A stretch of DNA of 64,000 nucleotides from Endomicrobiales bacterium (GTDB taxonomy: Bacteria > Elusimicrobiota > Endomicrobiia > Endomicrobiales > CAWCFT01), in contig CAWCFT010000006.1 in assembly GCA_963794945.1 (NCBI GenBank), positions 32,001-96,000 on the forward strand, given 5' to 3'. Both the position numbers and the translations under genes were made by a program. Numbering within the stretch: position 1 is the stretch's first letter; each line of letters opens with the position of its first letter. This document shows positions 1 through 64,000 of the stretch, piece after piece. The notes below the pieces were generated by a model. That model did no database searches, was not told the origin of the DNA, and saw nothing but the letters and a program-made list of their open reading frames with translations.

Positions 1-1133
1 ATGCCGCCCCTTATGAGGTTGTCCATGTAGGTGTGCCTGCAGTAGAGGTCGAACGCGCCGATGGCCGACTCTGTCGCGATGCCGTCAGTGAGGCTCTCTA
101 TCAGGAGCCTGTTCTCTTCGGCCTTATCCTCGAAATATTCCGCTTTGCCGGAAAGCTTAAAGAACTGGTTAAGCTTCTCTTCGCTGTCTATGTGGCCTAT
201 CATTGAATACAGCCTGACGTGCCCGCCGGCGGAAAGCCTGCGCCCGAAAAAGCTCATAGCTGATGGGTATTTGTTGCTTCCCATCTGGTTCTGGGGAACT
301 GCGAAACCGCCCTCGGCCATGAAAGCCTGGGGGTGCAGAAACGCCGCGTCCTGGCCGAAAACAACTTCGGGGTCGACAATGGCCGCGGCCTTGGAGAGGC
401 CATTAGGCGTTGTAACGAGGCCGAAATAGAAGTTGCCTTTGTGGACCTCTGTCACTTCTGTCTTATCGTTTATCTCTACTTTCAAACGGTAGAACGGAAC
501 ATTTTTATCGAGGTTGGTCACAAGAGTCCACGCCTGCGCCGTCGTGCTCATCTGCTTTAGAGTGTCTATGCCCATCCAGTAGGGGATGATCTTCGGCAGG
601 CCGTCTATGACCTCTATATCGGCCGGGCTTGCGCCGATGTTCTCTATCTCTAGCGTCCTTAAGAGCGCGGCTATCGGCTCGTTGGGAAGCGTGAAATACC
701 TTACCGTCGTCTTTAACCCCAGCGCCATGTTTATGTCTTCAAAAAGTATCTCGTACGGGCGGACGGACATCCTCTGCAAGGGCTCGCGGCCGCAGTTTGG
801 AGGGTTGCTGGTGAACGGCTCATAGAAAACATCGCTGTTTTTTCCTTTTATTTTTATGAACGTGCGGAAGCCCTGTGTCGCCGTAAGCCCGTAGGCGTTA
901 TTGGCGGCGTAGAATTCCATTATGGAGTAGTTCTTGTTCCTGATGCCGAACGACGCGATACCCTGGTTGCGGTTGACGTAAAACGCCCACATGGGTATGC
1001 CCTTGAGGCCCGCGACCCCCGGGAAAAAGCTCGAGAACGACTTAGCCTTGTTGTAATTCGTGATGACGAATGTCCCGTCTTCCAGCAGTTTGTAGCCGGA
1101 CTTCTCGCTGTCGTCTGCAAAGTTAGTTTTCAT
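1..1133 (-). CDS. Large glycoside phosphorylase, probably GH161 (beta-1,3-glucan phosphorylase-like, often annotated cellobiose phosphorylase); runs off window edge
   Basis: Not in ORF track (no stop in window). Manual translation from ATG 1133: MKTNFADDSEKSGYKLLEDGTFVITNYNKAKSFSSFFPGVAGLKGIPMWAFYVNRNQGIASFG...MEFYAAN...GFRTFIK...FDLYCRHTYMDNLIRGG; family assignment from recalled motif similarity. Confidence 0.65.
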   Translation of the reverse strand, partial: MKTNFADDSEKSGYKLLEDGTFVITNYNKAKSFSSFFPGVAGLKGIPMWAFYVNRNQGIASFGIRNKNYSIMEFYAANNAYGLTATQGFRTFIKIKGKNSDVFYEPFTSNPPNCGREPLQRMSVRPYEILFEDINMALGLKTTVRYFTLPNEPIAALLRTLEIENIGASPADIEVIDGLPKIIPYWMGIDTLKQMSTTAQAWTLVTNLDKNVPFYRLKVEINDKTEVTEVHKGNFYFGLVTTPNGLSKAAAIVDPEVVFGQDAAFLHPQAFMAEGGFAVPQNQMGSNKYPSAMSFFGRRLSAGGHVRLYSMIGHIDSEEKLNQFFKLSGKAEYFEDKAEENRLLIESLTDGIATESAIGAFDLYCRHTYMDNLIRGG

Positions 1134-1141
1134 CGAGCTCC

Positions 1142-2431
1142 TCAGAATACTCTCCGGAAGATGAAAGGAACGTTCTTGAAATGCGAGTTTAAGTCGAACG
1201 TCTTCCTGATCTCACCTTCGGAAAGGTAGTTTGTTATTTCTTTGTCTGCGGCGACGGCGCTCTGTAGCGACGTGCCCAAATTGCGGGCGGCGAAAGCCGC
1301 GCGCTGTATAAGTTCGTAAGCCTTCTCCCTGGAGAGGCCCTTATCAACGAGAGCGAGCAGGAGCGCGCCGGAAAATATCACGTCCTGTGTTTTCTCGAGG
1401 TTCTTCTTCATGTTCTCGGGGTAAACCACGAGGCCCGTGAGTATTCGGTTCATCCGTTCTATCATGAAATCCAGTGCAATCGACGCATCAGGCAGAAGCA
1501 CGCGCTCGGCTGACGAATGGCTTATGTCCCTCTCGTGCCACAGCGCCACGTCTTCCATGGCGGTCACGGCGTAGCCACGCAGAAGGCGGGCAAGGCCGCA
1601 GATGTTCTCCGACATTATGGGGTTCCGCTTGTGCGGCATGGCGGACGAGCCCTTCTGACCTTTTGTGAACGGCTCTTCCGCTTCCTGCACCTCGGTGCGC
1701 TGTAGGTGGCGTATCTCGACAGCTATGCGCTCAAGCGAGCTGCCGGCTATGGCGAGGCTCGCCGCAAATGAAGCGTGCCTGTCCCTCGGGACTATCTGGG
1801 TCGAAACAGGTTCTGGTTTGAGGCCTAGCTTTTTGCAAACGTACAATTCAACCTTGGGGCTTAAGTGAGCGAACGTGCCCACCGCGCCGGAGATCTTTCC
1901 GTAGCTTACGGTCTCGCCGGCTTTTTCCAGCATCTCTTTCGCCCTTTTTATTTCTGAATACCACGAGGCAGCCTTGAGCCCGAACGTTATGGGTTCCGCG
2001 TGCACACCGTGCGTGCGGCCCATCATGGGCGTGAACTCGTATTTTTTCGCGAGAGCTTTTATCGGGATAAGGAGTCTGCTCATACCCGCCGAGAGAAGCT
2101 CGCATGACTGTTTCATCTGGACGGAAAGCGCCGTGTCCAACACGTCGGATGAGGTCATCCCTAAATGAAGGAATCGCGCCTCAGGGCCGACCGATTCCAC
2201 CACCTGCGTGAGGAAAGCTATAACATCGTGCTTTACCGTAAGTTCTATCTCGTTGATTCTCTCTATATTTATTTTCGCTTTTTTGCGTATCTTGGCAACA
2301 GCGGATTTCGGCACCGCGCCCATCTTAGACATCGCTTCGGCGGCAAGTATCTCCACTTCAAGCATCTGCTTGAACCTGTTCTCTTCCGACCAAACCTGAG
2401 ACATTTCTTGTCTCGTATAACGCGGAATCAT
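1142..2431 (-). CDS. purB: Adenylosuccinate lyase
   Basis: MIPRYTR start, HLGMTSSD, GRTHGVHAEP, GSSAMPHKRNP signature. Confidence 0.97.
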   Translation of the reverse strand: MIPRYTRQEMSQVWSEENRFKQMLEVEILAAEAMSKMGAVPKSAVAKIRKKAKINIERINEIELTVKHDVIAFLTQVVESVGPEARFLHLGMTSSDVLDTALSVQMKQSCELLSAGMSRLLIPIKALAKKYEFTPMMGRTHGVHAEPITFGLKAASWYSEIKRAKEMLEKAGETVSYGKISGAVGTFAHLSPKVELYVCKKLGLKPEPVSTQIVPRDRHASFAASLAIAGSSLERIAVEIRHLQRTEVQEAEEPFTKGQKGSSAMPHKRNPIMSENICGLARLLRGYAVTAMEDVALWHERDISHSSAERVLLPDASIALDFMIERMNRILTGLVVYPENMKKNLEKTQDVIFSGALLLALVDKGLSREKAYELIQRAAFAARNLGTSLQSAVAADKEITNYLSEGEIRKTFDLNSHFKNVPFIFRRVF

Positions 2432-2443
2432 TACAACCTCCAG

Positions 2444-2478
2444 AAGCTGTAAGTTATAAGCTTTAAGCTGTAAGAAAA
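2444..2478. repeat. Heptamer array arm (TAAG-NNN)x5 downstream of four-helix-bundle gene
   Basis: aagctgt aagttat aagcttt aagctgt aagaaaa. Confidence 0.9.
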
Positions 2479-2484
2479 ATCAAT

Positions 2485-2838
2485 TCACGGCTTCAGTTTC
2501 TTTTCCAATCCTGTTATCATCCTACCAATCTCTTCACATTCAGCATTAAGTCGCTCAAAATCTTTCTTCTCAATATAATTCAGATCCTTGCTTAATATTA
2601 AATGATATTTTGTTTCTTCAAGAGAAGTTTCGGCAATGTTTAGAAAATGAATAAACTCTTTAGTGCTATTTTTTTTACATCCTTCTACAATATTGGTAGG
2701 AATTGAGCTCGCAGATCGCCTGACCTGCGAGACAATACCAAACTTCTCTTCTTCGGGAAATCTCTTTGTAATTGTATAAATAGCTAACACCAAACTATGC
2801 GCTTTTTCCCAAACTTTAAGATTTTTAAATATTGCCAT
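2485..2838 (-). CDS. Four helix bundle protein (TIGR02436 / 23S rRNA IVS protein / Avd-like fold)
   Basis: FKNLKVWEKAH..YTITKRFPEEEKFGIVSQVRRSASSIPTNIVEG..F..FLNIAETSLEETKYHL family motifs; visibly more AT-rich than neighbours. Confidence 0.93.
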   Translation of the reverse strand: MAIFKNLKVWEKAHSLVLAIYTITKRFPEEEKFGIVSQVRRSASSIPTNIVEGCKKNSTKEFIHFLNIAETSLEETKYHLILSKDLNYIEKKDFERLNAECEEIGRMITGLEKKLKP

Positions 2839-2852
2839 TTTAATATCAGATA

Positions 2853-2942
2853 TAAGCCGTAAGTTTTAAGCTATAAGAAAAATCTAAATCTTTATGGGCT
2901 TTTATTTTTGACTTTTCTTACAGCTTATAGCTTACCGCTTAA
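2853..2942. repeat. Heptamer inverted-repeat element
   Basis: taagccg taagttt taagcta taagaaaa ... ttttctta cagctta tagctta ccgctta; last unit contains purN stop. Confidence 0.92.
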
Positions 2943-3527
2943 AGCCTGCCGTTAATAATTTTAAGTATAGCTTCGGGATAAAGCTTGTGTTCTACTTCCA
3001 AAACCCGCTCCGCCAATGTTTCCGGCGTATCGGCCGCAAGCACCGGTACTTTCATCTGCGCCACAATATTGCCGTGATCGTAATGTTCGTCAACCCAGTG
3101 AACAGTGGCGCCGGATTCCTTCTCTTTAGCGGCGATAACGGCTTCGTGAACAAAATGGCCGTACATCCCTTTGCCCCCGTACTTGGGCAGAAGCGCGGGA
3201 TGGATGTTCACTATCTTGAAACTGTTTATAAGCCCGGGCTCAAGCTTCAAAAGATAGCCTGCCAGGCAGAACAAGCTCAACCCTGTGTTCAGTCAGCCTA
3301 TTTTTTATCTCTTCGCAGAAATCCCCTGCATCAAGATATTCTTTCCTGTCGATAAACACGGCCGGTATATTGTGCTTAACGGCCCTCTGAAGGCCGTACG
3401 CGTCTATCCTGTTGGATATGACTACCGCGACTTCAGCCTTGCCTTTGAGGATGCCGAACCCGCAGGCGTCTAATATCGCCTGAAGGTTGCTTCCACCGCC
3501 CGATATCAAAACTCCGAGCTTTACCAT
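2939..3527 (-). CDS. purN: Phosphoribosylglycinamide formyltransferase (frameshift near 3280, probable sequence error)
   Basis: LISGGGSNLQAI in 3240..3527; LAGYL, NIHPALLPKYGGKGMYG, SGATVHWV in 2939..3280. Confidence 0.93.
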
Positions 3528-4483
3528 TTATACGAGTTCCACGCCTTTTTTGCCTTTTTCTACGGACCCTATTATTATTGAGCCTTTGAGGTGTTTGAGA
3601 GTTCTCTCAGCGGCCGACGGGCGTACTATAACCGCCATGCCGATACCCATGTTGAGCGTCCTGTATATTTCCTTATCAGGCACGTTCCCTTTGTTCTGTA
3701 TGACGCGGAATATCTCCGGCACGTTCCATGATCTTTTGTTTATGGCGACCTTGCAGCCTTCCGGCACAATTCGGCCGATCTTATCGTAGAAACTGCCGCC
3801 GGTTATGTGTGCAATACCAGTGATAAGGGGTAAGCTGTAAGGGGTAAGTAAAGACAAAATCTCTTTGACATATATTCTGGTTGGAGCAAGAAGCTCTTTG
3901 GAGTATTTCTTCAGTTCTTTTGTCGAAAATACCTTACGTATAAGCGAGTAGCCGTTCGAGTGCGGGCCTGATGAAGGCAGCCCTATTACTACGTCGCCCG
4001 GGTGCATCTTTTTGCCTGTTATCTCTTTTCCCTTCTCCAGGGAACCCACCGCGAAACCCGCGAGATCGTATTCCCCGGGAGGATAGAAACCCGGCATCTC
4101 GGCTGTCTCGCCGCCTATGAGTGCGCAGCCGGAAATATCACAGCCTTTTTTAATGCCGGATATAACATTTTCGGCAAGGTTGACATCAAGCTTTCCACAG
4201 GCGAAGTAGTCTAAGAAGAAAAGCGGTTTAGCACCGCAGCAGATTATGTCGTTAACGTTCATTGCCACTAGGTCTATACCCACGGTGTCGTGCTTATTTA
4301 AAAGGAACGCTATTTTGAGCTTGGTCCCGACGCCGTCCGTAGAGCTTACGAGGTTATATTTCGTGCCCGCCAGTGGGAATGCCCCGCCGAATCCGCCGAT
4401 CTTGGGAAGTTTACTCTTCACCGCCGCACCAGCTCGTTGCCCGCGTCGATGTTTACTCCGGCCTTTCTATAGGTGACCTTCAT
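3528..4483 (-). CDS. purM: AIR synthetase (frameshift near 4425)
   Basis: ATG 4483 gives MKVTYRKAGVNIDAGNELV; then GGFGG, STDGVGTK, GIDLVAMNVND, GGETAEMPG, HSNGYSL, AHITGG. Confidence 0.95.
3821..3852. repeat. Heptamer array arm embedded in purM coding sequence
   Basis: tga taagggg taagctg taagggg taagtaaa, encoding LLTPYSLPLI on minus strand. Confidence 0.8.
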
Positions 4484-4501
4484 TATAACTCCTTAATTTA
4501 T

Positions 4502-4603
4502 TAGCTATAAGCTGTAAGCTTTAAGCTATAAGAAAAATCTTATAAATACATACGCTTACGATTTTTGTCTTTTCTTACAGCATATAACTTATAGCTTATA
4601 ACT
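4502..4603. repeat. Heptamer inverted-repeat element between pyrE and purM
   Basis: tagcta taagctg taagctt taagcta taagaaaa ... ttttctta cagcata taactta tagctta taact. Confidence 0.92.
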
Positions 4604-4606
4604 ATT

Positions 4607-5182
4607 TTACTTCCTGCTTCCCGGTTTTATTGGCGACCCGCCTTCCTTACACATCGGGCACTCTTCTGCTTTGTAGCTTTTTACTTCTAGGCTGAGCAGC
4701 GACGAGCGCGGCACGCCAAAATCAACTTTTCCGCCGGAGCGGTCAACAAGGGACGCGACCGCGACGATCTCAGCGCCCAGCGGCTTTATAGTGTCTATTA
4801 CTTCTCTTGTTGAAAGGCCCGTAGTTATCACGTCTTCTACCACGAGGCACTTCTCGCCTTTTTCAACACTGAAACCGCGGCGGAGTGTGAGCTTTCCGTC
4901 AACCCGCTCGCAGAATATCGCGCGGCAACCAATCTGCGCCGCCACTTCCTGGCCGACCACGATACCGCCTAAGGCCGGTGAAACCACAACATCTATGTCC
5001 GGGACATCCTTTAATATCTTGTCTGCGAGAAGCGCGGCGAGCTTTTCCGCTTCCGCCGGATGCTGGAGTATCAACGCGGACTGGAAATACGTGTCGGAAT
5101 GGAGCCCGCTTGAGAGCAGAAAATGTCCGCTCAACAACGCGTTGTTCTTTTCAAATAATTGTTTTACTTCTGAATCTTTCAT
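4607..5182 (-). CDS. pyrE: Orotate phosphoribosyltransferase
   Basis: GHFLLSSGLHSDTY, VVEDVITTG PRPP motif. Confidence 0.96.
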   Translation of the reverse strand: MKDSEVKQLFEKNNALLSGHFLLSSGLHSDTYFQSALILQHPAEAEKLAALLADKILKDVPDIDVVVSPALGGIVVGQEVAAQIGCRAIFCERVDGKLTLRRGFSVEKGEKCLVVEDVITTGLSTREVIDTIKPLGAEIVAVASLVDRSGGKVDFGVPRSSLLSLEVKSYKAEECPMCKEGGSPIKPGSRK

Positions 5183-5204
5183 TATATCCCCTTTCGCTAG
5201 ATAT

Positions 5205-5292
5205 CAGCTATAAGCTGTAGGCTTTAAGCTATAAGAAACTTCGATTTGCGACTTTTATTTTCTTACAGCTTATAACTTATAGCTTACAACTA
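5205..5292. repeat. Heptamer inverted-repeat element between pyrF and pyrE
   Basis: cagcta taagctg taggctt taagcta taagaaa ... ttttctta cagctta taactta tagctta caacta; overlaps pyrF stop. Confidence 0.92.
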
Positions 5293-5946
5293 TTTTGTTG
5301 ATGCTTTTTCTATTTCTTCCGTCATGATTTTTGCTGCTTCCACTGGGTCAACCGCTTCTATCACAGGCCGGCCAACAACTATAAAGTTCGCTCCGGCCCT
5401 TATCGCGGCGGCAGGGGTGGCTATTCTTTTCTGGTCGTGCTTGTCTTCGTTCGCCATCCTTATGCCGGGCGTTATTACGCCAAACTCGCTGCCGCAGGCT
5501 TTCTTAATATCCTCTATTTCGTGCGGTGAAGATATCACGCCGTCCATGCCGGACTTTTTCGCAAGCAGCGCCCGTTCGCGCACTACCACCGGGTCGACAG
5601 GCTGGCTGGTGAGCACCGTGACCGCCCATAACCTCGGATGATTCGGCACAAACGCTGCCTCTTTCATCATGATCTCGCCGCCAGCTGAATGGAGGGTTAG
5701 GCTGTAAACACCTAGCTCCGACGCCGATTCAACGGAACGCTTGACAGTCTGCGGTATGTCGTGGAACTTAAGGTCAAGAAAAACCTCGTTGCCGCCCTGT
5801 TTTATTTGTTTAATAAGTTCCGGGCCTTCCTTGAGAAAAAGTATCGGGCCCACCTTGAATATGTCGACGTACGGCGAAAGTATCTCAACCAGGTACATTG
5901 CCCTGTCCTTATCTTTGACGTCAAGCGCTACTATCATCTTTTTCAT
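5290..5946 (-). CDS. pyrF: Orotidine 5'-phosphate decarboxylase
   Basis: IVALD, FKVG, FLDLKFHDIPQT, ITPGIR, VVGRP; ATG 5946 with GGAG upstream. Confidence 0.96.
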   Translation of the reverse strand: MKKMIVALDVKDKDRAMYLVEILSPYVDIFKVGPILFLKEGPELIKQIKQGGNEVFLDLKFHDIPQTVKRSVESASELGVYSLTLHSAGGEIMMKEAAFVPNHPRLWAVTVLTSQPVDPVVVRERALLAKKSGMDGVISSPHEIEDIKKACGSEFGVITPGIRMANEDKHDQKRIATPAAAIRAGANFIVVGRPVIEAVDPVEAAKIMTEEIEKASTK

Positions 5947-5966
5947 AACTGCTCCCGGGAAATAAT

Positions 5967-6108
5967 TCAAAAATCAAACATCAAATATAAAAATTATAGA
6001 TAATATCCCCAGCAAAACTAATGATTGTTTCTATTGTTTTTTCTTGTTTGCGAATTAATTTATAAATATTGGCCTGTTTTTGATCTTTGATTTTTAATAT
6101 TTGATATT
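5967..6108. repeat. Second-type heptamer inverted repeat (TCAAANA)n
   Basis: tcaaaaa tcaaaca tcaaata taaaaat ... tttttga tctttga tttttaa tatttga. Confidence 0.75.
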
Positions 6109-6112
6109 GCCT

Positions 6113-8161
6113 TTACTTTACGGGATGCTTTATTATATAGTCCGTAACCGCGAGCGCGGATTTGAAATGCTTCAAAAGTTTCTCGTGTTCGGCGTCCGGC
6201 TGGGCTGGCTTTAAGAGCCTTCTTGACGACTGGTCCCACACATAATAAGACACAACGTTATTCTCAACGAAACAGCGCAGCGCCCTGTCCTTCGACATCA
6301 CGAGCCCGTCAACATTGAAGGCTATGTGCTTTGTATTCTTATCAAGCATGTCCCCGCCTAGCGAAGCATACTGTTGCCCGGACAGCGAGAGGTTGTAAAG
6401 CGTAGCCATAATATCCAGGTGCGAGCCGAACGTGTCCTTGTCTATATCGCGGGGCTTTAGGCTTTCGGGAATATAAAGGTAGAACGGCACACCGTCCAAG
6501 TCAAGGTAGCGTTCTTTGGGGTAATCGAAAACGCTCCAGAAATTGTGGTCGCCCGTTACGGCGATTATCGTGTTCTTGCCGAGCGACGAGGCTTTTATCC
6601 TCGATATAAGTTCGCCCAGCTTATTGTTTGAGTACTGATAAGTCTCGAACCGCATCTTAGCGAGCTTCATGTCGCCCGTGATGTCTTTCCGCAGCTCTGG
6701 CGAAATATTGAGCGGCAGAAGCTTGTAGTCCGCCGGCAGCGAATAAGGCGGGTGGTTTGTCGTTGTCATCGTGAATATGAACTTGGGTTTGCCGTTATTT
6801 TTCGAGAGCCTGTCGTATATGTGCTGGAAAAGATACTCGTCATAGACACCCCACTGGTTCTTCGGGAATCTCGGGTCCATAGAACCCGCGCCCTCTGCTG
6901 AATCAAAACCAAGGTTTCCGGCGAACATGAATACGTTCCTCCAGCCGGCGTTGCCTCCGTAAAGGAATATCGTCTCATAACCAGCCCGCTTGTAAGGCAC
7001 CGCTGCGCCCGTGAAATAGTAGTTGTAGGCGAACTTCGACTGCGTAACGGCCTTAGCGGCCGGCCTCTTTGGCATGCTTAATATGGCCGTTTCTATACTG
7101 CCGATCGTTCCGACATCTCCGGAAAGAAAGTTATAGAACACTGTATCAGAATCGAAATGTTTCTTCAGCTCGCCCATGACGTTGAACTCAGGCGAATTGT
7201 AATGCAGAAGGTCAGAGCCGAAACTCTCCATCATTATGAATATTACGTTGGGCCTTGTCTTTTCGATCGCAACGCTCTTTTTTGTCGTTCTTATCACGCT
7301 CTCCTGAAGGGCTTCCTTGTTGAGCTTTGAAGCGGGAACGTCCAGAAAATCCGAGAATGCGCGCACCGGGTCGTCGGAATAGCCAACCTGTTTGGAAATA
7401 TCGTAGCTTCCGTTCTCTTTCATTCTGGCCTCTAAGGCTTCCTGAAAGGTATATATTCCGTTAATAGACACTTTGTTTATGAAAATGTCCGGCGATATCT
7501 CGGCGTCCATCGTACCCAGCGGGAAAAGCCCGAAACCGCCCCTCGCTGCAATGACGTTGCAGGCCAGAAGCCCGCCGAGGAAAAAGAATTTTATCAGGAA
7601 CGGGTACCGCTTGTGGCTGTCGTGCTCGAGATCTACCTGGTTTGTGAAATGGCTTGTTATAAAATAAACGATCGAGATGAGCACTAGGAAAATAAACGAA
7701 ACCAGCGGCACGTTATAGTTGTCCGCTATAGTGGAAAAAAGCGCCTTAGTATCGTCTTCCAGAACACCGAAAATGATTATGTTTATGTGGTTCTTAAAAT
7801 AAGAGAAAAAGCCAAAGTCCACACAAAGCAGTATAAAAATAAATGAGAACATAAGAACGTAGTAGGCTTTTGCCGCGGACAACCAGAATCTGAAAACTTT
7901 TGTGCTCCCGATGGCGGAAACTACTATCAGCGTCAAAACTACCAGCATGTTGACATAAGCTACTACACCCAGGTCAAACCTCACACCCATATAAAAAGCT
8001 TTAAAAACGTATATCCAGAGTCCACTTGATGTTTTCAAGCCGCCGTAGTATACGAAGAAGACAAGTCTAAAGACGGACATAAGAAGAAGGAACACCGCGT
8101 TCGCTAGTAAAAGTTTTTTAACCGAATCTATCACGGCCCCGAAAGGAAGGTATTTGTTCAT
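6113..8161 (-). CDS. LTA synthase family / sulfatase-like membrane protein
   Basis: N-terminal TM helices, PNVIFIMMESF, WGVYDE, TTTNHPPY, TGDH. Confidence 0.88.
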   Translation of the reverse strand: MNKYLPFGAVIDSVKKLLLANAVFLLLMSVFRLVFFVYYGGLKTSSGLWIYVFKAFYMGVRFDLGVVAYVNMLVVLTLIVVSAIGSTKVFRFWLSAAKAYYVLMFSFIFILLCVDFGFFSYFKNHINIIIFGVLEDDTKALFSTIADNYNVPLVSFIFLVLISIVYFITSHFTNQVDLEHDSHKRYPFLIKFFFLGGLLACNVIAARGGFGLFPLGTMDAEISPDIFINKVSINGIYTFQEALEARMKENGSYDISKQVGYSDDPVRAFSDFLDVPASKLNKEALQESVIRTTKKSVAIEKTRPNVIFIMMESFGSDLLHYNSPEFNVMGELKKHFDSDTVFYNFLSGDVGTIGSIETAILSMPKRPAAKAVTQSKFAYNYYFTGAAVPYKRAGYETIFLYGGNAGWRNVFMFAGNLGFDSAEGAGSMDPRFPKNQWGVYDEYLFQHIYDRLSKNNGKPKFIFTMTTTNHPPYSLPADYKLLPLNISPELRKDITGDMKLAKMRFETYQYSNNKLGELISRIKASSLGKNTIIAVTGDHNFWSVFDYPKERYLDLDGVPFYLYIPESLKPRDIDKDTFGSHLDIMATLYNLSLSGQQYASLGGDMLDKNTKHIAFNVDGLVMSKDRALRCFVENNVVSYYVWDQSSRRLLKPAQPDAEHEKLLKHFKSALAVTDYIIKHPVK

Positions 8162-9072
8162 GATTTTAGTTTTCCTTTTATGTCTTTAAGTGACGTAAAT
8201 TTCTTCCCCCTGAGATATTCGCGCAGGCCTTCCGATATGTTGGGTCCGGCGTCAGGATCGACGAGGCTCGCCGTCCCGACACTCACGGCGCTCGCGCCGG
8301 CTATAATGAACTCGGCCGCATCTTCGCCTGACGATATACCGCCGCCGCCTATGACCGGAATCTTAAGGCTTTTTACGGCTTCCCAAACGCAGCGCAGGGC
8401 AAGCGGCTTTATGCATGGGCCCGAAAGGCCTCCAGTAACGGTCGAAAGCCTCGGCCTGAACGTGTGCGCGTCTATGGACATACCGGGAAACGTGTTTACA
8501 AGCGAAACAGCGTCGGCACCCGACTTTTCCGCGAGCATTGCGGCCGCGGCTATATCCTGCACTTGCGGCGAAAGTTTCGCGATTATAGGATGATGTTTCG
8601 TCTTGGAAGTCTTTTTGATTATCTCGGCGAACAGTTCTTCATCCTGACAGATGATCTTCTTCTTGAGATTCGGGCATGAAAGATTGAGCTCTATGGCGGA
8701 AATGAACTTTATCTGGTTGAGCAGGGTAACGAGAGCGACATACTCCTCTGACGTCGAACCTGCAACGCTGACAATTATGGGCACGCCAAGTTTTTTAAGA
8801 TCGTCCAGTTTCTCATCCATGAACCTCTCAAAACCGACGTTCTGGAGCCCGATCGTGTTGAGCATGCCGCTCGCCGTCTCGCATATCCTCGGCGGCGGGT
8901 TGCCAATCCTCGGGCCTAGTGTTATAGTCTTCGTGATTATAGCCCCGATCCTGGACATATCCACGAGATCGGTGAGCTCATCGCCGTACCCGAAAGTCCC
9001 GGAGGCAGTTATAACGGGACTTGTTAATTTTATCCCGGCTATTTCAGTTGATATATCAATTTTTGAGTTCAT
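8158..9072 (-). CDS. pyrD: Dihydroorotate dehydrogenase 1B catalytic subunit
   Basis: ASGTFGYG, GNPPPRICET, ELNLSCPN, GGLSGPCIKP. Confidence 0.95.
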   Translation of the reverse strand: MNSKIDISTEIAGIKLTSPVITASGTFGYGDELTDLVDMSRIGAIITKTITLGPRIGNPPPRICETASGMLNTIGLQNVGFERFMDEKLDDLKKLGVPIIVSVAGSTSEEYVALVTLLNQIKFISAIELNLSCPNLKKKIICQDEELFAEIIKKTSKTKHHPIIAKLSPQVQDIAAAAMLAEKSGADAVSLVNTFPGMSIDAHTFRPRLSTVTGGLSGPCIKPLALRCVWEAVKSLKIPVIGGGGISSGEDAAEFIIAGASAVSVGTASLVDPDAGPNISEGLREYLRGKKFTSLKDIKGKLKS

Positions 9073-9086
9073 GATTTGATTGTGTT

Positions 9087-9115
9087 TTTACTTACCGCTT
9101 ACAACTTATCACTTA
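9087..9115. repeat. Lone heptamer array arm between pyrK and pyrD
   Basis: tttactta ccgctta caactta tcactta. Confidence 0.82.
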
Positions 9116-9126
9116 TATAGCTGTCG

Positions 9127-9867
9127 TTAAAATATTTCTTCTATCCTAAACACCGGCCCATCCTTGCAAACCATCTTGTAGGTTTCGCCGGACCTTACCG
9201 CGCAGCCCTGGCAGTTTCCCACGCCGCATGCCATTTTTTCTTCCAGCGAAACAAAACCCTTTAATTCAAAATCCTTGGCTATCTGGGTCACTTTAGCAAG
9301 CATTGCTATCGGGCCGCAGGTGTACAGCACTGTATCGCCAAGCTCTTTACCAACAAGGTAATTCTCGAATATGTCGGTTATCACACCCTTATATCCCGCA
9401 GAACCGTCATCCGTAGCTAGTTCCATTTTCCAGCCGAGCTTCCTGAAATTGTCGAGGCAGACAAGCTCCGTGCGGTTCTTGGCCCCGTAGAAAAGCAGGC
9501 CTGGTTTGTGCAATTTCTCAGCGAGGTAGTTAAGCGAAGCGATGCCCGTGCCACCCGCCACAAGAACTGGTAGCCTGCTGCCCGCGACGTCTTCTAGGCT
9601 GTAGCCGTTGCCGAGGGGTCCAAGGACGTCAATCCTGGCACCCGGCAGTAGCTGCGAAAGGAAATTCGTCCCTTTGCCGACGCTCTTGTATAGGAATTCC
9701 ACTTTGGAGCCGGAAACGGAGTAGATGCTGAGCGGCCTGCGCAAGTACGAGCCGGGGATCTTTAGCATGCAGAATTGCCCCGGACACGAAACCCGTGCCA
9801 GATTTTCCGCCTCAAGAAGGATCCTGTAATAGCCCGGGCATATCTGAACGTTTTCCCGTATTGCCAA
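9127..9867 (-). CDS. pyrK: Dihydroorotate dehydrogenase electron transfer subunit (start uncertain)
   Basis: LRRPLSI, GPLGNG, AGGTGIA, MACGVGNCQGC...CKDGPVF. Confidence 0.93.
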   Translation of the reverse strand: MAIRENVQICPGYYRILLEAENLARVSCPGQFCMLKIPGSYLRRPLSIYSVSGSKVEFLYKSVGKGTNFLSQLLPGARIDVLGPLGNGYSLEDVAGSRLPVLVAGGTGIASLNYLAEKLHKPGLLFYGAKNRTELVCLDNFRKLGWKMELATDDGSAGYKGVITDIFENYLVGKELGDTVLYTCGPIAMLAKVTQIAKDFELKGFVSLEEKMACGVGNCQGCAVRSGETYKMVCKDGPVFRIEEIF

Positions 9868-9875
9868 TGATTGAT

Positions 9876-11160
9876 TTACTCTTTTATGGGCCAGGCGATC
9901 TTACCTCCAACAATTGTAACCTCCGCCCTGCCTTTTAGCTTCCTTCCGATGAAGGGCGAGTTCTTGCTCTTTGAAACAAAATCTTTAGCTGAAAATATGT
10001 ATTCTATATCAGGGTCTATTACAGTTATATCGGCTATGGAGCCGGCCTTGATCGTCCCGCGGCCCTCGAGCCCGAAGATCTTAGCCGGGTTTACGGCAAG
10101 CTTTTCAACGACTTGACCCCAGCTTAGGACTTTATTATCTACCAGTTCCGTGTTCACAAGCGTAAGCATTGTTTCCAAGCCTATTATACCGAAAGGAGCA
10201 AGGTCGTATTCTTTATTCTTCTCTTCCTCCGTGTGCGGCGCGTGGTCGGTGCATATACAGTCGATGGTCCCATCAGCGAGGCCCGCTTTTATGGCTGCGA
10301 TGTCGTTTTGAGAGCGGAGCGGAGGGTTCATTTTCGTGTTAGTATCATAGTTCTTTACTTCCTCATCAGTCAGAGAGAAATAATGCGGGCACGTTTCGGC
10401 CGTGACTTTTATGCCTTTCCTTTTTGCCTGACGAACGAGCTCGACAGAACCAGCGGTCGAAACGTGCGCTATATGGAGGTGGCCTCCGGTAAGCTCCGCC
10501 AGCATTATGTCGCGGCTGTATCATTATCTCTTCGGCCTGCCTCGGAATGCCGCGAAGCCCTAGCACCATGGACGTGTGGCTATCGTTCATCGCGCCGCCT
10601 TTTGTAAGGTTCTTGTCTTCGCAGTGCGCTATAACCGGCAAGCCGAACATTTTTGTGTACTGGAGCGCGCGCCTCATTACCTGGGAATTCATTACCGGCA
10701 TGCCGTCATCTGAGACCGCCACTACACCGGCCTTCTTAAGCACTCCTATTTCCGCGAGCTCTTCGCCCGCCGAATTTTTGGTTATACAGCCTATCGGGAA
10801 GACATTCACATGCCCTTCTTTCTGGGCTTTCATGAGAACGAACTCTACCGCCGGCGCATTGTCGAGCGGCGGATGGGTGTTCGGCATGCAGAATATCGTA
10901 GTTATTCCGCCGTGGGCCGCGGCCTTCGTGCCGCTCTCAATGGTTTCTTCCTCTTCATGTCCCGGCTCGCGCAAATGCGTGTGTATATCTATGAGCCCCG
11001 GGACTACGATTTTGCCTTTGGCTTCAATAACTTTGGCATCGGAGGTCTTGATATCAGGCTTGACCTCAAGTATCTTGCCGTCCGCGACAAGCACGTCGGC
11101 CACGCCTTCGAAATTGGCCGCCGGGTCTATAACCATCCCGCCTTTGATCAGTATCTTCAT
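9876..11160 (-). CDS. pyrC: Dihydroorotase (frameshift near 10520)
   Basis: [34 protein letters not shown] across two ORFs. Confidence 0.94.
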
Positions 11161-12125
11161 TTTTGTTCCCCATTCTTCTCTTCGATCTGATGATTTTTCT
11201 TCATGTCTTTCTTGCCCGAAAGAAGGTAGAGGATGGCCATCCTGACCGCGATCCCGTTCGTTACCTGTTCGTATATCACGGCGTTAGGCCCGTTCGCTAC
11301 CTCGCTTGATATCTCTATACCGCGATTCATCGGGCCGGGGTGCATTATCATTACGTCCGGCTTCGCGGCTTTTAAGCGGTCAGCCGTCACCTGGTAGAGT
11401 TCGATATATTCGTGCACTGACGGAAAGAGGTTGTCCTGCTGGCGCTCAAGTTGTATGCGCAGGATATTTACGACATCTACGTCTTTGAGAGCTTCGTCCA
11501 GGTTGTAGAATACTTTTACACCGAGGTCGGTTATTCTCGAAGGGATAAGAGTCGGCGGACCGGAAACCCTGACTTCGGCGCCGAGCTTGGTCAGGCCCCA
11601 TATGTTCGATTTTGCGACTCGCGAGTGAAGTATGTCGCCTACGAGAAGAACCTTCAACCCTTTAATATTTTTCTTTTTTTCTACTATCGTGTAGAGGTCC
11701 AGGAGGCCCTGCGAAGGGTGCTCGTGGAAACCGTCGCCGGCGTTTATTATAGAGGCATGGAGATTCCGCGCGAGTACGGCCGGCGCGCCTGCGAGGCCGT
11801 GACGGATTATTATAAAGTCCGCTTTCATTGCCTCTAGTGTTTTACCGGTATCTATGAGGCTTTCGCCTTTGACAACGCTGGAGGACGCAACTGCGACATT
11901 TACAACGTCCGCGGACAGGCGCTTCGCCGCTATTTCGAAAGATGTGCGGGTGCGTGTTGACGGCTCGTAAAAAAGGTTCACTACGGTTTTTCCTCGAAGA
12001 GTGGGAACTTTCTTAATGGAACGGGTAAAAAGGCTTTTAAAAGGAGGGACTGTGCTGAGTATTGCTTCGATCTCTTTTGCGTCCAGGTGCTCGAGGCCCA
12101 ACAAATCTTTTTTCTGCAAGGTCAT
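11157..12125 (-). CDS. pyrB: Aspartate carbamoyltransferase catalytic subunit
   Basis: [33 protein letters not shown]. Confidence 0.97.
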
Positions 12126-12180
12126 TTTAACCTCTGGTATAATATTTTATACCGCAATGAAGGCAAGCTGATGCCTTTAC

Positions 12181-12741
12181 TTAAGCTTCTTCCATAAGAA
12201 CGGCCCTGTCGCTTCCGTCAACTTCCACTAATTCGACCGACACAAGCTCCTGTTTTGATGTCACAAATTTCTTGCCGGTGAAATTAGGCTCTATCGGGAG
12301 TTCCCTCATGCCCCTGTCCACGAGCACCGCCAGCTGTATGTTCTCGGGCCTGCCGAAATCCATTAGTTCATCCAGCGCGGCCCGTATGCTTCTGCCGGTG
12401 TAGAGAACATCGTCTACTACGACTATTTTTTTACCCGTTAAGTCGAAGGGTATGTCGGTCTCCTGAACCTGCGGCGGGGTGGCCATATTGGCTACGTCGT
12501 CGCGGTAGAGCGTTATATCTATGACGCCAAAAGGAATGTCTTTTTGGCCGTCACAAAGGCCGGCCTTTAGCATCTCATCTATGATCCTCTTCGCGATAAA
12601 TACGCCTCTCGTCTGCACGCCGATTAACGCGAGGTTCTTTACACCGAAATTCTTCTCGACGATCTCATGCGCGAGGCGTTTTATTGTCCTTGTTATCTCT
12701 TCGCCTGACATGATTACTTTCTTCTCTTTGTATTTTTTCAT
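12181..12741 (-). CDS. pyrR: Pyrimidine regulatory protein / UPRT
   Basis: RLAHEIVEKN, DITLYRDD, VDDVLYTGRSIRAALD, LVDRGMRELPI. Confidence 0.95.
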   Translation of the reverse strand: MKKYKEKKVIMSGEEITRTIKRLAHEIVEKNFGVKNLALIGVQTRGVFIAKRIIDEMLKAGLCDGQKDIPFGVIDITLYRDDVANMATPPQVQETDIPFDLTGKKIVVVDDVLYTGRSIRAALDELMDFGRPENIQLAVLVDRGMRELPIEPNFTGKKFVTSKQELVSVELVEVDGSDRAVLMEEA

Positions 12742-12752
12742 TATATTCTATG

Positions 12753-13304
12753 TTAGCGTTTTGCCGCGTCCTTCTGCGCCTGCACGTATTTTTCTATGCC
12801 TATTTTTTGAAGGCGGCTGTCTTTTTCTGAAACCGCAAGCGCTAGGCTCTTACGGTATGCTTCCAACTTTTTCTTAAGGGGATTGTCTTTTATAGCTAGT
12901 ATCTGCGCGGCGAGCACGCCAGCGTTCTGCGCACCAGCCTTGCCTATCGCTACCGCTGCAACAGGTATCCCTGGAGGCATCTGCACTATTGAGAATAGCG
13001 CGTCCATTCCCGCGAGGCTTTTGCCTTCCATAGGGACTCCTATGACAGGCTTTATGGTCTCAGCCGCTACAACGCCGGGGAGCGCAGCGGCCATACCTGC
13101 GGCGCAGATGAACACTTCCGCACCCTGTTTTTCCGCTTCCCTTATGATGGCTTTTACTTTAGAAGGTGTCCTGTGGGCGGAGGCGACATTTATTCTGAAA
13201 GGTATGCCGAACCCGTCGAGCACCTCTGACGCCGCCGCTACGGATGAAAGATCCGAATCGGAACCGGCTATTATCGCTACCCTGATGCCTTTTTTGTTAA
13301 CCAT
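12753..13304 (-). CDS. purE: PurE (N5-CAIR mutase / AIR carboxylase)
   Basis: GSDSD, SAHRTP, SIVQMPPGIPVA. Confidence 0.96.
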   Translation of the reverse strand: MVNKKGIRVAIIAGSDSDLSSVAAASEVLDGFGIPFRINVASAHRTPSKVKAIIREAEKQGAEVFICAAGMAAALPGVVAAETIKPVIGVPMEGKSLAGMDALFSIVQMPPGIPVAAVAIGKAGAQNAGVLAAQILAIKDNPLKKKLEAYRKSLALAVSEKDSRLQKIGIEKYVQAQKDAAKR

Positions 13305-13329
13305 GGGTTGTCCGCCCTTAAAGAAGATG

Positions 13330-14604
13330 TTACTTAAAAGCCTTTCTCGCTATATCTTTGCGAAAGTGCATCTTATCAAAACTTATTTTTGTGACCAACT
13401 CGTAGGCTTTGGCTACCGCACCGCGGAGGTTATCCCCGAGAGCCGTTACCACAAGCACCCTTCCGCCGGAAGTGACGATCTTTTTCCCGTCTGAAGAGGT
13501 TCCCGCGTGAAAAACCATTGTGTCAGCCTGAGCGGCGGCTTTTTCAAGGCCTTTAATTTCCTTGCCCTTTTCGAAACTTCCCGGGTATCCGCCCGACGCA
13601 AGAACAACGCACGCGGCTGACTTATTATACCAATTAACTTTAATTTTGTCTAACTGTTTAGCGTTGATTTTCAGCATGATTTCGACTAAATCAGTCTCAA
13701 GCAGCGGAAGCACGACTTCGGTCTCCGGGTCGCCGAACCGGCAGTTAAATTCCAGCACCGAAGGTTCTCCTTTGTTGACCATCAGGCCGATGTAGAGGAC
13801 CCCTCTGTAATCTATGCCCTCCTTCTTAAGGCCAGCTATAAGAGGCGCTATGATTGTTCTTTCGGTCTTCTCCCTGAGAGCCTCATCGAAAAGTGGGGCG
13901 GGAGCATAGGCGCCCATGCCGCCGGTGTTCGGTCCTTCATCATTATCGTTGACCCTCTTATGGTCCTGGGCCGCAGCCATGATTGAATAGCTGTTCCCGT
14001 CTAAAAATATCTGGACGGAGACCTCTTCGCCCTGGAGAAACTCTTCAATGACCACCTCACTGCCCGCGGAACCGAAAAGTTTGTCTGACAGTATCTGCCG
14101 AACTGCATTCTCGGCCTCTTCCATTGCAGCGCATATTATCACGCCTTTGCCTGCCGCGAGGCCGTCGGCTTTTACGACCAGTTTCCTATCCCGCGGCGCG
14201 CTTTTGAGGAATGTCAATGCATCCGCAGCGTTCTTGAAAGAGTTATAGGCAGCCGTGGGTACGCCGTACTTTTTCATGATGTCTTTGGCGAACACTTTGC
14301 TGGCCTCCAGGGTGGCCGACTTTTTGTCCGGGCCGAATATATCGAGCCCGCGGCCCCTGAAATAGTCAACTATCCCGGCAGCGAGCGGGACTTCCGGCCC
14401 GACAACAGTCAGCTTGATGCCTTCGTTTTTAACAAAATCTGCGATAGCCGCAAAATCATCCGCCTTAAGCGGAACGCAATGCGCGATCTTAGATATACCG
14501 GCGTTACCCGGAGCGCAATAGACCTTTTCTACCATTGGACTTTGCTTTATCTTCCAGCAAAGAGTGTGTTCCCTGCCGCCTGAACCTATCACAAGGATCT
14601 TCAT
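13330..14604 (-). CDS. purD: Phosphoribosylamine-glycine ligase
   Basis: GSGGREH, KADGLAAGKGV, QDHKR, GPNTGGMG, EFNCRFGDPE. Confidence 0.97.
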   Translation of the reverse strand: MKILVIGSGGREHTLCWKIKQSPMVEKVYCAPGNAGISKIAHCVPLKADDFAAIADFVKNEGIKLTVVGPEVPLAAGIVDYFRGRGLDIFGPDKKSATLEASKVFAKDIMKKYGVPTAAYNSFKNAADALTFLKSAPRDRKLVVKADGLAAGKGVIICAAMEEAENAVRQILSDKLFGSAGSEVVIEEFLQGEEVSVQIFLDGNSYSIMAAAQDHKRVNDNDEGPNTGGMGAYAPAPLFDEALREKTERTIIAPLIAGLKKEGIDYRGVLYIGLMVNKGEPSVLEFNCRFGDPETEVVLPLLETDLVEIMLKINAKQLDKIKVNWYNKSAACVVLASGGYPGSFEKGKEIKGLEKAAAQADTMVFHAGTSSDGKKIVTSGGRVLVVTALGDNLRGAVAKAYELVTKISFDKMHFRKDIARKAFK

Positions 14605-14751
14605 TTTTCCGCCTTTATTATAATTAATGACGTCACAACAAACGATAAAAATATATGAGCAGCTCTAAGAAAACATGGGGTAGTGTTACTGGAAGGAGGA
14701 TTTTATACTGCGGGAAGTTCATTATTTTGCGAATACCTTGGAACAAATTTA

Positions 14752-16132
14752 CTAACAGGTACCGAAACCTCGCGAACGAGGACATCTGCCGATCTTATAT
14801 TGACCGGTGAAGCAAGCCGTGCAATAATTCTCTTTAGGCGCATTGGTGGATTTCAGCAAACCATCAATACTTAGGTAGTTTAGGCTGTCAACACCAAGAT
14901 ATTTTTCGATATCTTTTATTGAATGGGTGGCAGCAATGAGCTCATTTTTTGTTGGCGTGTCTATGCCATAAAAGCACGGGTCGGTTATGGGCGGAGAACT
15001 TATAGCCAGATGGATCTCCTTTGCCCCGGCGGCTCTCATCATCTTCACAAGCTTGCGGCTGGTGGTTCCCCGGACTATAGAATCGTCAACGACTATGACC
15101 CTCTTTCCTGCGAGTATATCGCGGACGGGATTGTATTTGATCTTCGCGCCAAAATCGCGTATGTGCTGGCTGGGCTCGATGAAAGTCCTGCCTATATAAT
15201 GGTTCCTTATAAGCCCTGTCTCATATGGAATGCCGGCTTCCATACTGTAACCTATAGCGGCGCCATTGGCAGAGTCCGGAACGGCTATGACGAAATCTGC
15301 GTTCTTTATCTTGGGCATTGTTTCCAGGGCGAGCCTCTTGCCCAGTTCCCTTCTTACCGAGTGGACGCTCTGCCCGAATATCATGCTGTCCGGCCTAGAA
15401 AAGTATATATATTCGAATATGCACATCGAGCTGTTCTTGTTTTTTTCGAACAGCTGCCTTGACCTCAATCCTTTTCTATCAACGATAACCATCTCGCCTG
15501 GCTCAACATCCCTTAAATATTTTGCGCCTATAAGGTCCAGAGCACATGTTTCAAACGCCATCACAAAGCCCTTGTTAAGAGTCCCTATGCAGAGCGGCCG
15601 TACACCCCACGGGTCGCGAACTGCGATAAGCTTTTCCGGTGTCATTATGACGACCGAATCGGCCCCTTTAAGTTTGGCCAGCGCATATTTGATAGCATCC
15701 TCAAGCGGACGCCCGTTGGCTTTCGCAATAAGGTGAAGGATTACTTCGCTGTCGGATGTGGTCTGAAATATTGACCCTTCGTGTTCGAGTTTGGATTTGA
15801 TCTGCGCGGCGTTGATAAGGTTGCCGTTGTGTGCGACAGCGAGCTGGCCTTTCGCGTAGTTGATAACGAGAGGCTGGGCGTTCTTAATCAAGCTTACTCC
15901 GGCGGTAGAATATCGCACGTGACCTATCGCTATATCGCCTTGGAGTTTCTCAAGGTTTCCCTGGTTAAATATGTTCTGAAACAAGCCCCATCTGGACGTA
16001 GGGGTAAATGGTCTTACCATCGGACGAAGCAATGCCTGCGCTCTCTTGCCCGCGGTGCTGCAGGGCATAGAGGCCGAGATAGGCAAGTTTTGACGCTTCA
16101 GGCTGGCTAAAAACTCCAAATATTCCGCACAT
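14752..16132 (-). CDS. purF: Amidophosphoribosyltransferase (frameshift near 15980)
   Basis: ATG 16132 gives MCGIFGV...[10 protein letters not shown]; then [35 protein letters not shown]. Confidence 0.95.
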
Positions 16133-16149
16133 AATATTAATCCCAGTAA

Positions 16150-16213
16150 TAAGCCGTAAGCTGTAAGTTATAAGAAGACTTTTCTTACAGCTTACAACTT
16201 AAAACTTATAACT
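16150..16213. repeat. Heptamer inverted-repeat element with minimal loop upstream of purF
   Basis: taagccg taagctg taagtta taagaag ac ttttctta cagctta caactta aaactta taact. Confidence 0.92.
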
Positions 16214-16215
16214 TT

Positions 16216-16527
16216 TTAAAAGATGTATTTATCAAACAACTTTACGGTGAGCCAAAAGAAGGCGAATGAGACAACAAAGGTGATTATCATTATTTTCAGA
16301 TTCGAGCGAGTTATCTTTTTGAGGCGTTTATCTTCGTTTTCTTCCTGCCTGATATCCGACGCGAGCTTTATCCTGGTATCTTTTTCAAGGTCGGCATAGT
16401 CTCGGTATTGCCGGCATGTGCTATTCTCCGAAAACCAAAAACAGCGTACAAGGCAAAAAACATTTGTGTTCCCTTTCTGATCAGTGTTCCTGTCCCCCTG
16501 AAACAAACAGTTCCCGCAGTTCGCCAT
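16216..16527 (-). CDS. Small hypothetical protein, Cys-rich N-terminus and C-terminal TM helix
   Basis: 103 aa, CGNC..C..C..C, hydrophobic tail; GGAG RBS upstream. Confidence 0.7.
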   Translation of the reverse strand: MANCGNCLFQGDRNTDQKGNTNVFCLVRCFWFSENSTCRQYRDYADLEKDTRIKLASDIRQEENEDKRLKKITRSNLKIMIITFVVSFAFFWLTVKLFDKYIF

Positions 16528-16570
16528 ACCAGGCTCCTATAGATTGAAGTGTTAACTCGCTGTTGTTGGA

Positions 16571-17356
16571 TTATATCATATTTACAGCGTTTTTAAAAAT
16601 TGTGAGCCCCCAGCCGTACTGCCCGCCATCCATGCTTTTCCTCGAAGGATGCTGGTAACTGAAAACGAACCTTTCCGGGTGCGGCATAAGCCCGAAAACG
16701 TTGCCTTTTTTGCTGCATATACCCGCAATACTGTTTGCCGAACCGTTCGGGTTGTACGGATACCGTGCTAATTTTCCGTTTACATCGCAGTACCTGAAAA
16801 CCACCTGACCGTTATTCTCTATATCTTCGAGCGTTTTATCGTCCGAGGCGATGAACTTCCCTTCGCCGTGCGCGATAGGCAACTGAATTATATCTGGCAC
16901 GTCCAGAGTCCAGGGGCAGTCGCTTTTTTTTCCAGAGGCGTGGACCGTTTTCAAGTTGATCCACCTGCACTCGAATTTCTCGGAATCGTTGAAAGTGAGG
17001 GTCGTGGTCTGCTGGAATTTTGTCTCGTCAGGGAGAAGCCCCATTTTCACGAGGACCTGGAAGCCGTTGCATATACCGATTATCGGTTTTCCGGCCTGGG
17101 CGAATTCCTGCAGTTTGCCTCCCAGCTTGTATTTCAGCTCGTTGGCGAGTATCTTGCCAGAGGCTATGTCGTCCCCGTATGAAAAGCCGCCGGGTATCGC
17201 CAGTATCTGGTAATCGGAAAGCTTTACCTCTCCAGAGATAAGCCTGTTGATATGCACGCGTTCTGCGGTCGCCCCGGCAAGCTCAAACGCCGCCTTGGTC
17301 TCGCAGTCGCAATTCGTACCCGCCGTTCTTATAACTATCGCTTTTGGTTTTGCCAT
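16571..17356 (-). CDS. purQ: FGAM synthase glutaminase subunit
   Basis: GTNCD, PGGFSYGD, GICNGFQ, AHGEG, GLMPHPER. Confidence 0.96.
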   Translation of the reverse strand: MAKPKAIVIRTAGTNCDCETKAAFELAGATAERVHINRLISGEVKLSDYQILAIPGGFSYGDDIASGKILANELKYKLGGKLQEFAQAGKPIIGICNGFQVLVKMGLLPDETKFQQTTTLTFNDSEKFECRWINLKTVHASGKKSDCPWTLDVPDIIQLPIAHGEGKFIASDDKTLEDIENNGQVVFRYCDVNGKLARYPYNPNGSANSIAGICSKKGNVFGLMPHPERFVFSYQHPSRKSMDGGQYGWGLTIFKNAVNMI

Positions 17357-17377
17357 TGATTTTTCCCTTGATTTTAA

Positions 17378-19799
17378 TTACCAGCTCAGCCTGCCCTGCC
17401 ATGCCTTATATAAATTATCCATCTTCTCTCTAACGATACATCTGCCGCTAAGTCCTTTGATCAAAAGTTCATTCTTTGTTACCTTGCCTATTCGTGCGAA
17501 TCCCGCGCCAATCATTGCCGCTTCAAATTTCTTGGCCTTGCCGGCTTCTATTTCTACGACAAACCTGCTGTTCGACTCAGAAAAAAGTATCTCCGCATCG
17601 TCCAGGAATTCAGAGACCGGAACCTTTGAGAGGTCGATCTCAAGCCCCTTTTTGCCAGCGAAAGCCATTTCGGCAGCGGCTACTGACAGCCCGCCTTCCG
17701 AGCAGTCGTGGCACGACTTCACAAGCCCTGCGCTTATAGCTTCAGAACAACGCCTTCATGGCCTTGAGCGACTTTTCCGCGTAAACTTTCGGCACAATTC
17801 CGCCTTTTATAGTCTTCTCCCTGAAATACGTTCAGCCGCCGAGCTCGTTTTTTGTGTCGCCTATGATGTAAACGTAGTTTCCTTCATCTTTCAAGTCCAT
17901 CGTTATAGTTTTTCTTACGTCCCTTACTATACCGATAGCCGAGATCAGAAGTGACGGCGGTATAGAATAATGTTTCTTGCCTATCGCGTATTCGTTGTGA
18001 AGGCTGTCTTTTCCGGAGATGAACGGCGTCCCGTAAATTTTAGCCATGTCGTAACAGGCTTCCGCCGCGCGGACTAGCGACCCCAGCACTTCAGGCCTAT
18101 AGGGATTGCCCCAGCAAAAATTGTCAAGTATAGCTATTCGCCCAATGTCGGCCCCCACGCAAACCGCGTTCCTTAGAGCCTCGTCAATAGCTGATGCCGC
18201 CATCCAGTACGCGTCTATCTTGCCGTATTCCGGGTTCATGCCGTTGGACAAGACGAAACCCTTATATTTTGATTTGCTGTCGCCGGCTGCCGGCTGCTGG
18301 TCAAACGTGTAAGGCCAAACAACCGCGGCGTCTCCCGGGCCTTGGGCCGTTATGTCTGGCCCCTGAAGCGGTTTTACAACAGTCTGTCCCTGTACTTCGT
18401 GGTCGTACTGCCTTATTATCCACTCGCGTGAACATATGCTCAACGAACCAAGCAGTTCTTTAAGATCGTTCCCATAGTCGGCTTTTTTCTTTATCTTCAC
18501 CGCTTTTTCCACGGGGGGCGTCCATGATGCGACGTTCTTAACCTTAGGCACTCCGCTGTGCAGGAACTCCATGTCCAACAGCGCGATCGTTTCGTCACCG
18601 TACATCACGGTTAGCATTTTGTCACCGGTAAACTCTCCTATGAACACCGCTTCAACGTTCTCTGACCTGAATATTTCGAGTATCTTCTCTTTGTTCTCGG
18701 GCTGCACGGCAAAAACCATGCGCTCCTGCGCTTCCGAGACCCATATTTCCCAAGGGCGCAGGCCCTCATATTTTAGAGGGATATGTTCGAGATGAACCTT
18801 CACGCCAGTCTCTTCGCCAAGCTCGCCCACGGCACTAGAGAGCCCGCCCGCGCCGCAATCCGTTACGGCCCGGTATAATCCGAGGTCACGCGCGCGGAGC
18901 ATGGTATCAAGCACCTTTTTTTCTACTATAGGGTTTCCTATCTGGACAGCGCTGACGTCGGTCTCCTGATCCAATTTGACTGATGAGAACGTAGCGCCAT
19001 GTATTCCGTCGCGTCCCGTGCGTCCGCCGGCAACAAGAACGAGGTCGCCGGGTTTAACTTCTTTGAAAGCCATGTTTTTCGGTATGATCCCAGCGGTACC
19101 GCAATAAACCAGCGGATTAGACGTGTACGCATCATCAAAATAGACCGCGCCGTTGACCGTTGGTATACCCATGCGGTTGCCGTAATCCCTGACGCCTGAA
19201 ACGACACCCTTCGCTATCCTCTTCGGATGAAGCATGCCCTTGGGAAGTTTTTTCCAGGGCATGTCCGGGTTACCGAAACAGAAAATATCGGTGTTGGCGA
19301 ACGGCTTTGCCCCGAGGCCTACGCCCATTATGTCCCTTATAACTCCGCCGATACCTGTCGCCGCGCCGCCGTACGGCTCAAGCGCGGAAGGATGGTTGTG
19401 CGTTTCGACTTTGAAAGCTATGCCGTTCTTGTCGTCAAAATCTATTACGCCAGCGTTGTCTTTGAACACGGATATACACCAGGGCAGATCGAGCTCTTTC
19501 GTCGCGCGGAAAACGGTTTCTTTGAGCAGGTTGTTATATATCTTTGTCTTCTTTTTCCCGGCTCCCGATTTTTCCGTGTACTCTATCACACCGGTAAGCG
19601 TTTTGTGCTTGCAGTGTTCGCTCCAGGTCTGGGCTATTGTCTCAAGCTCGATGTCCGTGGGGTTCCTGCCGAGAGCCTTAAAGTATGACTTAACTGTCTT
19701 CATCTCAACAAGCGAGAGTGAAAGCACAGCTTTTTTGCTCAACGCCATCAGTTCTTTATCGGAAACGCTTAATAATTTGATCTGGTTTCTATTGGTCAT
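17378..19799 (-). CDS. purL: FGAM synthase subunit PurL (frameshifts about 17720-17840)
   Basis: QTWSEHCKH, KVETHNHPS, GGRTGRDGIHGATFSS, SEAQERM, ISGKDS; C-terminal HDCSEGGL, LFSESNSRF. Confidence 0.95.
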
Positions 19800-19822
19800 T
19801 TATTATCATCCTTACCTGGCTC

Positions 19823-20272
19823 TTACTGCTGAATTTTGCATTCCTGTATCATAGGGTTATAAAGTATTGAGTCGGCAGCTTGCTTGATCGCGCCGGCCGA
19901 TGTTTTCCTTTGAATTCGAATTTGTGCCCGGTCTTTATCTTGAGTTGTTCGGCGATACCTATATCTTTGACCGCCTTGGCCACGCTGTCGGCGACAGTGT
20001 CTGTTACACCTTTTTAAGCCATATTTCCGCGGAAAGCCCGCGACTTGATTCATCTGGGTTTACAACATACTCTTCCGTTATCGGGTCTATAAGTAACCTG
20101 CTGGATATCCTTTCGGCTTCCTGGCGGGTCAGCTCACCTTCTACGAGATAAACTGGAGAGTAGTTCACAGCAGTTACACCCTTGATGCCAAGCTCGGCTA
20201 TTTCGTGTTTGACGTGGTCGCCGTGCTTGTCGTTGAACTTTTTTTTAGTGAGATCTCTATCTTGTATATCAT
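19823..20272 (-). CDS. purS: PurS-like protein with two tandem PurS domains (frameshifted)
   Basis: Manual: MIYKIEISLKKKFNDKHG...LLIDPITEEY then EIWLK(K)GVTDTVADSV...ILYNPMIQE; between purC and purL. Confidence 0.75.
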
Positions 20273-20288
20273 GCTTTTCTTCCTCGAG

Positions 20289-21181
20289 CTAACCCTTGAA
20301 TTTTCTGCCTGTTATTATTTCATAAGCTTCCATATATTTGGCTTTTGTGACTTTAACCACATTATCAGGAAGCACCGGCACCGGCGGCTGTTTATTCCAT
20401 TTTATGGACTCAAGATAGTCGCGCACGAACTGTTTATCCAGGCTGTCCTGTGATTTACCTTCTTCGTATTTCGACTCTTCCCAGAACCGCGATGAATCCG
20501 GGGTCAGGATCTTCGTCAATTAATATCACCTTGCCGTCATATATACCGAACTCAAATTTTGTGTCCGCTATTATTATCCCCTCTCGACTCGGCGTACTGT
20601 GAAGCTTTCGTATATACAAAAAGGCTTAGTTCCTTGATCTTTTCTGACAACTCTGGTCCTATTCTTTTTACGGTCTCATCAAAAGATATGTTTTCGTCAT
20701 GTTTCCCGCCCTCTTCCTTGCTTGAAGGAGTAAAGACCGGCTCTGGAAGTTTTGAAGATTCATTGAGGCCTTCGGGCAGCTTGATCCCGCAAACAGTTCC
20801 TGATTTCTGATATTCTTTCCATCCAGAGCCCGCCAAGTAACCGCGCACTATGCATTCGATATCTATCCTTTTGGCTTTCTTTACAAGCATCGAACGGCCG
20901 CGGAGGTATTCATACTTTTTGAGTTTTGTCGGGAACTGCTCGAAATCGCCAGTGATGAGATGGTTGGGCACTATTCCCTGAAACATATCGAACCAGAACA
21001 TGGAGAGGCTGTGCAGTATCTTGCCCTTATCGGGGATAATAGTAGGGAGCACAAAATCAAACGCAGATATCCTGTCCGAGGCAACTATCAAAAGCTGCTG
21101 GTCAAGGTCGTAAACGTCCCTTACCTTTCCTCTGTGAATAAGAGGCAGATCGATCTTTTCGTTTTGTACAGTACCGTTCAT
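20289..21181 (-). CDS. purC: SAICAR synthetase (frameshifts near 20520-20570)
   Basis: GKVRDVY, SDRISAFD, ECIVRGYLAGSG, LTPDSSRFW, SLDKQFVRD. Confidence 0.95.
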
Positions 21182-21196
21182 AGATTCTCCGAATAA

Positions 21197-22236
21197 TTAT
21201 TTGTGAGCAACCAAAAGAATTGCCCTTGCTATCAACCCGCTAAGCAATGCCGTCACCGGAAGGGTAAGGACCCACGCGTATATGATCCTTAAGCCCACAG
21301 CCCACTTTACTGCTTTCATCCTTTTAGCGGTCCCGACACCCACGATGCTTCCGGTTATGGTGTGCGTTGTGCTTACCGGGACACCCATGGCAGAGAGCAA
21401 CCTTCGAGCACAAAGGACGCTGAAAGTTCAGCTGACGCTCCTTCTATCGGCCTTAGGTGTGAAAGCTTTTTACCGAGCGTTTTGATCACAGCCCGGCCAC
21501 CTACCGCCGTGCCGAGCGACATAGATAGCCCGCAGATAAGCATTACCCATATAGGGACGTTCACATTCTTAAATTCCGCCGTGCCGAAATAACCTCCTAC
21601 GAAAAGCAGGAGTGTTATTACGCCCATGACTTTCTGCGCGTCGTTCTGCCCGTGCATCAGCGACATCAATGAAGATGTGAATATCTGCAGTACCGAGGCG
21701 CCTTTGTTGACGAGTTTTGGGCGAAAAAATGAGGCTAACGAATAATTGATCGTTAATATGGCGTGCCCTATTATAAGGCCCGATATCGGTGAAATGAGCA
21801 TTGCCAGCATTACCTTCGTTATGCCGGACATCACTACCACTTTGAAACCGAATACGGAAACAGCCGCTCCAACAAGCCCTCCGATGAGCGCATGGGACCC
21901 GGAAACCGGCAGGCCCTTAAAAACAGTATATATCTCCCATAATATTGCCCCTAGCATAGCAGCCAATATCACGTACATGCCGTCACCGCTATTTATGACC
22001 GAAGGGTTGACTATACCGCCACCAATAGTTTTTGCCACTTTAGTGCTAAGTAAAGCTCCGGCGAAATTAAGCACCGCCGCAAGCATTATTGCCGTCGAAG
22101 GCCTTAATACTCGAGTCGAAATGGCGGTAGCAACGGAATTTGCAGTATCATGCCAGCCATTCGCAAAATCAAAGGTGAGAGCCACAATAATTACAGCCCA
22201 AACAAATACCGGTATATGCTGCATTGAAGCGATCAC
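21197..22236 (-). CDS. pit: PiT family inorganic phosphate transporter (frameshift near 21400)
   Basis: NGWHDTANSVAT, PVSGSHALIGG, HGQNDAQK, GVPVSTTH. Confidence 0.92.
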
Positions 22237-22255
22237 GAATGTTCCTTGAAAGCTG

Positions 22256-22889
22256 TTACGTATATTTAAATATTATGGACTCAACGTTCATGGCCGTCTG
22301 GTTGCATTTATCCAGCGCACGCTCCATCTCTTCAAGTATTTCCTTGAACTTTATGACATATAGCGGGTCTTTGCCGCCCTTGAAAAGCGAGGCCAGGACA
22401 TCATGATATATCTTGTCGCCTTCCTCTTCATAATATTTTATACTTTTGCATATTTCAAGCACTTTTCTGTCAAGTTTCTCTCCTGAAACAGCGCGTATTG
22501 CGTTCGCCGTCTCATGACATGCCTGGTCCAGTTTATTAGTCAAGTTTACCACATCCGGCAGCATTTCGGTCACGCTGTAAAGAGATGTCCTTCTCGCCGC
22601 GGCATCCATAAAATCTATTATATCATCGAGGTCTGAAGCAAGCTTATGAATATCTTCCCTGTCGTAATTTACGATAAATGTCCCCTCGAGCCAGTTCATA
22701 AGTTCGTGAGTGATATTATCAGACTCATGTTCGATATCTTTCATCTTGTTCACCCAATCTTCGACGCCGGTTACGTTAAAAGCATTTATGAACCTGGTGA
22801 ACTCATCAGAACGCCTTATCAAGGACGGTGGCGTAGCCGAGCATGTATTTTTCGAATTCAGTTTCTCTGCAAAAGAATTTCTTGAACAT
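22256..22889 (-). CDS. DUF47 phosphate transport regulator (frameshift near 5' end)
   Basis: EHESDNITH, DREDIHKLASDLDDIID, EEEGD; adjacent to pit; ATG 22889 with GAGG RBS. Confidence 0.88.
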
Positions 22890-22909
22890 TGATTTTCCTC
22901 TAAAAAATG

Positions 22910-24436
22910 TTACTCCCATTCGATAGTAGCGGGCGGCTTCTGCGAGATATCGTAAACCACGCGGTTGACACCGCGGACCTCATTGATTATCCTGTTCGAT
23001 ATCTTCCCTAATAGCTCGTATGGCAGCTTCGCCCAATCAGCGGTCATGGCGTCAGCCGATTCAACTATCCTTAAAGCTATAACGTTCTCATACGTGCGGC
23101 AGTCACCCATCACCCCTACGGTTTTTACCGGGAGTATGACAGCGAACGCTTGCCAGAGTTTTTCGTACAGACCGGCATTTCTTATTTCGTTTTCAACTAT
23201 GAGGTCGGCTTTACGCAATATGTCCAGGCGTTCTTTAGTAACTTCTCCCAGCACCCTTATCGCGAGGCCTGGCCCGGGGAACGGCTGGCGGGTGAGGATT
23301 TCGGTCGGGATGTTCAGCTCTTTACCCAGTTCCCTGACCTCATCTTTAAAAAGGAATTTCAGAGGTTCAACGAGTTTCATCTTCATTTTCGCGGGCAAAC
23401 CGCCGACATTGTGGTGGGATTTTATCACGGCGGACGGCCCTTTTACTGAAACACTTTCGATGACGTCGGGATAAAGCGTGCCCTGCATTAGGTAATCGAC
23501 TTTCTTGAGCTTCTTCGCTTCGTCGTCAAAAACCGCTATGAATTCATGCCCGATTATTTTTCTTTTTCTTTCCGGGTCCGTAACACCCGCAAGCTTTTTA
23601 AGGAACCTATTGCTTGCGTCCGCGACAATGAGGTTATTCTTGAATTTCTTTCCGAATATCTTTTTTACCCTCTCTTTCTCGCCTGAACGCAGTACGCCAT
23701 TATCGACAAAAACGCAGGTCAGCTGGCTGCCCACGGCCTTGTGGACAAGGACAGCAGCTACGGAAGAGTCCACTCCGCCCGAAAGCCCGCAAAGCACTTT
23801 ACCTTTTCCGACCTTCAGTTTGATGCGTTTTAGCTCTTCAGAGATAAAGTTATGCATGGTCCAATCGGCTTTCGCACCGCAGACCCCGAACACGAAATTC
23901 TTGAGGATATCTTTTCCTTGCACGGTATGTTTTACTTCGGGATGGAATTGCACGCCGTAGATCTGGCGTTTCCGGTCGGCTATAGCAGCGAAAGGAGAGT
24001 TAGCGGTTGTCGCGATCTTCTCGAAACCCCGGGGCATCTTCGAGAGAGAGTCACCGTGGCTCATCCATACAGTCGGATCCGTGATGTTACCAAATAATGA
24101 TTTTCTTGTCTTTATATTGAGCTTCGCAAGCCCGTATTCGCGATGGTTGGAACGTTTTACCTTGCCGCCATACTGCTCCGCGATGAGCTGCATGCCGTAA
24201 CAGATGCCGAGTATCGGCACTCCAAGGTTCCAGACCCTACCGTCAGGCCACGGCGCGTTCTTTTCATAAACAGACGAAGGTCCGCCTGAGAGTATGACAC
24301 CCCTGACATTTTCAAGCGACCCAAACGTCTTTATATCCCTGTTGCCCGGATATATCTCGCAATAAACTTTTAATTCCCTTATCCTGCGCGCGATCAACTG
24401 CGTGTACTGTGACCCAAAATCAAGAATTAATATCAT
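22910..24436 (-). CDS. guaA: GMP synthase
   Basis: [43 protein letters not shown]. Confidence 0.98.
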
Positions 24437-24475
24437 TGATTACCTTTCTAGATATATTTTTGCACTTATTCCGAA

Positions 24476-25636
24476 CTATTTACACATACCGATCTTCTGG
24501 GCCTTCTGGAACAGCTTGCCTTCGTGCTTTATGTCAGGCGCTATTATAAGCTCGACCATCTGCATCTCTCTGATGTTCTTTGCCCCAACAGTTCCCATGC
24601 AGGTTTTGAGTGCGCCCACAAGGTTCTGTGTGCCGTCATCAAGCCTCGCCGGCCCGTAAAGTATCTCTTCAAGCGGCCCTGTTACTCCAACCCTTACCCT
24701 TGTGCCTCTGGGGAGATTATGATGAGGAGTCGCCATGCCCCAGTGAAAGCCTCTGCCGGGCGCTTCTTCGGTACGGGCGAACGCAGAGCCGACCATTACG
24801 GCATCCGAACCGGACGCGAAAGCCTTGCATATATCTCCACCTGAACTCATTCCGCCATCCGTAATAATTGATACATATTTACCTGATTTTTTGAAATAGA
24901 AATCTCTGGCAGCAGCGCAGTCAACGGTTGCCGTAACCTGGGGAACGCCTATACCCAAAACACCGCGCGACGTGCAGGCCGACCCCGGCCCGACGCCGAC
25001 AAGCAAAGCCGCGCATCCGCACTCCATAAGCTCAAGCGCCGCCTCATATGTAACTACGTTGCCGATTATTACTGGTATCTTCATGTCCAAGCAGAATTTC
25101 TTGAAATCCATCGCCTGATACTGAGTTGTTATGTGCCTCGCGGTAGTAACCGTCGACTGCACTACAAAGAGGTCGGCGCCTGCTTCCTGCGCCAGCTGGC
25201 CGAAACGGACTGCGTTGGCCGGAATGCACGAAACAGCGGCGTATCAGCCGCCTTTTTTTATCTCTTTTACGCGCTGGCCTACAAGTTTTTCTTTGATAGG
25301 TTCTTTATATATGTCCTGGACAAGCGCCGTAGCTTCTTCGGGAGAAGCTGACGCGATCTTGTCAAGTATTATCTCGGGTTTTTCGTAACGGGTCTGTATG
25401 CCGTCCAAATTGAGTACCGCGAGCCCGCCCTGTTTGCCCATGGCGATTGCGAACTTCACGTCAACAACACCGTCCATGGCGCTGGCTAGGAACGGTATGT
25501 CGAGCTTGACATTGCCCAGGCTTACTGCGATCTCCACTTCTTCGGGGTTCACCGTAATATTGCCCGGAACGATAGCTATCTCATCAAATCCATAAGCCCT
25601 GCGGGCTTCCCTGTCACGTCCGATAAAAAATGCCAT
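24476..25636 (-). CDS. guaB3: GuaB3-family IMP dehydrogenase-related protein (frameshifts about 25160-25250)
   Basis: IGRDREARRAYGFDEIAIVP, SAMDGVV, GVGPGSACTSR, HWGMATP. Confidence 0.88.
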
Positions 25637-25652
25637 TTACAACCTCCAGTTG

Positions 25653-25720
25653 TAAGCTATAAGAAATAAGCTATAAGAGTGATTTTTCTTACAGCTTAAA
25701 AACTTATGGCTTATTGCTTA
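25653..25720. repeat. Heptamer inverted-repeat element between dcd and guaB3
   Basis: taagcta taagaaa taagcta taaga ... ttttctta cagctta aaaactta tggctta ttgctta. Confidence 0.88.
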
Positions 25721-25722
25721 GT

Positions 25723-26274
25723 TTATATTTTTGCGTGTGTGATATCTTTCTGCGCCTGATACTTTCCTTTTTTATCCGCGTATGATGTCTCGCAAACTTC
25801 ATCAGACTCAAGGAAAATCACTTGCGCGATACCTTCGTTGACGTACAGTTTGGCCGAAGCAGGCGATGTGTTTGATATGCTCATAGTAACATATCCCTCC
25901 CACTCAGGCTCAAAAGGAGTGACGTTCACTACAACACCGCACCGGGCATACGTTGATTTTCCGAAGCATATGGTAAGGATCTTACGCGGAATCCTGAAAT
26001 ACTCGACCAAACGGGCGAGAACGAACGAATTAGGCGGCAACTCAATATATTCCTTCGCCTTAACTTCGCGGAACAGAGCCGGATTGAATTTCTTTGGATC
26101 AAGCAGGTCGTTCTTCGAACCGTCAAATATCTTGAACTCATCAGCCACACGCATATCGTAGCCGTAAGATGACACTCCAAACGATATCTTCCCGTCTTTG
26201 ACCTGCTCAGGCGCGAAAGGCTCTATCATACCCTTCGCCCCCATCTCCCTTATCCACTTATCGTTTTTAATCAT
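25723..26274 (-). CDS. dcd: dCTP deaminase
   Basis: [35 protein letters not shown]. Confidence 0.95.
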
Positions 26275-26284
26275 TAGTTTATTT

Positions 26285-28584
26285 TTACCAACATTTACTG
26301 TAGCCGCAGCCCCTACAAACCACGCAGCCTTCGCCGAATTCAAGCATTTCGCCGCACTCGGGACACTGGGGGCATGAGCCAACCAGGTTCTGTTTGTTAA
26401 TGCTCACTGGTATAGCGGGTTTTACGTCCTCACCCGAAGCTGGTAGAGGCCGGTTAACGAACAACCCCGGTACTGATCTATCTTTTATATAGTTATCCAA
26501 GGCCTTGGCTATAGCATCAGCGCAGGACAATATGGCCCCGCCCTCAGCCAGTGTCGGTGACGGACAGCGTATGCCCTTGAGTTGGTATATTATTTCTTCC
26601 TGGCTTATGCCGGAACGCAGTGCCAACGAGATCAAGACGGCTGACGGCTTCCGCCTGCGAGGCCGTACACCCGCCTGACTTGCCGAGCTGCGTGAACACT
26701 TCGCACGCACCCTGCTCGTCTTCGTTGACCGTGACATACATCTTTCCGCAGCCAGTGTGCATGAGTAGTGTGGACCCGCGGGTGACCTTCGGGCGCAGTC
26801 TAGGGCGTCTCTCTTTGTACTCTACTTTCGCGCCGGCTTTCTTGCTGCCAACGTTTAAGACCTGCTCGTCCCGCGAACCGTCCCTGTAGACAGTTACGCC
26901 TTTGCAGCCGAGTTTGTAGGAAAGCTCGTATGCTTTTTCAACGTCTTCCTTAGTCGCGGTGTGGCCGAAGTTCACTGTCTTTGAAACCGCGTTATCTGTA
27001 TATTTCTGGAAGGCCGCCTGCATTCTTATGTGGTCTTCTGGGGAGATATCGTGGGAAGTTATGTAGACCTTCTTTACCTTATCAGGTATTTCCTTGAATT
27101 CCTTGATGCTGCCTTTTTCAGCTATTTTATCGATGAGTTCTTTCGAGTAAAAGCCCATATCCTTCGCCGTCTTTTCAAAGTAGGAGTTGACTTCGTACAT
27201 GTCCTGGTTATCAAGGCAGTTAGAACGCTTGTAGACCACAGCGAAATTCGGCTCTATGCCTCCGGAAGCTCCTGCGATTATACCTATCGTCCCGGTTGGG
27301 GCGATGGTTGTAAGCGTAGCGTTGCGCCGGGGGTCGCCGCTCGCGTAGACGCTCTTTTTAAAGTTAGGGAAAGCGCCTCTTTTGAGGGCGAGGTCTTCCG
27401 ACGTGCTCGCTGCCTTATCGTGGATGAACATCATGACTTTCTCGGCAAGTTTCAGTGCTTCGTGAGAGTTGTACGGTATGTTCATCTGAACCAGCATGTC
27501 CGCCCAGCCCATGACTCCAAGCCCTATCTTGCGGTTGGCCCTTGTCATTTCTTCTATCTTCTTTATGGGGAAATTATTCATGTCTATAACGTTGTCAAGG
27601 AAGTGAACTGCGGTCCTTGTGACCTTCTCTAGGCGGTCCCATTCGATAGTGCCGTTAGTGACGAAGTGGGAAAGGTTTATCGAGCCGAGGTTGCACGACT
27701 CGTAAGGAAGGAGCGGTTGTTCACCGCAGGGGTTTGTGGACTCTATCGCGCCTATCGCTGGAGTGGGGTTGCCGTCGTTCATCCTGTCAATGAAAACTAT
27801 CCCCGGCTCGCCGTTCTTCCAGGCCTGGTCTACTATTTTTTCCATAACTTCCTTGGCCTTGAGCTTTCCGGCTTCTTCTTTTGTCCTTGGGTTGTAGAGG
27901 CTGTACTCGGAATCGTCTTCCAGTGCATCCATGAACTCTTTAGTTATGCCTACCGATATGTTGAAATTGTTGAGGCTGTCATTCTTGGTTTTGCAGCTTA
28001 TGAAATCCATTATATCCGGGTGGTCTACGCGAAGTATGCCCATATTGGCGCCGCGGCACGTGCCGCCCTGCTTTATCGCTTCAGTTGCCGCGTTGAAAAC
28101 CTGCATGAAAGATACCGGCCCAGATGATACTCCGCTGGTCGAGTTTACTACGTCCCTGCTGGGGCGAAGCCTCGAGAAAGAGAAGCCCGTGCCGCCGCCT
28201 GACTTGTGTATGAGCGCTGTGTTTTTTAGAGTTTCAAAGATTGAGTCCATGGAGTCTTCTATTGGCAGGACAAAACACGCAGGAGAGCTGCTGCAGCGGG
28301 CGCCCCGCATTCATAAGTGTTGGCGAGTTAGGCAGAAAGTCCATAGTCGCCATCGCGACGTAGAATTCCTGCGCCGCCATTTCCACATCGGCGTTGGCAT
28401 CGTAATTCTTGTCTGCCTGGGCTATGTTCTCGGCAACTCTCCAAAAAAGCTCTTCGGGCTTTTCGGATACCTTGCCTTCGATATCCTTTCTCAGATACCG
28501 CTTTTCCAGCACAGTAAGCGAGTTTGACGTTACAACCGGTTTAACCTTTGCCAACAGCTCTTCGCGACTTGCACTCATGACCAT
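26285..28584 (-). CDS. nrdJ: Class II (B12-dependent) ribonucleotide reductase with fused TSCPD domain and Zn ribbon (frameshifts near 28300 and 26630)
   Basis: [88 protein letters not shown]. Confidence 0.93.
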
Positions 28585-28609
28585 TCTCTCCTCCGCGTTA
28601 CTTCAGGGA

Positions 28610-28686
28610 TAAGGGGCAAGGGTTAAGGGGTAAGTAAATTCTTTTTTGCTATTTCACTTACCGCTTACCGCTTATCACTTACCGCT
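28610..28686. repeat. Heptamer inverted-repeat element (G-rich subtype) between nrdR and nrdJ
   Basis: taagggg caagggt taagggg taagtaa ... ttcactta ccgctta ccgctta tcactta ccgctg. Confidence 0.88.
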
Positions 28687-28693
28687 GTATTAA

Positions 28694-29173
28694 TTAAACT
28701 TTCATTTTCTGCTGCTGTTTTGCGTGCTCTTTCTTCAACTTCTTAAGCTCGTCCATGAACGTGTCAATGTCGCCGAACTGACGGTACACTGACGCGAACC
28801 TTATATACGCTACAAGGTCCAAGTCCCAGAGTTTTTCCAGAACTTTGTCCCCTATGACTTTGCTCGGCACTTCCATCACATAATCCTGCAACGCGTATTC
28901 TACTTCACTTACTATTTTTTCGATGGCATCGGACGATATGGGCCTTTTCTCGCAGGCTGTCAAGATACCAGACCTGAGCTTTTCCCTGTCGAATGGTTCG
29001 CGCCGCTGATCGGATTTTACAACTGCCAGTGAAACGTCTTCGGGCCTCTCGTAGGTAGTGAAGCGTTTATGGCATTCAATGCACTCACGCCTTCTGCGGA
29101 TAGCGGAAGAGTGATCGTGCGGCCTTGAATCAATCACCTGATCGTCAAAACTTCCGCAAAATGGGCATTTCAT
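28694..29173 (-). CDS. nrdR: Transcriptional repressor NrdR
   Basis: [29 protein letters not shown] cone, AYIRFASVY. Confidence 0.97.
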
Positions 29174-29329
29174 TTTTGCAGACACCTCCCGAGATTGATC
29201 ATTATGGAAAAAGATAAGGCATAATGAGGCTGGTTTTTGCGCGCGGTTGTAGCAGGCCCTGCATTATATGTGGAAAGTATGTCTATTATTTTAAATGGCA
29301 TAAAACCTGTTTTTTTCGGTCTTTTTGAA

Positions 29330-29461
29330 ACACTACATCTTGTGGTTTCTAAATCCTATAACATATATGTAGGATTGTCAAGAAAAAAACAAAACCTAAT
29401 ATTTTGGGTCAAATACACTACATATTAGGTCTCAATGTATAATAGATACTATATTTAGTGA
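29330..29461 (-). promoter_or_regulatory. NrdR boxes (two tandem pairs) overlapping a sigma70 promoter
   Basis: acactacatcttgtgg 29330-45, aacatatatgtaggat 29360-75, acactacatattaggt 29415-30, atactatatttagtga 29446-61 versus consensus acaCwAtATaTwGtg; minus-strand TTGACA (29381-76) N17 TAGGAT (29358-53). Confidence 0.85.
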
Positions 29462-29773
29462 TGCTTGTCAAGTGTACAAAAAAATATATTTTTCTGATTT
29501 ATAAATATTATTTTGAGACGGAAAATAACAAGCCTGCGGCTGGATTAATTATTTTAAAAAAAGCGCATCATTAATAAAATGTTAATGGATTGTTAATTTG
29601 ATATTAATAAAATCTGAAAAAGAGCTGAACTAATTTTCAACGACCTTCGCGAAATAACTAAAACCCGTAAGACTAAGCCTCCTGTTTGCAATATTTCTTG
29701 CAGACTGAACCATCCGTTCTTTATTTTTTGGGTTCCAAAGCCTATCCTTATGTTCTGGCACATCCTGCCACAC

Positions 29774-32575
29774 CTATTTCAAATAAGGCTTGAGGTATTT
29801 TCCGGTATGCGACTCAGGGGTATTGACAATCTCGTCAGGAGTACCCTGCACTACAAGTTGGCCGCCCCTCTCTCCCCCTTCGGGCCCCAGGTCTATTATC
29901 CAGTCTGCGGTCTTTATAACCTCGAGGTTATGCTCAATTACCAGCACAGTGTTACCGGTGTCCGCAAGCCTGTGCAGAACGCTCAGCAGTTTCTCGACAT
30001 CCGCGAAATGTAGTCCGGTCGTAGGCTCGTCAAGGATGTAGAGTGTCCTTCCAGTCGCCCGCTTTGAGAGCTCTGAAGCAAGCTTCACCCTTTGCGCCTC
30101 GCCGCCTGAAAGCGTTGTGGCCGGCTGGCCCAGCTTTATATATCCCAAACCCACGTCATTAAGCGTCTCAAACATCCTCTGCAGAACGGGGATATTCTTA
30201 AAGAATTCGACGCCTTCTTCGACCGTCATGTTCAGTACTTCGTCAATGTTCTTGCCCTTGTACTTTATCTGGAGAGTTTCTTCATTGAACCTTTTGCCTC
30301 CGCACACCTCGCAGTGGACGTAAACGTCCGGCAGGAACTGCATCTCTATCTTGAGAGTGCCGTCGCCCTGGCAGTTCTCGCACCTTCCGCCTTTGACATT
30401 GAACGAGAACCTGCCCGGCTGGTAGCCTCTCGCTTTTGCTTCCTGTATCTGGGAGAATAGTTCCCTGATAGGCCCGAAAGCGCCAGTGTAGGTAGCCGGG
30501 TTGGAGCGCGGGGTACGGCCTATGGGAGACTGGTCAACTATGATCACCTTGTCCAAATGTTCCGTACCTAGCAGCGCCCTATGCTTTCCCGGTGTGTCTT
30601 TGGCACCGTAGAGTTTCTTCGCTAGCGACTTGAATAGCACTTCGTGAACGAGCGTTGATTTGCCCGACCCTGAAACACCAGTTATGCAGACACAGGTCCC
30701 TAGCGGTATCTTGACATCAATATTTTTGAGGTTGAACTGGGCTGCTCCTTTAATCTCAAGCACTTTTCCCGAGCCTTTACGCAGCTTTTTAGGCACAGGG
30801 ATCTTTAAGTCGCCGTTAAGGTATTGCGCCGTGAGAGATCTCTTATTCTTTAATATCTTTTCCGGTCGGCCCCTCAGCCACTATCTCTCCGCCGTGTATG
30901 CCTGCGCCGGGCCCGAGGTCTATTATCCAGTCCGCGACTCGCATTGTTTCCTCGTCGTGTTCTACCACTATAAGGGTGTTGTCAAGGTCTCTTAGCTTAA
31001 AAAGCGTCTCGAGCAGGCGCTTATTGTCCCGCTGATGAAGGCCGATGGAGGGTTCGTCCAATACATATAGTACACCCGTAAGGCCCGAGCCTATTTGTGT
31101 GGCAAGGTGTATCCTCTGGGCCTCGCCTCCGGCCAGAGTAGCGCTTTCGCGGTCAAGCGTAAGGTAGCCCAGGCCTACATTGATAAGGAATTCAAGCCGC
31201 GCGTGGATCTCTTTCATTATAACCTTGCTTATGGCTTTTTCTTTATCCGTAAGCGGGAGCGCCTTGAAGAAATCCCTGGCGGCAAGGACCGACATGGCCG
31301 TAAGCTGAGAGATATTTATTTTCCCCAGTTATAACGCTCAGTGCTTCTTTTTTTAGTTTCGCGCCTTTGCAAGTAGGGCATACGCGCCTTCTCATGTACT
31401 GGGCGTATATGGCTTCGCGGACATATTCGGACTCGGTCTCCTTGTAGCGCCGCTCCATGTTCCCGATAACTCCTTCGAAATCACCATCGCCGAAAAGCAG
31501 TATCTCCTGCTGTTTGCGGGTAAGCGTTTTCCAGGGCTTGTTCTGCGGTATACCGTTGCCGGCGGGTCACATCATTTATCATTTCCTGGTAGTATCCGCC
31601 CCACGCACCTTTCCAGCGGTGTGTGCGGGTAGTTATGGGGTTTGACCAAGGCACCAGGGCACCTTCTTCCACAGAAAGGGATTCATCCGGCACGACAAGC
31701 CCTTCGTCTATCTCTATCTTTGTGCCAAGACCCGTGCATTCCGGGCATGCGCCGAACGGCGAGTTGAACGAAAAAAGGCGCGGCTCTATCTCCGGCAGGC
31801 TTATGCCGCAGTCCACACACGAGTGGTGTTCACTAAAGAACCGTTCGCTTTTAAGTTTTCCGTCATCCGCAAGCAAAAGTGCGAGGCCCTTTGATTCCTT
31901 CAAAGCGGTCTCTACTGAGTCAGCTATCCTTGCTCTCGAATTCGGTGCCACAACTATCCTGTCTATGACGAGCTCAATGGTGTGTTTTTTGTATTTGTCT
32001 AGTTTTATCTGTTCTGTAAGATCGTAAATCTTGCCGTCAACCCGTGCGCGGACGTAACCGGATTTCGAGAGCCTCTTGAAGAGCTCCTCATAAGTGCCTA
32101 TCCGGCCGCGAACCAGCGGGGAGAGTATCTGTATGTTTGTCCCAGCAGGCATTCTCATTACCTCATCTATAATTTGCTGGGAGGACTGCGGCTTTATCTC
32201 TTTGCCGCACTCAGGGCAGTGCGGCACTCCGATGCGGGCATAAATAAGGCGGAGGTAATCGTATATCTCGGTGACCGTGCCGACCGTTGAACGTGGGTTA
32301 TGGGAAGGCGTCTTCTGCTCTATGGCAATAGCCGGGGAAAGGCCCTCTATGATATCAACATCAGGCTTATCCATGAGCTCGAGGAACTGCCGGGCGTATG
32401 CTGAGAGGGACTCGACGTACCTCCTCTGTCCTTCCGCGTATATAGTGTCAAAAGCAAGCGATGACTTGCCGGAACCCGAGAGACCGGTTATGACAACGAG
32501 CTTATTCCTCGGTATCTCTAGGTTAATATTTTTCAAATTGTGCTGGCGCGCGCCGCGTATGATTATCTTTTCCAT
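29774..32575 (-). CDS. uvrA: Excinuclease ABC subunit A (several frameshifts)
   Basis: [67 protein letters not shown] across four ORFs. Confidence 0.96.
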
Positions 32576-32714
32576 AGTAGATTTACCTATCACTCTGCCT
32601 GACAATACGCCAGGGAAGCCGTTTATTGATGTCCTTTTTAGATTATAGCAAATCTCGTATAATTAGGGTACCGGTTTACAGGCGGGACGTTTGCGGAAGT
32701 TTTGTCTGCCGGAT

Positions 32715-33170
32715 TCAAATATATAAAGATATCATCTTATTGATCAGTTCGACCAGCGGTTTTAGCAGCCTGTCTGTAGCCCTTATTGTAACCACGGTTT
32801 TCTTGTGCGTGTCCATTGATTGCCTCAGTTCCCTGGTTATACGCATAACCGGCAAAACAAGGTCGTGCAGCACGAGATAGAGAATTACTGCGCTTAGAGC
32901 TATTATGAGGACTATATTAGAGAGCGCCACTATTATATAGGCCGTCACGAACTTAGAAGCGGAGTTCATAGAGCTTGTCGGGGAAAGCCCGTAGTTGGTA
33001 AAGCTTGCCCTGGTCATCAAAGACTGGAGTCCGAAATATAATATGGTAGAACTTACCACAATGACAAAACCTACCGGTAAAAGCGTTTTAAAATAGAGCC
33101 ATTTGAGTATTTTACTCTCTTCAGGGCTAAGAATAACTCTTTTTCGTTTTTCCGGCTTCGACTCTTCCAT
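32715..33170 (-). CDS. Two-TM membrane protein with degenerate HAMP-like tail
   Basis: 151 aa, two hydrophobic segments, C-terminal PVMRI...IRATD..L...IN pattern. Confidence 0.65.
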   Translation of the reverse strand: MEESKPEKRKRVILSPEESKILKWLYFKTLLPVGFVIVVSSTILYFGLQSLMTRASFTNYGLSPTSSMNSASKFVTAYIIVALSNIVLIIALSAVILYLVLHDLVLPVMRITRELRQSMDTHKKTVVTIRATDRLLKPLVELINKMISLYI

Positions 33171-33240
33171 TTTTTCCTCCCGGCATTTTAGATATAACTC
33201 GCAAACGTTCTTTATACCAAAAATCCGCTAAGGAGAAGTA

Positions 33241-34971
33241 TCAATCTGTTTTCAGCGGCAATTTAACGCTGAAGGTCGTTCCCTTGCCAACTACGCTATT
33301 GACCTCAATAACTCCGCCATGCCTCTCTTCCACTATTTTCTGAACTACTGCGAGGCCGAGCCCGGTACCCTTCGACTTGGTTGAAAAGAAAGGTTCGAAT
33401 ATCTTCTTTATGACTTCCGGTTTCATTCCGGAGCCAGTATCCATGACGTTAAGACAGGCGGCCGTCACGTTCTTGCCATCCTTTAACATGGCAGCTTTAT
33501 AGACCTGGAGCCTGAGCGTCCCTGTACCCTTATCATGCATAGCGTCTATGGCGTTGTTGACAAGGTTCCTGACTACCTGTTTTATCTCTTCTATATCTAC
33601 CATCACTTTGAACGTGCCGGTGAGTTCGAGCTGGAGCTCTATTGTGTCCGGTACTTTAGTCGCCTGCATGATCTCGTTTACCACATCAGGCAGGTTCCTT
33701 TCCGAAAGCACGGGCGGCCTGGTACGCGAGAAATCCAGCATGTTGTCTATGATCCTCGATGTAGATTTGATCTCGGACTCAATTATATTGGCCGATTTTT
33801 CCATTATAGGGTTCACGTCTGTCATTTTCGTTATGAGCCTCTTTATAAGGAACACTGAGTTGGTCATGGCGGCAAGCGGATTCCTAATCTCGTGGCCAAG
33901 GATATTGGCCATTTGACCAATACTAGAAAGCCTGGCGGTCTTTTTTACTTCCTCCTGCATGTCCTTTATCTTTACGGTCATGTTATTGAATATATTTACA
34001 AGCTTACCGAGCTCATCGCTTGATACGCTCTGGACCTTGTAGTCAAGGTTGCCGCTCGCCACAATCTCTATACCGGCTATAAGTTTTGTTATCGGGCTCG
34101 AAAGGTTCTTTGCGAGGAAGAGCGCCGCGAATATCGAAAAAGAAAGTGTGATGATTATGAGCACAATGGCGCCTATCCAGAGTTTGTTCACCGGCGCGTA
34201 CGCCGTGTTCGCCGGCTCCGAAAGGACCACCAACCAGCCAGGCCCGCGGCTTTTGGAAACAATGTTCACGTTCCCGTCTTTAAGGAATACTGTATCGAGC
34301 GGCGAATCTTTAAATGAGGAATATCTATCCTTGTCTGTTGAACGGATCGGGCCGAGGGTGGAAACGGCATTGCCTTCCTGGTCGATCAATATGACCTGTT
34401 TTTCTGACCTGTCTTCAAAATTCTGTATGACGCGCCGCATCCTCTCAAGAAGAAAATCAATCTTTACACGAAAATAGAAGTATTCTCGGGGCTGTATGCT
34501 GACAGGATAAGATATATCGAAATAGGGTATATCTTTTGCTGTATGGAATATGCCGCCAGTCTCAACTCCGTGCGTATCGTTCGATTTTTTTACAAGGTCT
34601 TTGTTTATGACCAGCCCGTACGTTCCACCGTCTTCAGTCATGCCCGAAGCCACGTCCATGTTGCTGTTCAATAGCAGTATCCCAAGCAGGTTTTTGGTTT
34701 GAGCCATTTCGCCCAAAATCAAACCGAATTTTGAGCTGGTTGAAAGCGTCTTCTCTTTATCTGCTTTTCTCGCTATATCAAGAAAGGGTTCCACTTCGGC
34801 AAAATACTTATTCACTTCCCTAGTCATATTCTCGGCAACGCTGAGGCTGTTCCTGTTGATAACGGTTTTGAGCGTGTTGCCCGTGGTTTTAAGGAGGATG
34901 TAGCTGTAAACTATAAGAGGTATGGTGGATACTACTATTAAAGCGATAAGGAATTTGTGGAACAACTTCAT
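33241..34971 (-). CDS. Membrane sensor histidine kinase (periplasmic domain, HAMP, HisKA, HATPase)
   Basis: LGHEIRNPL H-box, NLVNNAIDAM, DTGSGM, FEPFFSTKSKGTGLGL. Confidence 0.93.
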   Translation of the reverse strand: MKLFHKFLIALIVVSTIPLIVYSYILLKTTGNTLKTVINRNSLSVAENMTREVNKYFAEVEPFLDIARKADKEKTLSTSSKFGLILGEMAQTKNLLGILLLNSNMDVASGMTEDGGTYGLVINKDLVKKSNDTHGVETGGIFHTAKDIPYFDISYPVSIQPREYFYFRVKIDFLLERMRRVIQNFEDRSEKQVILIDQEGNAVSTLGPIRSTDKDRYSSFKDSPLDTVFLKDGNVNIVSKSRGPGWLVVLSEPANTAYAPVNKLWIGAIVLIIITLSFSIFAALFLAKNLSSPITKLIAGIEIVASGNLDYKVQSVSSDELGKLVNIFNNMTVKIKDMQEEVKKTARLSSIGQMANILGHEIRNPLAAMTNSVFLIKRLITKMTDVNPIMEKSANIIESEIKSTSRIIDNMLDFSRTRPPVLSERNLPDVVNEIMQATKVPDTIELQLELTGTFKVMVDIEEIKQVVRNLVNNAIDAMHDKGTGTLRLQVYKAAMLKDGKNVTAACLNVMDTGSGMKPEVIKKIFEPFFSTKSKGTGLGLAVVQKIVEERHGGVIEVNSVVGKGTTFSVKLPLKTD

Positions 34972-35086
34972 TAATTCTCTCCGTTCATATAATAAAGATT
35001 TTATACTAAAGGCCGAAGACTATAGGCTAAAGTCTTTTTATCAGGTTCCCGGACATAAGCCTGCAAAGCAACCCGGGTTTTTGACA

Positions 35087-36688
35087 TCACTGCGCGAACC
35101 TGTTTATCAGCGTGTTCTCGGGCTTATCCTTCGTGTTCGGGTAATCTATGTTATAGTTAAGCCCGCGGCTCTCCTGCCGCATGCGGGCTGAGCGTATTAT
35201 CAGTTCTGACACAGTGGCGATATTGCGCAGCTCAATGAGGTCGCTTGTAACAATGAAATCCCAGTAATATTCACTGATCTCCTGCTGAAGAAGGCCCATC
35301 CGCCTCCAGGCCCGCTCGAGGCGTTTGTTAGAGCGGACAATGCCAACGTAATTCCACATAAAACGCCTTATCTCTTCCCAGTTCTGACTGACTACGACCG
35401 ATTCATCGGAATTTTTTGCGCTGCCCGAATCCCACCTCGGGACTTCGGGAAAGCCGCCATTATCTTTGACTAGCTCTTTAGCTCTGGCCACTGCCCTGTC
35501 AGCGAAAACTATCGCCTCCAGCAGCGAGTTGGATGCGAGCCTATTGGCGCCGTGGAGGCCCGTGCAGGCTGTTTCGCCAAGAGCGAAGAGCCGGTTTATG
35601 GATGTCTCGCCGAACTCGTTCGTTTGCACGCCACCGCAGAAATAATGTGTGGCTGGGACCACTGGTATCAGGTCTTTCGCCATGTCTACGCCGAACTCCA
35701 GGCACTTCTTATAGATATTAGGAAAACGCTTTTTTATAAACTCAGCCGGCTTATGCGTTATATCGAGATAAACAAAATCGTCTCCGGTGGCCTTAAGCTC
35801 GCTGTCTATCGCCCTCGCCACGACATCTCTAGGCGCAAGCTCTTTTGAGGGATGATATTTTTCCATGAAGGTCGATCCGTTCTTAAGCCTGAGCACCGCG
35901 CCTTCTCCTCTAACTGCTTCGGATATAAGGAACGATTTTGCCTGCGGGTGGTAGAGACAGGTTGGATGGAACTGGACGAACTCCATGTTGGCGAGCGTCG
36001 CGCCGCAGCGGTAGGCCATGGCCATGCCGTCTCCGGTGGACACATCGGCGTTAGAGGTGTAAATATACGCCTTGCCGGCACCGCCTGTAGCAAGCACTAC
36101 GGCTTTAGCGAGGTACATCTTTATAGTATTGTTCTTTTTATCAAGCACGTAAGCGCCCCAACAGCGCTCATCGGGGCCCGCGAACTTTTTGTTTATCTTC
36201 CCCGTTGTTATGAGATCAATGACGATGTGATCTTCGAATATCTCGATGCCTGCAGTCTCCGTAACTTTTTTGACCAGCACTTTTTCTATCTCATGGCCTG
36301 TTATGTCACCCGCATGAAAAATTCGCCTCTTGGAATGCCCGCCTTCGAGGCCAAGCTCAAATTCGTTATCCGGGCTGTTTTCTGAGACCGTGAAATTCAC
36401 GCCCCAGTCAATGAGCTCTTTGAGCCGGGCCGGTCCCTCTTTGACAACTATCTCAACAACTTTTTTACTGCAAAGCCCTGCTCCGGCTACGAGGGTATCT
36501 TCGATGTGTTTGTCGAACGAATCGTCCGGTGTCCATACAGCGGCAATCCCGCCCTGGGCTATATCTGTTGAAGAGTCGCTTACAGCCCGTTTTGTCACAA
36601 CAGCGACGGAACCAAATTCACTGGCCTTGGCGGCGAAACTCAGGCCGGCGATCCCGCTGCCGATGACCAGAAAATCAGTTTTAATCAT
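35087..36688 (-). CDS. nadB: L-aspartate oxidase
   Basis: GSGIAGL, AQGGIA, EGGHSKRRI, QFHPT, ELAPRDVVAR, GLHGANRLASNSLLE. Confidence 0.96.
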   Translation of the reverse strand: MIKTDFLVIGSGIAGLSFAAKASEFGSVAVVTKRAVSDSSTDIAQGGIAAVWTPDDSFDKHIEDTLVAGAGLCSKKVVEIVVKEGPARLKELIDWGVNFTVSENSPDNEFELGLEGGHSKRRIFHAGDITGHEIEKVLVKKVTETAGIEIFEDHIVIDLITTGKINKKFAGPDERCWGAYVLDKKNNTIKMYLAKAVVLATGGAGKAYIYTSNADVSTGDGMAMAYRCGATLANMEFVQFHPTCLYHPQAKSFLISEAVRGEGAVLRLKNGSTFMEKYHPSKELAPRDVVARAIDSELKATGDDFVYLDITHKPAEFIKKRFPNIYKKCLEFGVDMAKDLIPVVPATHYFCGGVQTNEFGETSINRLFALGETACTGLHGANRLASNSLLEAIVFADRAVARAKELVKDNGGFPEVPRWDSGSAKNSDESVVVSQNWEEIRRFMWNYVGIVRSNKRLERAWRRMGLLQQEISEYYWDFIVTSDLIELRNIATVSELIIRSARMRQESRGLNYNIDYPNTKDKPENTLINRFAQ

Positions 36689-36712
36689 AATTGGCCGGTT
36701 ACTTTTTGGATA

Positions 36713-37216
36713 TTATTCTGTTTTGAACCACCGTGTGACTGAGGAGAGTTTTTCTTTTACATCGTCCGGGCTTTTTTCCATTATCTCTTTTATATTCTTG
36801 CGGTCTTCAAGGACAGCATCCCTAATATTGTCAAGCATGTTCTGCAGCTCTGTGGCCGACTCTTTAAGCTCATCATGTTTGCGAAGCGAAACATCGGACG
36901 TGAGATCGCCCGCTGACAGGTTCTTTATAGCCCTGTCAAAAACGAACAGCGGGCCGACTATCCTGTGGAAAACGAAAACGCTTAAAATACCGAAGGCCGC
37001 CAGCAGTATCAGCACAACCCAGACAAAATTCAACTGGTACGCGTGCTCTAGCTCAGTGACGTCACCAGCACTCAACCTGTCAAGCCCGGAAGAATGGACG
37101 AGCGAGCTCCAGAAAACAAAGTACATTGCGATGGATGTTAGGACAATTATCGATATTACGGCGGCGAGATACTTGAGCTGGAGCTTGGGGCTGACGATGT
37201 AGTTCGTACGCAACAT
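36713..37216 (-). CDS. Small two-TM HAMP-domain membrane protein
   Basis: HRIVGPL...GDLTSDVSLRKHDEL HAMP pattern. Confidence 0.75.
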   Translation of the reverse strand: MLRTNYIVSPKLQLKYLAAVISIIVLTSIAMYFVFWSSLVHSSGLDRLSAGDVTELEHAYQLNFVWVVLILLAAFGILSVFVFHRIVGPLFVFDRAIKNLSAGDLTSDVSLRKHDELKESATELQNMLDNIRDAVLEDRKNIKEIMEKSPDDVKEKLSSVTRWFKTE

Positions 37217-37239
37217 GAAATACCTCTCAGATTTGCGTT

Positions 37240-38085
37240 TTATTGTACTATCACGTTGTCAATAAGACGCGTTTTACCGACCCAGACCGCGCAAAGAACA
37301 GCAACAGGCAAGTCCAGCCGTTTCTTCTGAACAAGAGTCTCGGGATCACAGGCTTCGATGTAGTCTATACTTGAGTCCGGTATCCCGCTTATCGAACGTC
37401 TCAAATTATTTATTATTTTTCCACTGTTTTTTGATTTTGAATATTTTATCAAATAGCTCGCCCGTTGTAAAGCCTCGTTTATACGCGCAGCTGCGTTCCT
37501 TTCGCCATCTGAAAGGTAGGAGTTCCTGCTCGACCTCGCAAGGCCGGAACTCTCGCGAATAATGGGGCACCGCACGATCTTCACCGGAAAATTCAGGTCG
37601 CTGGCCATGCGCTCAATGATCCTCACCTGCTGGAAATCCTTTTGTCCGAAATACGCCCTGTCAGGAGATATAATATTAAAGAGCTTTGCCACGACAGTCG
37701 TCACGCCCCTGAAATGGCCGGGGCGGAACTTCCCGCAGAGCATATCAGACATCATGTCGACTTTTATATATGTGCGATAGCCTTCTGGGTACATCGCATT
37801 GACGCTCGGCGCAAATATAATGTCAACCCCTGCTTTGCGGCACAGGGCGCTGTCTTTCGCGAACGGGCGAGGGTACCTCAGATAGTCTTCCTTGGGCCCG
37901 AACTGGGCAGGGTTAACGAATATGGATACGGCAACAACATCGTTCTCCGCGCGGGCCCTATTTACAAGGGAAAGATGCCCCTCATGCAGGGCGCCCATTG
38001 TTGGGACAAGCCCCACGCTACTGCCTTTCTTTTTCAAAACCTTTACTTCTTTCTGCATTTCTTCCGGAGAACGGATAATTTTCAT
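37240..38085 (-). CDS. panC: Pantoate-beta-alanine ligase
   Basis: VPTMGALHEGH, SIFVNP, RPGHFRG, FGQKD, SSRN, RLIDN. Confidence 0.97.
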   Translation of the reverse strand: MKIIRSPEEMQKEVKVLKKKGSSVGLVPTMGALHEGHLSLVNRARAENDVVAVSIFVNPAQFGPKEDYLRYPRPFAKDSALCRKAGVDIIFAPSVNAMYPEGYRTYIKVDMMSDMLCGKFRPGHFRGVTTVVAKLFNIISPDRAYFGQKDFQQVRIIERMASDLNFPVKIVRCPIIRESSGLARSSRNSYLSDGERNAAARINEALQRASYLIKYSKSKNSGKIINNLRRSISGIPDSSIDYIEACDPETLVQKKRLDLPVAVLCAVWVGKTRLIDNVIVQ

Positions 38086-38479
38086 CTTGCCTGGCCTCTA
38101 TGTGAAAACTCATCAAGTTTTTATATTATACATTTTTTGTTGCCTTAGTACATAAAAACTTGAACTTAGCAGCACATAGATCAAATAAGGCCGATTTCAT
38201 ATCTACCTGTTTTACCTGGCAACGGCAGGGTAAATCTCGCGCCTTTTACAACTTCTTTATAAAGTTTAACTTATAATTTGCCCTTGTTCAATGAATTTAG
38301 GAATTTTATGATGAAAGGATGTATTGCAATCCGCGGATCATTCGGTGTGTTGTTTGTGATTGGATGTTATTGAAAAGAAAGATCTCATCAGCGGCGACTG
38401 CTTTGAGTATAATGGTGTTTTATCAGGCACTTTAGACTTCTTTGCTTCAGGGCTTGACGCTTTTTGATGATACGAGAAC

Positions 38480-38977
38480 TCAAACTGGTATCTTTTCGTG
38501 CAAATCGTTCCCGGTTACCTTGTCTTTGCCGAACAACTCTAAATACTGAACTTTAGGGACAAATATAGCTTCCCTTTCATCGATGAATATTTTTTCCAGC
38601 CACGCCGGTCTTCCATTTATGACTATTTCCGATCTTATCTTGTTTTTTTCGCTGCTGATCCTGATAACCCTGCTGCTGAACGATTCTATTACTAGTTTAT
38701 ATGTTCTCGATTTTTTGTCAAACTGGCAATGATAGCCGTAAGCCTTTTTGTCCAGCGCGCTCAGCTCCTGCCGGCGCCCGTCACGAGCAAGAAGCACCCA
38801 GTACGCTGTGACAGGCTTGCGAGGGTCTATTTTGCCGTTCGAACTCAGGTTTGCGTCGTAATGTATGACATTGGCGTTCTTGCTTCTCGCAATAATGAAT
38901 AGCGGGCTGGTCTTTGCGTCCAAAGCGGTTGTAACGAATAGGAAAAGAAAAGTAAATACTGTCCAAAAATATCTCAT
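38480..38977 (-). CDS. Exported protein, DUF4833-like
   Basis: Signal peptide; LFIIARSKNANVIHYD, VQYLELFGKD. Confidence 0.7.
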   Translation of the reverse strand: MRYFWTVFTFLFLFVTTALDAKTSPLFIIARSKNANVIHYDANLSSNGKIDPRKPVTAYWVLLARDGRRQELSALDKKAYGYHCQFDKKSRTYKLVIESFSSRVIRISSEKNKIRSEIVINGRPAWLEKIFIDEREAIFVPKVQYLELFGKDKVTGNDLHEKIPV

Positions 38978-38997
38978 ATACAGAATGCGCCTGCTCG

Positions 38998-40091
38998 TCA
39001 GGCCCTGGAAACCGATGGCTCGAGCCTGGGATAATCTATATAGCCTTTTTCCTCGCCCACGTAGAACGTATCAGGGTTCGGTTCGTTCAACACGGCTTTC
39101 CTCTTAAAGCGCTCTAGAAGGTCGGGGTTCGCCAGAAAAAGACAACCGAACGAAACAAGGTCAGCGCTCCCGCTCCCGATAAGCTTCGTTGCCGCTTTCG
39201 AGGTCATAGCCGCCGTTTAAAATCAAAGTTCCGCTGAACGACTCGCGTATAAGCGCGGCGATGCGGGCCTCATCCGGCACGCGCGGTGTCCTTCCACCCA
39301 GAGACTCAACCAGATGAAGATAACCTATCCTTAGTGAACTCAATTCTTTCGCGAATGTTGAGAAAGTCAACCTTGGATCGGAATCGAACATCGACCCAGA
39401 TGAGTAATGCGGAGATATTTTATATCCCACGCAGCCCGCGCCCCACACGCCTATAACTGCCCGCGCAACCTCCAGCGGAAGACGCATGCGGTTAGTGAGG
39501 CTGCCTCCGTAATTATCGGTGCGCTGGTTTGATCCGTCCCTTAGGAACTGGTCGAGCAGGTAGCCGTTAGCGCCGTGTATCTCGGCCCCATCGAAACCAG
39601 CCGTCTTCGCGTTTTCAGCGCCTTTCCTAAACTGCTCTACGATGTCAGGTATCTCGCTAAGCCTGAGAGCCCAGGGAATAACAATTTTTTTTCTTCCGAG
39701 AGGGGTCAATACCTCGCCGTCTACCGGCAGCGCGGAAGGGGCAACTGGCAACAGGCCGCCGTGAAAATCCGGGTGCGACATCCTGCCGACATGCCAGAGC
39801 TGGATAAATATCTTGCCTCCGGCCTCGTGCACGGCATCTGTGACTTTTCTCCAGCCGGCGACCTGCTCTCTCGTGTGTATCCCCGGAGTTCTTACGTAGC
39901 CGACGCCCTGAGGGCTCACCTGCGAACCCTCTGTAATTATCAGTCCTGCCGTAGCCCTTTGAGAGTAATACGTTGCCGGCAGCCGGATGCGGCACATTGC
40001 CAGAGATCGCGCGGCTGCGAGTCATGGGAGACATAACCATGCGGTTCGCAAGTTCATACCCGTCAAGCACATAATAGGAAAAAAGGTTCAT
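38998..40091 (-). CDS. Old yellow enzyme family alkene reductase (two frameshifts)
   Basis: NRMVMSPMTRSRA, QLWHVGR, EIHGANGYLLDQF, FLANPDL, GYIDYP. Confidence 0.92.
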
Positions 40092-40101
40092 CGCCGCCTC
40101 C

Positions 40102-41061
40102 TCAAATACCGCATTTCACACGACAGCTTCGAGCTTGCGTTGGGGATGCACCGCTACGCCGGCCATGTGCCGGCCGAACCAGCTCGCCTCTTTCCACAGC
40201 CTGGTCGACATACTTGTCCTGGTCATAGAGGTCTATGTGGTTTGTTGTTTCTATCCAGAAAATATCTTTTGTCACCTTAAGGTTGTTATAGAAGTCTCTG
40301 GCGCCTTCCGGGGTACAGAAGTTGTCTCGTGTTCCATGGATGATGATAGTAGGCACAGTGATATCTTTCGCGCTGTCTTTCGCGTTGAACGTCATGAATC
40401 CTTCATAGCCCATAACGGCAAAAAGGTTAACATAGTTGGGCGAATATCCTCTCGCCGTCCCGTAATAAGCGTAGGGCTCTTCCGTCGGCATTGCGGCGTT
40501 CATGTCCCTGGGGTCAGCCGAGACCGCTGGAACGTATTCTACCTCTCCGGTCTCCTGGTATTTTTCTTCTGCTTTTCTCGACCTCTCAATGGTCGCCTTG
40601 TACCCGTCTTCGCCTATCCAGCGTTTCATAGAGTTTGGGTCATGGTAGCAAGCGGCAATACCTGCGAACGCCTTCACCCTGTAATCGATGGCAAGCGCCC
40701 TCACCATATGCCCGCCTCCTGCGCACACACCGACTGCACCCAACCTTTCGGGATCAACGTCGCTGCGGGATAGAAGATATGAGACCGCGTTGTGTATGTC
40801 CTGTATTTTTTTTAGCGGTGACTCCAACTGTCTCGGCTCGCCCTCACTTTCCCCATAAAACCGGTGGTCAAAAGTTAAGCATAGATAGCCTTTCTTTGCG
40901 AGCTTTCTTGCGTAAACAGCCACAACCTGGTCTTTGAGCCCCGTCATCGGCCCGTCAAAGACCAGCGCGGGATGCTTCGCGCCTTTTTTATAGTTATCCG
41001 GTATGAACAATAGTCCCGCTATTTTTTTCCCTTCGCTTGTGAACGTCACTTTCTCTTCCAT
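40102..41061 (-). CDS. Alpha/beta hydrolase (C-terminus probably frameshifted)
   Basis: FDHRFYGESEGEPR, GVCAGG nucleophile, HGTRD, HIDLYD. Confidence 0.85.
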   Translation of the reverse strand: MEEKVTFTSEGKKIAGLLFIPDNYKKGAKHPALVFDGPMTGLKDQVVAVYARKLAKKGYLCLTFDHRFYGESEGEPRQLESPLKKIQDIHNAVSYLLSRSDVDPERLGAVGVCAGGGHMVRALAIDYRVKAFAGIAACYHDPNSMKRWIGEDGYKATIERSRKAEEKYQETGEVEYVPAVSADPRDMNAAMPTEEPYAYYGTARGYSPNYVNLFAVMGYEGFMTFNAKDSAKDITVPTIIIHGTRDNFCTPEGARDFYNNLKVTKDIFWIETTNHIDLYDQDKYVDQAVERGELVRPAHGRRSGASPTQARSCRVKCGI

Positions 41062-41078
41062 TGAACCCTCCAAAAGCC

Positions 41079-41546
41079 CTAAGACTGGGGCCTATTGAAC
41101 AAAGAACGCAATTCTTCAACTCTTTTTCTATTGACGCCCAGGTCACCCTTGCCTACTCTTGAAGCAGACCTTACGTGTATAACCATATGTTTAAAATCCA
41201 TTCGCAGTTCCAGGTCATCAACAAAGTGCCAGAACCTGCTCCGGAAAGTTGACCAAAGGTAGCCACCAGTGTCATTTTCTATCCTGCCTCCAAGGTCGAT
41301 TATGCCAATTCTCGCCCTCTCCCAGGCCGAGGCAGGATTCCCGGAATACGCGAAAGGCTCGATGTACGACTCCTTGTCGCTGTTCTCGCTGACAACACAG
41401 TTCGGCGTTCCAGGGCAGAAACGTAACAAGCCATTCACAAGGCCGTTCTGCCTGACTTTCCTTGAACTTATCGACATGTATGTAAATGACCCCAGATAGA
41501 ACGCCGCCAGAGCCGCTAACAGATATAACATGATCTTCAAAACCAA
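41079..41546 (-). CDS. DUF1499 domain protein
   Basis: CPGTPNCVVS, FVDDLE, RSASRVGKGDLGVNRKRVE. Confidence 0.9.
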   Translation of the reverse strand: MVLKIMLYLLAALAAFYLGSFTYMSISSRKVRQNGLVNGLLRFCPGTPNCVVSENSDKESYIEPFAYSGNPASAWERARIGIIDLGGRIENDTGGYLWSTFRSRFWHFVDDLELRMDFKHMVIHVRSASRVGKGDLGVNRKRVEELRSLFNRPQS

Positions 41547-41561
41547 CCTCCGTTCTCAAAC

Positions 41562-42002
41562 CTAAACCTCTTTGTTTTCGTTGCACTCTATTTCGTGTAC
41601 CCACATCGCAGAACCTATCCCCCAAACAATGTTAAGCACGATAACCATAACAGGCATAAGAACGCCCCCGTTAAGACCCATGGGAGCCATACCGCGTGAC
41701 GGAAAAACCACGAACCACGCAACAGGGGTAGGTGCTATGCTGCAAAGCGAACCTCTTAGTACTACAGAACCTTTTAAAATCGGCATAAGGTACATGGCTC
41801 CCCATATCCCGCCACAGGTTACCGCCCAGTATACATGCTCCGGTTCCCATCCGGCCCGTTGATGCAACCCCACAAGTACCGTGACCCCATAACCCCGAAG
41901 AACCAGAAGAACACAGCATTCAATATAGCCGCCCAAAGCTCCGGCCGAAAAAACTAAAAAACTATAGACAACCTTGTGCGCATAGGCCCACCCCCCTTCC
42001 AA
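41562..42002 (-). CDS. Hypothetical membrane protein (start uncertain)
   Basis: Multiple TM segments, GGIWG, NIVWG. Confidence 0.6.
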   Translation of the reverse strand: MEGGWAYAHKVVYSFLVFSAGALGGYIECCVLLVLRGYGVTVLVGLHQRAGWEPEHVYWAVTCGGIWGAMYLMPILKGSVVLRGSLCSIAPTPVAWFVVFPSRGMAPMGLNGGVLMPVMVIVLNIVWGIGSAMWVHEIECNENKEV

Positions 42003-42086
42003 CAGTTGACGGCTTATATTTATATCAAATGATCATGTTCGTCCCGCCGGAAGCCCCACTTGGGTGTTAACAAAGAACAAGGCCTT

Positions 42087-43400
42087 CTATTTTTTTGAGA
42101 CCTCCAGCGGTGTTCGAACATGTTTTATATTCAATATTGGTTTGTTATATTTTTGAGCATGCCTGCTCAGCTCGTTCTGCAGGCAGGAGGCGACGCACTG
42201 CCCGAAATCCGTCTCGTAAGATCTATCGAGCATCACATTTTCATACAAATTGAATACTTTTTCGGCGATCATCCCCCAGGGGTATCTTTCCGCAACCTTT
42301 CTAGCGTTCTCCCCTAGCGCGCGTGCCGCCGAGTCATCGTTTATCAGGTAACACACCGTTTTCGCTATGGCACGGTAGTCAGCCTGGTCATCCAAAATTA
42401 TACCGCTAACATAATTACTTATAAGATGTGAGGCGCCTGCGAGCCTTGTCGTGATCACAGGCAACCCAGCAGCCATCGCCTCAAGTATAACAAGGCCGAA
42501 CGGTTCATAATACGTGGGAAATACCAGAATGTCGCTTGCGGCATAATATTTTTCTATATCCGTGACCCTTCCGGTAAATATTATATTCTTGTCCAACCCG
42601 AGTTTCTTGATCAGCGGCCGGAACGGCGACGGGTCGCCAACGCCAGCAACCAGCACATAGAGATCGCTATTTTGGATTATATTGAGAGCATATATTATCG
42701 CTGACAACCCTTTTCTTTCAAATTCGTGAGCAGGGAAAATTAGCACTTTGTCTTCAGGCTTTAAACCGTGCCTTAACCTGACCTCGTCTCTATAAAGCAC
42801 CCTGGCATTAGGGTTGAACTTATTAGCATCCACGCCGTTCGTTACAACTTCTATTTTATCTCCGTGAATACCGTAATGCTTTATGATGTCATTTTTTACG
42901 GACTGGGATATCGCAATTATCTTTTTAGTGTTTTTCAGGCTGTAATATTCTACGGTTAAAAGAAGTAAGTGAAGAGGGTTCAAAGCCGTTTTCTTAAGCT
43001 TTCCTAGAAAGCCAGTCCTGTTTTGCCTAGACACAGCGAGGCTCTCGGCGTGGCAACTATGGGTTGTAAAGACGTCCGATATACCCACGTAGCATCCCTG
43101 AGAATGAACTACGTCAAAATTCCCTGGTTTAACTATTAATCTGGAGAACAGTGCAAAGCTTGCTATCTCAAAAATATTGTTTAACGCTTTAAGCTTTTTC
43201 TTTTTTAGAAATCCAAAGCTCAACATCGGCACCTTATGAAATATTATGCCAGTCCCTTCAGCGTTCTGCCAGGAAGCGGTGAAAACATGAACCTCGTTAT
43301 CTGCGGCGAAATATTCGGCTATTTCCGCCGCACATCTGGAAATTCCGCCCCATTTGTGGTACTCACGCACTATGACCGCTATTTTCATTATATTATCCAT
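42087..43400 (-). CDS. Glycosyltransferase family 4
   Basis: KWGGISR, NGVD, KGL, YEPFGLVILEAMAAGLPVI. Confidence 0.92.
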   Translation of the reverse strand: MDNIMKIAVIVREYHKWGGISRCAAEIAEYFAADNEVHVFTASWQNAEGTGIIFHKVPMLSFGFLKKKKLKALNNIFEIASFALFSRLIVKPGNFDVVHSQGCYVGISDVFTTHSCHAESLAVSRQNRTGFLGKLKKTALNPLHLLLLTVEYYSLKNTKKIIAISQSVKNDIIKHYGIHGDKIEVVTNGVDANKFNPNARVLYRDEVRLRHGLKPEDKVLIFPAHEFERKGLSAIIYALNIIQNSDLYVLVAGVGDPSPFRPLIKKLGLDKNIIFTGRVTDIEKYYAASDILVFPTYYEPFGLVILEAMAAGLPVITTRLAGASHLISNYVSGIILDDQADYRAIAKTVCYLINDDSAARALGENARKVAERYPWGMIAEKVFNLYENVMLDRSYETDFGQCVASCLQNELSRHAQKYNKPILNIKHVRTPLEVSKK

Positions 43401-43559
43401 CCTTTTATATTTTTCCCTAGCAACTGTGCCTTATGTCTAAAGGACATAAAAATTGCGAGCTTAGTTGAGAATACAACCTACCACGATTATGGTGTACCTG
43501 TGCGGGACCCGAGAGATATACATCTTCACAATATAAAAAACGCAGTAATAAAATAATAT

Positions 43560-44258
43560 TCATCTAGCAACCGAATATGTTGACAGGTCATTTATAGCAA
43601 GTTTGGCTTCGATCGATTCCACTCTTCTTAAAGTAATTTCAAAACTGTCCTCACCCAATAGTTCGTTTTCTTCATCTATAAATTTGCTTCCAAGATCGTC
43701 ATATTCTTTCTCTGACAGGGCTTTGCGGAATGCCGGAAATATTACCGTATCTTCCCGCGATTCATGCGCCCTGAACATTTTTACGATTAAAGCCAGTTTC
43801 TCTGCAATTATATTTTTGCCTGCCGGATCGTTCGTTTCTTCTTTCTTGATTATGAAATCCGTAAGCTCTCTGCCTATTTTGTGTTGTTCTAACAGTACCG
43901 CGACTGTGCCCCGAAGCTCCACGTCTTTTCTGACTACTGGAAAAATATATTTTTCTTCGAGTTTCTCATGGCAGTCTTCTAAAGAATGCATTATACCTGC
44001 GGTATCTGCCAGAACGCCGTAAGGGGTCTTAATATTATTATCCAATCTTTGGATTATTTCATCGTAGATAAGCAGGAGCCTTTCGAGCAGGCCGTGCACT
44101 CTCATCAGATCCTCAAGAGGAGAAACCTGACTGCCTTGTTCGTTGCTTACAACTTCTGGCTCTCGCACTGCCTGGGTAAAAACGTATGTGCCAGCAGCAG
44201 CGCATATAGTGGCAACTTTTATCATTGCCTGCAGATAATCATATTTGTAGATGTCCAT
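43560..44258 (-). CDS. Hemerythrin-like domain protein
   Basis: EDLMRVHGLLER, HEKLEEKYIFP, QHKIGR, HESREDTVIFP. Confidence 0.85.
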   Translation of the reverse strand: MDIYKYDYLQAMIKVATICAAAGTYVFTQAVREPEVVSNEQGSQVSPLEDLMRVHGLLERLLLIYDEIIQRLDNNIKTPYGVLADTAGIMHSLEDCHEKLEEKYIFPVVRKDVELRGTVAVLLEQHKIGRELTDFIIKKEETNDPAGKNIIAEKLALIVKMFRAHESREDTVIFPAFRKALSEKEYDDLGSKFIDEENELLGEDSFEITLRRVESIEAKLAINDLSTYSVAR

Positions 44259-44267
44259 AGACCCTCA

Positions 44268-44477
44268 TCAAACGAACATGCCGTTCACACAAAAATAACC
44301 GCCGCCCAGCTTGTATTCTTTCCACAAGTCGCATTTCCCGCAAATACAACCCTTTTTCTCGTAATTCTGCTTGCTTTTCCCGGCTGAACAAAAAAACCCT
44401 TCATTATCTCCAAGATAACTCGGGCAGTCTCCGCAAATACATTTCTTGCTGTTCGGGACTGTGTTGGGTACTTTCAT
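44268..44477 (-). CDS. Small Cys-rich protein, DUF2769-like
   Basis: CICGDCPSY, FCSAGKS, GCICGKC, YFC. Confidence 0.8.
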   Translation of the reverse strand: MKVPNTVPNSKKCICGDCPSYLGDNEGFFCSAGKSKQNYEKKGCICGKCDLWKEYKLGGGYFCVNGMFV

Positions 44478-44488
44478 TTCGTGCCTCC

Positions 44489-45301
44489 TTAATACCGGCT
44501 TTTATTTTTCGCTACGAATATTTCATTAAAAAACGACCTCATTGCCTTCCATGAACGCTTATCTGCATTCTGGTTGTACGCTATACCTTTGGAGTTGTCG
44601 TTCCCGTTGGAAGGGTTACTAAAACCATGGACAGCCCCGCTGTACTCAATGAGCTGCCAGTCTACTTTGGCATCACTAAGTTCCTTCTCCAGTGCCGGCA
44701 CGACGGGCTTAGTATAAGCATCGTCCGCACCCTGCAGAACCAGTATCTTGCCTTTTATATTTTTCGCGTCTTCCGGGGTGGGCGTATCAAGATTGCCGTG
44801 GAAGCAGACCGTGCCGAGGATAGGAGCCCCGCTGCGCGCTAGTTCCAGCGCCACACCACCGCCGAAACAATAGCCTATAGCAGCTATTTGCGAAGTGTTA
44901 ACTATCGATTGGTTTTTTAATTCTTCAAGGCCGGCCAGAGCTCTGCGCCGCATTAGTGCCCTGTCAGCGCGGTATATTCCAGTTAGTTTTATCGCTTCGT
45001 CAACAGTTTTTGCTCTAACTCCTTTTCCGTAAATATCTGGACAAAATGCCGCGTATCCCAATCTGGCAAGCTGTTCCGCCCTCATTTTTATGTAGTCGTT
45101 GATACCCCACCATTCGTGAATGACTAACACTCCGGGAAGTTTCCCGCCGGCCGCGTCATCGTAGGCCAAAAATCCCTCAAGCGCGGTGTCGCCTTCTTTG
45201 TATTCGATCTTTTTTGTAACGATTTTAGCTGATATGATTGCGGAGAAAAATACTATTAATACCAGCGCAATGGCGGCTGAAAATATCTGGTTCCTGCTCA
45301 T
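44489..45301 (-). CDS. Dienelactone hydrolase family protein with signal peptide
   Basis: HEWWG, GYCFGG, HGF. Confidence 0.92.
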   Translation of the reverse strand: MSRNQIFSAAIALVLIVFFSAIISAKIVTKKIEYKEGDTALEGFLAYDDAAGGKLPGVLVIHEWWGINDYIKMRAEQLARLGYAAFCPDIYGKGVRAKTVDEAIKLTGIYRADRALMRRRALAGLEELKNQSIVNTSQIAAIGYCFGGGVALELARSGAPILGTVCFHGNLDTPTPEDAKNIKGKILVLQGADDAYTKPVVPALEKELSDAKVDWQLIEYSGAVHGFSNPSNGNDNSKGIAYNQNADKRSWKAMRSFFNEIFVAKNKSRY

Positions 45302-45335
45302 CGTGCACCACCTTAATTCCTCTTGTCACTACCTC

Positions 45336-45474
45336 ATGATACAAATATAGCAGCGGCCATTTGAATGCCTCAACTCTTCCGCAGCCTGACTTTTTTCTAC
45401 TAATAGACCATGCGATAAAAGTCATCTAAATGAGGAATGTAACTATTTTGCCGTGTAAAAGCGTTTTGTATAAT
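45336..45474. promoter_or_regulatory. Divergent promoters, each with an upstream AAAAGTCA site
   Basis: Minus: site 45386-96, TG-TATCAT 45341-36. Plus: GATAAAAGTCAT ending 45425, TG-TATAAT 45469-74. Confidence 0.7.
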
Positions 45475-45513
45475 TACGTGAAGTTCATATCGAACTAGGT
45501 AAACGGAGGAGGC

Positions 45514-46275
45514 ATGATGAAGTTAACAGCTTTTATCGCGTTTATAACTATATCATCATCATCGGTGGCTTGGGCTTACGCGGCCGACAGCACGCAGAAA
45601 AACATGAGCCTTGAATTTTGGGGCGGATACACAACTGTTGGCATGGGCGACGTGAACAACGCGCTGAAGAACGCCGCATCCGGAGGCTCGGTAACCGAGG
45701 TCAAGGATGGCACGTTGATCGGCGCTGACTTCCTTTATAAACTGATACCAGGCGTACCAAAACTATCTCTTGGCCCTAGGATAGAATATCTTTTCATTTC
45801 TAGCGGAAAGCTTTCTCAATCTAACCCTCTCCTCAATATAACCGATGATTATTATGTCATACCGATCATGGTCGGCGGCAAGTATTTACTTGTTGAGAAC
45901 GGCAATTGGTCGCTCAGCGGAGCCCTGTTCCTGGGCTTGGGAATGGGATACGGCAAATCAACAGTGATTTCGGCAGCCGATCCATCTAATCAGCACATAA
46001 CGAATTTTTCGGGCAGCGATATGACCGGGCTTCTGATGGCGGACGGACAATACCGCATTGACACCAATACTTTTATCGGGGTTGACCTTGGCTATAGGAT
46101 GCTGAACATTTCTCAGATGAGCGTGGACAGCACTTCTATATCCAGCACGGCAAGCGGAAGCAACAATTCCGGATATGCCCCCGCCCGCGCGCCCGTTGTC
46201 AACGCTTCGGGTAATACAGTCAAATATGATTTCAGCGGTATAGTAATAAATATCGGCATAAACTTTATGTTCTAA
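45514..46275 (+). CDS. Outer-membrane beta-barrel protein
   Basis: Signal peptide (AWAYA), alternating beta strands, terminal Phe (INFMF); GGAGG RBS. Confidence 0.8.
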   Translation: MMKLTAFIAFITISSSSVAWAYAADSTQKNMSLEFWGGYTTVGMGDVNNALKNAASGGSVTEVKDGTLIGADFLYKLIPGVPKLSLGPRIEYLFISSGKLSQSNPLLNITDDYYVIPIMVGGKYLLVENGNWSLSGALFLGLGMGYGKSTVISAADPSNQHITNFSGSDMTGLLMADGQYRIDTNTFIGVDLGYRMLNISQMSVDSTSISSTASGSNNSGYAPARAPVVNASGNTVKYDFSGIVINIGINFMF

Positions 46276-46352
46276 GATTTTTGCCGGGATAACCGGATAT
46301 CCGGGTACGGCGGTACATATATGATACAATTATGGCGTCTAAGTAGAAGCCG

Positions 46353-47768
46353 ATGAAAGTACTTGTTATAAACTCTAACAATACACTGAACCCGATTCCG
46401 GTAATGCCGGCCGGCGCCTGCATGGTAGCAGAGTCGGCCGAACGCGCGGGCCACAATGTGAGGTTTCTAGACCTTACATTCGAAAAATACCCCGTTGACA
46501 TAGTCCGTCGCGAGGTTGCACGATTCTCTCCTGAAGCCATAGGCATTTCGGTCAGAAACATAGACAATAACCAGATGCCGTCACCCTCCTCCTGCTATAA
46601 GAATGTTAAAAAAATAACAGATACAATACGTGATATTTCAAAGGCCACGGTAATACTTGGCGGAACCGCCTTAGGTATAATGCCCGAAGCTTATCTTTCA
46701 CTCACCGGCGCGGAGTGCGCGGTAACTGGCCCGGGAGAAACCGTATTTCCAAAAATATTAAACTGCCTCGACAATGGAACACCGTTTGAGGGTTTGGATG
46801 GCGTAGTTACTCTAGCGAACATCAAACAATGTAATTCTTCCGATTCCGAGGTACTTCCAAAAACACCGGATTTCCGGCGCTGGCTCGATACCAGTGCTTA
46901 CATATCAAGGCTCGCGAGCGCACCTGTTCAATCCAAGCGGGGATGCCCGTTCGAGTGTGTTTACTGCACGTACGGCATGTGCGAAGGCGGCAAGCCATTG
47001 TTATGCGACCCCGTGGAAACTGTAAGCCAGATAGCTTTACTTTCGGATGATGGGTTTAAAGATATAGAATTTACCGATGCGGTATTTAATTACCCCTATG
47101 AACACGCGATGAATATATGCAAAGAACTGACAAGCGCGCGCACCGGCGTCAAACTTCAAACTTACAACCTCAACCCGCGTTACATAGACTCAGAACTTCT
47201 AGATTCCATGGAAAAAACCGGCTTCAATGCTATTGGGGTATCGGCTGAAAGCGGTTCGGACAAAGTTCTTAAAGGGTTGAGAAAGAACTATTCCGCCAAA
47301 CAGCTTGAAAAAGCAGGTGAAGCCATATTGAGGAGCAGCCTGCCATGTTTCTGGATGTTCATTCTGGGTGGCCCCGGAGAAACCGATGAAACAATAGATG
47401 ACACCTTCCAATTCGCGCAGAAATACGTTAAACCGCAGGACGTCGTGCTTATGAGCAATGGCCTGAGGATATACCATGGCACAGAGCTTGAAGCTATAGC
47501 CCGCCGAGAGGGAGTTTTAAAAGCAGCGGCAGCGAACATGATCGAACCGTTCACCTATGTATCCCCAAGAGTAGAAGCCTCGGCAATTGCCGCACGAATT
47601 AAAACGGCGCTCGACACAAACATGAATTATATAGACCCATCACTGATGCAGGCAAATATAGTTGATAAGATCCTGCCGCTTATCAATTTCTTTGGGCTGA
47701 GGGCGCCCTTATGGAAATATACAGGTTTATTCCGCTCATCTTTGCGAACTATAGGAGTAACAATATGA
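46353..47768 (+). CDS. B12-binding domain radical SAM protein
   Basis: N-terminal cobalamin-binding-like domain (GISVRNIDN, ILGG), RGCPFECVYC CxxxCxxC, ESGS, GGPGET. Confidence 0.92.
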   Translation: MKVLVINSNNTLNPIPVMPAGACMVAESAERAGHNVRFLDLTFEKYPVDIVRREVARFSPEAIGISVRNIDNNQMPSPSSCYKNVKKITDTIRDISKATVILGGTALGIMPEAYLSLTGAECAVTGPGETVFPKILNCLDNGTPFEGLDGVVTLANIKQCNSSDSEVLPKTPDFRRWLDTSAYISRLASAPVQSKRGCPFECVYCTYGMCEGGKPLLCDPVETVSQIALLSDDGFKDIEFTDAVFNYPYEHAMNICKELTSARTGVKLQTYNLNPRYIDSELLDSMEKTGFNAIGVSAESGSDKVLKGLRKNYSAKQLEKAGEAILRSSLPCFWMFILGGPGETDETIDDTFQFAQKYVKPQDVVLMSNGLRIYHGTELEAIARREGVLKAAAANMIEPFTYVSPRVEASAIAARIKTALDTNMNYIDPSLMQANIVDKILPLINFFGLRAPLWKYTGLFRSSLRTIGVTI

Positions 47769-48823
47769 ACACGCAGAAACAGCATCTAGCATCGGTAGCA
47801 GTCGCTACGCCCACTTGTGTTATATCGCAGGAACAGGCTGCCGAATTCGTTGAAAAGCATTACGACGGCAAACTGAAAAGGAGCTCCCTGAGCATTGCCC
47901 GCAAGGTTTTTTGTCATCCGAGCATTAAACAACGGAGCTTCGCTTTTAACAGCCCTTCCGTGCTCTTAGATGAAAGCCCGGACTCCAGGGTTGAAAGGTT
48001 CACGGAATATGCCGTCAAACTTTCCGCTCAGGCAGCCAATAAAGCATTAAAAGAAGCAGGGTTAGACCCTGGAAACGTTACTGCTCTGGTGGTGAACACC
48101 TGCACCGGGTACATCTGCCCGGGTATATCGACTTACCTTATCGAAACAATGGGCCTGCGGCCGGATATAAGGGCCTATGATCTGGTAGGTTCTGGTTGCG
48201 GTGGCGCGATACCCAACCTTCAGCTTTGCGGTTCAATATTAAAGGAAGAAAATGATGGAGTGGTGCTGAGCGTTTCGGTTGAGATCTGCAGCAGCACATT
48301 CCAGATGGACAATGACCTGAGCCTTATAGTTTCGAACGCCCTTTTCGGCGATGGGGCGGCGGCAGCGGTTTATTGGAACAAACCGCAGGGCATGTCGATA
48401 ATCGGGTCAGCCAGTTTTTTTGAGCCTAAGTACAGGGAAGATATAAGGTTTATTCATAAGGACGGCCAGCTGCATAACCAGCTGTCAAAAAACCTTCCTG
48501 CGCTCGTGGCCCCTGCAGTTAAAGCGGCGGTTGACAAATTGTTGGGCTCGTTAGGCATGACGCGAGCCGATATCTCCCGCTGGGCGCTCCATCCTGGTGG
48601 AGAGAATGTTATCAATGCGGTAAAGGAAGAAATGGAACTTACGGAAGAACAACTTGAGCCTACCAGGCGGGTGCTTTCAGAGTACGGGAACATGTCGTCC
48701 CCTACGGTGTGGTTCGTTATGAAACAAATAATGGATCAGGGTATTTCTCCGGGCGGGCTCTGTCTAGCCGTAGCTTTTGGGGCGGGTTTTTCAGTCCATA
48801 CCTGCCTTTTCCGCGCGAACTGA
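47765..48823 (+). CDS. Type III polyketide synthase
   Basis: NTCTGY, GSGCGG (Cys), LFGDGAAA, WALHPGG (His), YGNMSS (Asn), AFGAGF; ATGA overlap with radical SAM stop. Confidence 0.95.
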   Translation: MNTQKQHLASVAVATPTCVISQEQAAEFVEKHYDGKLKRSSLSIARKVFCHPSIKQRSFAFNSPSVLLDESPDSRVERFTEYAVKLSAQAANKALKEAGLDPGNVTALVVNTCTGYICPGISTYLIETMGLRPDIRAYDLVGSGCGGAIPNLQLCGSILKEENDGVVLSVSVEICSSTFQMDNDLSLIVSNALFGDGAAAAVYWNKPQGMSIIGSASFFEPKYREDIRFIHKDGQLHNQLSKNLPALVAPAVKAAVDKLLGSLGMTRADISRWALHPGGENVINAVKEEMELTEEQLEPTRRVLSEYGNMSSPTVWFVMKQIMDQGISPGGLCLAVAFGAGFSVHTCLFRAN

Positions 48824-48953
48824 CTTAGTACGTCCGGCTCAAATGGATCAACATCCCAGTTCCTGAAAAATTGATCCAAACGCGCCTTCGCGCTGTCAAG
48901 ATAGAACCTATTTTACAAGTATTATTTCAATACCACCCCAAAAACACCGGCTT

Positions 48954-49397
48954 TCATAGACCGAGCAGAAGTGATAGCTCTGAAACGTGTTCCTCTTCAT
49001 CTATAATAATATGGCGTATATCATGTTCGAGCCTTTCAAAAGTATACTCGAGATCTTTCTTGTTTTCCGTAACTTTCTGGTATACCTGCTTGTAATAATT
49101 AATAGCGTCTTTTTCACCTTTGAGGTTTACTTCCAGAATACTTTTAAGGCCGTTTGCCCTATGGGTTTCGGCAAGGTCCATTAGCGGCTCACCGTTCAAA
49201 TAGTTGCCTATAAGATTGCGGAACATCTCTTCGTGTTTTTGCTCGTCAGATGCTATTTCCTGTAGCCTCTTTATAAGCGATTCGGCATTTTCGCCTTTTA
49301 TCAATTCCGCATGAGCCAGATACTGGATACGCGCGGCATGTTCCAGCCGCAGGCCCTGGTTAAGCATGTCAATAAGTTCTTTCTCGATCTTAGTCAT
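48954..49397 (-). CDS. Ferritin-like (bacterioferritin-type) protein
   Basis: LEHAARIQY..H, DEQKHE, GEKDAI..Y, DEEEH diiron motifs. Confidence 0.85.
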   Translation of the reverse strand: MTKIEKELIDMLNQGLRLEHAARIQYLAHAELIKGENAESLIKRLQEIASDEQKHEEMFRNLIGNYLNGEPLMDLAETHRANGLKSILEVNLKGEKDAINYYKQVYQKVTENKKDLEYTFERLEHDIRHIIIDEEEHVSELSLLLGL

Positions 49398-49493
49398 TTT
49401 ATCCTCCAACGTTCTTCTTAATAGTTCGGCAAACAAGAACATAGCAATGAAACATTGTTATTTATAATGTTTAAGAAAATTACAGTGCAATTA

Positions 49494-49727
49494 TCACGCA
49501 AATACGGTTTCGTGAATTTTTTTGTCCACTTTTGTCTTATCATCTATGTAATCCATATCACTGTTAGACTCAATGCTTACGAATTCCTTTTTCGTGTTAC
49601 CGCAAGCCGGACAGGCCCAGTTTGAAGGCAGGTCTTCGTACTTGACCCATGGCCTTATGCCGCTTTCAGTGTCGCCCTCACGTTCATCATAAATATAGTC
49701 ACAAGTTTTGCATATCCAAATTTTCAT
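49494..49727 (-). CDS. Rubredoxin
   Basis: WICKTCDYIYD..GD...DLPSNWACPACG. Confidence 0.9.
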   Translation of the reverse strand: MKIWICKTCDYIYDEREGDTESGIRPWVKYEDLPSNWACPACGNTKKEFVSIESNSDMDYIDDKTKVDKKIHETVFA

Positions 49728-49743
49728 TTTTTCCTCCCTGTAG

Positions 49744-49947
49744 TTACATTGTTTTATCATTTACCTTACAATTCGCAGTGCATCGGCTCGCGCAGCAAAG
49801 CAGTTCGTGATCGCCACCGCAATCACAGCATTGGTCTACCATGACAGTCAGTCCGCATTCGGCACAGGTGAACTTACTTCCTTTTTTCAACTCGGCAGAA
49901 CTTTTGGCGCGAGCTTTTTTACTATTTTTGCGCTTTTTCATACTCAT
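49744..49947 (-). CDS. Small Cys-rich, desulforedoxin-like protein (appears fused to upstream receiver in ORF track)
   Basis: KKGSKFTCAECGLTVMVDQCCDC...ELLCC; own ATG after G-run. Confidence 0.55.
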   Translation of the reverse strand: MSMKKRKNSKKARAKSSAELKKGSKFTCAECGLTVMVDQCCDCGGDHELLCCASRCTANCKVNDKTM

Positions 49948-50322
49948 CACCCCCCCTGCAATAATATTTTCTATCTCCAATACGATCTTATCAGGGTTTA
50001 TAGGCTTTGTTATGCACTTCTTAACCCCGCATATTTCGTTTAAAAGACTGTATTCTTCCTGAGTATAATAACCCGTCATAGCTATCACCGGTATCTTTTT
50101 GGCTTCCGGCATGCTTTTAAGCCTGTCCGCAACCTGGAAACCGCTAACGTTGTTCATTTTGAGGTCAAGCAAGATGGCGTCCGGCATGACACCATTGATC
50201 ATTTTTAGAGCGCTATCGCCATCGCAAAACGACGTTACGTCAAATCCGTTTGAAACCAACAGTTCTGTAAGTTCCTGAAGGAATTCTTTATCATCATCCA
50301 CTACCATAATTTTCTTTTTCAT
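49948..50322 (-). CDS. Single-domain response regulator
   Basis: IMVVDDD, LLDLKM, AMTG, ITKP. Confidence 0.88.
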
Positions 50323-50393
50323 TTAGTTTGCTTATGCTATCTGGGAAGTATTTATTATATTGTATAAATGCTCTACCAACTATTGCTGCCGTG

Positions 50394-51284
50394 TCAAACC
50401 ATCGCAGGATAAATATCATTGATCGAATCGATAACCCTCAGGCCTTTTTCCCTGCCGAGTTTTTTGGCCTTCTGTATTGCCTCTCGGGGAGAAAGCAGGC
50501 TATCGATATATTTTATGCTGGGCTCCAGCCGTATAATATGCCATGGGATATCACGCCCAACACCGGCTATGAATTCAGCTATCCCTTTAAGGTCATAGTC
50601 TGAATCGTTCTTACCGGGCACGACCGTGGTGTAGACCTCGAATTTAAGCTCCAAGCGTCTTAAGTACTTTATAGTCTCAAGCACAGGACTTACTTTCGCA
50701 CAGCATACTTCCTTATAAAAATAGTCCCTCATGCTCATAAGGTTGACCATATAAACATCAATATAGGGTTTTATGATGTCCAAGGCTTCTTTTGTCATGT
50801 AACCGTTGGTCGCCATAGCGTTCTTGATATTTGATTTTTTAGCGAGCTTTGCGATGTCATACATGTACTCGAAATACACCGTGGGTTCAGAGTATCCAAA
50901 ACTTATATACTGGCAGTTGTTTTCAAGAGCATTCTCGACTATATCACGTGGGTTCAGCTCGTATCCAAGCTTATCGTTCAAATCCGTTTTTGATATCTGC
51001 GAGATATGCCGGCAGTTGCAATAGGTGCATTTAAAATTACATCCTGCCACAGCGAGCGAATAGATGTTTTTCCCGAGACTAAACAAACGACTACTTCCGG
51101 CAGCTGCTTCCACATCCGCTTCGATAACTTCTCCGTAGGCCGAAGTAAAGAGGTTTCCACAGATATTTGACCGGACCCCGCACACACCCCACCGGCCGTT
51201 ATCCACGCGGCAATGATGCGCGCATAGATAGCAATGAACCGAGCCGTCACTGTTATTTTCATAAAGCATTGCTTCTTTTTTCAT
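50394..51284 (-). CDS. AmmeMemoRadiSam-like (PflA-family) radical SAM enzyme, divergent
   Basis: VHCYLCAHHC...CGVR, GCNFKCTYC, YSEPTVYFEY, TNGY, VVPGKND, IPWH. Confidence 0.82.
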   Translation of the reverse strand: MKKEAMLYENNSDGSVHCYLCAHHCRVDNGRWGVCGVRSNICGNLFTSAYGEVIEADVEAAAGSSRLFSLGKNIYSLAVAGCNFKCTYCNCRHISQISKTDLNDKLGYELNPRDIVENALENNCQYISFGYSEPTVYFEYMYDIAKLAKKSNIKNAMATNGYMTKEALDIIKPYIDVYMVNLMSMRDYFYKEVCCAKVSPVLETIKYLRRLELKFEVYTTVVPGKNDSDYDLKGIAEFIAGVGRDIPWHIIRLEPSIKYIDSLLSPREAIQKAKKLGREKGLRVIDSINDIYPAMV

Positions 51285-51931
51285 TTCCCCGGCCGCCTTG
51301 ATTTCTTTAGTGTATTTAGTACTTCCTGATCGCTGAGATCGTGAAAGTCTTTATAAAATGACGCGATAGCGAACTGAGAAGCATCGCTTACGTGCAGGCA
51401 AATAACGCTTTCGGCCTCTTTCGCTGCCATTTCGTATGCTTCCCTATGCGCTACCGGTACAGCGACCAGCGTCTTTAACGCTTTTCTGCTGCGAGCAAAC
51501 CTTAGAGCGCCCAGCATAGTGTAACCTGTTGCAAGCCCGTCGTCTGTTATAATCACAGAGTTTTCGCTTAGCTCGGGAAACCGCCTGTTCCCCCTGTAAA
51601 CCTTGTCTCTCCGGAGAACTTCCGAATAAACGTCCTCTACTATTGAGTCGATCCCATTTTGTTCAAGGAACAGGCCTTGCAGCAGGTCTCTGTTTAAAAT
51701 AACTTCCTTATCCAGAGTTACAACACCGAATCCCATTTGATCGTTTTCCGGAATTGGTAGTTTACGTAACGTTATTGGCTCCAAATCGCACGATAAACTA
51801 TGAGCTATCGGATAACCAACCTCAATTCCACCCCTCGGAATACCGAGTACTATTGGTTTTTTTACGTTAATTGCTTCAACCCGTTTTGCCAGTCTTTCAC
51901 CTGCGTCCTGTCTGTTTTTAAACAGAACCAT
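51281..51931 (-). CDS. Phosphoribosyltransferase family protein
   Basis: FKNRQDAG, GIPRGG, ITDDGLATG, AVPVA. Confidence 0.9.
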   Translation of the reverse strand: MVLFKNRQDAGERLAKRVEAINVKKPIVLGIPRGGIEVGYPIAHSLSCDLEPITLRKLPIPENDQMGFGVVTLDKEVILNRDLLQGLFLEQNGIDSIVEDVYSEVLRRDKVYRGNRRFPELSENSVIITDDGLATGYTMLGALRFARSRKALKTLVAVPVAHREAYEMAAKEAESVICLHVSDASQFAIASFYKDFHDLSDQEVLNTLKKSRRPGK

Positions 51932-52098
51932 TGATAGCCTCTAAATGCTCTTGACCCTATAACATTGCAATATTTTCCTTAGCTCTTTTATTGACAGCCT
52001 AAAGAATACCGCGAACCATAATGAAATTAAAGAGATTATAACCGAGAATAATATCATCTTATAAACCTGTTAAACTTCCCCATCCCGCGACGGCGGAC

Positions 52099-52545
52099 CT
52101 ATTTCACGTTTATTTTTATCTCGCCGCTCCCGGCTTCTTCTTTTTTAGGCATGGCGATCTTTAAAACACCGTTTTTATACTCGGCGTTGACTTTTGAAAT
52201 ATCAACCTTACCTGGAAGTTTAACTTCCCGGTAGAGGCTTCCTTCGTAGCGTTCACTGTAATAGAAGTCTTTCCTCTTTTCTTCGTTAGATACTTCCCTT
52301 TTCGCTGACACTGTAAGAAGATCATCTTTTACGCTTACGTTTATGTCCTTGGCCTCCATACCGGGTATGTCCGTTTCGACGAATATCGTGTTTTTGTCGT
52401 CCCACATGTCCATGGACGGGACGGAAAGGTCTTTGTCCCACGCGAACGGAGTCCTGTTAAACGCTGTGCTGAGAAGTTTCTCAACATCATCACGGACAGT
52501 GTCGTAGGGGTTACGGCTGTTTCTTATGAAAGGTACTATCTTCAT
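52099..52545 (-). CDS. Hsp20 small heat shock protein
   Basis: DIPGM, ER..G...R..LP, AEYKNGVLKIAMPK. Confidence 0.93.
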   Translation of the reverse strand: MKIVPFIRNSRNPYDTVRDDVEKLLSTAFNRTPFAWDKDLSVPSMDMWDDKNTIFVETDIPGMEAKDINVSVKDDLLTVSAKREVSNEEKRKDFYYSERYEGSLYREVKLPGKVDISKVNAEYKNGVLKIAMPKKEEAGSGEIKINVK

Positions 52546-52580
52546 GGCTTCCTCCTTATTCTCATTGTTTATATTACCCT

Positions 52581-53043
52581 TTATCCGGGGTCTGATGTTA
52601 GAGATCGATTTGTGTATTGCTTGCTTGAAATGGCTCCCATGGAGGTTTGTTCCCAGGACGTACTTATTTTTGCGTTAAAATGCTTGTCGATTGTTAATAA
52701 CAGCGCTTGGGGGTCGAAAGGTTTGATGAGGAAATCACTTATGCCAAGGGAAAGAGTGAACTTTTTGTGCTGCTGCTCGGTGTAATAGCCCGTCATCGCG
52801 ATGACCGGTATATTCACTGTCCCTGCAAAATGTTTTCAGGTCATCAGCTATCTGAAAACCGCTTTTCCCGGACATTTTCAGGTCAAGAAGTATAACCTCC
52901 GGCTGTATTTCCTCTGCGACCCTTACAGCGCGCGAGGTGTCATCGAGCACCTCGGCATCGTAGCCGTTTAATTGAAGCATAGTTTTAAGCTCGTTTAGCA
53001 ACGTACGATCATCATCAATGATAAGCACCGTTTTCTTCTTCAC
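52581..53043 (-). CDS. Single-domain response regulator (frameshift near 52820)
   Basis: LIIDDD, LLDLKM, then IPVIAMTG, LIKPFD. Confidence 0.85.
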
Positions 53044-53058
53044 AATTCCCTCATCGTA

Positions 53059-53118
53059 AATATAGCTTTTATGACAATTAGCTCCAATCGTTTTTTTCTT
53101 CTATTTACTGACTTTTTT
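53059..53118 (-). promoter_or_regulatory. Promoter with upstream AAAAAAGTCAG site
   Basis: Site 53108-18, N20, TTGGAG, N17, TATATT (53064-59). Confidence 0.7.
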
Positions 53119-53192
53119 CCATCCCTGGGAAAAACCTGGTTTAATATATCTTCTAATGGCCACAAAATATATACATAAATCCCATATGGAAA

Positions 53193-53231
53193 AAAGCGCA
53201 TTTCCCCGTGGTTAACGGGTAAATGCGCTTT
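53193..53231 (-). terminator. Intrinsic terminator hairpin
   Basis: aaagcgcattt c cccgt ggtta acggg t aaatgcgcttt; U-tract on minus strand just after stop at 53246. Confidence 0.8.
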
Positions 53232-53245
53232 AAATGCCGACCCCT

Positions 53246-53635
53246 CTAGCAGGTAAACTGTTTTATAGTGTCCAGTATTTTTTGTACGTCGAAAGGTTTG
53301 CTGATTACTGCGTCGGCGAGTTTCAAGACATTCTCTTCTTCGTCTTCTTTATGATTCTTTGTGTTGAACGATTCTTTAGTCATTGGCCTGCCCGTCAGAA
53401 CGAGTATCTTTGCATTTTTCCGGATCCTTTTTTGTAGTCTTTAGAATATCGTAGCCTGTAAGCCCGGGCAGTTTGATATCAAGAAGTATAACATCGTAAT
53501 TGCCGTGATCTATATGTTTTTTACCTTCTAGGCCGTTATTAACGCGCTTATAATGTAGCCTTCATCCGTAAGCACCTCGGATAGTTCTTCGCACATTTCT
53601 TCGTCATCATCAACTATCAATATCCTATTTTTCAT
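53246..53635 (-). CDS. Single-domain response regulator missed by ORF track (two frameshifts)
   Basis: Manual: MKNRILIVDDDEEMCEELSEVL..EGY / NNGLEG..YDVILLDIKLPGLTGYDIL / AKILVLTG...VISKPFDVQKIL*; GGAGG RBS. Confidence 0.85.
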
Positions 53636-56600
53636 CTTGCCTCCCTCCCCCAAGAGCCTGTGTTACAGGCAGTGATATAGCAACCGTTGTCCCGTTCCCC
53701 AATTCGCTATCAATATTGATCGCCCCGTTATGGAGGTTTACGATCTCGTTGCAAATCGTCAGGCCAAGTCCAGTTCCTTTTGATTTCCGCGTAAAGAACG
53801 GCTCAAAAAGCCTTTCCATGTTTGCCTGCTCAATGCCTGTACCGTTGTCCTTAAATGTTATTATAACATTATTTTTTTCATCAAGCTCCGCTCTGATCTC
53901 GACCCTGCCGTTACTTTTGCTTATGGATTGGCTTGCATTATCGAGAACGTTACTAAACACCTCTCTTAGCTGAATGGAATCGGCCTTGATGCTCACGTCT
54001 TTGACAAGCTCGTACTGCTTGTCAAATTCTATGTTATTCTTGTCATATTTGTCCCTCGCAAAATTTATGCACTCGTCCAAAACGTCGTGCACCTTTACAT
54101 CTTCAAAGTTAGGAACTTTTATGCGTGAATAATTTAGCAGGTTGTTGATTATCTGATTGCTCTCGCTTATCTTTTTTTCAATGTTCGCTATATGGCTCCC
54201 AAGGTTCCCGCTCTGGTTCTTTTTTCTTATGTTATAAACGGCTGTCCTTATCACACCAAGTGGGTTGCGGAGCTCATGGGCGACGGTAGCAGACAGTGTG
54301 CCGATATCCGAAAGGCGTTTTGACTTTCCCAGTTCAACCTTGGCATTCATCAGTTCCTTTGTTCTTTCAACGACCAGCTTCTCTATCATGCTTACGTCCC
54401 TTTTTAGTATTTCTTCGGCCCTCTTTTGTTCAGTTATATCAAGGAACAACACGGCGAACTGGTGCGGTAAAGGACTGAACGCGTACACCTGATGGTATTT
54501 TTGCAGAGCGGGTGAATAGTATGAGAATTGGACCGCCTTGCCAGTTGACGCCATTTTAATATATTCCCGCACGAAGAGCGGGTCATCGTCAGGCGCAACC
54601 TCGCTTTGTTTTTTTCCAATAATATCTTCCCGCCTCAATCCCGTTAACCTTTCAAAAGCCGGATTTACATCTAATATCCGGTAATCGCAGGGCTTTCCCT
54701 TATCATCGTATATTATTTCGTTGAGGCTGAACCCTTCAGTCATCCCATTAAAAAGGGTACGGTAAAGTTCTTCACTCTTTTTTAGCGCTCCTTCCATTGC
54801 TTTCCGTTCGGTCACGTTCCTAAAGTATCCTATGATGCCGTCCACCCTGCCGAACGAATCGCGCTTGGGAATGTATGAGCCCTCAAAAAACTGGACACTC
54901 CCGTCTCTGGAAGTAAGAGGAACACTTACATATTCCCGGATACCGGTTTCAATGACTTTTCTCTTTAATTTTACAAGTTCATCAGCATCGGATCTGGATA
55001 AAATATCTAGATCCGTCTTCCCTATCATATCCGTTTCGCTTAAGCCAAGCTGCGGATTGACTACCCAGGCATACCGCAGCTCCGTATCTTGTATAAAAAT
55101 ATGGTCCGGAGTATTTGTAGCGATAAGCTTGAACTTTTCTTCGCTTTCCCTGAGTGCCTTTTCGGATTTAGTGTGTTCCACGCGCAGCCTAATAGTGTGA
55201 ATACCGTGAGCCGTGTCGTTTGCCAACTCTGCAAGGAGGTTCTTTTCGGTGTCCGCGAACACTTCTATTGACTGCGAGTATATAGAAATTGCCCCAAACG
55301 TTTTCCCATATGCCGTTAAAGGGATAACTATACACGAAGCATATCCTCTCTTCAAGGCCTCTTCGCGCCATGGTGCAAAATTAGGGTCAGTCTTTATGTT
55401 CCTGCATATACTGATCTGTCCTGTCCTTATCGCCGTACCGATTGGCCCGCGGCCTCGCTCCGCGTCAGCCCAGGTAAGGTTCAAAGTATCAAGGTATCCC
55501 TGTTCAAAACCCGCATATGCGGCAGGCCATATAGATTTCTCTTCGTCTTCCACCGCGTACCCTACCCAAACCATGGCATACCCGCAGTCCCTTACTATTA
55601 TGTTGCATATAGCGTCAAGGTATTCCGATTCTTCTGTGGCGCTTATTATTGACCGGCTGTTTCCGCCGAGAGCCTGGAGGACCCTGTTTATCCTGAGAAG
55701 ATCCTTTTCCCTTTCCTTAAGCTCCGTTATGTTCTTGCCGTAAATATTAACAAAACCTTCTTCTCTGATCGGCACAAATTCCAGCGTATAGGTAATGTCC
55801 CCAACATCGGTCTCAAAATGCTGGTTTTTTCTTGAAACAAGGCATTCTCTTATCATATCGGCTACATTGCCCGGCACCATGTAACCGGTTTTACAGCCCC
55901 ATTTCTCCAAGAGAATTGAACTCGACTCGTTTGCATATAACAAAACACCGTTTTTGGACACGCGCATAACCGGGCTCGGATTCTCGCGCGGATACCTGGC
56001 GAGGTCATCGAGCCCCTTTTCATAATTAAGCTTAGCTATGGCGACCGCTGCGTGGTTTGTCACCGCTTTCATGAAAGACAGATCAGATTCGCTGAATGTC
56101 TCGCGGCGGCTGGTACCGAACGACAGTGTCCCTATGACCTTTCCTCCTTCTGCTGTCAGCGGATGGCACGCATATGCTTTTATGCCGTAGGATTTAACTA
56201 ACTTCGTCTTTTCATCCTGTGAAGAATTAATATGCTCGGCAACCACGCGGCTCCTGTCCCTTGCCACGCAGCGGCAGACCGACGAACCATATTCTAGCCA
56301 TTCGATGCGCTTGGCTTCTTCTTCCGGGATACCGGAATAAGCATTAAGGTGAAGCCTTACGGTTTTTTCATCCACAAGATAATTGAAATATACCTGACAG
56401 TCAAGATACTCCATTACTTTGCGGCATAGAGACTCTACGAGTTTCTGGGGTTCAGGCGACTGCAAAAGCTTAACCGCCACTTCTGAGAGTAATGCGAACC
56501 TTACCGCGTGGACCTGCCAGCGTTTTTCACTTTCGATCAAGGCTTCCTGCGACAGTTCTCTTTCAGTGATATCATACGCCACCTCGCCGGCACCGGAGAT

Positions 56601-58108
56601 CTTGCCATCGGAATCTCTTATCGGGGTCTGCTGTGACAAATAAGTTCTTCGATATAACTTTGGATCGCCGTATTCTATTTTTCTGGTAAGATTCTCACCT
56701 TTAAGCACCTTCTCCCACTCGCCGACAATGATCTTGAGCTGTTCCGGCATCTGAGAGAAAACATCGAGCAAACTCATGCCGATGCTGATATCTTTACCGC
56801 TCAGGAGCTTGATCTCTTCCTTATAAGACTCATTGAAAAATATGTAGCGAAAGTCTGTGTCTATCGCTGCTATTATCACTTCGGTACCCCTGGTCACGGC
56901 TTCAAGCAGTTCATGTGCCCGTTTCAACCTGCGTTCGGTTAGCTTTTGTTCTGTGATATCGACTCCAGAGCTAAGGACTGCCGTTATATTTCCACTGTCA
57001 TCTTTAAGCAGGCTGTTGCGCCAGGATATTAAACGTTCGCTCCCATCTTTTAGCAGTATTAGATGTTCAATTTGTTCCACAAACTTCATTTCTCCTGATA
57101 TAAGCCTGCTAAAAGCATCTTCCGCTTCATTCCTAAACCTTTCGGGAACAAATGTATTGAACCAGTTCTTGCCGATAATCTCTTCTCTTTCATAACCTAG
57201 CATCTCACAGCCTTTAACATTTATCATACTCACAACCCGTGACGCTTCTATGATCACGCTCATATCACTCGATATATCCAGGCATTTACGCGTAAGGTCC
57301 ATTTCATTTTTCAGGCTCGGGAACAAAAGATCGTAAGGCCTTTTAAACCCGGTTTCTATGACTGCCTTGTAAATGAAATATGCCGAAACCATCCTGAAGA
57401 AATGGCCTGCAATGCTCATTGGCCCATTGGGATTATTATAAAGTGCTATGCTTATTTCACTAAGGACAGCGAAAAGCAGGCAAAGCACGAAATATTTTGA
57501 CACTTCACTGTCCAGTGATTTGCCTTTTTTAAGCGTTATAAAAGCTGAGACTGCAAAAGACCCCACTATCACGAACTCGCACAATATTTTAAATAAAGTA
57601 AACCCCGAGCCCTGAACATAGCACGCGGGGAACCAGCCTTTGTACACAAACGCGAATACGGCTGTAACAAATAAAAAATATACTGCGCTAAAATATCTGG
57701 AGCTGATCCTGTTCCCAATATAAAATGGAGCTATAAGGAAGGATACTGCCTGAAGGGATCGGGCGTGCTAACCACAACTGGGTTGCCGGCATCCTGCCGG
57801 CTTAGGGGTGATATAACATTCATTCCCGTGAAAGAGAACGTGTGGGCAATATCTATGAACCCTGTGAACAGGTATGCTATGCCAAGAATAACAAAAAAAC
57901 CGTTATTCATATAACGGCGGGCGTTCCATGTGAGGGCGAATATGCCAAACCCTGCCATGATACTGAATGTTTCTGAAATAGTTTGGAAAAGCAGAAAATC
58001 TTTGGCGGCGAGATAGAAAAATGCGGCGGCTACCACAATGAACTCTAAAGCTCTGAGAACGCCTTTTTGGTACCCTGTTCCATCGAGGGATAAAGCTTTA
58101 GCGTTCAT
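53625..58108 (-). CDS. Large sensor histidine kinase, MASE3-like membrane domain plus multiple PAS/GAF (frameshifts about 57650-57780)
   Basis: FQTISETFSI..GFGIF..WN, HTFSFTGM; PAS/GAF repeats; VAHELRNPL; FEPFFTRKSKGTGLGL. Confidence 0.9.
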
Positions 58109-58827
58109 GACTTCCTGAATTTTTTCTTTTTTCTTGATTCCGTAGGCGTGGCCCCAGTGACTTTTTTAAATATGCGCATGAATGATTCCGGGTTCATGTA
58201 TCCCAGCTTGTCAGAAACCTCGCTTATAGTGCACCCGGTTTCGGCCAGCATCAGCCGCGCCTTGTCTATTTTTATCTTAAGTTTGTAGTCCATAAATCCT
58301 GTTCCGGCTATATCCTTAAAAACCCTGCTTAGATATTTCGGGCTAAGGCCCGCGGCCTTGGCCGCATCTTCGAGTGATATTTTTCTCAGCCAGTTCCTTT
58401 CGATATAGCGTTTTATCCTGTTTATTTTTTGCTGTATCTCCGTAGCACCGGCTTCGTTTTTATGCTTGGACGCTTCGAGCAGCTTTTCGATTATCTGCTT
58501 CAGTTTGTCTATATTTACCGGTTTTTCCAAATAATCGTTAGCCTGCCCGCGGAGCGATTCAACGGCGATATCCTTCGAGCTAAACGCCGTAAGAATGATG
58601 ACTTTAAGCTCGGGGTCCCTTTTCTTGATTACGCTCAGTATTTCAGTCCCTGTCAAACCCGGCATTTTGTAATCGAGAATAACGAGGTCTACTTCGTTAG
58701 GTTTATTAAGTATCTCAAGCGCCCTCTGCCCGTCTGATGCTTCAATGACATTATACTCGTCAAGACTGCACACCAGCTCTTCCCTGAATTCTTTTTCGTC
58801 ATCTACGATAAGAATTGTCTCGCTCAT
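58105..58827 (-). CDS. Response regulator with AraC-family HTH output
   Basis: LIVDDE, ILDYKMPG, LEKP; ISLEDAA..GLSPKYLSRVFK, SEVSDKLGYMNPESFMRIFKKVTGATP. Confidence 0.93.
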   Translation of the reverse strand: MSETILIVDDEKEFREELVCSLDEYNVIEASDGQRALEILNKPNEVDLVILDYKMPGLTGTEILSVIKKRDPELKVIILTAFSSKDIAVESLRGQANDYLEKPVNIDKLKQIIEKLLEASKHKNEAGATEIQQKINRIKRYIERNWLRKISLEDAAKAAGLSPKYLSRVFKDIAGTGFMDYKLKIKIDKARLMLAETGCTISEVSDKLGYMNPESFMRIFKKVTGATPTESRKKKKFRKS

Positions 58828-58863
58828 TTTCCACCCCTCTAATGTGTTTACAGTTTAAGTAAA

Positions 58864-58923
58864 ATTGTACAACTATTAACCGCATATATCAATAACCTTT
58901 TTCCGGAATTAGCTGACTTTTTT
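58864..58923 (-). promoter_or_regulatory. Promoter of AraC RR-kinase operon with AAAAAAGTCAG site
   Basis: Site 58913-23, N20, TTGATA (58892-87), N17, TG-TACAAT (58869-64). Confidence 0.75.
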
Positions 58924-58966
58924 CTACTATAGAAATCCGGCTATTTCTGGCCGCCATGCAAAATAC

Positions 58967-59004
58967 AAAGAAGCCCCGCGGTTCTATGACCGCGAAACTT
59001 CTTT
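58967..59004 (-). terminator. Probable intrinsic terminator
   Basis: Minus RNA aaagaaguuucgcggu-cauaga-accgcggggcuucuuu with G-U pairs then U-rich tail. Confidence 0.7.
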
Positions 59005-59077
59005 TTCTTTCTATTGCCCTTCCGTCATGACAGCTGAAGTACAGGCGTATATTTATAAAACCGGCAAAGACCGGCGT

Positions 59078-59452
59078 TCAATCCATGTCCTCCCAAAGCT
59101 CCAGAATATTACCCTCTGTATCCATGACCTCAGCCCACCACCCCCACTCACCTGCCTCTGTTTTGCCCGTTACTACCTTGCCGCCCGATCCTTTAACGGC
59201 CTTTAGCGTCTTTTCTATTGAAGGCACGTCAACCACGACCGTAACCTTGTCTGACTTCGACTCTCTTTTGAATATCCCGCCGTTGATCGCGCCTTTTTCT
59301 TTTGGCATCCAGTTTTTATCCGTATCGACAGTTTCTATGTGGTAATAATCCTCTTTGTGGGCGTCAATCTTCCAGCCAAAGACCTTTTTAAAGAATTTCT
59401 TCGCCCTGTCCATCTTTTCGGCTGGTATTTCAAAACCTGTTACTTTATCCAT
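59078..59452 (-). CDS. VOC (glyoxalase/bleomycin resistance) family protein
   Basis: FEIPA...RAKKFF..VFGW, GAINGG, DTEGNILELWE. Confidence 0.9.
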   Translation of the reverse strand: MDKVTGFEIPAEKMDRAKKFFKKVFGWKIDAHKEDYYHIETVDTDKNWMPKEKGAINGGIFKRESKSDKVTVVVDVPSIEKTLKAVKGSGGKVVTGKTEAGEWGWWAEVMDTEGNILELWEDMD

Positions 59453-59480
59453 ATTCCCTCCTTGCTTTTTTAGCTGTTGT

Positions 59481-59924
59481 TTAAAGCTCTGCCTCGCTCA
59501 TCCACGCGCCGTGAATGTTGCACCTCCCGATCACCGTGATCCTTCCTTTTGACACTTTCAGGTGCAGCCCGACTGCCGGATTCATGTTAATTGGTGCCAG
59601 GTACGTTCGTGACACATATTTTTTATCAATGTAAACATCGATGTACATGATATAATGCTCGGGCAGCATAGGATGGATGACCTCGCCTATCCTTATATTG
59701 ACATCCTCGCACTCGTCCGGAACAAGCTTGCACGCTTTTGTAACGGATATCTGCGGTATATGCTTTTTGTTCGTCTCAAGTTTTTCTGTGTCCTTTGACG
59801 GCTCAACGATGGCAATCGGGTCCTCCTTGAACGATTCCTTTGGTGCAAGGCACACAGGGCATTTCTCCGGAGCTTTTCCGTCAATCGCTATAAATCCGCA
59901 AACTTTGCATTCTAATCCTTTCAT
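59481..59924 (-). CDS. Superoxide reductase domain with N-terminal rubredoxin-like domain
   Basis: CKVCG...CPVC; KKHIP, HPMLPEHYI, CNIHG. Confidence 0.85.
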   Translation of the reverse strand: MKGLECKVCGFIAIDGKAPEKCPVCLAPKESFKEDPIAIVEPSKDTEKLETNKKHIPQISVTKACKLVPDECEDVNIRIGEVIHPMLPEHYIMYIDVYIDKKYVSRTYLAPINMNPAVGLHLKVSKGRITVIGRCNIHGAWMSEAEL

Positions 59925-59967
59925 TTGATTCCTCCTAGATGCTTCGTTTCTGGTCTACATGCTTTAA

Positions 59968-60552
59968 CTAAAGCTGCGTTGCCACCCACTTGCCGTCTTT
60001 TGTCTTGGATAATTTGAGTTTCGCGTGGCATCTGGGGCACGTTATAATGTCGCCTTCTTTAGCGCCCACAGGCACTATATTTTCCTGCCCGCAAACCGGA
60101 CAGCCCACCGTTGAATTTTCAATATATGTGATCTGTACCGGCTTCGGAGCCTGCACCGAGATCATAACCAGCTCCTTATTGCCGGAATTCACTAGGCCGT
60201 GCGGTACGTTAGCCGGGCCGTAAACAACGGAACCGCTGTCTACCATGATCTGGTCACTGCCCACAGTGAATTGCCCTCTGCCTTCCGTTATATAGAACAG
60301 TTCATCGTTGTTCGGGTGTTTGTGAAAATAGAGCAGCTGTTTGGGCTCGAAATAATATATATTGAATATAAATTTGTCGGTGATAAGCGGTACTTTTTTC
60401 AGAGATTCTTTTGCGTCGAACTCCCTAATATCATTAATATTTACTGTTTGTATCCCGTCCCTTTTCACGGGCGCCATTTTGGTCGTATCGTCCGCCAAAC
60501 CCAAGGCGACGGATGCCAACATAACCGATACCAGCAATGCCAGTCTTTTCAT
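59968..60552 (-). CDS. Exported cupin protein with C-terminal Zn ribbon
   Basis: Signal peptide; HKHP..DELFYI.EG, PANVPHG; CPVC..17..CPRC. Confidence 0.8.
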   Translation of the reverse strand: MKRLALLVSVMLASVALGLADDTTKMAPVKRDGIQTVNINDIREFDAKESLKKVPLITDKFIFNIYYFEPKQLLYFHKHPNNDELFYITEGRGQFTVGSDQIMVDSGSVVYGPANVPHGLVNSGNKELVMISVQAPKPVQITYIENSTVGCPVCGQENIVPVGAKEGDIITCPRCHAKLKLSKTKDGKWVATQL

Positions 60553-60587
60553 TTTGTCCTCCTTAAACATTTTTAAATGCCAACAAA

Positions 60588-60647
60588 AGTATACAAAGTC
60601 GGCCCGCGATACTCAATGTTGTATTTCTCTTAAAAACTGACTTTGTT
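60588..60647 (-). promoter_or_regulatory. Promoter with upstream AACAAAGTCAG site
   Basis: Site 60637-47, N20, TTGAGT, N17, TG-TATACT (60593-88). Confidence 0.72.
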
Positions 60648-60685
60648 TACACCTTAACTATTTACACTGTTATGGGATTTTTGGC

Positions 60686-61999
60686 TCAAACGGGGGTATT
60701 TCTAAAAGGCAGGTTCACTGTTACAGTCGTTCCTTTATCTACTTCGCTTTCTATCTTAATTGTGCCGTTGTGAAGTTTAACGATCTGATCGCACACCGCA
60801 AGGCCGAGCCCAGTTCCTTTGGCTTTTGTCGAAAAAAAAGGCTCGAATATCCTGTCCAGTATCTCCTTTGGGATGCCCGAGCCGTTATCCCTGACGGCAA
60901 TGCCGACAAATCCGCTCTGAATACCGGCATTGATCGTGACCATTCCGGAGCGGTCCTTTACAGCGTCGCAGGCGTTGTAGAAGATATTGTTGAATAGCTC
61001 TTTCATCTGGAACGGATCGGCAGTAAAAACTATCCCTTTTTCAGAGGCGTACTGCGCAGCTATAGTTACTTTTTTGCCCGCGTTCCTGCCATGCGCTGAA
61101 TTGATGCAGTCGCTTATTATGTCCCTGATGTTAGTTTTTTCATACTGCGGCGGTCTAAGGCGGGAGTAGAACAAAAGATTATTAATTATGCAGTCGCTTT
61201 CAAAAACCTTTTTCTCTATGTTAAGCAGCTTTGCGTCGAATTCAGTGCTTTGGATTTTCCTTTTAATGTTATACGCGGCTAGTTTTATGGCGGCGAGCGG
61301 GGTTCTTAATTCGTGCGCCACCGTAGCCGCGAGTATTCCTATGTCTTTAAGCCGTTTGGACTGCTCTATCTCCAGCCTGGCGTACAGCAGGTCGCGTGTT
61401 TTTTCGCTGACGATCTTCTCCAGCGCTTCTTTGTCGCGTGACAGGACCTCTTCTAGTTTCTTTCGGTCGCTTATATCTATGGCCGCTACGTAACATTGCG
61501 GCGGCCCCGCAGGAGATTTTATCTTTACACCGTCAAGCCTGGCGAAGAACGGCGCCCTTTTAACCGCGTTAAGCATTACTTCGCCGGTGCACCGCTCTCC
61601 GGACACCAAAACGTGGCTCAGGAACAAGCTGAAGGAATCCCTGTAACCCTCGGCCACGAATGACGAGAACCTTTTATTTATTAAATGATCTTTATTTATC
61701 CCCAGCTGGTGGCCCGCGAAAAGGTTAGCGTCCAGAACAACACCGTTGATGTCAATAGTGTAATAACCTACGGGCGCGAAGTCGTAAAGGTCAAGGTACT
61801 TATCGCGAGCGGTTTCGGCGAATTGGCGGAGGATGGTAAGATCGTCGTTTTGAAGTTCGAGCTCTGTCTGGTGCAGCTTAAGTTCTTGGATAAGCCGCTC
61901 GGCGCGGCGTTTCTTCAAGGTGCACGCGGGCACGCCTTTTTTCATCTGCAGCATTTCCGTCCTTACCGGAAGGCAATTCCTGCTGACTTTTCTCTTCAT
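60686..61999 (-). CDS. Cytoplasmic PAS sensor histidine kinase
   Basis: HQTELELQN, LYDFAPVGY, VAHELRTPL, DNGSGI, KGTGLGL. Confidence 0.92.
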   Translation of the reverse strand: MKRKVSRNCLPVRTEMLQMKKGVPACTLKKRRAERLIQELKLHQTELELQNDDLTILRQFAETARDKYLDLYDFAPVGYYTIDINGVVLDANLFAGHQLGINKDHLINKRFSSFVAEGYRDSFSLFLSHVLVSGERCTGEVMLNAVKRAPFFARLDGVKIKSPAGPPQCYVAAIDISDRKKLEEVLSRDKEALEKIVSEKTRDLLYARLEIEQSKRLKDIGILAATVAHELRTPLAAIKLAAYNIKRKIQSTEFDAKLLNIEKKVFESDCIINNLLFYSRLRPPQYEKTNIRDIISDCINSAHGRNAGKKVTIAAQYASEKGIVFTADPFQMKELFNNIFYNACDAVKDRSGMVTINAGIQSGFVGIAVRDNGSGIPKEILDRIFEPFFSTKAKGTGLGLAVCDQIVKLHNGTIKIESEVDKGTTVTVNLPFRNTPV

Positions 62000-62006
62000 C
62001 GCTTTA

Positions 62007-62066
62007 ATTATAATTTAACTAAAGCTTCCATAACATTACCAAACTCCACAATTTACTGACTTATTT
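62007..62066 (-). promoter_or_regulatory. Promoter with upstream AAATAAGTCAG site
   Basis: Site 62056-66, 43 bp to TATAAT (62012-07); poor -35 (TGTTAT). Confidence 0.65.
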
Positions 62067-62186
62067 CCTCTTTATTGTTGTTAAAATGAAAAAATATGCA
62101 CCGTGGTTAATAGCAGATATTGTAAATATACACTTTACATAAATCCATGGCCTAAAAGGGGCTTACCTTGCGTCTAACCTGGCTTT

Positions 62187-62399
62187 TCAGCCGTTCTTTC
62201 TCTTTTTCCGGACTTCATCTATGCCTTCCCTGAACCCCTGAATCGCGTCCTTTGCAGTATCTACGGCTGTACCGACAGCCTTGCCGGACAATTTCACGGC
62301 TTCTTTGCCGGCGCCCTTTAGGCTTTCTTTGATCTCTTCGGCTGTCTTTATTACGGTTTCCCTGACCGCCTTCTTGACACTGCTTTCTTGTTTTTCCAT
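62187..62399 (-). CDS. Small hydrophilic hypothetical protein
   Basis: 70 aa K/A/E-rich amphipathic ORF with GGAG RBS. Confidence 0.6.
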   Translation of the reverse strand: MEKQESSVKKAVRETVIKTAEEIKESLKGAGKEAVKLSGKAVGTAVDTAKDAIQGFREGIDEVRKKRKNG

Positions 62400-62409
62400 A
62401 GTTTTCTCC

Positions 62410-63828
62410 TTAGCTTAGATCTCTAATAATGACCTGGTAAAATTCGTTCCATTCTATGACAAAGTGCTGCAAATTCATTTCCACTTGGAACGTGCTGCCG
62501 TCTTTACGTTGATTATAGGTTTTAAATATATGGTTCCCTTTCCTGTTGAGTATATCGAATTCATTTGTAAATGCTTCAAGAGATTCTGGCGCCTGCAAGT
62601 CTTTCGCGTTCAGCTCAAGCATTTCCGCCCTGGAGTACTGGTAAGAGCTAAGCGCTTTATCGTTAGCTTCTATCACTTTAAAGTCCTTATCGAGGATTAG
62701 GATAATAATGTTCGCATATCTTATAAGATAATCATATTTTTTCGCGATCGTCTTACGCTCTACCTCAGCTTCATATTGTTTTTTATAAATGTTTCCTATC
62801 TGCTGGTACCATATCGACCCTACTATCGCACCGGCCGCCAGCACGCTGCACAACACAAGCAGCGATATAAGCAGCGCCCTTCTTCTCACCGGTGCGTAAA
62901 CCTCTTCTTTGTCTATCTTTGCGATCAGTTTCCATGTCGAACCTGGCACAGCCTTAATTGCCGCCACCACAAGATTGCCACGGTAGTTAATGCCTTCGGT
63001 AAGGCCTTCAAACCCGCTGGCGGCCATCGTTGCGGGTGACCGCTTGCTGCTTAGTGGGACAAAATACGAAAGTGCGGCGTTACGTAGGAACCTAAGTTTG
63101 TTCAAATAAAGGGCATTGTCGCCTTCTCTTCTCACCAACAAAGTTTCAAATGTTTTGGTCTCAACGGGCCAGGTCTGCACGAATGGAAAAAGGAATTTTT
63201 CCGGATCAATCCTTAATAACAGAAGGCCCACAACACCAGCGCCGCCGGCACGGTTTTCGACAACCGGGGCATAAATATCTAGATTCACCGATATGCCGGA
63301 CCCGTTCCTGTACAGGTCTGACATGACCGCTTCTTTATTTTTTACGGCGCTGGATGCCAGGTCGTGTTCATATCTGCCAAGCGAGGAGTCCGCGTTTTCG
63401 CTTTTAAACGCAACCTCGTTCAACGAGGTTGAATAAAGATAAATACCTTTATATTCCAAATGATCATAAAATTGTCTGGTCCATCTGTAAAACATTCTAT
63501 TTCGTTCATCTTTATTCATGACCTTCAAAAGCTGGCTTATTTTATTGGAATCTTCAAATATCGGCGCAAGTTTTGAAGCGTCGGCCAGGCGTTCGTTCCG
63601 CCAGTTGACCACTTGTTCTACTTTTAATTCCGCGATGGTCGACAACTCTTCTTTTCTCTGGTTAAGTATTTCTTTTTTGCGGTCTTCGAAATAGGCATAC
63701 CCTAACCCCATCAATACGATTACAAATAAAAAATATACGGCAAGAAGCCTATACAAGGACTTCCTGAGCTTTGCATCATATGCGATCAATGCTCTTACCG
63801 TGCTTTCCATTTTGTTCCTGTAGTACAA
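62410..63828 (-). CDS. Membrane sensor protein (TM, Cache-like periplasmic domain, TM, PAS) without output domain
   Basis: IAELKVEQVVNWRNERLADA, WKLIAKID, PAS ending RKDGSTFQVE...IIRDLS*. Confidence 0.8.
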   Translation of the reverse strand: MYYRNKMESTVRALIAYDAKLRKSLYRLLAVYFLFVIVLMGLGYAYFEDRKKEILNQRKEELSTIAELKVEQVVNWRNERLADASKLAPIFEDSNKISQLLKVMNKDERNRMFYRWTRQFYDHLEYKGIYLYSTSLNEVAFKSENADSSLGRYEHDLASSAVKNKEAVMSDLYRNGSGISVNLDIYAPVVENRAGGAGVVGLLLLRIDPEKFLFPFVQTWPVETKTFETLLVRREGDNALYLNKLRFLRNAALSYFVPLSSKRSPATMAASGFEGLTEGINYRGNLVVAAIKAVPGSTWKLIAKIDKEEVYAPVRRRALLISLLVLCSVLAAGAIVGSIWYQQIGNIYKKQYEAEVERKTIAKKYDYLIRYANIIILILDKDFKVIEANDKALSSYQYSRAEMLELNAKDLQAPESLEAFTNEFDILNRKGNHIFKTYNQRKDGSTFQVEMNLQHFVIEWNEFYQVIIRDLS

Positions 63829-64000
63829 TAAAGCATCATATTACGATTCCGTTATTTTCTTGCCGGTTGCTGCTCTACGAACTCAAACGCCGGCGAATCC
63901 ATACAGTAGCGCTTGTGCGTCGGGGGCGGGCCATCGCCGAATACTTCGCCAAGATAAGCGCGCAGCGGGCGCAAAACACCCGCGTACGGATGCCAAGAAA

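Follow-up and report, generated by a model that had tools for sequence, protein, structure and literature searches.

REP and BIME sequences (REPINs) are dispersed imperfect palindromes that lie in operon spacers and form lineage-specific families, and the RAYT gene is flanked by the REP repeats on which the RAYT transposase presumably acts. A protein gene also sits within an inverted repeat in the 23S rRNA intervening sequences (IVS) of Leptospira and Coxiella, where an S23p/PF05635 ORF occupies a loop closed by a long inverted-repeat stem inside a stable-RNA transcript. We know of no description of an IVS that reports heptad periodicity in the stem or empty dispersed copies. In cyanobacteria, Mazel et al. 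are said to have described in 1990 short tandem heptamers dispersed between genes (STRR), reportedly without hairpin pairing.

Heptamer arrays similar to those analyzed here have already been published, unexplained, for Xanthomonas, Geobacter and cyanobacteria. Rehm et al. 2015 (PMC4692102) described intergenic tandem 7-nt units, GGGAATC in Xanthomonas and GGGGA(C/T)T in Nostoc, and cited in their introduction three repeated heptanucleotides (STRR) from Calothrix PCC 7601. In Xanthomonas, pairs of arrays that converge from opposite strands are frequent (Xcc, 70 cases; Xac, 75), and row 27 of supplement file 2 lists a GGGAATC x4 array that overlaps the start of XCC0516. Direct TAACTGA repeats occur in Beggiatoaceae, cyanobacteria and Bacteroidetes as two to six intergenic units, often finishing a few bases 5' of a start codon, and a post-transcriptional protein partner was suspected (MacGregor 2015, PMC4679880). 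In multicopy elements of Geobacter metallireducens, a heptad is repeated in tandem four times (GGACCGG, 49 copies) or five times (MTYCTGA, 15 sites) (Aklujkar et al. 2009, PMC2700814). The inverted heptamer array as a kind thus has precedent in Xanthomonas, and the Geobacter tandem elements are shown as paired sites. On the protein side, Avd of diversity-generating retroelements (DGR) forms a pentamer, described as "similar to S23 ribosomal proteins", with an RNA stem-loop that contacts all five protomers and places flipped-out bases in the inter-protomer crevices (Handa et al., bioRxiv 10.1101/2023.10.23.563531).

Heptad hairpins in the window and across the genome

The window, by which we mean the whole 64-kb stretch analyzed, contains 23 overlapping matches to the (TAAGNNN)x3 pattern TAAGNNNTAAGNNNTAAG, where 100 dinucleotide shuffles averaged 0.00. 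The initial annotation had recognized six complete elements and three lone arms, all of which were confirmed where it had placed them. They are listed here together with a four-helix-bundle (4HB) gene that sits among them; exact arms comprise 3–4 TAAG units.

2443..2478, lone arm in which gAAG precedes four TAAGnnn units and AAAAA follows; exact arm 2450-2474 (+)
2485..2838, minus strand, gene for a free-standing Avd-like four-helix-bundle protein, 117 aa (TIGR02436, PF05635)
2847..2948, complete heptad hairpin in the purN/4HB gap; exact arms 2853-2877 (+) with 2917-2941 (-); RNA fold -36.0 kcal/mol, z -6.7
3817..3852, lone five-unit arm within the purM reading frame; exact arm 3824-3848 (+)
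4501..4605, complete hairpin in the gap between pyrE (stop 4607) and purM, right arm with one degenerate unit; exact arm 4508-4532 (+); fold -36.2 kcal/mol, z -5.7
5204..5293, complete hairpin in the gap between gene 5290-5970 and pyrE, left arm with one degenerate unit (TAGG); exact arm 5262-5286 (-); fold -32.7 kcal/mol, z -6.5
9087..9122, lone arm, a TAAG arm on the sense strand; exact arm 9091-9115 (-)
16143..16215, minimal complete hairpin, loop of 9 nt; exact arms 16150-16174 (+) with 16184-16208 (-); fold -29.3 kcal/mol, z -6.9
25646..25727, complete hairpin downstream of a guaB3-like N-terminal ORF (25244-25636, minus), right arm with one 8-nt unit; exact arms 25653-25677 (+) with 25703-25720 (-); fold -23.7 kcal/mol, z -5.1
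28603..28688, complete hairpin of G-rich spacer flavour (GGG/CGG/TGA) in the nrdR/nrdJ-like gap, left arm degenerate; exact arm 28657-28681 (-); fold -27.8 kcal/mol, z -4.9

Degenerate partner arms with two exact units apiece lie at 4588-4598, 5225-5235, 25688-25698 and 28624-28634. The 4HB gene is flanked by the hairpin at 2847..2948, in which five units (CAG plus four TAAG) and five mirrored units enclose a 39-nt loop, and by the lone arm at 2443..2478, which on the sense (minus) strand is a CTTA arm immediately 3' of the 4HB stop codon. The lone arm at 9087..9122 sits, on the sense strand, after the stop of gene 9127-9867 and ahead of the start of gene 8158-9072. The arm in purM is in frame and replaces a variable protein segment (SLLTPYSLPLITG here, NLLKRERKSISA in the G003 orthologue). 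Past position 28,681 the matches are limited to two, of 2 units each (56338 and 62642), so the reported absence of elements from 38–64 kb holds. One period-7 stretch of non-TAAG type was seen at 47149-47176.

The family is real beyond the window: the 2.9-Mb genome yielded 165 matches to (TAAGNNN)x3 compared with 0 for the reversed control. We counted 96 arms and 32 strict pairs, with ∼44 hairpins in all and 20 lone arms, and genome-wide mapping placed none of the hairpins or lone arms in called genes. The arm profile consists of five heptads, nCAGnnn followed by four of the form TAAG-Y-K-R. Arms had initially been read as four to five TAAG units, which captured the TAAG array but missed the outer fifth unit (nCAG...CTGn); the elements are therefore ∼7 nt longer per side than was stated. 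On both strands the purine-rich TAAG arm is 5', and it comes first in 32/36 adjacent arm combinations. Both arms of any one element share a spacer flavour. A second heptad family, TCAAA/TTTGA, contributes 12 pairs.

A typical element starts ≤10 nt after the upstream stop and finishes 5–25 nt ahead of the next start, adjoining the Shine-Dalgarno sequence, and most elements lie within apparent operons a few bases 5' of the next ribosome-binding site. Every large ORF in the window is on the minus strand, and the observation that elements separate co-oriented genes is correct there, but it is not an enrichment genome-wide (32/43 elements versus 2236/2795 gene junctions). The purN-4HB cassette is retained in place over four families of the order, and at this orthologous locus four genomes, each from a different family, conserve the TAAG cores and 7-nt register while their spacers differ. 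This agrees with the initial proposal that selection acts on a periodic motif and not on perfect pairing. Orthologous junctions carry different array families in different genomes, and the distribution among 40 relatives is patchy, with 8 having at least 10 TAAG matches.

Pairing and mismatch between the arms

The arms pair via their 4-nt cores and partly via positions 5 and 6. Position 7 of mirrored heptads is Watson-Crick in 18/96 cases, compared with 33.2±4.4 upon permutation (3000 permutations, 0 as low), and shifting the 3' arm by ±7 nt raises the fraction to 0.33. One position of the TCAAA/TTTGA family is likewise mostly mismatched (26/36). That a single mismatch is enforced in each heptad implies folding into a hairpin, a state under selection, so pairing is not irrelevant. 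The six window elements all gave stable folds (-24 to -36 kcal/mol, z -4.9 to -6.9). Complementarity of paired-arm spacers showed no excess overall (4.75/12 versus 4.55±0.30/12 for unrelated arms). The initial annotation had let the spacers vary even between paired arms; they are not free, since position 7 anti-pairs and flavour is common to both arms. Covariation at position 6 (59 versus 38.8) persists at 0.55–0.67 after sliding and thus reflects the two spacer flavours, not unit-by-unit compensation; register specificity holds for the position-7 anti-pairing but not for this signal. On the sense strand, position 7 holds 13 G·U versus 12 A·C. The sense strand is the better fold in 21/32 elements, a count confounded by overall minus-strand bias, with the reverse in 5/7 plus-strand cases.

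The elements were also compared with known classes. They match no Rfam family, and CRISPR membership failed. TAAG arrays flank 0 of the 5 Y1-transposase hits in the genome, as opposed to what REP/RAYT would require; the longest direct repeat (3.84 versus 3.76±0.16) gives no target-site duplication of the MITE type; and 0 of 17 terminator-like sites in 2000-17000 coincide with an element. These outcomes support the initial reading of a dispersed unit for protein binding, processing or mobility that is distinct from terminators, REP and CRISPR.

Four-helix-bundle genes and period-7 or period-8 arrays

The window 4HB protein scores 141.7 bits against TIGR02436 (cut-off 24) and E 6e-43 against PF05635 (Pfam name 23S_rRNA_IVP), the family to which the 23S rRNA intervening-sequence protein belongs. 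It matches PDB entries 2gsc (4.5e-17), which is XCC0516, and 2rld (2.5e-9), each with 5 chains, and falls under the Avd equivalog cut-off (46.6 versus 80 bits). No reverse transcriptase was found in this genome, which is 85.9% complete.

The suggested link to four-helix-bundle genes turned out far stronger and broader than one window could show. Among 46 4HB genes, drawn from this genome and from relatives, 41/46 had 7 or 8 as the best period of both flanks, and at least one flank reached ≥16/21 in 38/46, compared with 1.9% of 1874 control tiles. At 80 4HB loci that span at least 10 named phyla, period 7 marked both flanks in 36 and one flank in 28 more (control tiles, 4.9% of 648). Arrays lie on both flanks at 67/126 4HB loci, with the both-flank threshold missed at 59/126, and 64/67 two-flank loci carry inverted copies (mean shared 5-mers 7.97 versus 0.81 shuffled); because the loci are mutually related and 80 were chosen by similarity to one query, these counts overstate independence. 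The 5' array has G>C at 57 loci versus 6. A rough measure puts the median length of the arrays flanking 4HB genes at 4 units (interquartile range 3–5), so array length is not a fixed five.

At the genome level, period 7 co-occurs with the gene family. In eight relatives without PF05635 (573 kb sampled), 3/3546 tiles had period 7, not above other periods, whereas this genome has 153/18141 versus ≤15 at any other period. PF05635 is present in 7/8 TAAG-array-rich relatives, and in this genome the three largest heptad families each have one 4HB gene within a cognate hairpin. Arrays are shared by 85% of protein pairs at ≥70% identity versus ∼1% of pairs <40%, and period switches on the protein tree number 9 versus 15.05 with shuffled labels. 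One clade (SH-aLRT 98) covers four phyla with CGTGAAG/TCGTATC arrays. Cyanobacterial 4HB genes (L080, L097, L102, L111) have inverted GGCAGnn or GGGAAyr array flanks, and one genome holds 617 GGGAANN x3 matches and 6 PF05635 hits. Cassettes also occur in tRNA clusters (Cys-4HB-Val in three genomes, Glu-4HB-Lys in one), which argues for co-transcription and RNA-level excision. Outside this genome, a single master gene for each family is not the rule: G003 has 28+79 AGCG-family matches with AGCG flanks at 0/6 4HB genes, G019 has 23 TAAG matches and 0 PF05635 hits, G018 has 30 TAAG matches and only a period-8 cassette, and G012 has 12 TAAG matches with 0 TAAG-flanked genes among 7 loci seen.

Inverted arrays of 7-nt units, or of 8-nt units in some clades, make up a class that crosses phyla, and the TAAG elements are one local family within it. 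The "full" form of the class encloses the gene for a free-standing four-helix-bundle protein of the Avd-like type. The same repeat architecture around genes for ring-forming proteins in many phyla suggests that protein and repeats cooperate. Our literature search found no publication linking heptamer arrays to a 4HB protein.

A candidate role, its rivals and comparison with known systems

The TAAG elements form a family of deliberately imperfect hairpins, periodic by heptads and spread genome-wide. As the likeliest mechanism we propose that they may be cis-acting nucleic-acid partners of pentameric Avd-like 4HB proteins; we consider this reading about evenly poised between right and wrong. The partner would probably be RNA, inside operon and tRNA-cluster transcripts, with five heptads offering five periodically unpaired bases to five protomer interfaces, much as DGR Avd engages its RNA stem-loop. 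The gene-bearing copy would be an IVS-like cassette housed in a hairpin loop, and the ∼44 empty hairpins putative solo binding sites, lodged between a stop codon and the following ribosome-binding site, that may shape polycistronic RNA processing or stability; they are not terminators.

The hairpins could instead be host RNA-structure elements (intercistronic stabilizers, RNase processing sites or insulators) without a specific protein partner, with selfish 4HB ORFs settling in the loops as places where insertion is tolerated, as happens in 23S rRNA intervening sequences. Their position in operon gaps, from upstream stop to next Shine-Dalgarno sequence, and their stable folds fit this reading, as do the G003 and G019 array families without a cognate gene; an IS200-like element within a TCAAA/TTTGA hairpin loop (G000:C11:110065) shows that loops accept insertions. 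It leaves unexplained why relatives without PF05635 have no period-7 excess, why period (7 or 8) and array sequence follow protein clades, why a mismatch is enforced in each heptad, and why a single gene family occupies the loops over at least 10 phyla, and we regard it as rather unlikely. Movement as DNA appears unlikelier still: REPIN- or MITE-type elements would be mobilized in trans by a transposase or recombinase, with heptads as subterminal binding sites and the 4HB gene as passenger or accessory. Dispersed, strictly intergenic copies, the patchy occurrence among relatives (8/40 with ≥10 matches), the change of family at orthologous junctions, and gene and arrays both common to cross-phylum clades would suit such an element, and a strand-symmetric mismatch pattern is compatible with a DNA hairpin. 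Against it are the missing target-site duplication, the lack of TAAG arrays at Y1-transposase hits (0/5), the failure to find a reverse transcriptase in the genome, the fixed position of the purN-4HB cassette across four families of the order, and the improbability, as we judge it, of a gene-bearing cruciform with a 450-nt loop.

We give hardly any weight to the remaining two. Heptameric repeats are over-represented in many bacterial genomes, according to the introduction of Rehm et al. 2015 (PMC4692102), and functionless simple-sequence repeats from polymerase slippage could lie near 4HB genes by chance. This is already contradicted by the data: inverted pairing (32/36 adjacencies, 64/67 cassettes), the fixed five-unit arm design, cores conserved beside variable spacers over families of the order, register-specific anti-pairing, and arrays missing from relatives without the 4HB gene. 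Symmetric intergenic hairpins might equally be bidirectional intrinsic terminators, a possibility as faint, given that the stems are A+U-rich with the T run on the loop side and not 3' of the stem, that most elements lie inside apparent operons just 5' of the next ribosome-binding site, and that none of the 17 terminator-like sites in 2000-17000 falls at one.

Among described systems, the arrays of Rehm et al. resemble the TAAG elements as intergenic 7-nt tandems, often in opposed pairs and in one case at a 4HB-relative gene, but their units are G-rich and were read as quadruplex-forming, whereas TAAG units have no G run; the cited text proposes no protein partner and contains "four helix" 0 times (PMC4692102). 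STRR share the form of short dispersed intergenic tandem heptamers, and cyanobacterial arrays can be far longer than TAAG arrays (≥10 units). The TAACTGA arrays are also intergenic and near start codons, but are nearly all direct (a single inverted set among 170) while TAAG arrays are inverted, and the binders considered in the cited text are S1, Csp and CsrA, with four-helix proteins unmentioned (PMC4679880). Geobacter metallireducens elements share four or five tandem heptads with the TAAG arms, but differ in unit, have some intragenic copies and, in the cited account, no named gene partner (PMC2700814).

The TAAG system is like REP/RAYT in its dispersed imperfect palindromes, its one repeat-flanked protein gene and its lineage-specific families. 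The flanked gene, however, encodes a 117-aa four-helix bundle where RAYT is a Y1 transposase, each arm is an array with a 7-nt period, unlike REP, and the Y1 genes of this genome lack such flanks. Like IVS, the 4HB cassettes carry this protein family in an inverted-repeat loop, here within tRNA clusters and operon spacers; the window copy is outside rRNA. DGR Avd acts with a reverse transcriptase, of which none was found here, and TR/VR repeats, and the window protein is below the Avd equivalog cut-off; yet Avd is a homologous pentameric four-helix bundle, and its own imperfect RNA stem-loop provides a precedent (10.1101/2023.10.23.563531).

TAAG elements of the window and its genome

The initial annotation described six complete inverted-repeat elements and three lone arms built from 7-nt TAAGnnn units. 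By reading positions 2400-5400 and listing period-7 TAAG runs we found all of them present, with arms of three to four exact units at every site; the partner arms of the elements at 4502-4603, 5205-5292 and 28610-28686 are weaker, with two exact units each. Scanning the window with TAAGNNNTAAGNNNTAAG gave 23 overlapping matches, compared with 0.00 on average over 100 shuffles that preserve dinucleotides. The absence of elements from the 38-64 kb region is also borne out, as the TAAG period-7 listing holds only two 2-unit chance matches past position 28,681. The sole non-TAAG period-7 stretch of the window lies at 47149-47176 (TCAAACT TCAAACT TACAACC TCAACCC).

In the assembly to which the window belongs (G000; 2.9 Mb, 19 contigs, 85.9% complete, 5.9% contaminated) the TAAG pattern gave 82+83 matches versus 0 for a reversed-pattern control. 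A scripted count yielded 96 arms, 63 with four exact units, 30 with three and 3 with five. Strict pairing of plus and minus arms produced 32 pairs with loops of 9-83 nt, and allowing degenerate partners raised this to 44 elements plus 20 lone arms. None of the called genes contains any of the 44 elements. Placement between co-oriented genes, which had been claimed for all intergenic copies in the window, describes 32 of 43 elements genome-wide (74%) but is not an enrichment, since 80% of all junctions are of this kind. The elements fill gaps: those of minus-strand operons mostly begin no more than ∼10 nt from the stop codon upstream and end 5-25 nt before the next start, adjoining the complement of a GGAGG-like ribosome-binding site. 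In the outer flanks of the 32 strict pairs this complement is often found 4-10 nt beyond the CAG end of the element, which places the hairpin directly against the Shine-Dalgarno sequence of the gene downstream.

Inside the window's purM gene (3528-4487, minus strand) there is a complete five-unit arm at 3817-3852, in frame, which replaces a variable segment of the protein (SLLTPYSLPLITG, compared with NLLKRERKSISA in the orthologue of the related genome G003). Arms are thus able to enter or convert coding sequence with the frame intact. Four genes within 30 kb look split by frameshifts, as they consist of overlapping or adjacent ORF pieces whose NCBIfam matches cover part of the model:

Candidate frameshift-split genes of the window
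2939-3527, purN
∼4421-4487, N-terminus of purM
24476-25636, guaB3-like gene
26544-28584, nrdJ-like gene

These apparent frameshifts may be indel errors of the metagenome assembly rather than real pseudogenes.

A hairpin family with an enforced mismatch in each heptad

When 95 arms were aligned on the loop-proximal TAAG, the arm proved to have five units, not four. The outermost unit is nCAG (A 76%, G 72%) and the next is TAAG (81-96%), while the remaining three are TAAG by selection of the aligned arms. Spacers are biased to Y-K-R and come in two flavours, CTN/TTN and GGG/TGG/CGG; the loop side opens A-rich, with ends that by inspection read AAAARTC ... GACTTTT. The TAAG arm comes first (plus-then-minus) in 32 of 36 adjacent arm combinations, an order that is true on both strands because the element is an inverted repeat.

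Folding and covariation, which the initial annotation had proposed as a check, gave stable folds and a register-specific mismatch at heptad position 7. RNA folds of the six window elements range from -23.7 to -36.2 kcal/mol (z -4.9 to -6.9 versus shuffles). Pooled spacer complementarity between an element's own arms is 4.75/12, compared with 4.55±0.30 for unrelated arms (545/2000 permutations at or above the observed value). That paired arms are no more complementary than unrelated ones, with cores kept and spacers varying, agrees with the earlier proposal that a periodic motif rather than perfect pairing is under selection. The pooled comparison is without signal, since position 6 contributes a positive effect and position 7 a negative one, and the two cancel.

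Watson-Crick pairing between mirrored units by heptad position, with 3000 permutations
Position 5: 41/96; permutations 38.4; neutral
Position 6: 59/96; permutations 38.8±4.7; none as high
Position 7: 18/96; permutations 33.2±4.4; none as low

When the 3' arm was slid by one unit, position 6 stayed at 0.55-0.67 and position 7 went up from 0.19 to 0.33. We therefore rejected position-6 covariation as proof of base pairing; a signal that survives the slide only tells that the two arms have a common flavour. Position 7 is different in that mirrored units specifically avoid pairing there, which argues that the arms meet in a folded hairpin, as there would otherwise be no reason for such avoidance to arise. 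The mismatch is strand-symmetric (on the sense strand of 23 co-oriented elements, G·U 13 and A·C 12). We also discarded a sense-strand fold advantage (21/32, Wilcoxon p 0.017) as evidence for RNA, because 5 of 7 plus-strand contexts also favour folding of the minus strand. Given the symmetric mismatch and the minus-strand bias, sequence alone does not separate a folded RNA from a folded DNA. These results show a structured, genome-wide hairpin family with an enforced mismatch in each heptad.

TAAG is one of several such families in G000, where triple 4-mer repeats number 729 at period 7 versus 55-234 at periods 5, 6 and 8-11, and arrays number 298 at period 7 versus 94, 48 and 86 at periods 6, 8 and 9. 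The three largest are TAAG, TCAAA/TTTGA and ACAGATT/AATCTGT, the last being small. The TCAAAnn ... nnTTTGA family has 72 arms and 12 pairs, and its TCAAA arm leads in 12 of 13 adjacencies. One position is mostly mismatched (26/36), which with 12 pairs is not significant (160/2000 permutations as low). Examples of sites of the further families, and two chimeric sites at which a TTTGAT-type arm stands beside a CTTA arm (3'-type arms of different families), are as follows:

Sites of further heptad families and chimeric sites in G000
C1:14668-14765, further heptad family
C8:21480-21568, further heptad family
C4:217267-217584, flanks carry a further heptad family
C4:38518-38542, chimeric site
C4:43828-43845, chimeric site

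An IS200-like (Y1_Tnp) copy, one of three identical ones, sits in the loop of an ATCAAnn/TTTGATn hairpin (C11:110065-110427), and hairpin loops thus accept insertions.

Coupling of inverted arrays to four-helix-bundle genes

The window carries a free-standing Avd-like four-helix-bundle (4HB) gene at 2485-2838 on the minus strand, located between purN and the gene at 1142-2431. Its 117-aa product matches TIGR02436 (141.7 bits, cut-off 24) and PF05635 (146.7 bits, cut-off 33.8, E 6e-43), as well as two five-chain PDB entries, 2gsc (XCC0516, 4.5e-17) and 2rld; it yielded no transposase-domain match. On the sense strand the order is TAAG arm, 39-nt loop, CTTA arm, gene, CTTA arm. The arm at 2444-2478, previously reported as lone, is indeed present but is the far arm of this gene-bearing cassette. 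The 4HB gene is the only gene found between cognate arms. There are five PF05635 genes in G000, and the other four have different period-7 arrays as inverted flanks; for each of the three largest heptad families, exactly one 4HB gene lies in a cognate hairpin.

The initial annotation had suggested a scan of related genomes for the same arrays, and 8 of 40 relatives of the order have at least 10 TAAG-array matches, while the other 32 have 0-2. PF05635 is carried by 7 of the 8 TAAG-rich relatives and by 12 of the other 32.

TAAG-array matches in the eight TAAG-rich relatives
G001: 175
G003: 113
G004: 53
G005: 210
G012: 12
G018: 30
G019: 23
G021: 31

We examined 41 of the 68 listed PF05635 matches in relatives, with 4 kb on each side. 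Nearly every one is bracketed by inverted short arrays with their own core, among them GTACAnn, GCAAGnn/CTTGnnn, ATAGCGn/CGCTAnn, TAGAGAn/CTCTAnn, CGGACTn and TAATGAG/ACTCATT, and a single family of genomes has period-8 arrays. The association with 4HB genes anticipated for the TAAG elements was thereby supported: at an autocorrelation of at least 16/21, 38 of 46 4HB genes (these 41 plus the five of G000) have an array on at least one flank and 23 on both, versus 1.9% (period 7) and 0.85% (period 8) of 1874 control tiles. In 573 kb sampled from eight relatives without a PF05635 match, 3 of 3546 tiles reach 16/21 at period 7, a count within the 1-8 tiles seen at other periods. The corresponding count in G000 is 153 of 18141 tiles at period 7 versus 1-15 at other periods. 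Within the sampled genomes arrays are thus absent where PF05635 is absent; G019 has TAAG arrays without a PF05635 match.

The gene order g8158-g5290-pyrE-purM-purN-4HB-g1142 is common to G000, G003, G005 and G001, and in all four the 4HB gene at the purN locus has TAAG-array flanks with different spacers, so that cores and register are kept across families of the order. The neighbouring orthologous junctions, whose comparison had likewise been suggested, vary in the presence and family of the array:

Arrays at the pyrE-purM junction
G000: TAAG hairpin
G003: AGCGTAn hairpin
G001: ATAGCGn hairpin
G005: degenerate TAAG half

At the g5290-pyrE junction G003 has a CTAAAnn/nnTTTAG hairpin, and G001 has no array. 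Since different families occupy one orthologous junction, hairpins there turn over between heptad families. The idea that every array family has a single master gene fits both families checked in G001 (TAAG and ATAGCG) but was rejected as a universal rule. In G003 the AGCG family has 28+79 matches and flanks none of six 4HB genes; G019 has no 4HB gene match at all; the sole cassette of G018 has period 8; and G012 has no TAAG-flanked 4HB gene among seven loci seen. TAATGRG arrays occur almost only at the 4HB gene (2/2 matches in G001), and G006 has 3 matches on contigs without a 4HB match.

Across phyla, a search with a six-row protein alignment returned 80 loci from Omnitrophota, Planctomycetota, Atribacterota, Bacteroidota, Patescibacteria, Cyanobacteria, Nitrospirota, Desulfobacterota, Elusimicrobiota, Gammaproteobacteria, SAR324 and Clostridia. 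At period 7 and at least 15/21, 36 of these have arrays on both flanks and 28 more on one flank, compared with 4.9% of 648 control tiles. Among 126 loci in all, which are not independent of one another, both flanks are periodic at one period in 67 and fall below the both-flank threshold in 59. The flanks are inverted in 64 of the 67 (upstream array and reverse complement of the downstream array sharing at least three 5-mers), versus 4/67 in direct orientation, with mean common 5-mers of 7.97 inverted, 0.75 direct and 0.81 shuffled. Together with the TAAG-first adjacencies in G000, this upholds the arrangement in inverted pairs originally described. The arrays have a median of four units (interquartile range 3-5), and purines predominate in the 5' array in 53 loci versus 10, with G>C there in 57 versus 6. 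Heptads often contain TAG or TAA (nTAGnnn). Three-frame stop codons were rejected as a rule for the 5' array, being present in the upstream array of only 31/67 loci and the downstream array of 12/67; such stops may reflect function or be a by-product of composition.

Array and protein also spread or evolve in concert. At least four array 6-mers are shared by 85% of protein pairs with at least 70% identity, by 23% at 60-70% and by ∼1% below 40%, and across phyla protein and array similarity have a rank correlation of 0.126 (p 1.6e-14). Single-linkage clustering of heptads was abandoned as a labelling because 88 of 103 loci fell into one cluster. In a quick maximum-likelihood phylogeny of 117 proteins (72 loci with period 7, 16 with period 8) the period changes 9 times, versus a mean of 15.05 and a minimum of 12 in 300 label shuffles, a test that is only indicative because kin share labels. 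TAAG loci form their own protein clade (SH-aLRT 98), and a CGTGAAG/TCGTATC clade (SH-aLRT 98) unites loci of Pirellulales, Omnitrophota, Smithellaceae, Sedimentisphaerales and Nitrospirae. Collectively these data show that inverted heptad or octad arrays are coupled physically and phylogenetically to PF05635 genes across phyla. Three cyanobacterial genomes reached through their 4HB loci have, respectively, 617 GGGAANN x3 matches (control 0) with 6 PF05635 matches, 282 (control 149) with 7, and 41 with 5.

Several cassettes lie within tRNA clusters, in the order Cys-4HB-Val in three genomes (L002, L004, L157) and Glu-4HB-Lys at L036, with others beside tRNA-Asn and tRNA-Met (tRNA-cluster loci also include L026 and L031). 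At the Cys/Val site the heptads are GTAC-type in two genomes and AACAATn in the third. Positions in tRNA clusters and operon spacers suggest co-transcription with the flanking genes. By analogy with rRNA intervening sequences, which gave the PF05635 family its Pfam name, this suggests that the cassette may need to be folded away or cut from the transcript.

Interpretation and comparison with known systems

The reading that we favour, at about even odds, is that the 4HB pentamers are the binding partners of the hairpins. If they are, a pentamer would bind a hairpin with five units facing five protomers, the relevant folded form would be RNA, and empty hairpins would act on the processing or stability of polycistronic transcripts. 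The coupling could also come about if the hairpins were RNA elements of the host that the 4HB gene merely inhabits, which we regard as unlikely. More improbable still is a mobile element acting at the DNA level. No target-site duplication was found at TAAG elements: for the 16-nt outer flanks the longest direct repeat measures 3.84 versus 3.76±0.16 in permutations (169/500 reach the observed value). No gene other than the 4HB gene was found between cognate arms, and no autonomous transposase-coding relative was seen; on both counts the elements are not MITEs. Intrinsic terminators, with their G+C-rich stem and trailing U tract, are very improbable, as none of 17 terminator-like sites in 2000-17000 coincides with an element, and we give slippage junk a similarly slight chance.

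The initial judgement that the elements differ from terminators, REPs and CRISPRs held for all three. REP/BIME elements with RAYT do not fit, as none of the five PF01797 (Y1 transposase) matches in G000 is flanked by TAAG arrays. CRISPR arrays have direct repeats of ∼23-50 nt and unique spacers of similar length, unlike the 7-nt units, 3-nt spacers and inverted arms seen here. Rfam gave no match at E≤1 in window positions 1-30000, rRNA included. A diversity-generating retroelement is not indicated either: there are 0 PF00078 reverse transcriptase matches in G000 (85.9% complete), and the window protein scores 46.6 bits against the Avd equivalog NF033474 (cut-off 80). The TAAG elements are unexplained by standard repeat categories.

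A wider proposal, which we hold tentatively and think rather doubtful, is that 4HB pentamers act with heptad or octad hairpins as a two-component system spread over at least ten bacterial phyla, with modular paralogue-specific recognition. The protein ring would take one unpaired base per 7-nt unit into each protomer interface, and each paralogue would have its own heptad 'address', encoded inside one copy of its own site. We know of no role for PF05635/TIGR02436, a large family, outside diversity-generating retroelements. Coupling it to heptamer arrays, likewise of obscure function, yields a single testable hypothesis. If true, the wider proposal would explain the heptamer excess of cyanobacterial STRR, Xanthomonas GGGAATC, Geobacter elements and TAACTGA, and would constitute a naturally modular scheme of protein-nucleic-acid recognition, of interest as a modular recognition scaffold should each paralogue be heptad-specific. 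Culturable carriers exist (Flavobacterium species, Xanthomonas campestris with XCC0516, and Bacteroides thetaiotaomicron).

Inverted heptamer arrays are already known as a kind of repeat; their coupling to Avd-like genes is undescribed within the literature searched, which excludes most subscription journals; among the papers listed there, none connects heptamer arrays with PF05635, TIGR02436, Avd or IVS proteins. Over-represented heptamers in cyanobacteria, Xanthomonas, Geobacter and Beggiatoaceae have been without agreed function for decades (PMC4679880, PMC2700814, PMC4692102). Rehm et al. 2015 (PMC4692102) describe 70-75 convergent opposite-strand pairs of GGGAATC arrays in Xanthomonas and GGGGA(C/T)T arrays in Nostoc, and discuss quadruplexes; the phrase 'four helix' is absent from their text. 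Their supplementary array #15 (four units) lies 6 nt from bccP and overlaps the start of XCC0516, the 2gsc protein and a relative of the window 4HB protein. As 242 of 4170 protein genes are repeat-associated there, such an overlap would arise by accident in ∼6% of cases. The TAAG family shares with these arrays several tandem 7-nt units and close convergent arrays on opposite strands, but its TAAG-Y-K-R unit lacks, in the main flavour, the G run of a quadruplex-able unit. The Geobacter elements of Aklujkar et al. 2009 (PMC2700814) consist of four or five heptanucleotides in tandem; that paper depicts them as looped pairs and suggests unknown global regulators as their binders. TAACTGA direct repeats lie just 5' of start codons in MacGregor 2015 (PMC4679880). 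The cassette resembles 23S rRNA intervening sequences in having a PF05635 ORF bracketed by inverted repeats, but in the window it lies outside any 23S rRNA helix (no rRNA match in 1-30000). Avd itself, according to Handa et al. (bioRxiv 10.1101/2023.10.23.563531), is a pentamer resembling S23 ribosomal proteins whose RNA element, an 11-bp stem-loop, contacts all five protomers and inserts flipped-out bases between them.

Follow-up and report, generated by a model that had tools for sequence, protein, structure and literature searches.

A four-helix-bundle gene between inward-facing heptamer arms suggests an undescribed bacterial gene-plus-repeat system

In a 64,000-nucleotide stretch of an Endomicrobiales genome (the window), the gene for a four-helix-bundle protein sits between two inward-facing arms made of tandem copies of its own word. 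Such words are 6–9 bases long, and gene-less pairs and single arms lie elsewhere, at numerous stop/start junctions and within some coding loops. The gene has stayed intact at a single locus over long periods. The parts of this arrangement have been published separately, and the architecture joining them is real and widespread; we suggest that it represents an undescribed gene-plus-repeat system, by which puzzling bacterial heptamer repeats could be explained. We judge the chances to be about even that the locus is a long-lived master copy of a REPIN/RAYT-like system, in which a gene and its word have gene-less progeny.

The gene (positions 2485–2838, minus strand; ORF intact) encodes 117 amino acids and lies between purN (TIGR00639) and purB (TIGR00928). 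Its product belongs to the TIGR02436/PF05635 family, scoring 141.7 bits against TIGR02436 in a profile search (curated cut-off 24) and having the fold of Xcc0516. The G+C fraction of the gene is 0.34, against about 0.47 for the contig. Comparison with the orthologue in a relative (G003) gave pN 0.128 and pS 0.82, and the gene is under purifying selection; an NCBI protein that is 79% identical (P0004) is labelled Elusimicrobia. As the original prediction stated, no Shine-Dalgarno motif was seen upstream of the ATG, where start positions in this genome (G000, 86% complete) are approximate since the ORFs come from a rough caller. An Rfam search over 2300–6300 gave no match near the gathering score, just chance microRNA-like ones. 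Near position 3270, purN is read as two overlapping ORFs (3240–3527 and 2939–3280) related by a one-base frameshift, while the purN of relatives is unbroken; this split may be an assembly error. The arms at the junction and in the rest of the window are as follows.

2437–2441, minus strand: GGAGG ribosome-binding motif of purB, which lies within the end of purN where the junction is empty
2444–2483, plus strand: 3′ arm of the cassette, with four TAAG units (2447–2474) and a fifth AG, ending right before the purB ribosome-binding site
2848–2884, plus strand: middle arm of 3′ type (units 2850–2877), a lineage-specific extra that makes the cassette 5′ arm a local hairpin
2878–2916, unstranded: loop of the local hairpin, 39 nt
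2908–2945, minus strand: 5′ arm of the cassette (units 2917–2944), whose first TAA (2939–2941) is the purN stop codon
3821–3848, plus strand: single TAAG arm, in frame (LTPYSLPLIT) in a gene that we take from its motif to be purM, replacing a loop of similar length
4505–4601, unstranded: gene-less TAAG hairpin at a gene junction
5208–5289, unstranded: gene-less TAAG hairpin at a gene junction
5965–6106, unstranded: gene-less TCAAA hairpin; the cognate gene of this word is on contig C8
9091–9118, minus strand: single TAAG arm
16147–16211, unstranded: gene-less TAAG hairpin
25650–25677, plus strand: TAAG arm without a scored partner
28607–28684, unstranded: gene-less TAAG hairpin

The 5′ arm has two potential partners. 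It can pair across the gene (2908–2945 with 2446–2483; 38 nt, 84%, duplex −43.8 kcal/mol) or locally with the middle arm (2906–2941 with 2853–2888; 36 nt, 83%, duplex −36.6 kcal/mol). The fold of the whole locus uses the far pairing (z −3.7), and the local hairpin folds with z −5.6. The original prediction had described this design, an AT-rich gene between purN and purB with inverted heptamer arms able to pair near or far, and in this it holds; it had also taken the downstream arm to be the extra one, which the relatives contradict. Orthologues in G001, G003 and G005 have just one 5′ arm and one 3′ arm about the gene, with no middle arm seen at the equivalent place, and the middle arm in G000 is therefore a later addition.

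Periodic inverted flanks are a general property of the family. A search of homologues' flanks, proposed with the original prediction, found cognate inverted arms at 56 of 70 family genes from 41 genomes of the order, compared with 6.7% of non-cognate pairings. Here 72 genes were examined and two dropped at contig edges; one of those scored is a partial copy in G001 whose downstream arm is the same as that of another. In other phyla the arms were present at 70 of 79 loci (80 collected, 79 scored) versus 8.8% of non-cognate pairings, and none of 67 control windows in this comparison was periodic on both sides. Periods there are mostly 7, with some of 6, 8 or 9, and the words number in the dozens. 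At one family gene (L082, on G003:C26) both arms look periodic, with GAAGGAT upstream, yet score only 6; its orientation or word may differ.

The purN-purB junction itself turns over. Among 30 loci, three have the gene, 17 are empty (gap of at most 17 nt), eight carry inserts of 79–183 nt, one has a longer insert and one lacks purN. At least five of the eight inserts are periodic arms by eye, several of them of other words, so that both the hairpin-only and the empty states for which a comparison of relatives had been suggested do occur. G001 also has the gene at this junction, its purB being cut by the contig end. The TAAG-armed gene is found between purN and purB in four families, and its proteins group together (starred clade, 98/93) in a tree built from 66 family proteins, elsewhere in which words also track protein clades. 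One locus in four families and a single supported clade indicate that the gene is an old resident rather than a fresh jump. Vertical conservation at the locus had been named in advance as evidence against a mobile cassette, as had homologues without periodic flanks; the former was found in part (four families, one clade) and the latter was not (56/70 and 70/79). Where the TAAG sites of G003 are comparable (four cases), two are empty in G000 and two hold another word; the nearest available genomes to G000 belong to other families.

Away from the gene, the arms are abundant in G000. There are 81 AAG/CTT arrays of at least four at period 7, against 1–4 at periods 5, 6 and 8–11, and a TAAG profile gives 102 matches in the genome compared with 2 in a shuffled genome; the arms are therefore not due to chance, and the gene-less hairpins of the gene's own word that had been noted earlier are plentiful. 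In all, about 403 arms fall into seven word families, and same-family neighbours within 150 nt form 126 inward pairs and no outward ones, with 151 arms lacking a scored partner. Five family genes are present in G000, four of which have cognate inverted arms with a different word each (scores 16–29), and the fifth (on C2) an upstream array only (score 9). Genes for at least two of the seven words (CGAA and GTT) were not found in this 86% complete genome, and no pseudogene remnants were found in its long loops, just the five genes. The 23S rRNA is absent from the assembly.

The placement of these elements bears on whether the protein is a regulator of the host. According to this alternative, the pentamer binds arms that lie at operon junctions, whether in mRNA or in DNA, tunes translational coupling, termination or decay and autoregulates, and the hairpins spread otherwise and are kept for function. 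Such a role was put forward for the TAACTGA repeats by MacGregor 2015 (PMC4679880), and in 85 of the 126 elements the start lies no more than 25 nt past an upstream stop codon, compared with 13% of intergenic bases; 41 of these 85 have a ribosome-binding motif and a start right after, and the cores are conserved in every copy. The stop-proximity figure is, however, partly built in, because TAAG arms themselves make stops, and co-directional junctions are used no more than junction numbers predict (103/126 versus 2254/2836). The sites are moreover not conserved among relatives and are reused by other words, in-frame arms in coding loops fit poorly, and no family gene was found in 21 of the 41 relatives. 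We regard host regulation as an unlikely explanation.

Four full units are present in 61 of 82 TAAG arms, a fifth AG in 66 and a sixth in only 4; all 62 AGCG arms examined in G003 (from 38 regions covering part of the genome) have the fifth AG, in agreement with the earlier estimate of about five repeats per arm. Each of 101 TAAG arms differs from every other, and whole-element identity does not exceed 0.82. Spacers in G003 are drawn mainly from four variants (TTT, TAG, GAT and TAT), and 49 of 62 arms contain three different ones when 33 are expected. The arms are thus reshufflings of a small set of unit variants and not copies of one another. The near-identical dispersed copies of MITEs or insertion sequences were not observed either, with maxima of 0.82 among 37 TAAG elements of G000 and 0.92 among 31 AGCG elements of G003. 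Since G000 has no near-identical pairs, recent copying is not seen there.

Units that would face each other in a hairpin tend to differ. In the TAAG hairpins of G000, facing units match in 6 of 148 cases (15.1±3.5 expected), and in the AGCG hairpins of G003 facing spacers match in 3 of 93 (14.0±3.3 expected); the latter is the cleaner count, that with the flank column set included being 3/124 against 21.7. The seven TAAG hairpins of G003 are too few for the test. The deficit is found for loops below 55 nt (3 versus 8.5; 9 versus 16.5) and is gone at longer loops (16 versus 14.5) and in gene-flanking arms (23 versus 21.2; 25 versus 19.8), loop length being confounded with word family. For TCAAA, which has long loops, the deficit gives p 0.001 by partner shuffle and p 0.14–0.39 by unit permutation. 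Adjacent units in G000 are also seldom identical (TAAG, 2/234 against 13.1 expected; TCAAA, 17/324 against 39.5). Pairing in shifted registers is at chance level, so that the deficit concerns the in-register hairpin alone. Read most simply, this means that the hairpin does form and that perfect copies with short loops are lost. A need for flipped-out bases is a possible basis for the mismatch rule, but the gene's own arms do not follow it. SbcCD was considered as the purging agent and rejected: sbcD was found neither in five array-rich nor in five array-poor relatives (G000–G003, G005, G007, G020, G022, G030 and G033), and was detected in 13 of 14 control genomes.

The original prediction had proposed an mRNA-borne intervening sequence. 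In the fuller form of this model, RNase III would cut the arm stem, as it does in 23S rRNA, and the element would spread via an RNA stage. There is a precedent in Coxiella burnetii, where the 23S intervening sequence (IVS) of 428–444 nt has an S23p ORF in a 28-bp stem with heptamer repeats that is cut by RNase III (PMC4990558). G000 has RNase III, the far pairing is the most stable one, and the gene-flanking arms, as noted, are not depleted of paired units. An arm also lies within 60 nt of 13 of 38 tRNA genes in G000, and the whole cassette seemingly adjoins tRNA-like sequence in G012 and G001. The stems, however, give this proposal no support. Their mismatches are strand-symmetric (G-U 185 versus A-C 157 on the sense strand, p 0.14, not significant) and the folding advantage of that strand is equalled by a composition control, which leaves no evidence for an RNA stem over a DNA one. 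Perfectly paired runs of at least 11 bp are under-represented in short hairpins (10/126 versus 19.9 expected), the reverse of selection for cleavage. A stem is impossible for single arms, including those in frame in genes, and no reverse transcriptase was found in four of five array-rich genomes. We therefore consider excision from mRNA quite improbable. Public reads gave scattered short pieces only on the window, the best run having 0.16 of words; an RNA contig joint from 2482 to 5261, between two arm-bearing places and with 21 letters on its short side, was not taken as evidence.

The abundance of a word is linked, if imperfectly, with the presence of its gene. The four genomes with a TAAG-armed gene have 115, 91, 69 and 53 strict TAAG arrays, the most of the 41 genomes, followed by two with 23 and 11, the other 35 having at most 5. 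For five of six words tested (TAAG, GTAC, TCAAA, GATT and TGRGT), the top genome carries a cognate-armed gene; the TGRGT pattern reads the same backwards, which voids its control column, and GTAC is self-complementary, so that its forward and reverse counts are the same sites. This link is descriptive only and carries no p-value, because the flanks of the genes supplied the word patterns and the genomes are related to one another. There are also exceptions. An AGCG-armed gene was not found by three search routes in G003 (97% complete, 109 AGCG arrays), G004 has 40 TCAAA arrays and no close gene, G018 (GATT) is a further case, and no family member was found in G013 (18 GTAC arrays) or G019 (5 GATT, 4 TAAG). 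Conversely, G001 has a TGAG-armed gene and no strict arrays, and GTAC-armed genes in G001 and G012 are accompanied by just 3 and 2 arrays. These cases could reflect loss of the gene after its word had spread, gaps in the assemblies or cross-recognition.

Such arrays in genomes where no cognate gene was found would be expected if the hairpins spread alone through slippage and recombination, a loop having picked up the gene on a single ancient occasion and carried it ever since. Other DNA is indeed found within loops. That of one TCAAA pair contains an IS200-type transposase gene (G000:C11:109938–110592, with equal-scoring matches on C2 and C8), and two related G+C-rich palindromic inserts of 311–315 nt lie within TCAAA pairs (G000:C2:73224–73594 and C2:74489–74855), forming a second, nested repeat family. 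The arms, however, persist about the gene over many phyla, dozens of words and periods of 6–9, the protein is under purifying selection, arm length matches the oligomer number, and 10 of the 12 genomes with at least 5 arrays of any of the six words are gene-bearing (one simple tract in G016 set aside). We give little credence to a passenger gene.

The match between arm and oligomer comes from the structure of the family. A model of the 117-aa protein (pLDDT 95.8) is an all-helical bundle that superimposes on Xcc0516 (2GSC; Z 21.4, rmsd 0.8) and BT_0352 (Z 16.7), and on the diversity-generating retroelement (DGR) protein Avd (PDB 4DWL and 8UB7; Z 15.3–15.7, rmsd 1.5–1.8), with unrelated bundles reaching at most 13.1. 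The closest solved structures, 2GSC and 2RLD, have five chains each. To our knowledge, no catalytic activity is known or has been shown for the fold. Avd is a pentameric barrel in which every one of the five protomers touches a single RNA stem-loop, flipped-out bases occupying the crevices between protomers (10.1101/2023.10.23.563531). From the five units per arm, the five-chain structures and the Avd-RNA contacts it is a fair inference that one unit is bound per subunit.

For the reading of the locus as a master copy, a mechanism can be sketched from these likenesses. The protein would assemble into a pentamer like that of Avd, each subunit of which takes up one unit of a single arm, the nucleic acid being either single-stranded or a hairpin. 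The pentamer and a host repair or recombination enzyme might then lay down new arms at gene junctions, sometimes singly. Copies with identical facing or adjacent units would be purged as unstable or harmful, leaving the five-unit, regularly mismatched form. A bolder version, which we find doubtful, is that this is a categorically new kind of intragenomic replicator. In it, a non-catalytic pentamer would recognize a five-unit word, and under its direction a host enzyme would write new arms one unit at a time, drawing on a small vocabulary, both at stop/start junctions and in protein surface loops. Paralogues would then be programmable 7-base readers, and one mechanism would lie behind the rRNA IVS, the heptamers of Xanthomonas, Nostoc and Beggiatoa and the ancestry of DGR Avd.

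On the features tested, the locus belongs to none of the IVS, DGR, REPIN-RAYT or MITE classes. Compared with the Coxiella element, it has the same protein family, an ORF within an inverted stem of about 28 bp with tandem heptamers, and a similar size (about 500 nt here), thus sharing the terminal stem of a 23S IVS, but it lies between the protein genes purN and purB and not in rRNA, is accompanied by gene-less pairs and single arms that number in the dozens across the genome, and shows nothing in its pairing that points to the RNA strand. The rRNA IVS represents this same element at one particular site. Avd shares the fold of the 117-aa protein, but at 12% identity and with a score of 46.6 bits to the Avd model NF033474, below its cut-off of 80. 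No match to a reverse transcriptase (PF00078) was found in the 86% complete G000, the neighbours of the gene being purN and purB, and the locus thus lacks the adjacent reverse transcriptase of a DGR.

RAYT genes encode transposases of the HUH type and are flanked by their own repeats, and several REPIN-RAYT systems can share a genome. The likeness to that system lies in a long-resident gene with non-autonomous inverted doublets spread intergenically (10.1101/2021.07.10.451892); here too a resident gene has many gene-less inverted doublets of its own repeat, with exceptions among words and genomes. Unlike RAYT, the protein here is without a known catalytic fold, being an all-helical bundle (the five PF01797 matches in G000 are other genes), and unlike REPIN palindromes, which are conserved and copied whole, the arms each consist of five tandem units drawn in shuffled order from a set of variants.

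Heptamer arrays have also been described in Xanthomonas (GGGAATC) and Nostoc (GGGGA(C/T)T) (PMC4692102), and as the TAACTGA repeats of Beggiatoaceae (PMC4679880). Like the arms here, they favour four units, form convergent pairs (70 of them in Xcc) and lie near a stop codon when on the sense strand and near a start codon when on the opposite one. Read as its reverse complement, TAACTGA is a word flanking family genes at two loci (L174 and L179). No four-helix-bundle gene is named in the searched passages of either paper, and the repeats are interpreted there as quadruplexes or as targets of other regulators; we infer that they may belong to the same system. A published link between the TIGR02436 family and genome-wide heptamer hairpins was not found in the literature covered, which largely excludes subscription journals.

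If correct, these readings would provide a natural ligand, written beside each gene, for a very large family of unknown function, and would join three puzzles, namely the S23p ORF of the rRNA IVS, the heptamer repeats that abound in bacteria, and where Avd came from. Because each gene is paired with a word, binding can be tested directly with paralogues as built-in controls, and a family of small pentamers that each favour a different 7-base word would be attractive as modular readers of nucleic acids. The arms also rewrite the ends and loops of proteins, as at the purN stop and in the purM loop, and in this way contribute to changes in protein sequence.

The purM loop before GIAHITGG is a hot spot for in-frame arms (window 3821–3848; L015, L018 and L052). 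Across 22 genomes in which the loop was found, G000 (TAAG), G001, G006 and G008 have an in-frame arm, each of a different word. The segment is 30–33 residues long in G000, G006 and G008 compared with 29–33 in arm-free relatives, and 42 in G001. Together with the added middle arm, the purM arms suggest that arms may be gained singly or be left singly after deletion. Several further high-scoring single arms are in frame in G000 genes; low-scoring ones detected alongside them may be chance. The paralogue on C8 (G000:C8:20315–20790) has two 5′-type arms, one in frame as its N-terminus. Sister genes were also compared by their neighbours, a noisy comparison that we used loosely. One other gene (G000:C1:343712–344110), presumably for a GxxExxY-motif protein, has AT-rich repeat-like flanks of a different pattern.
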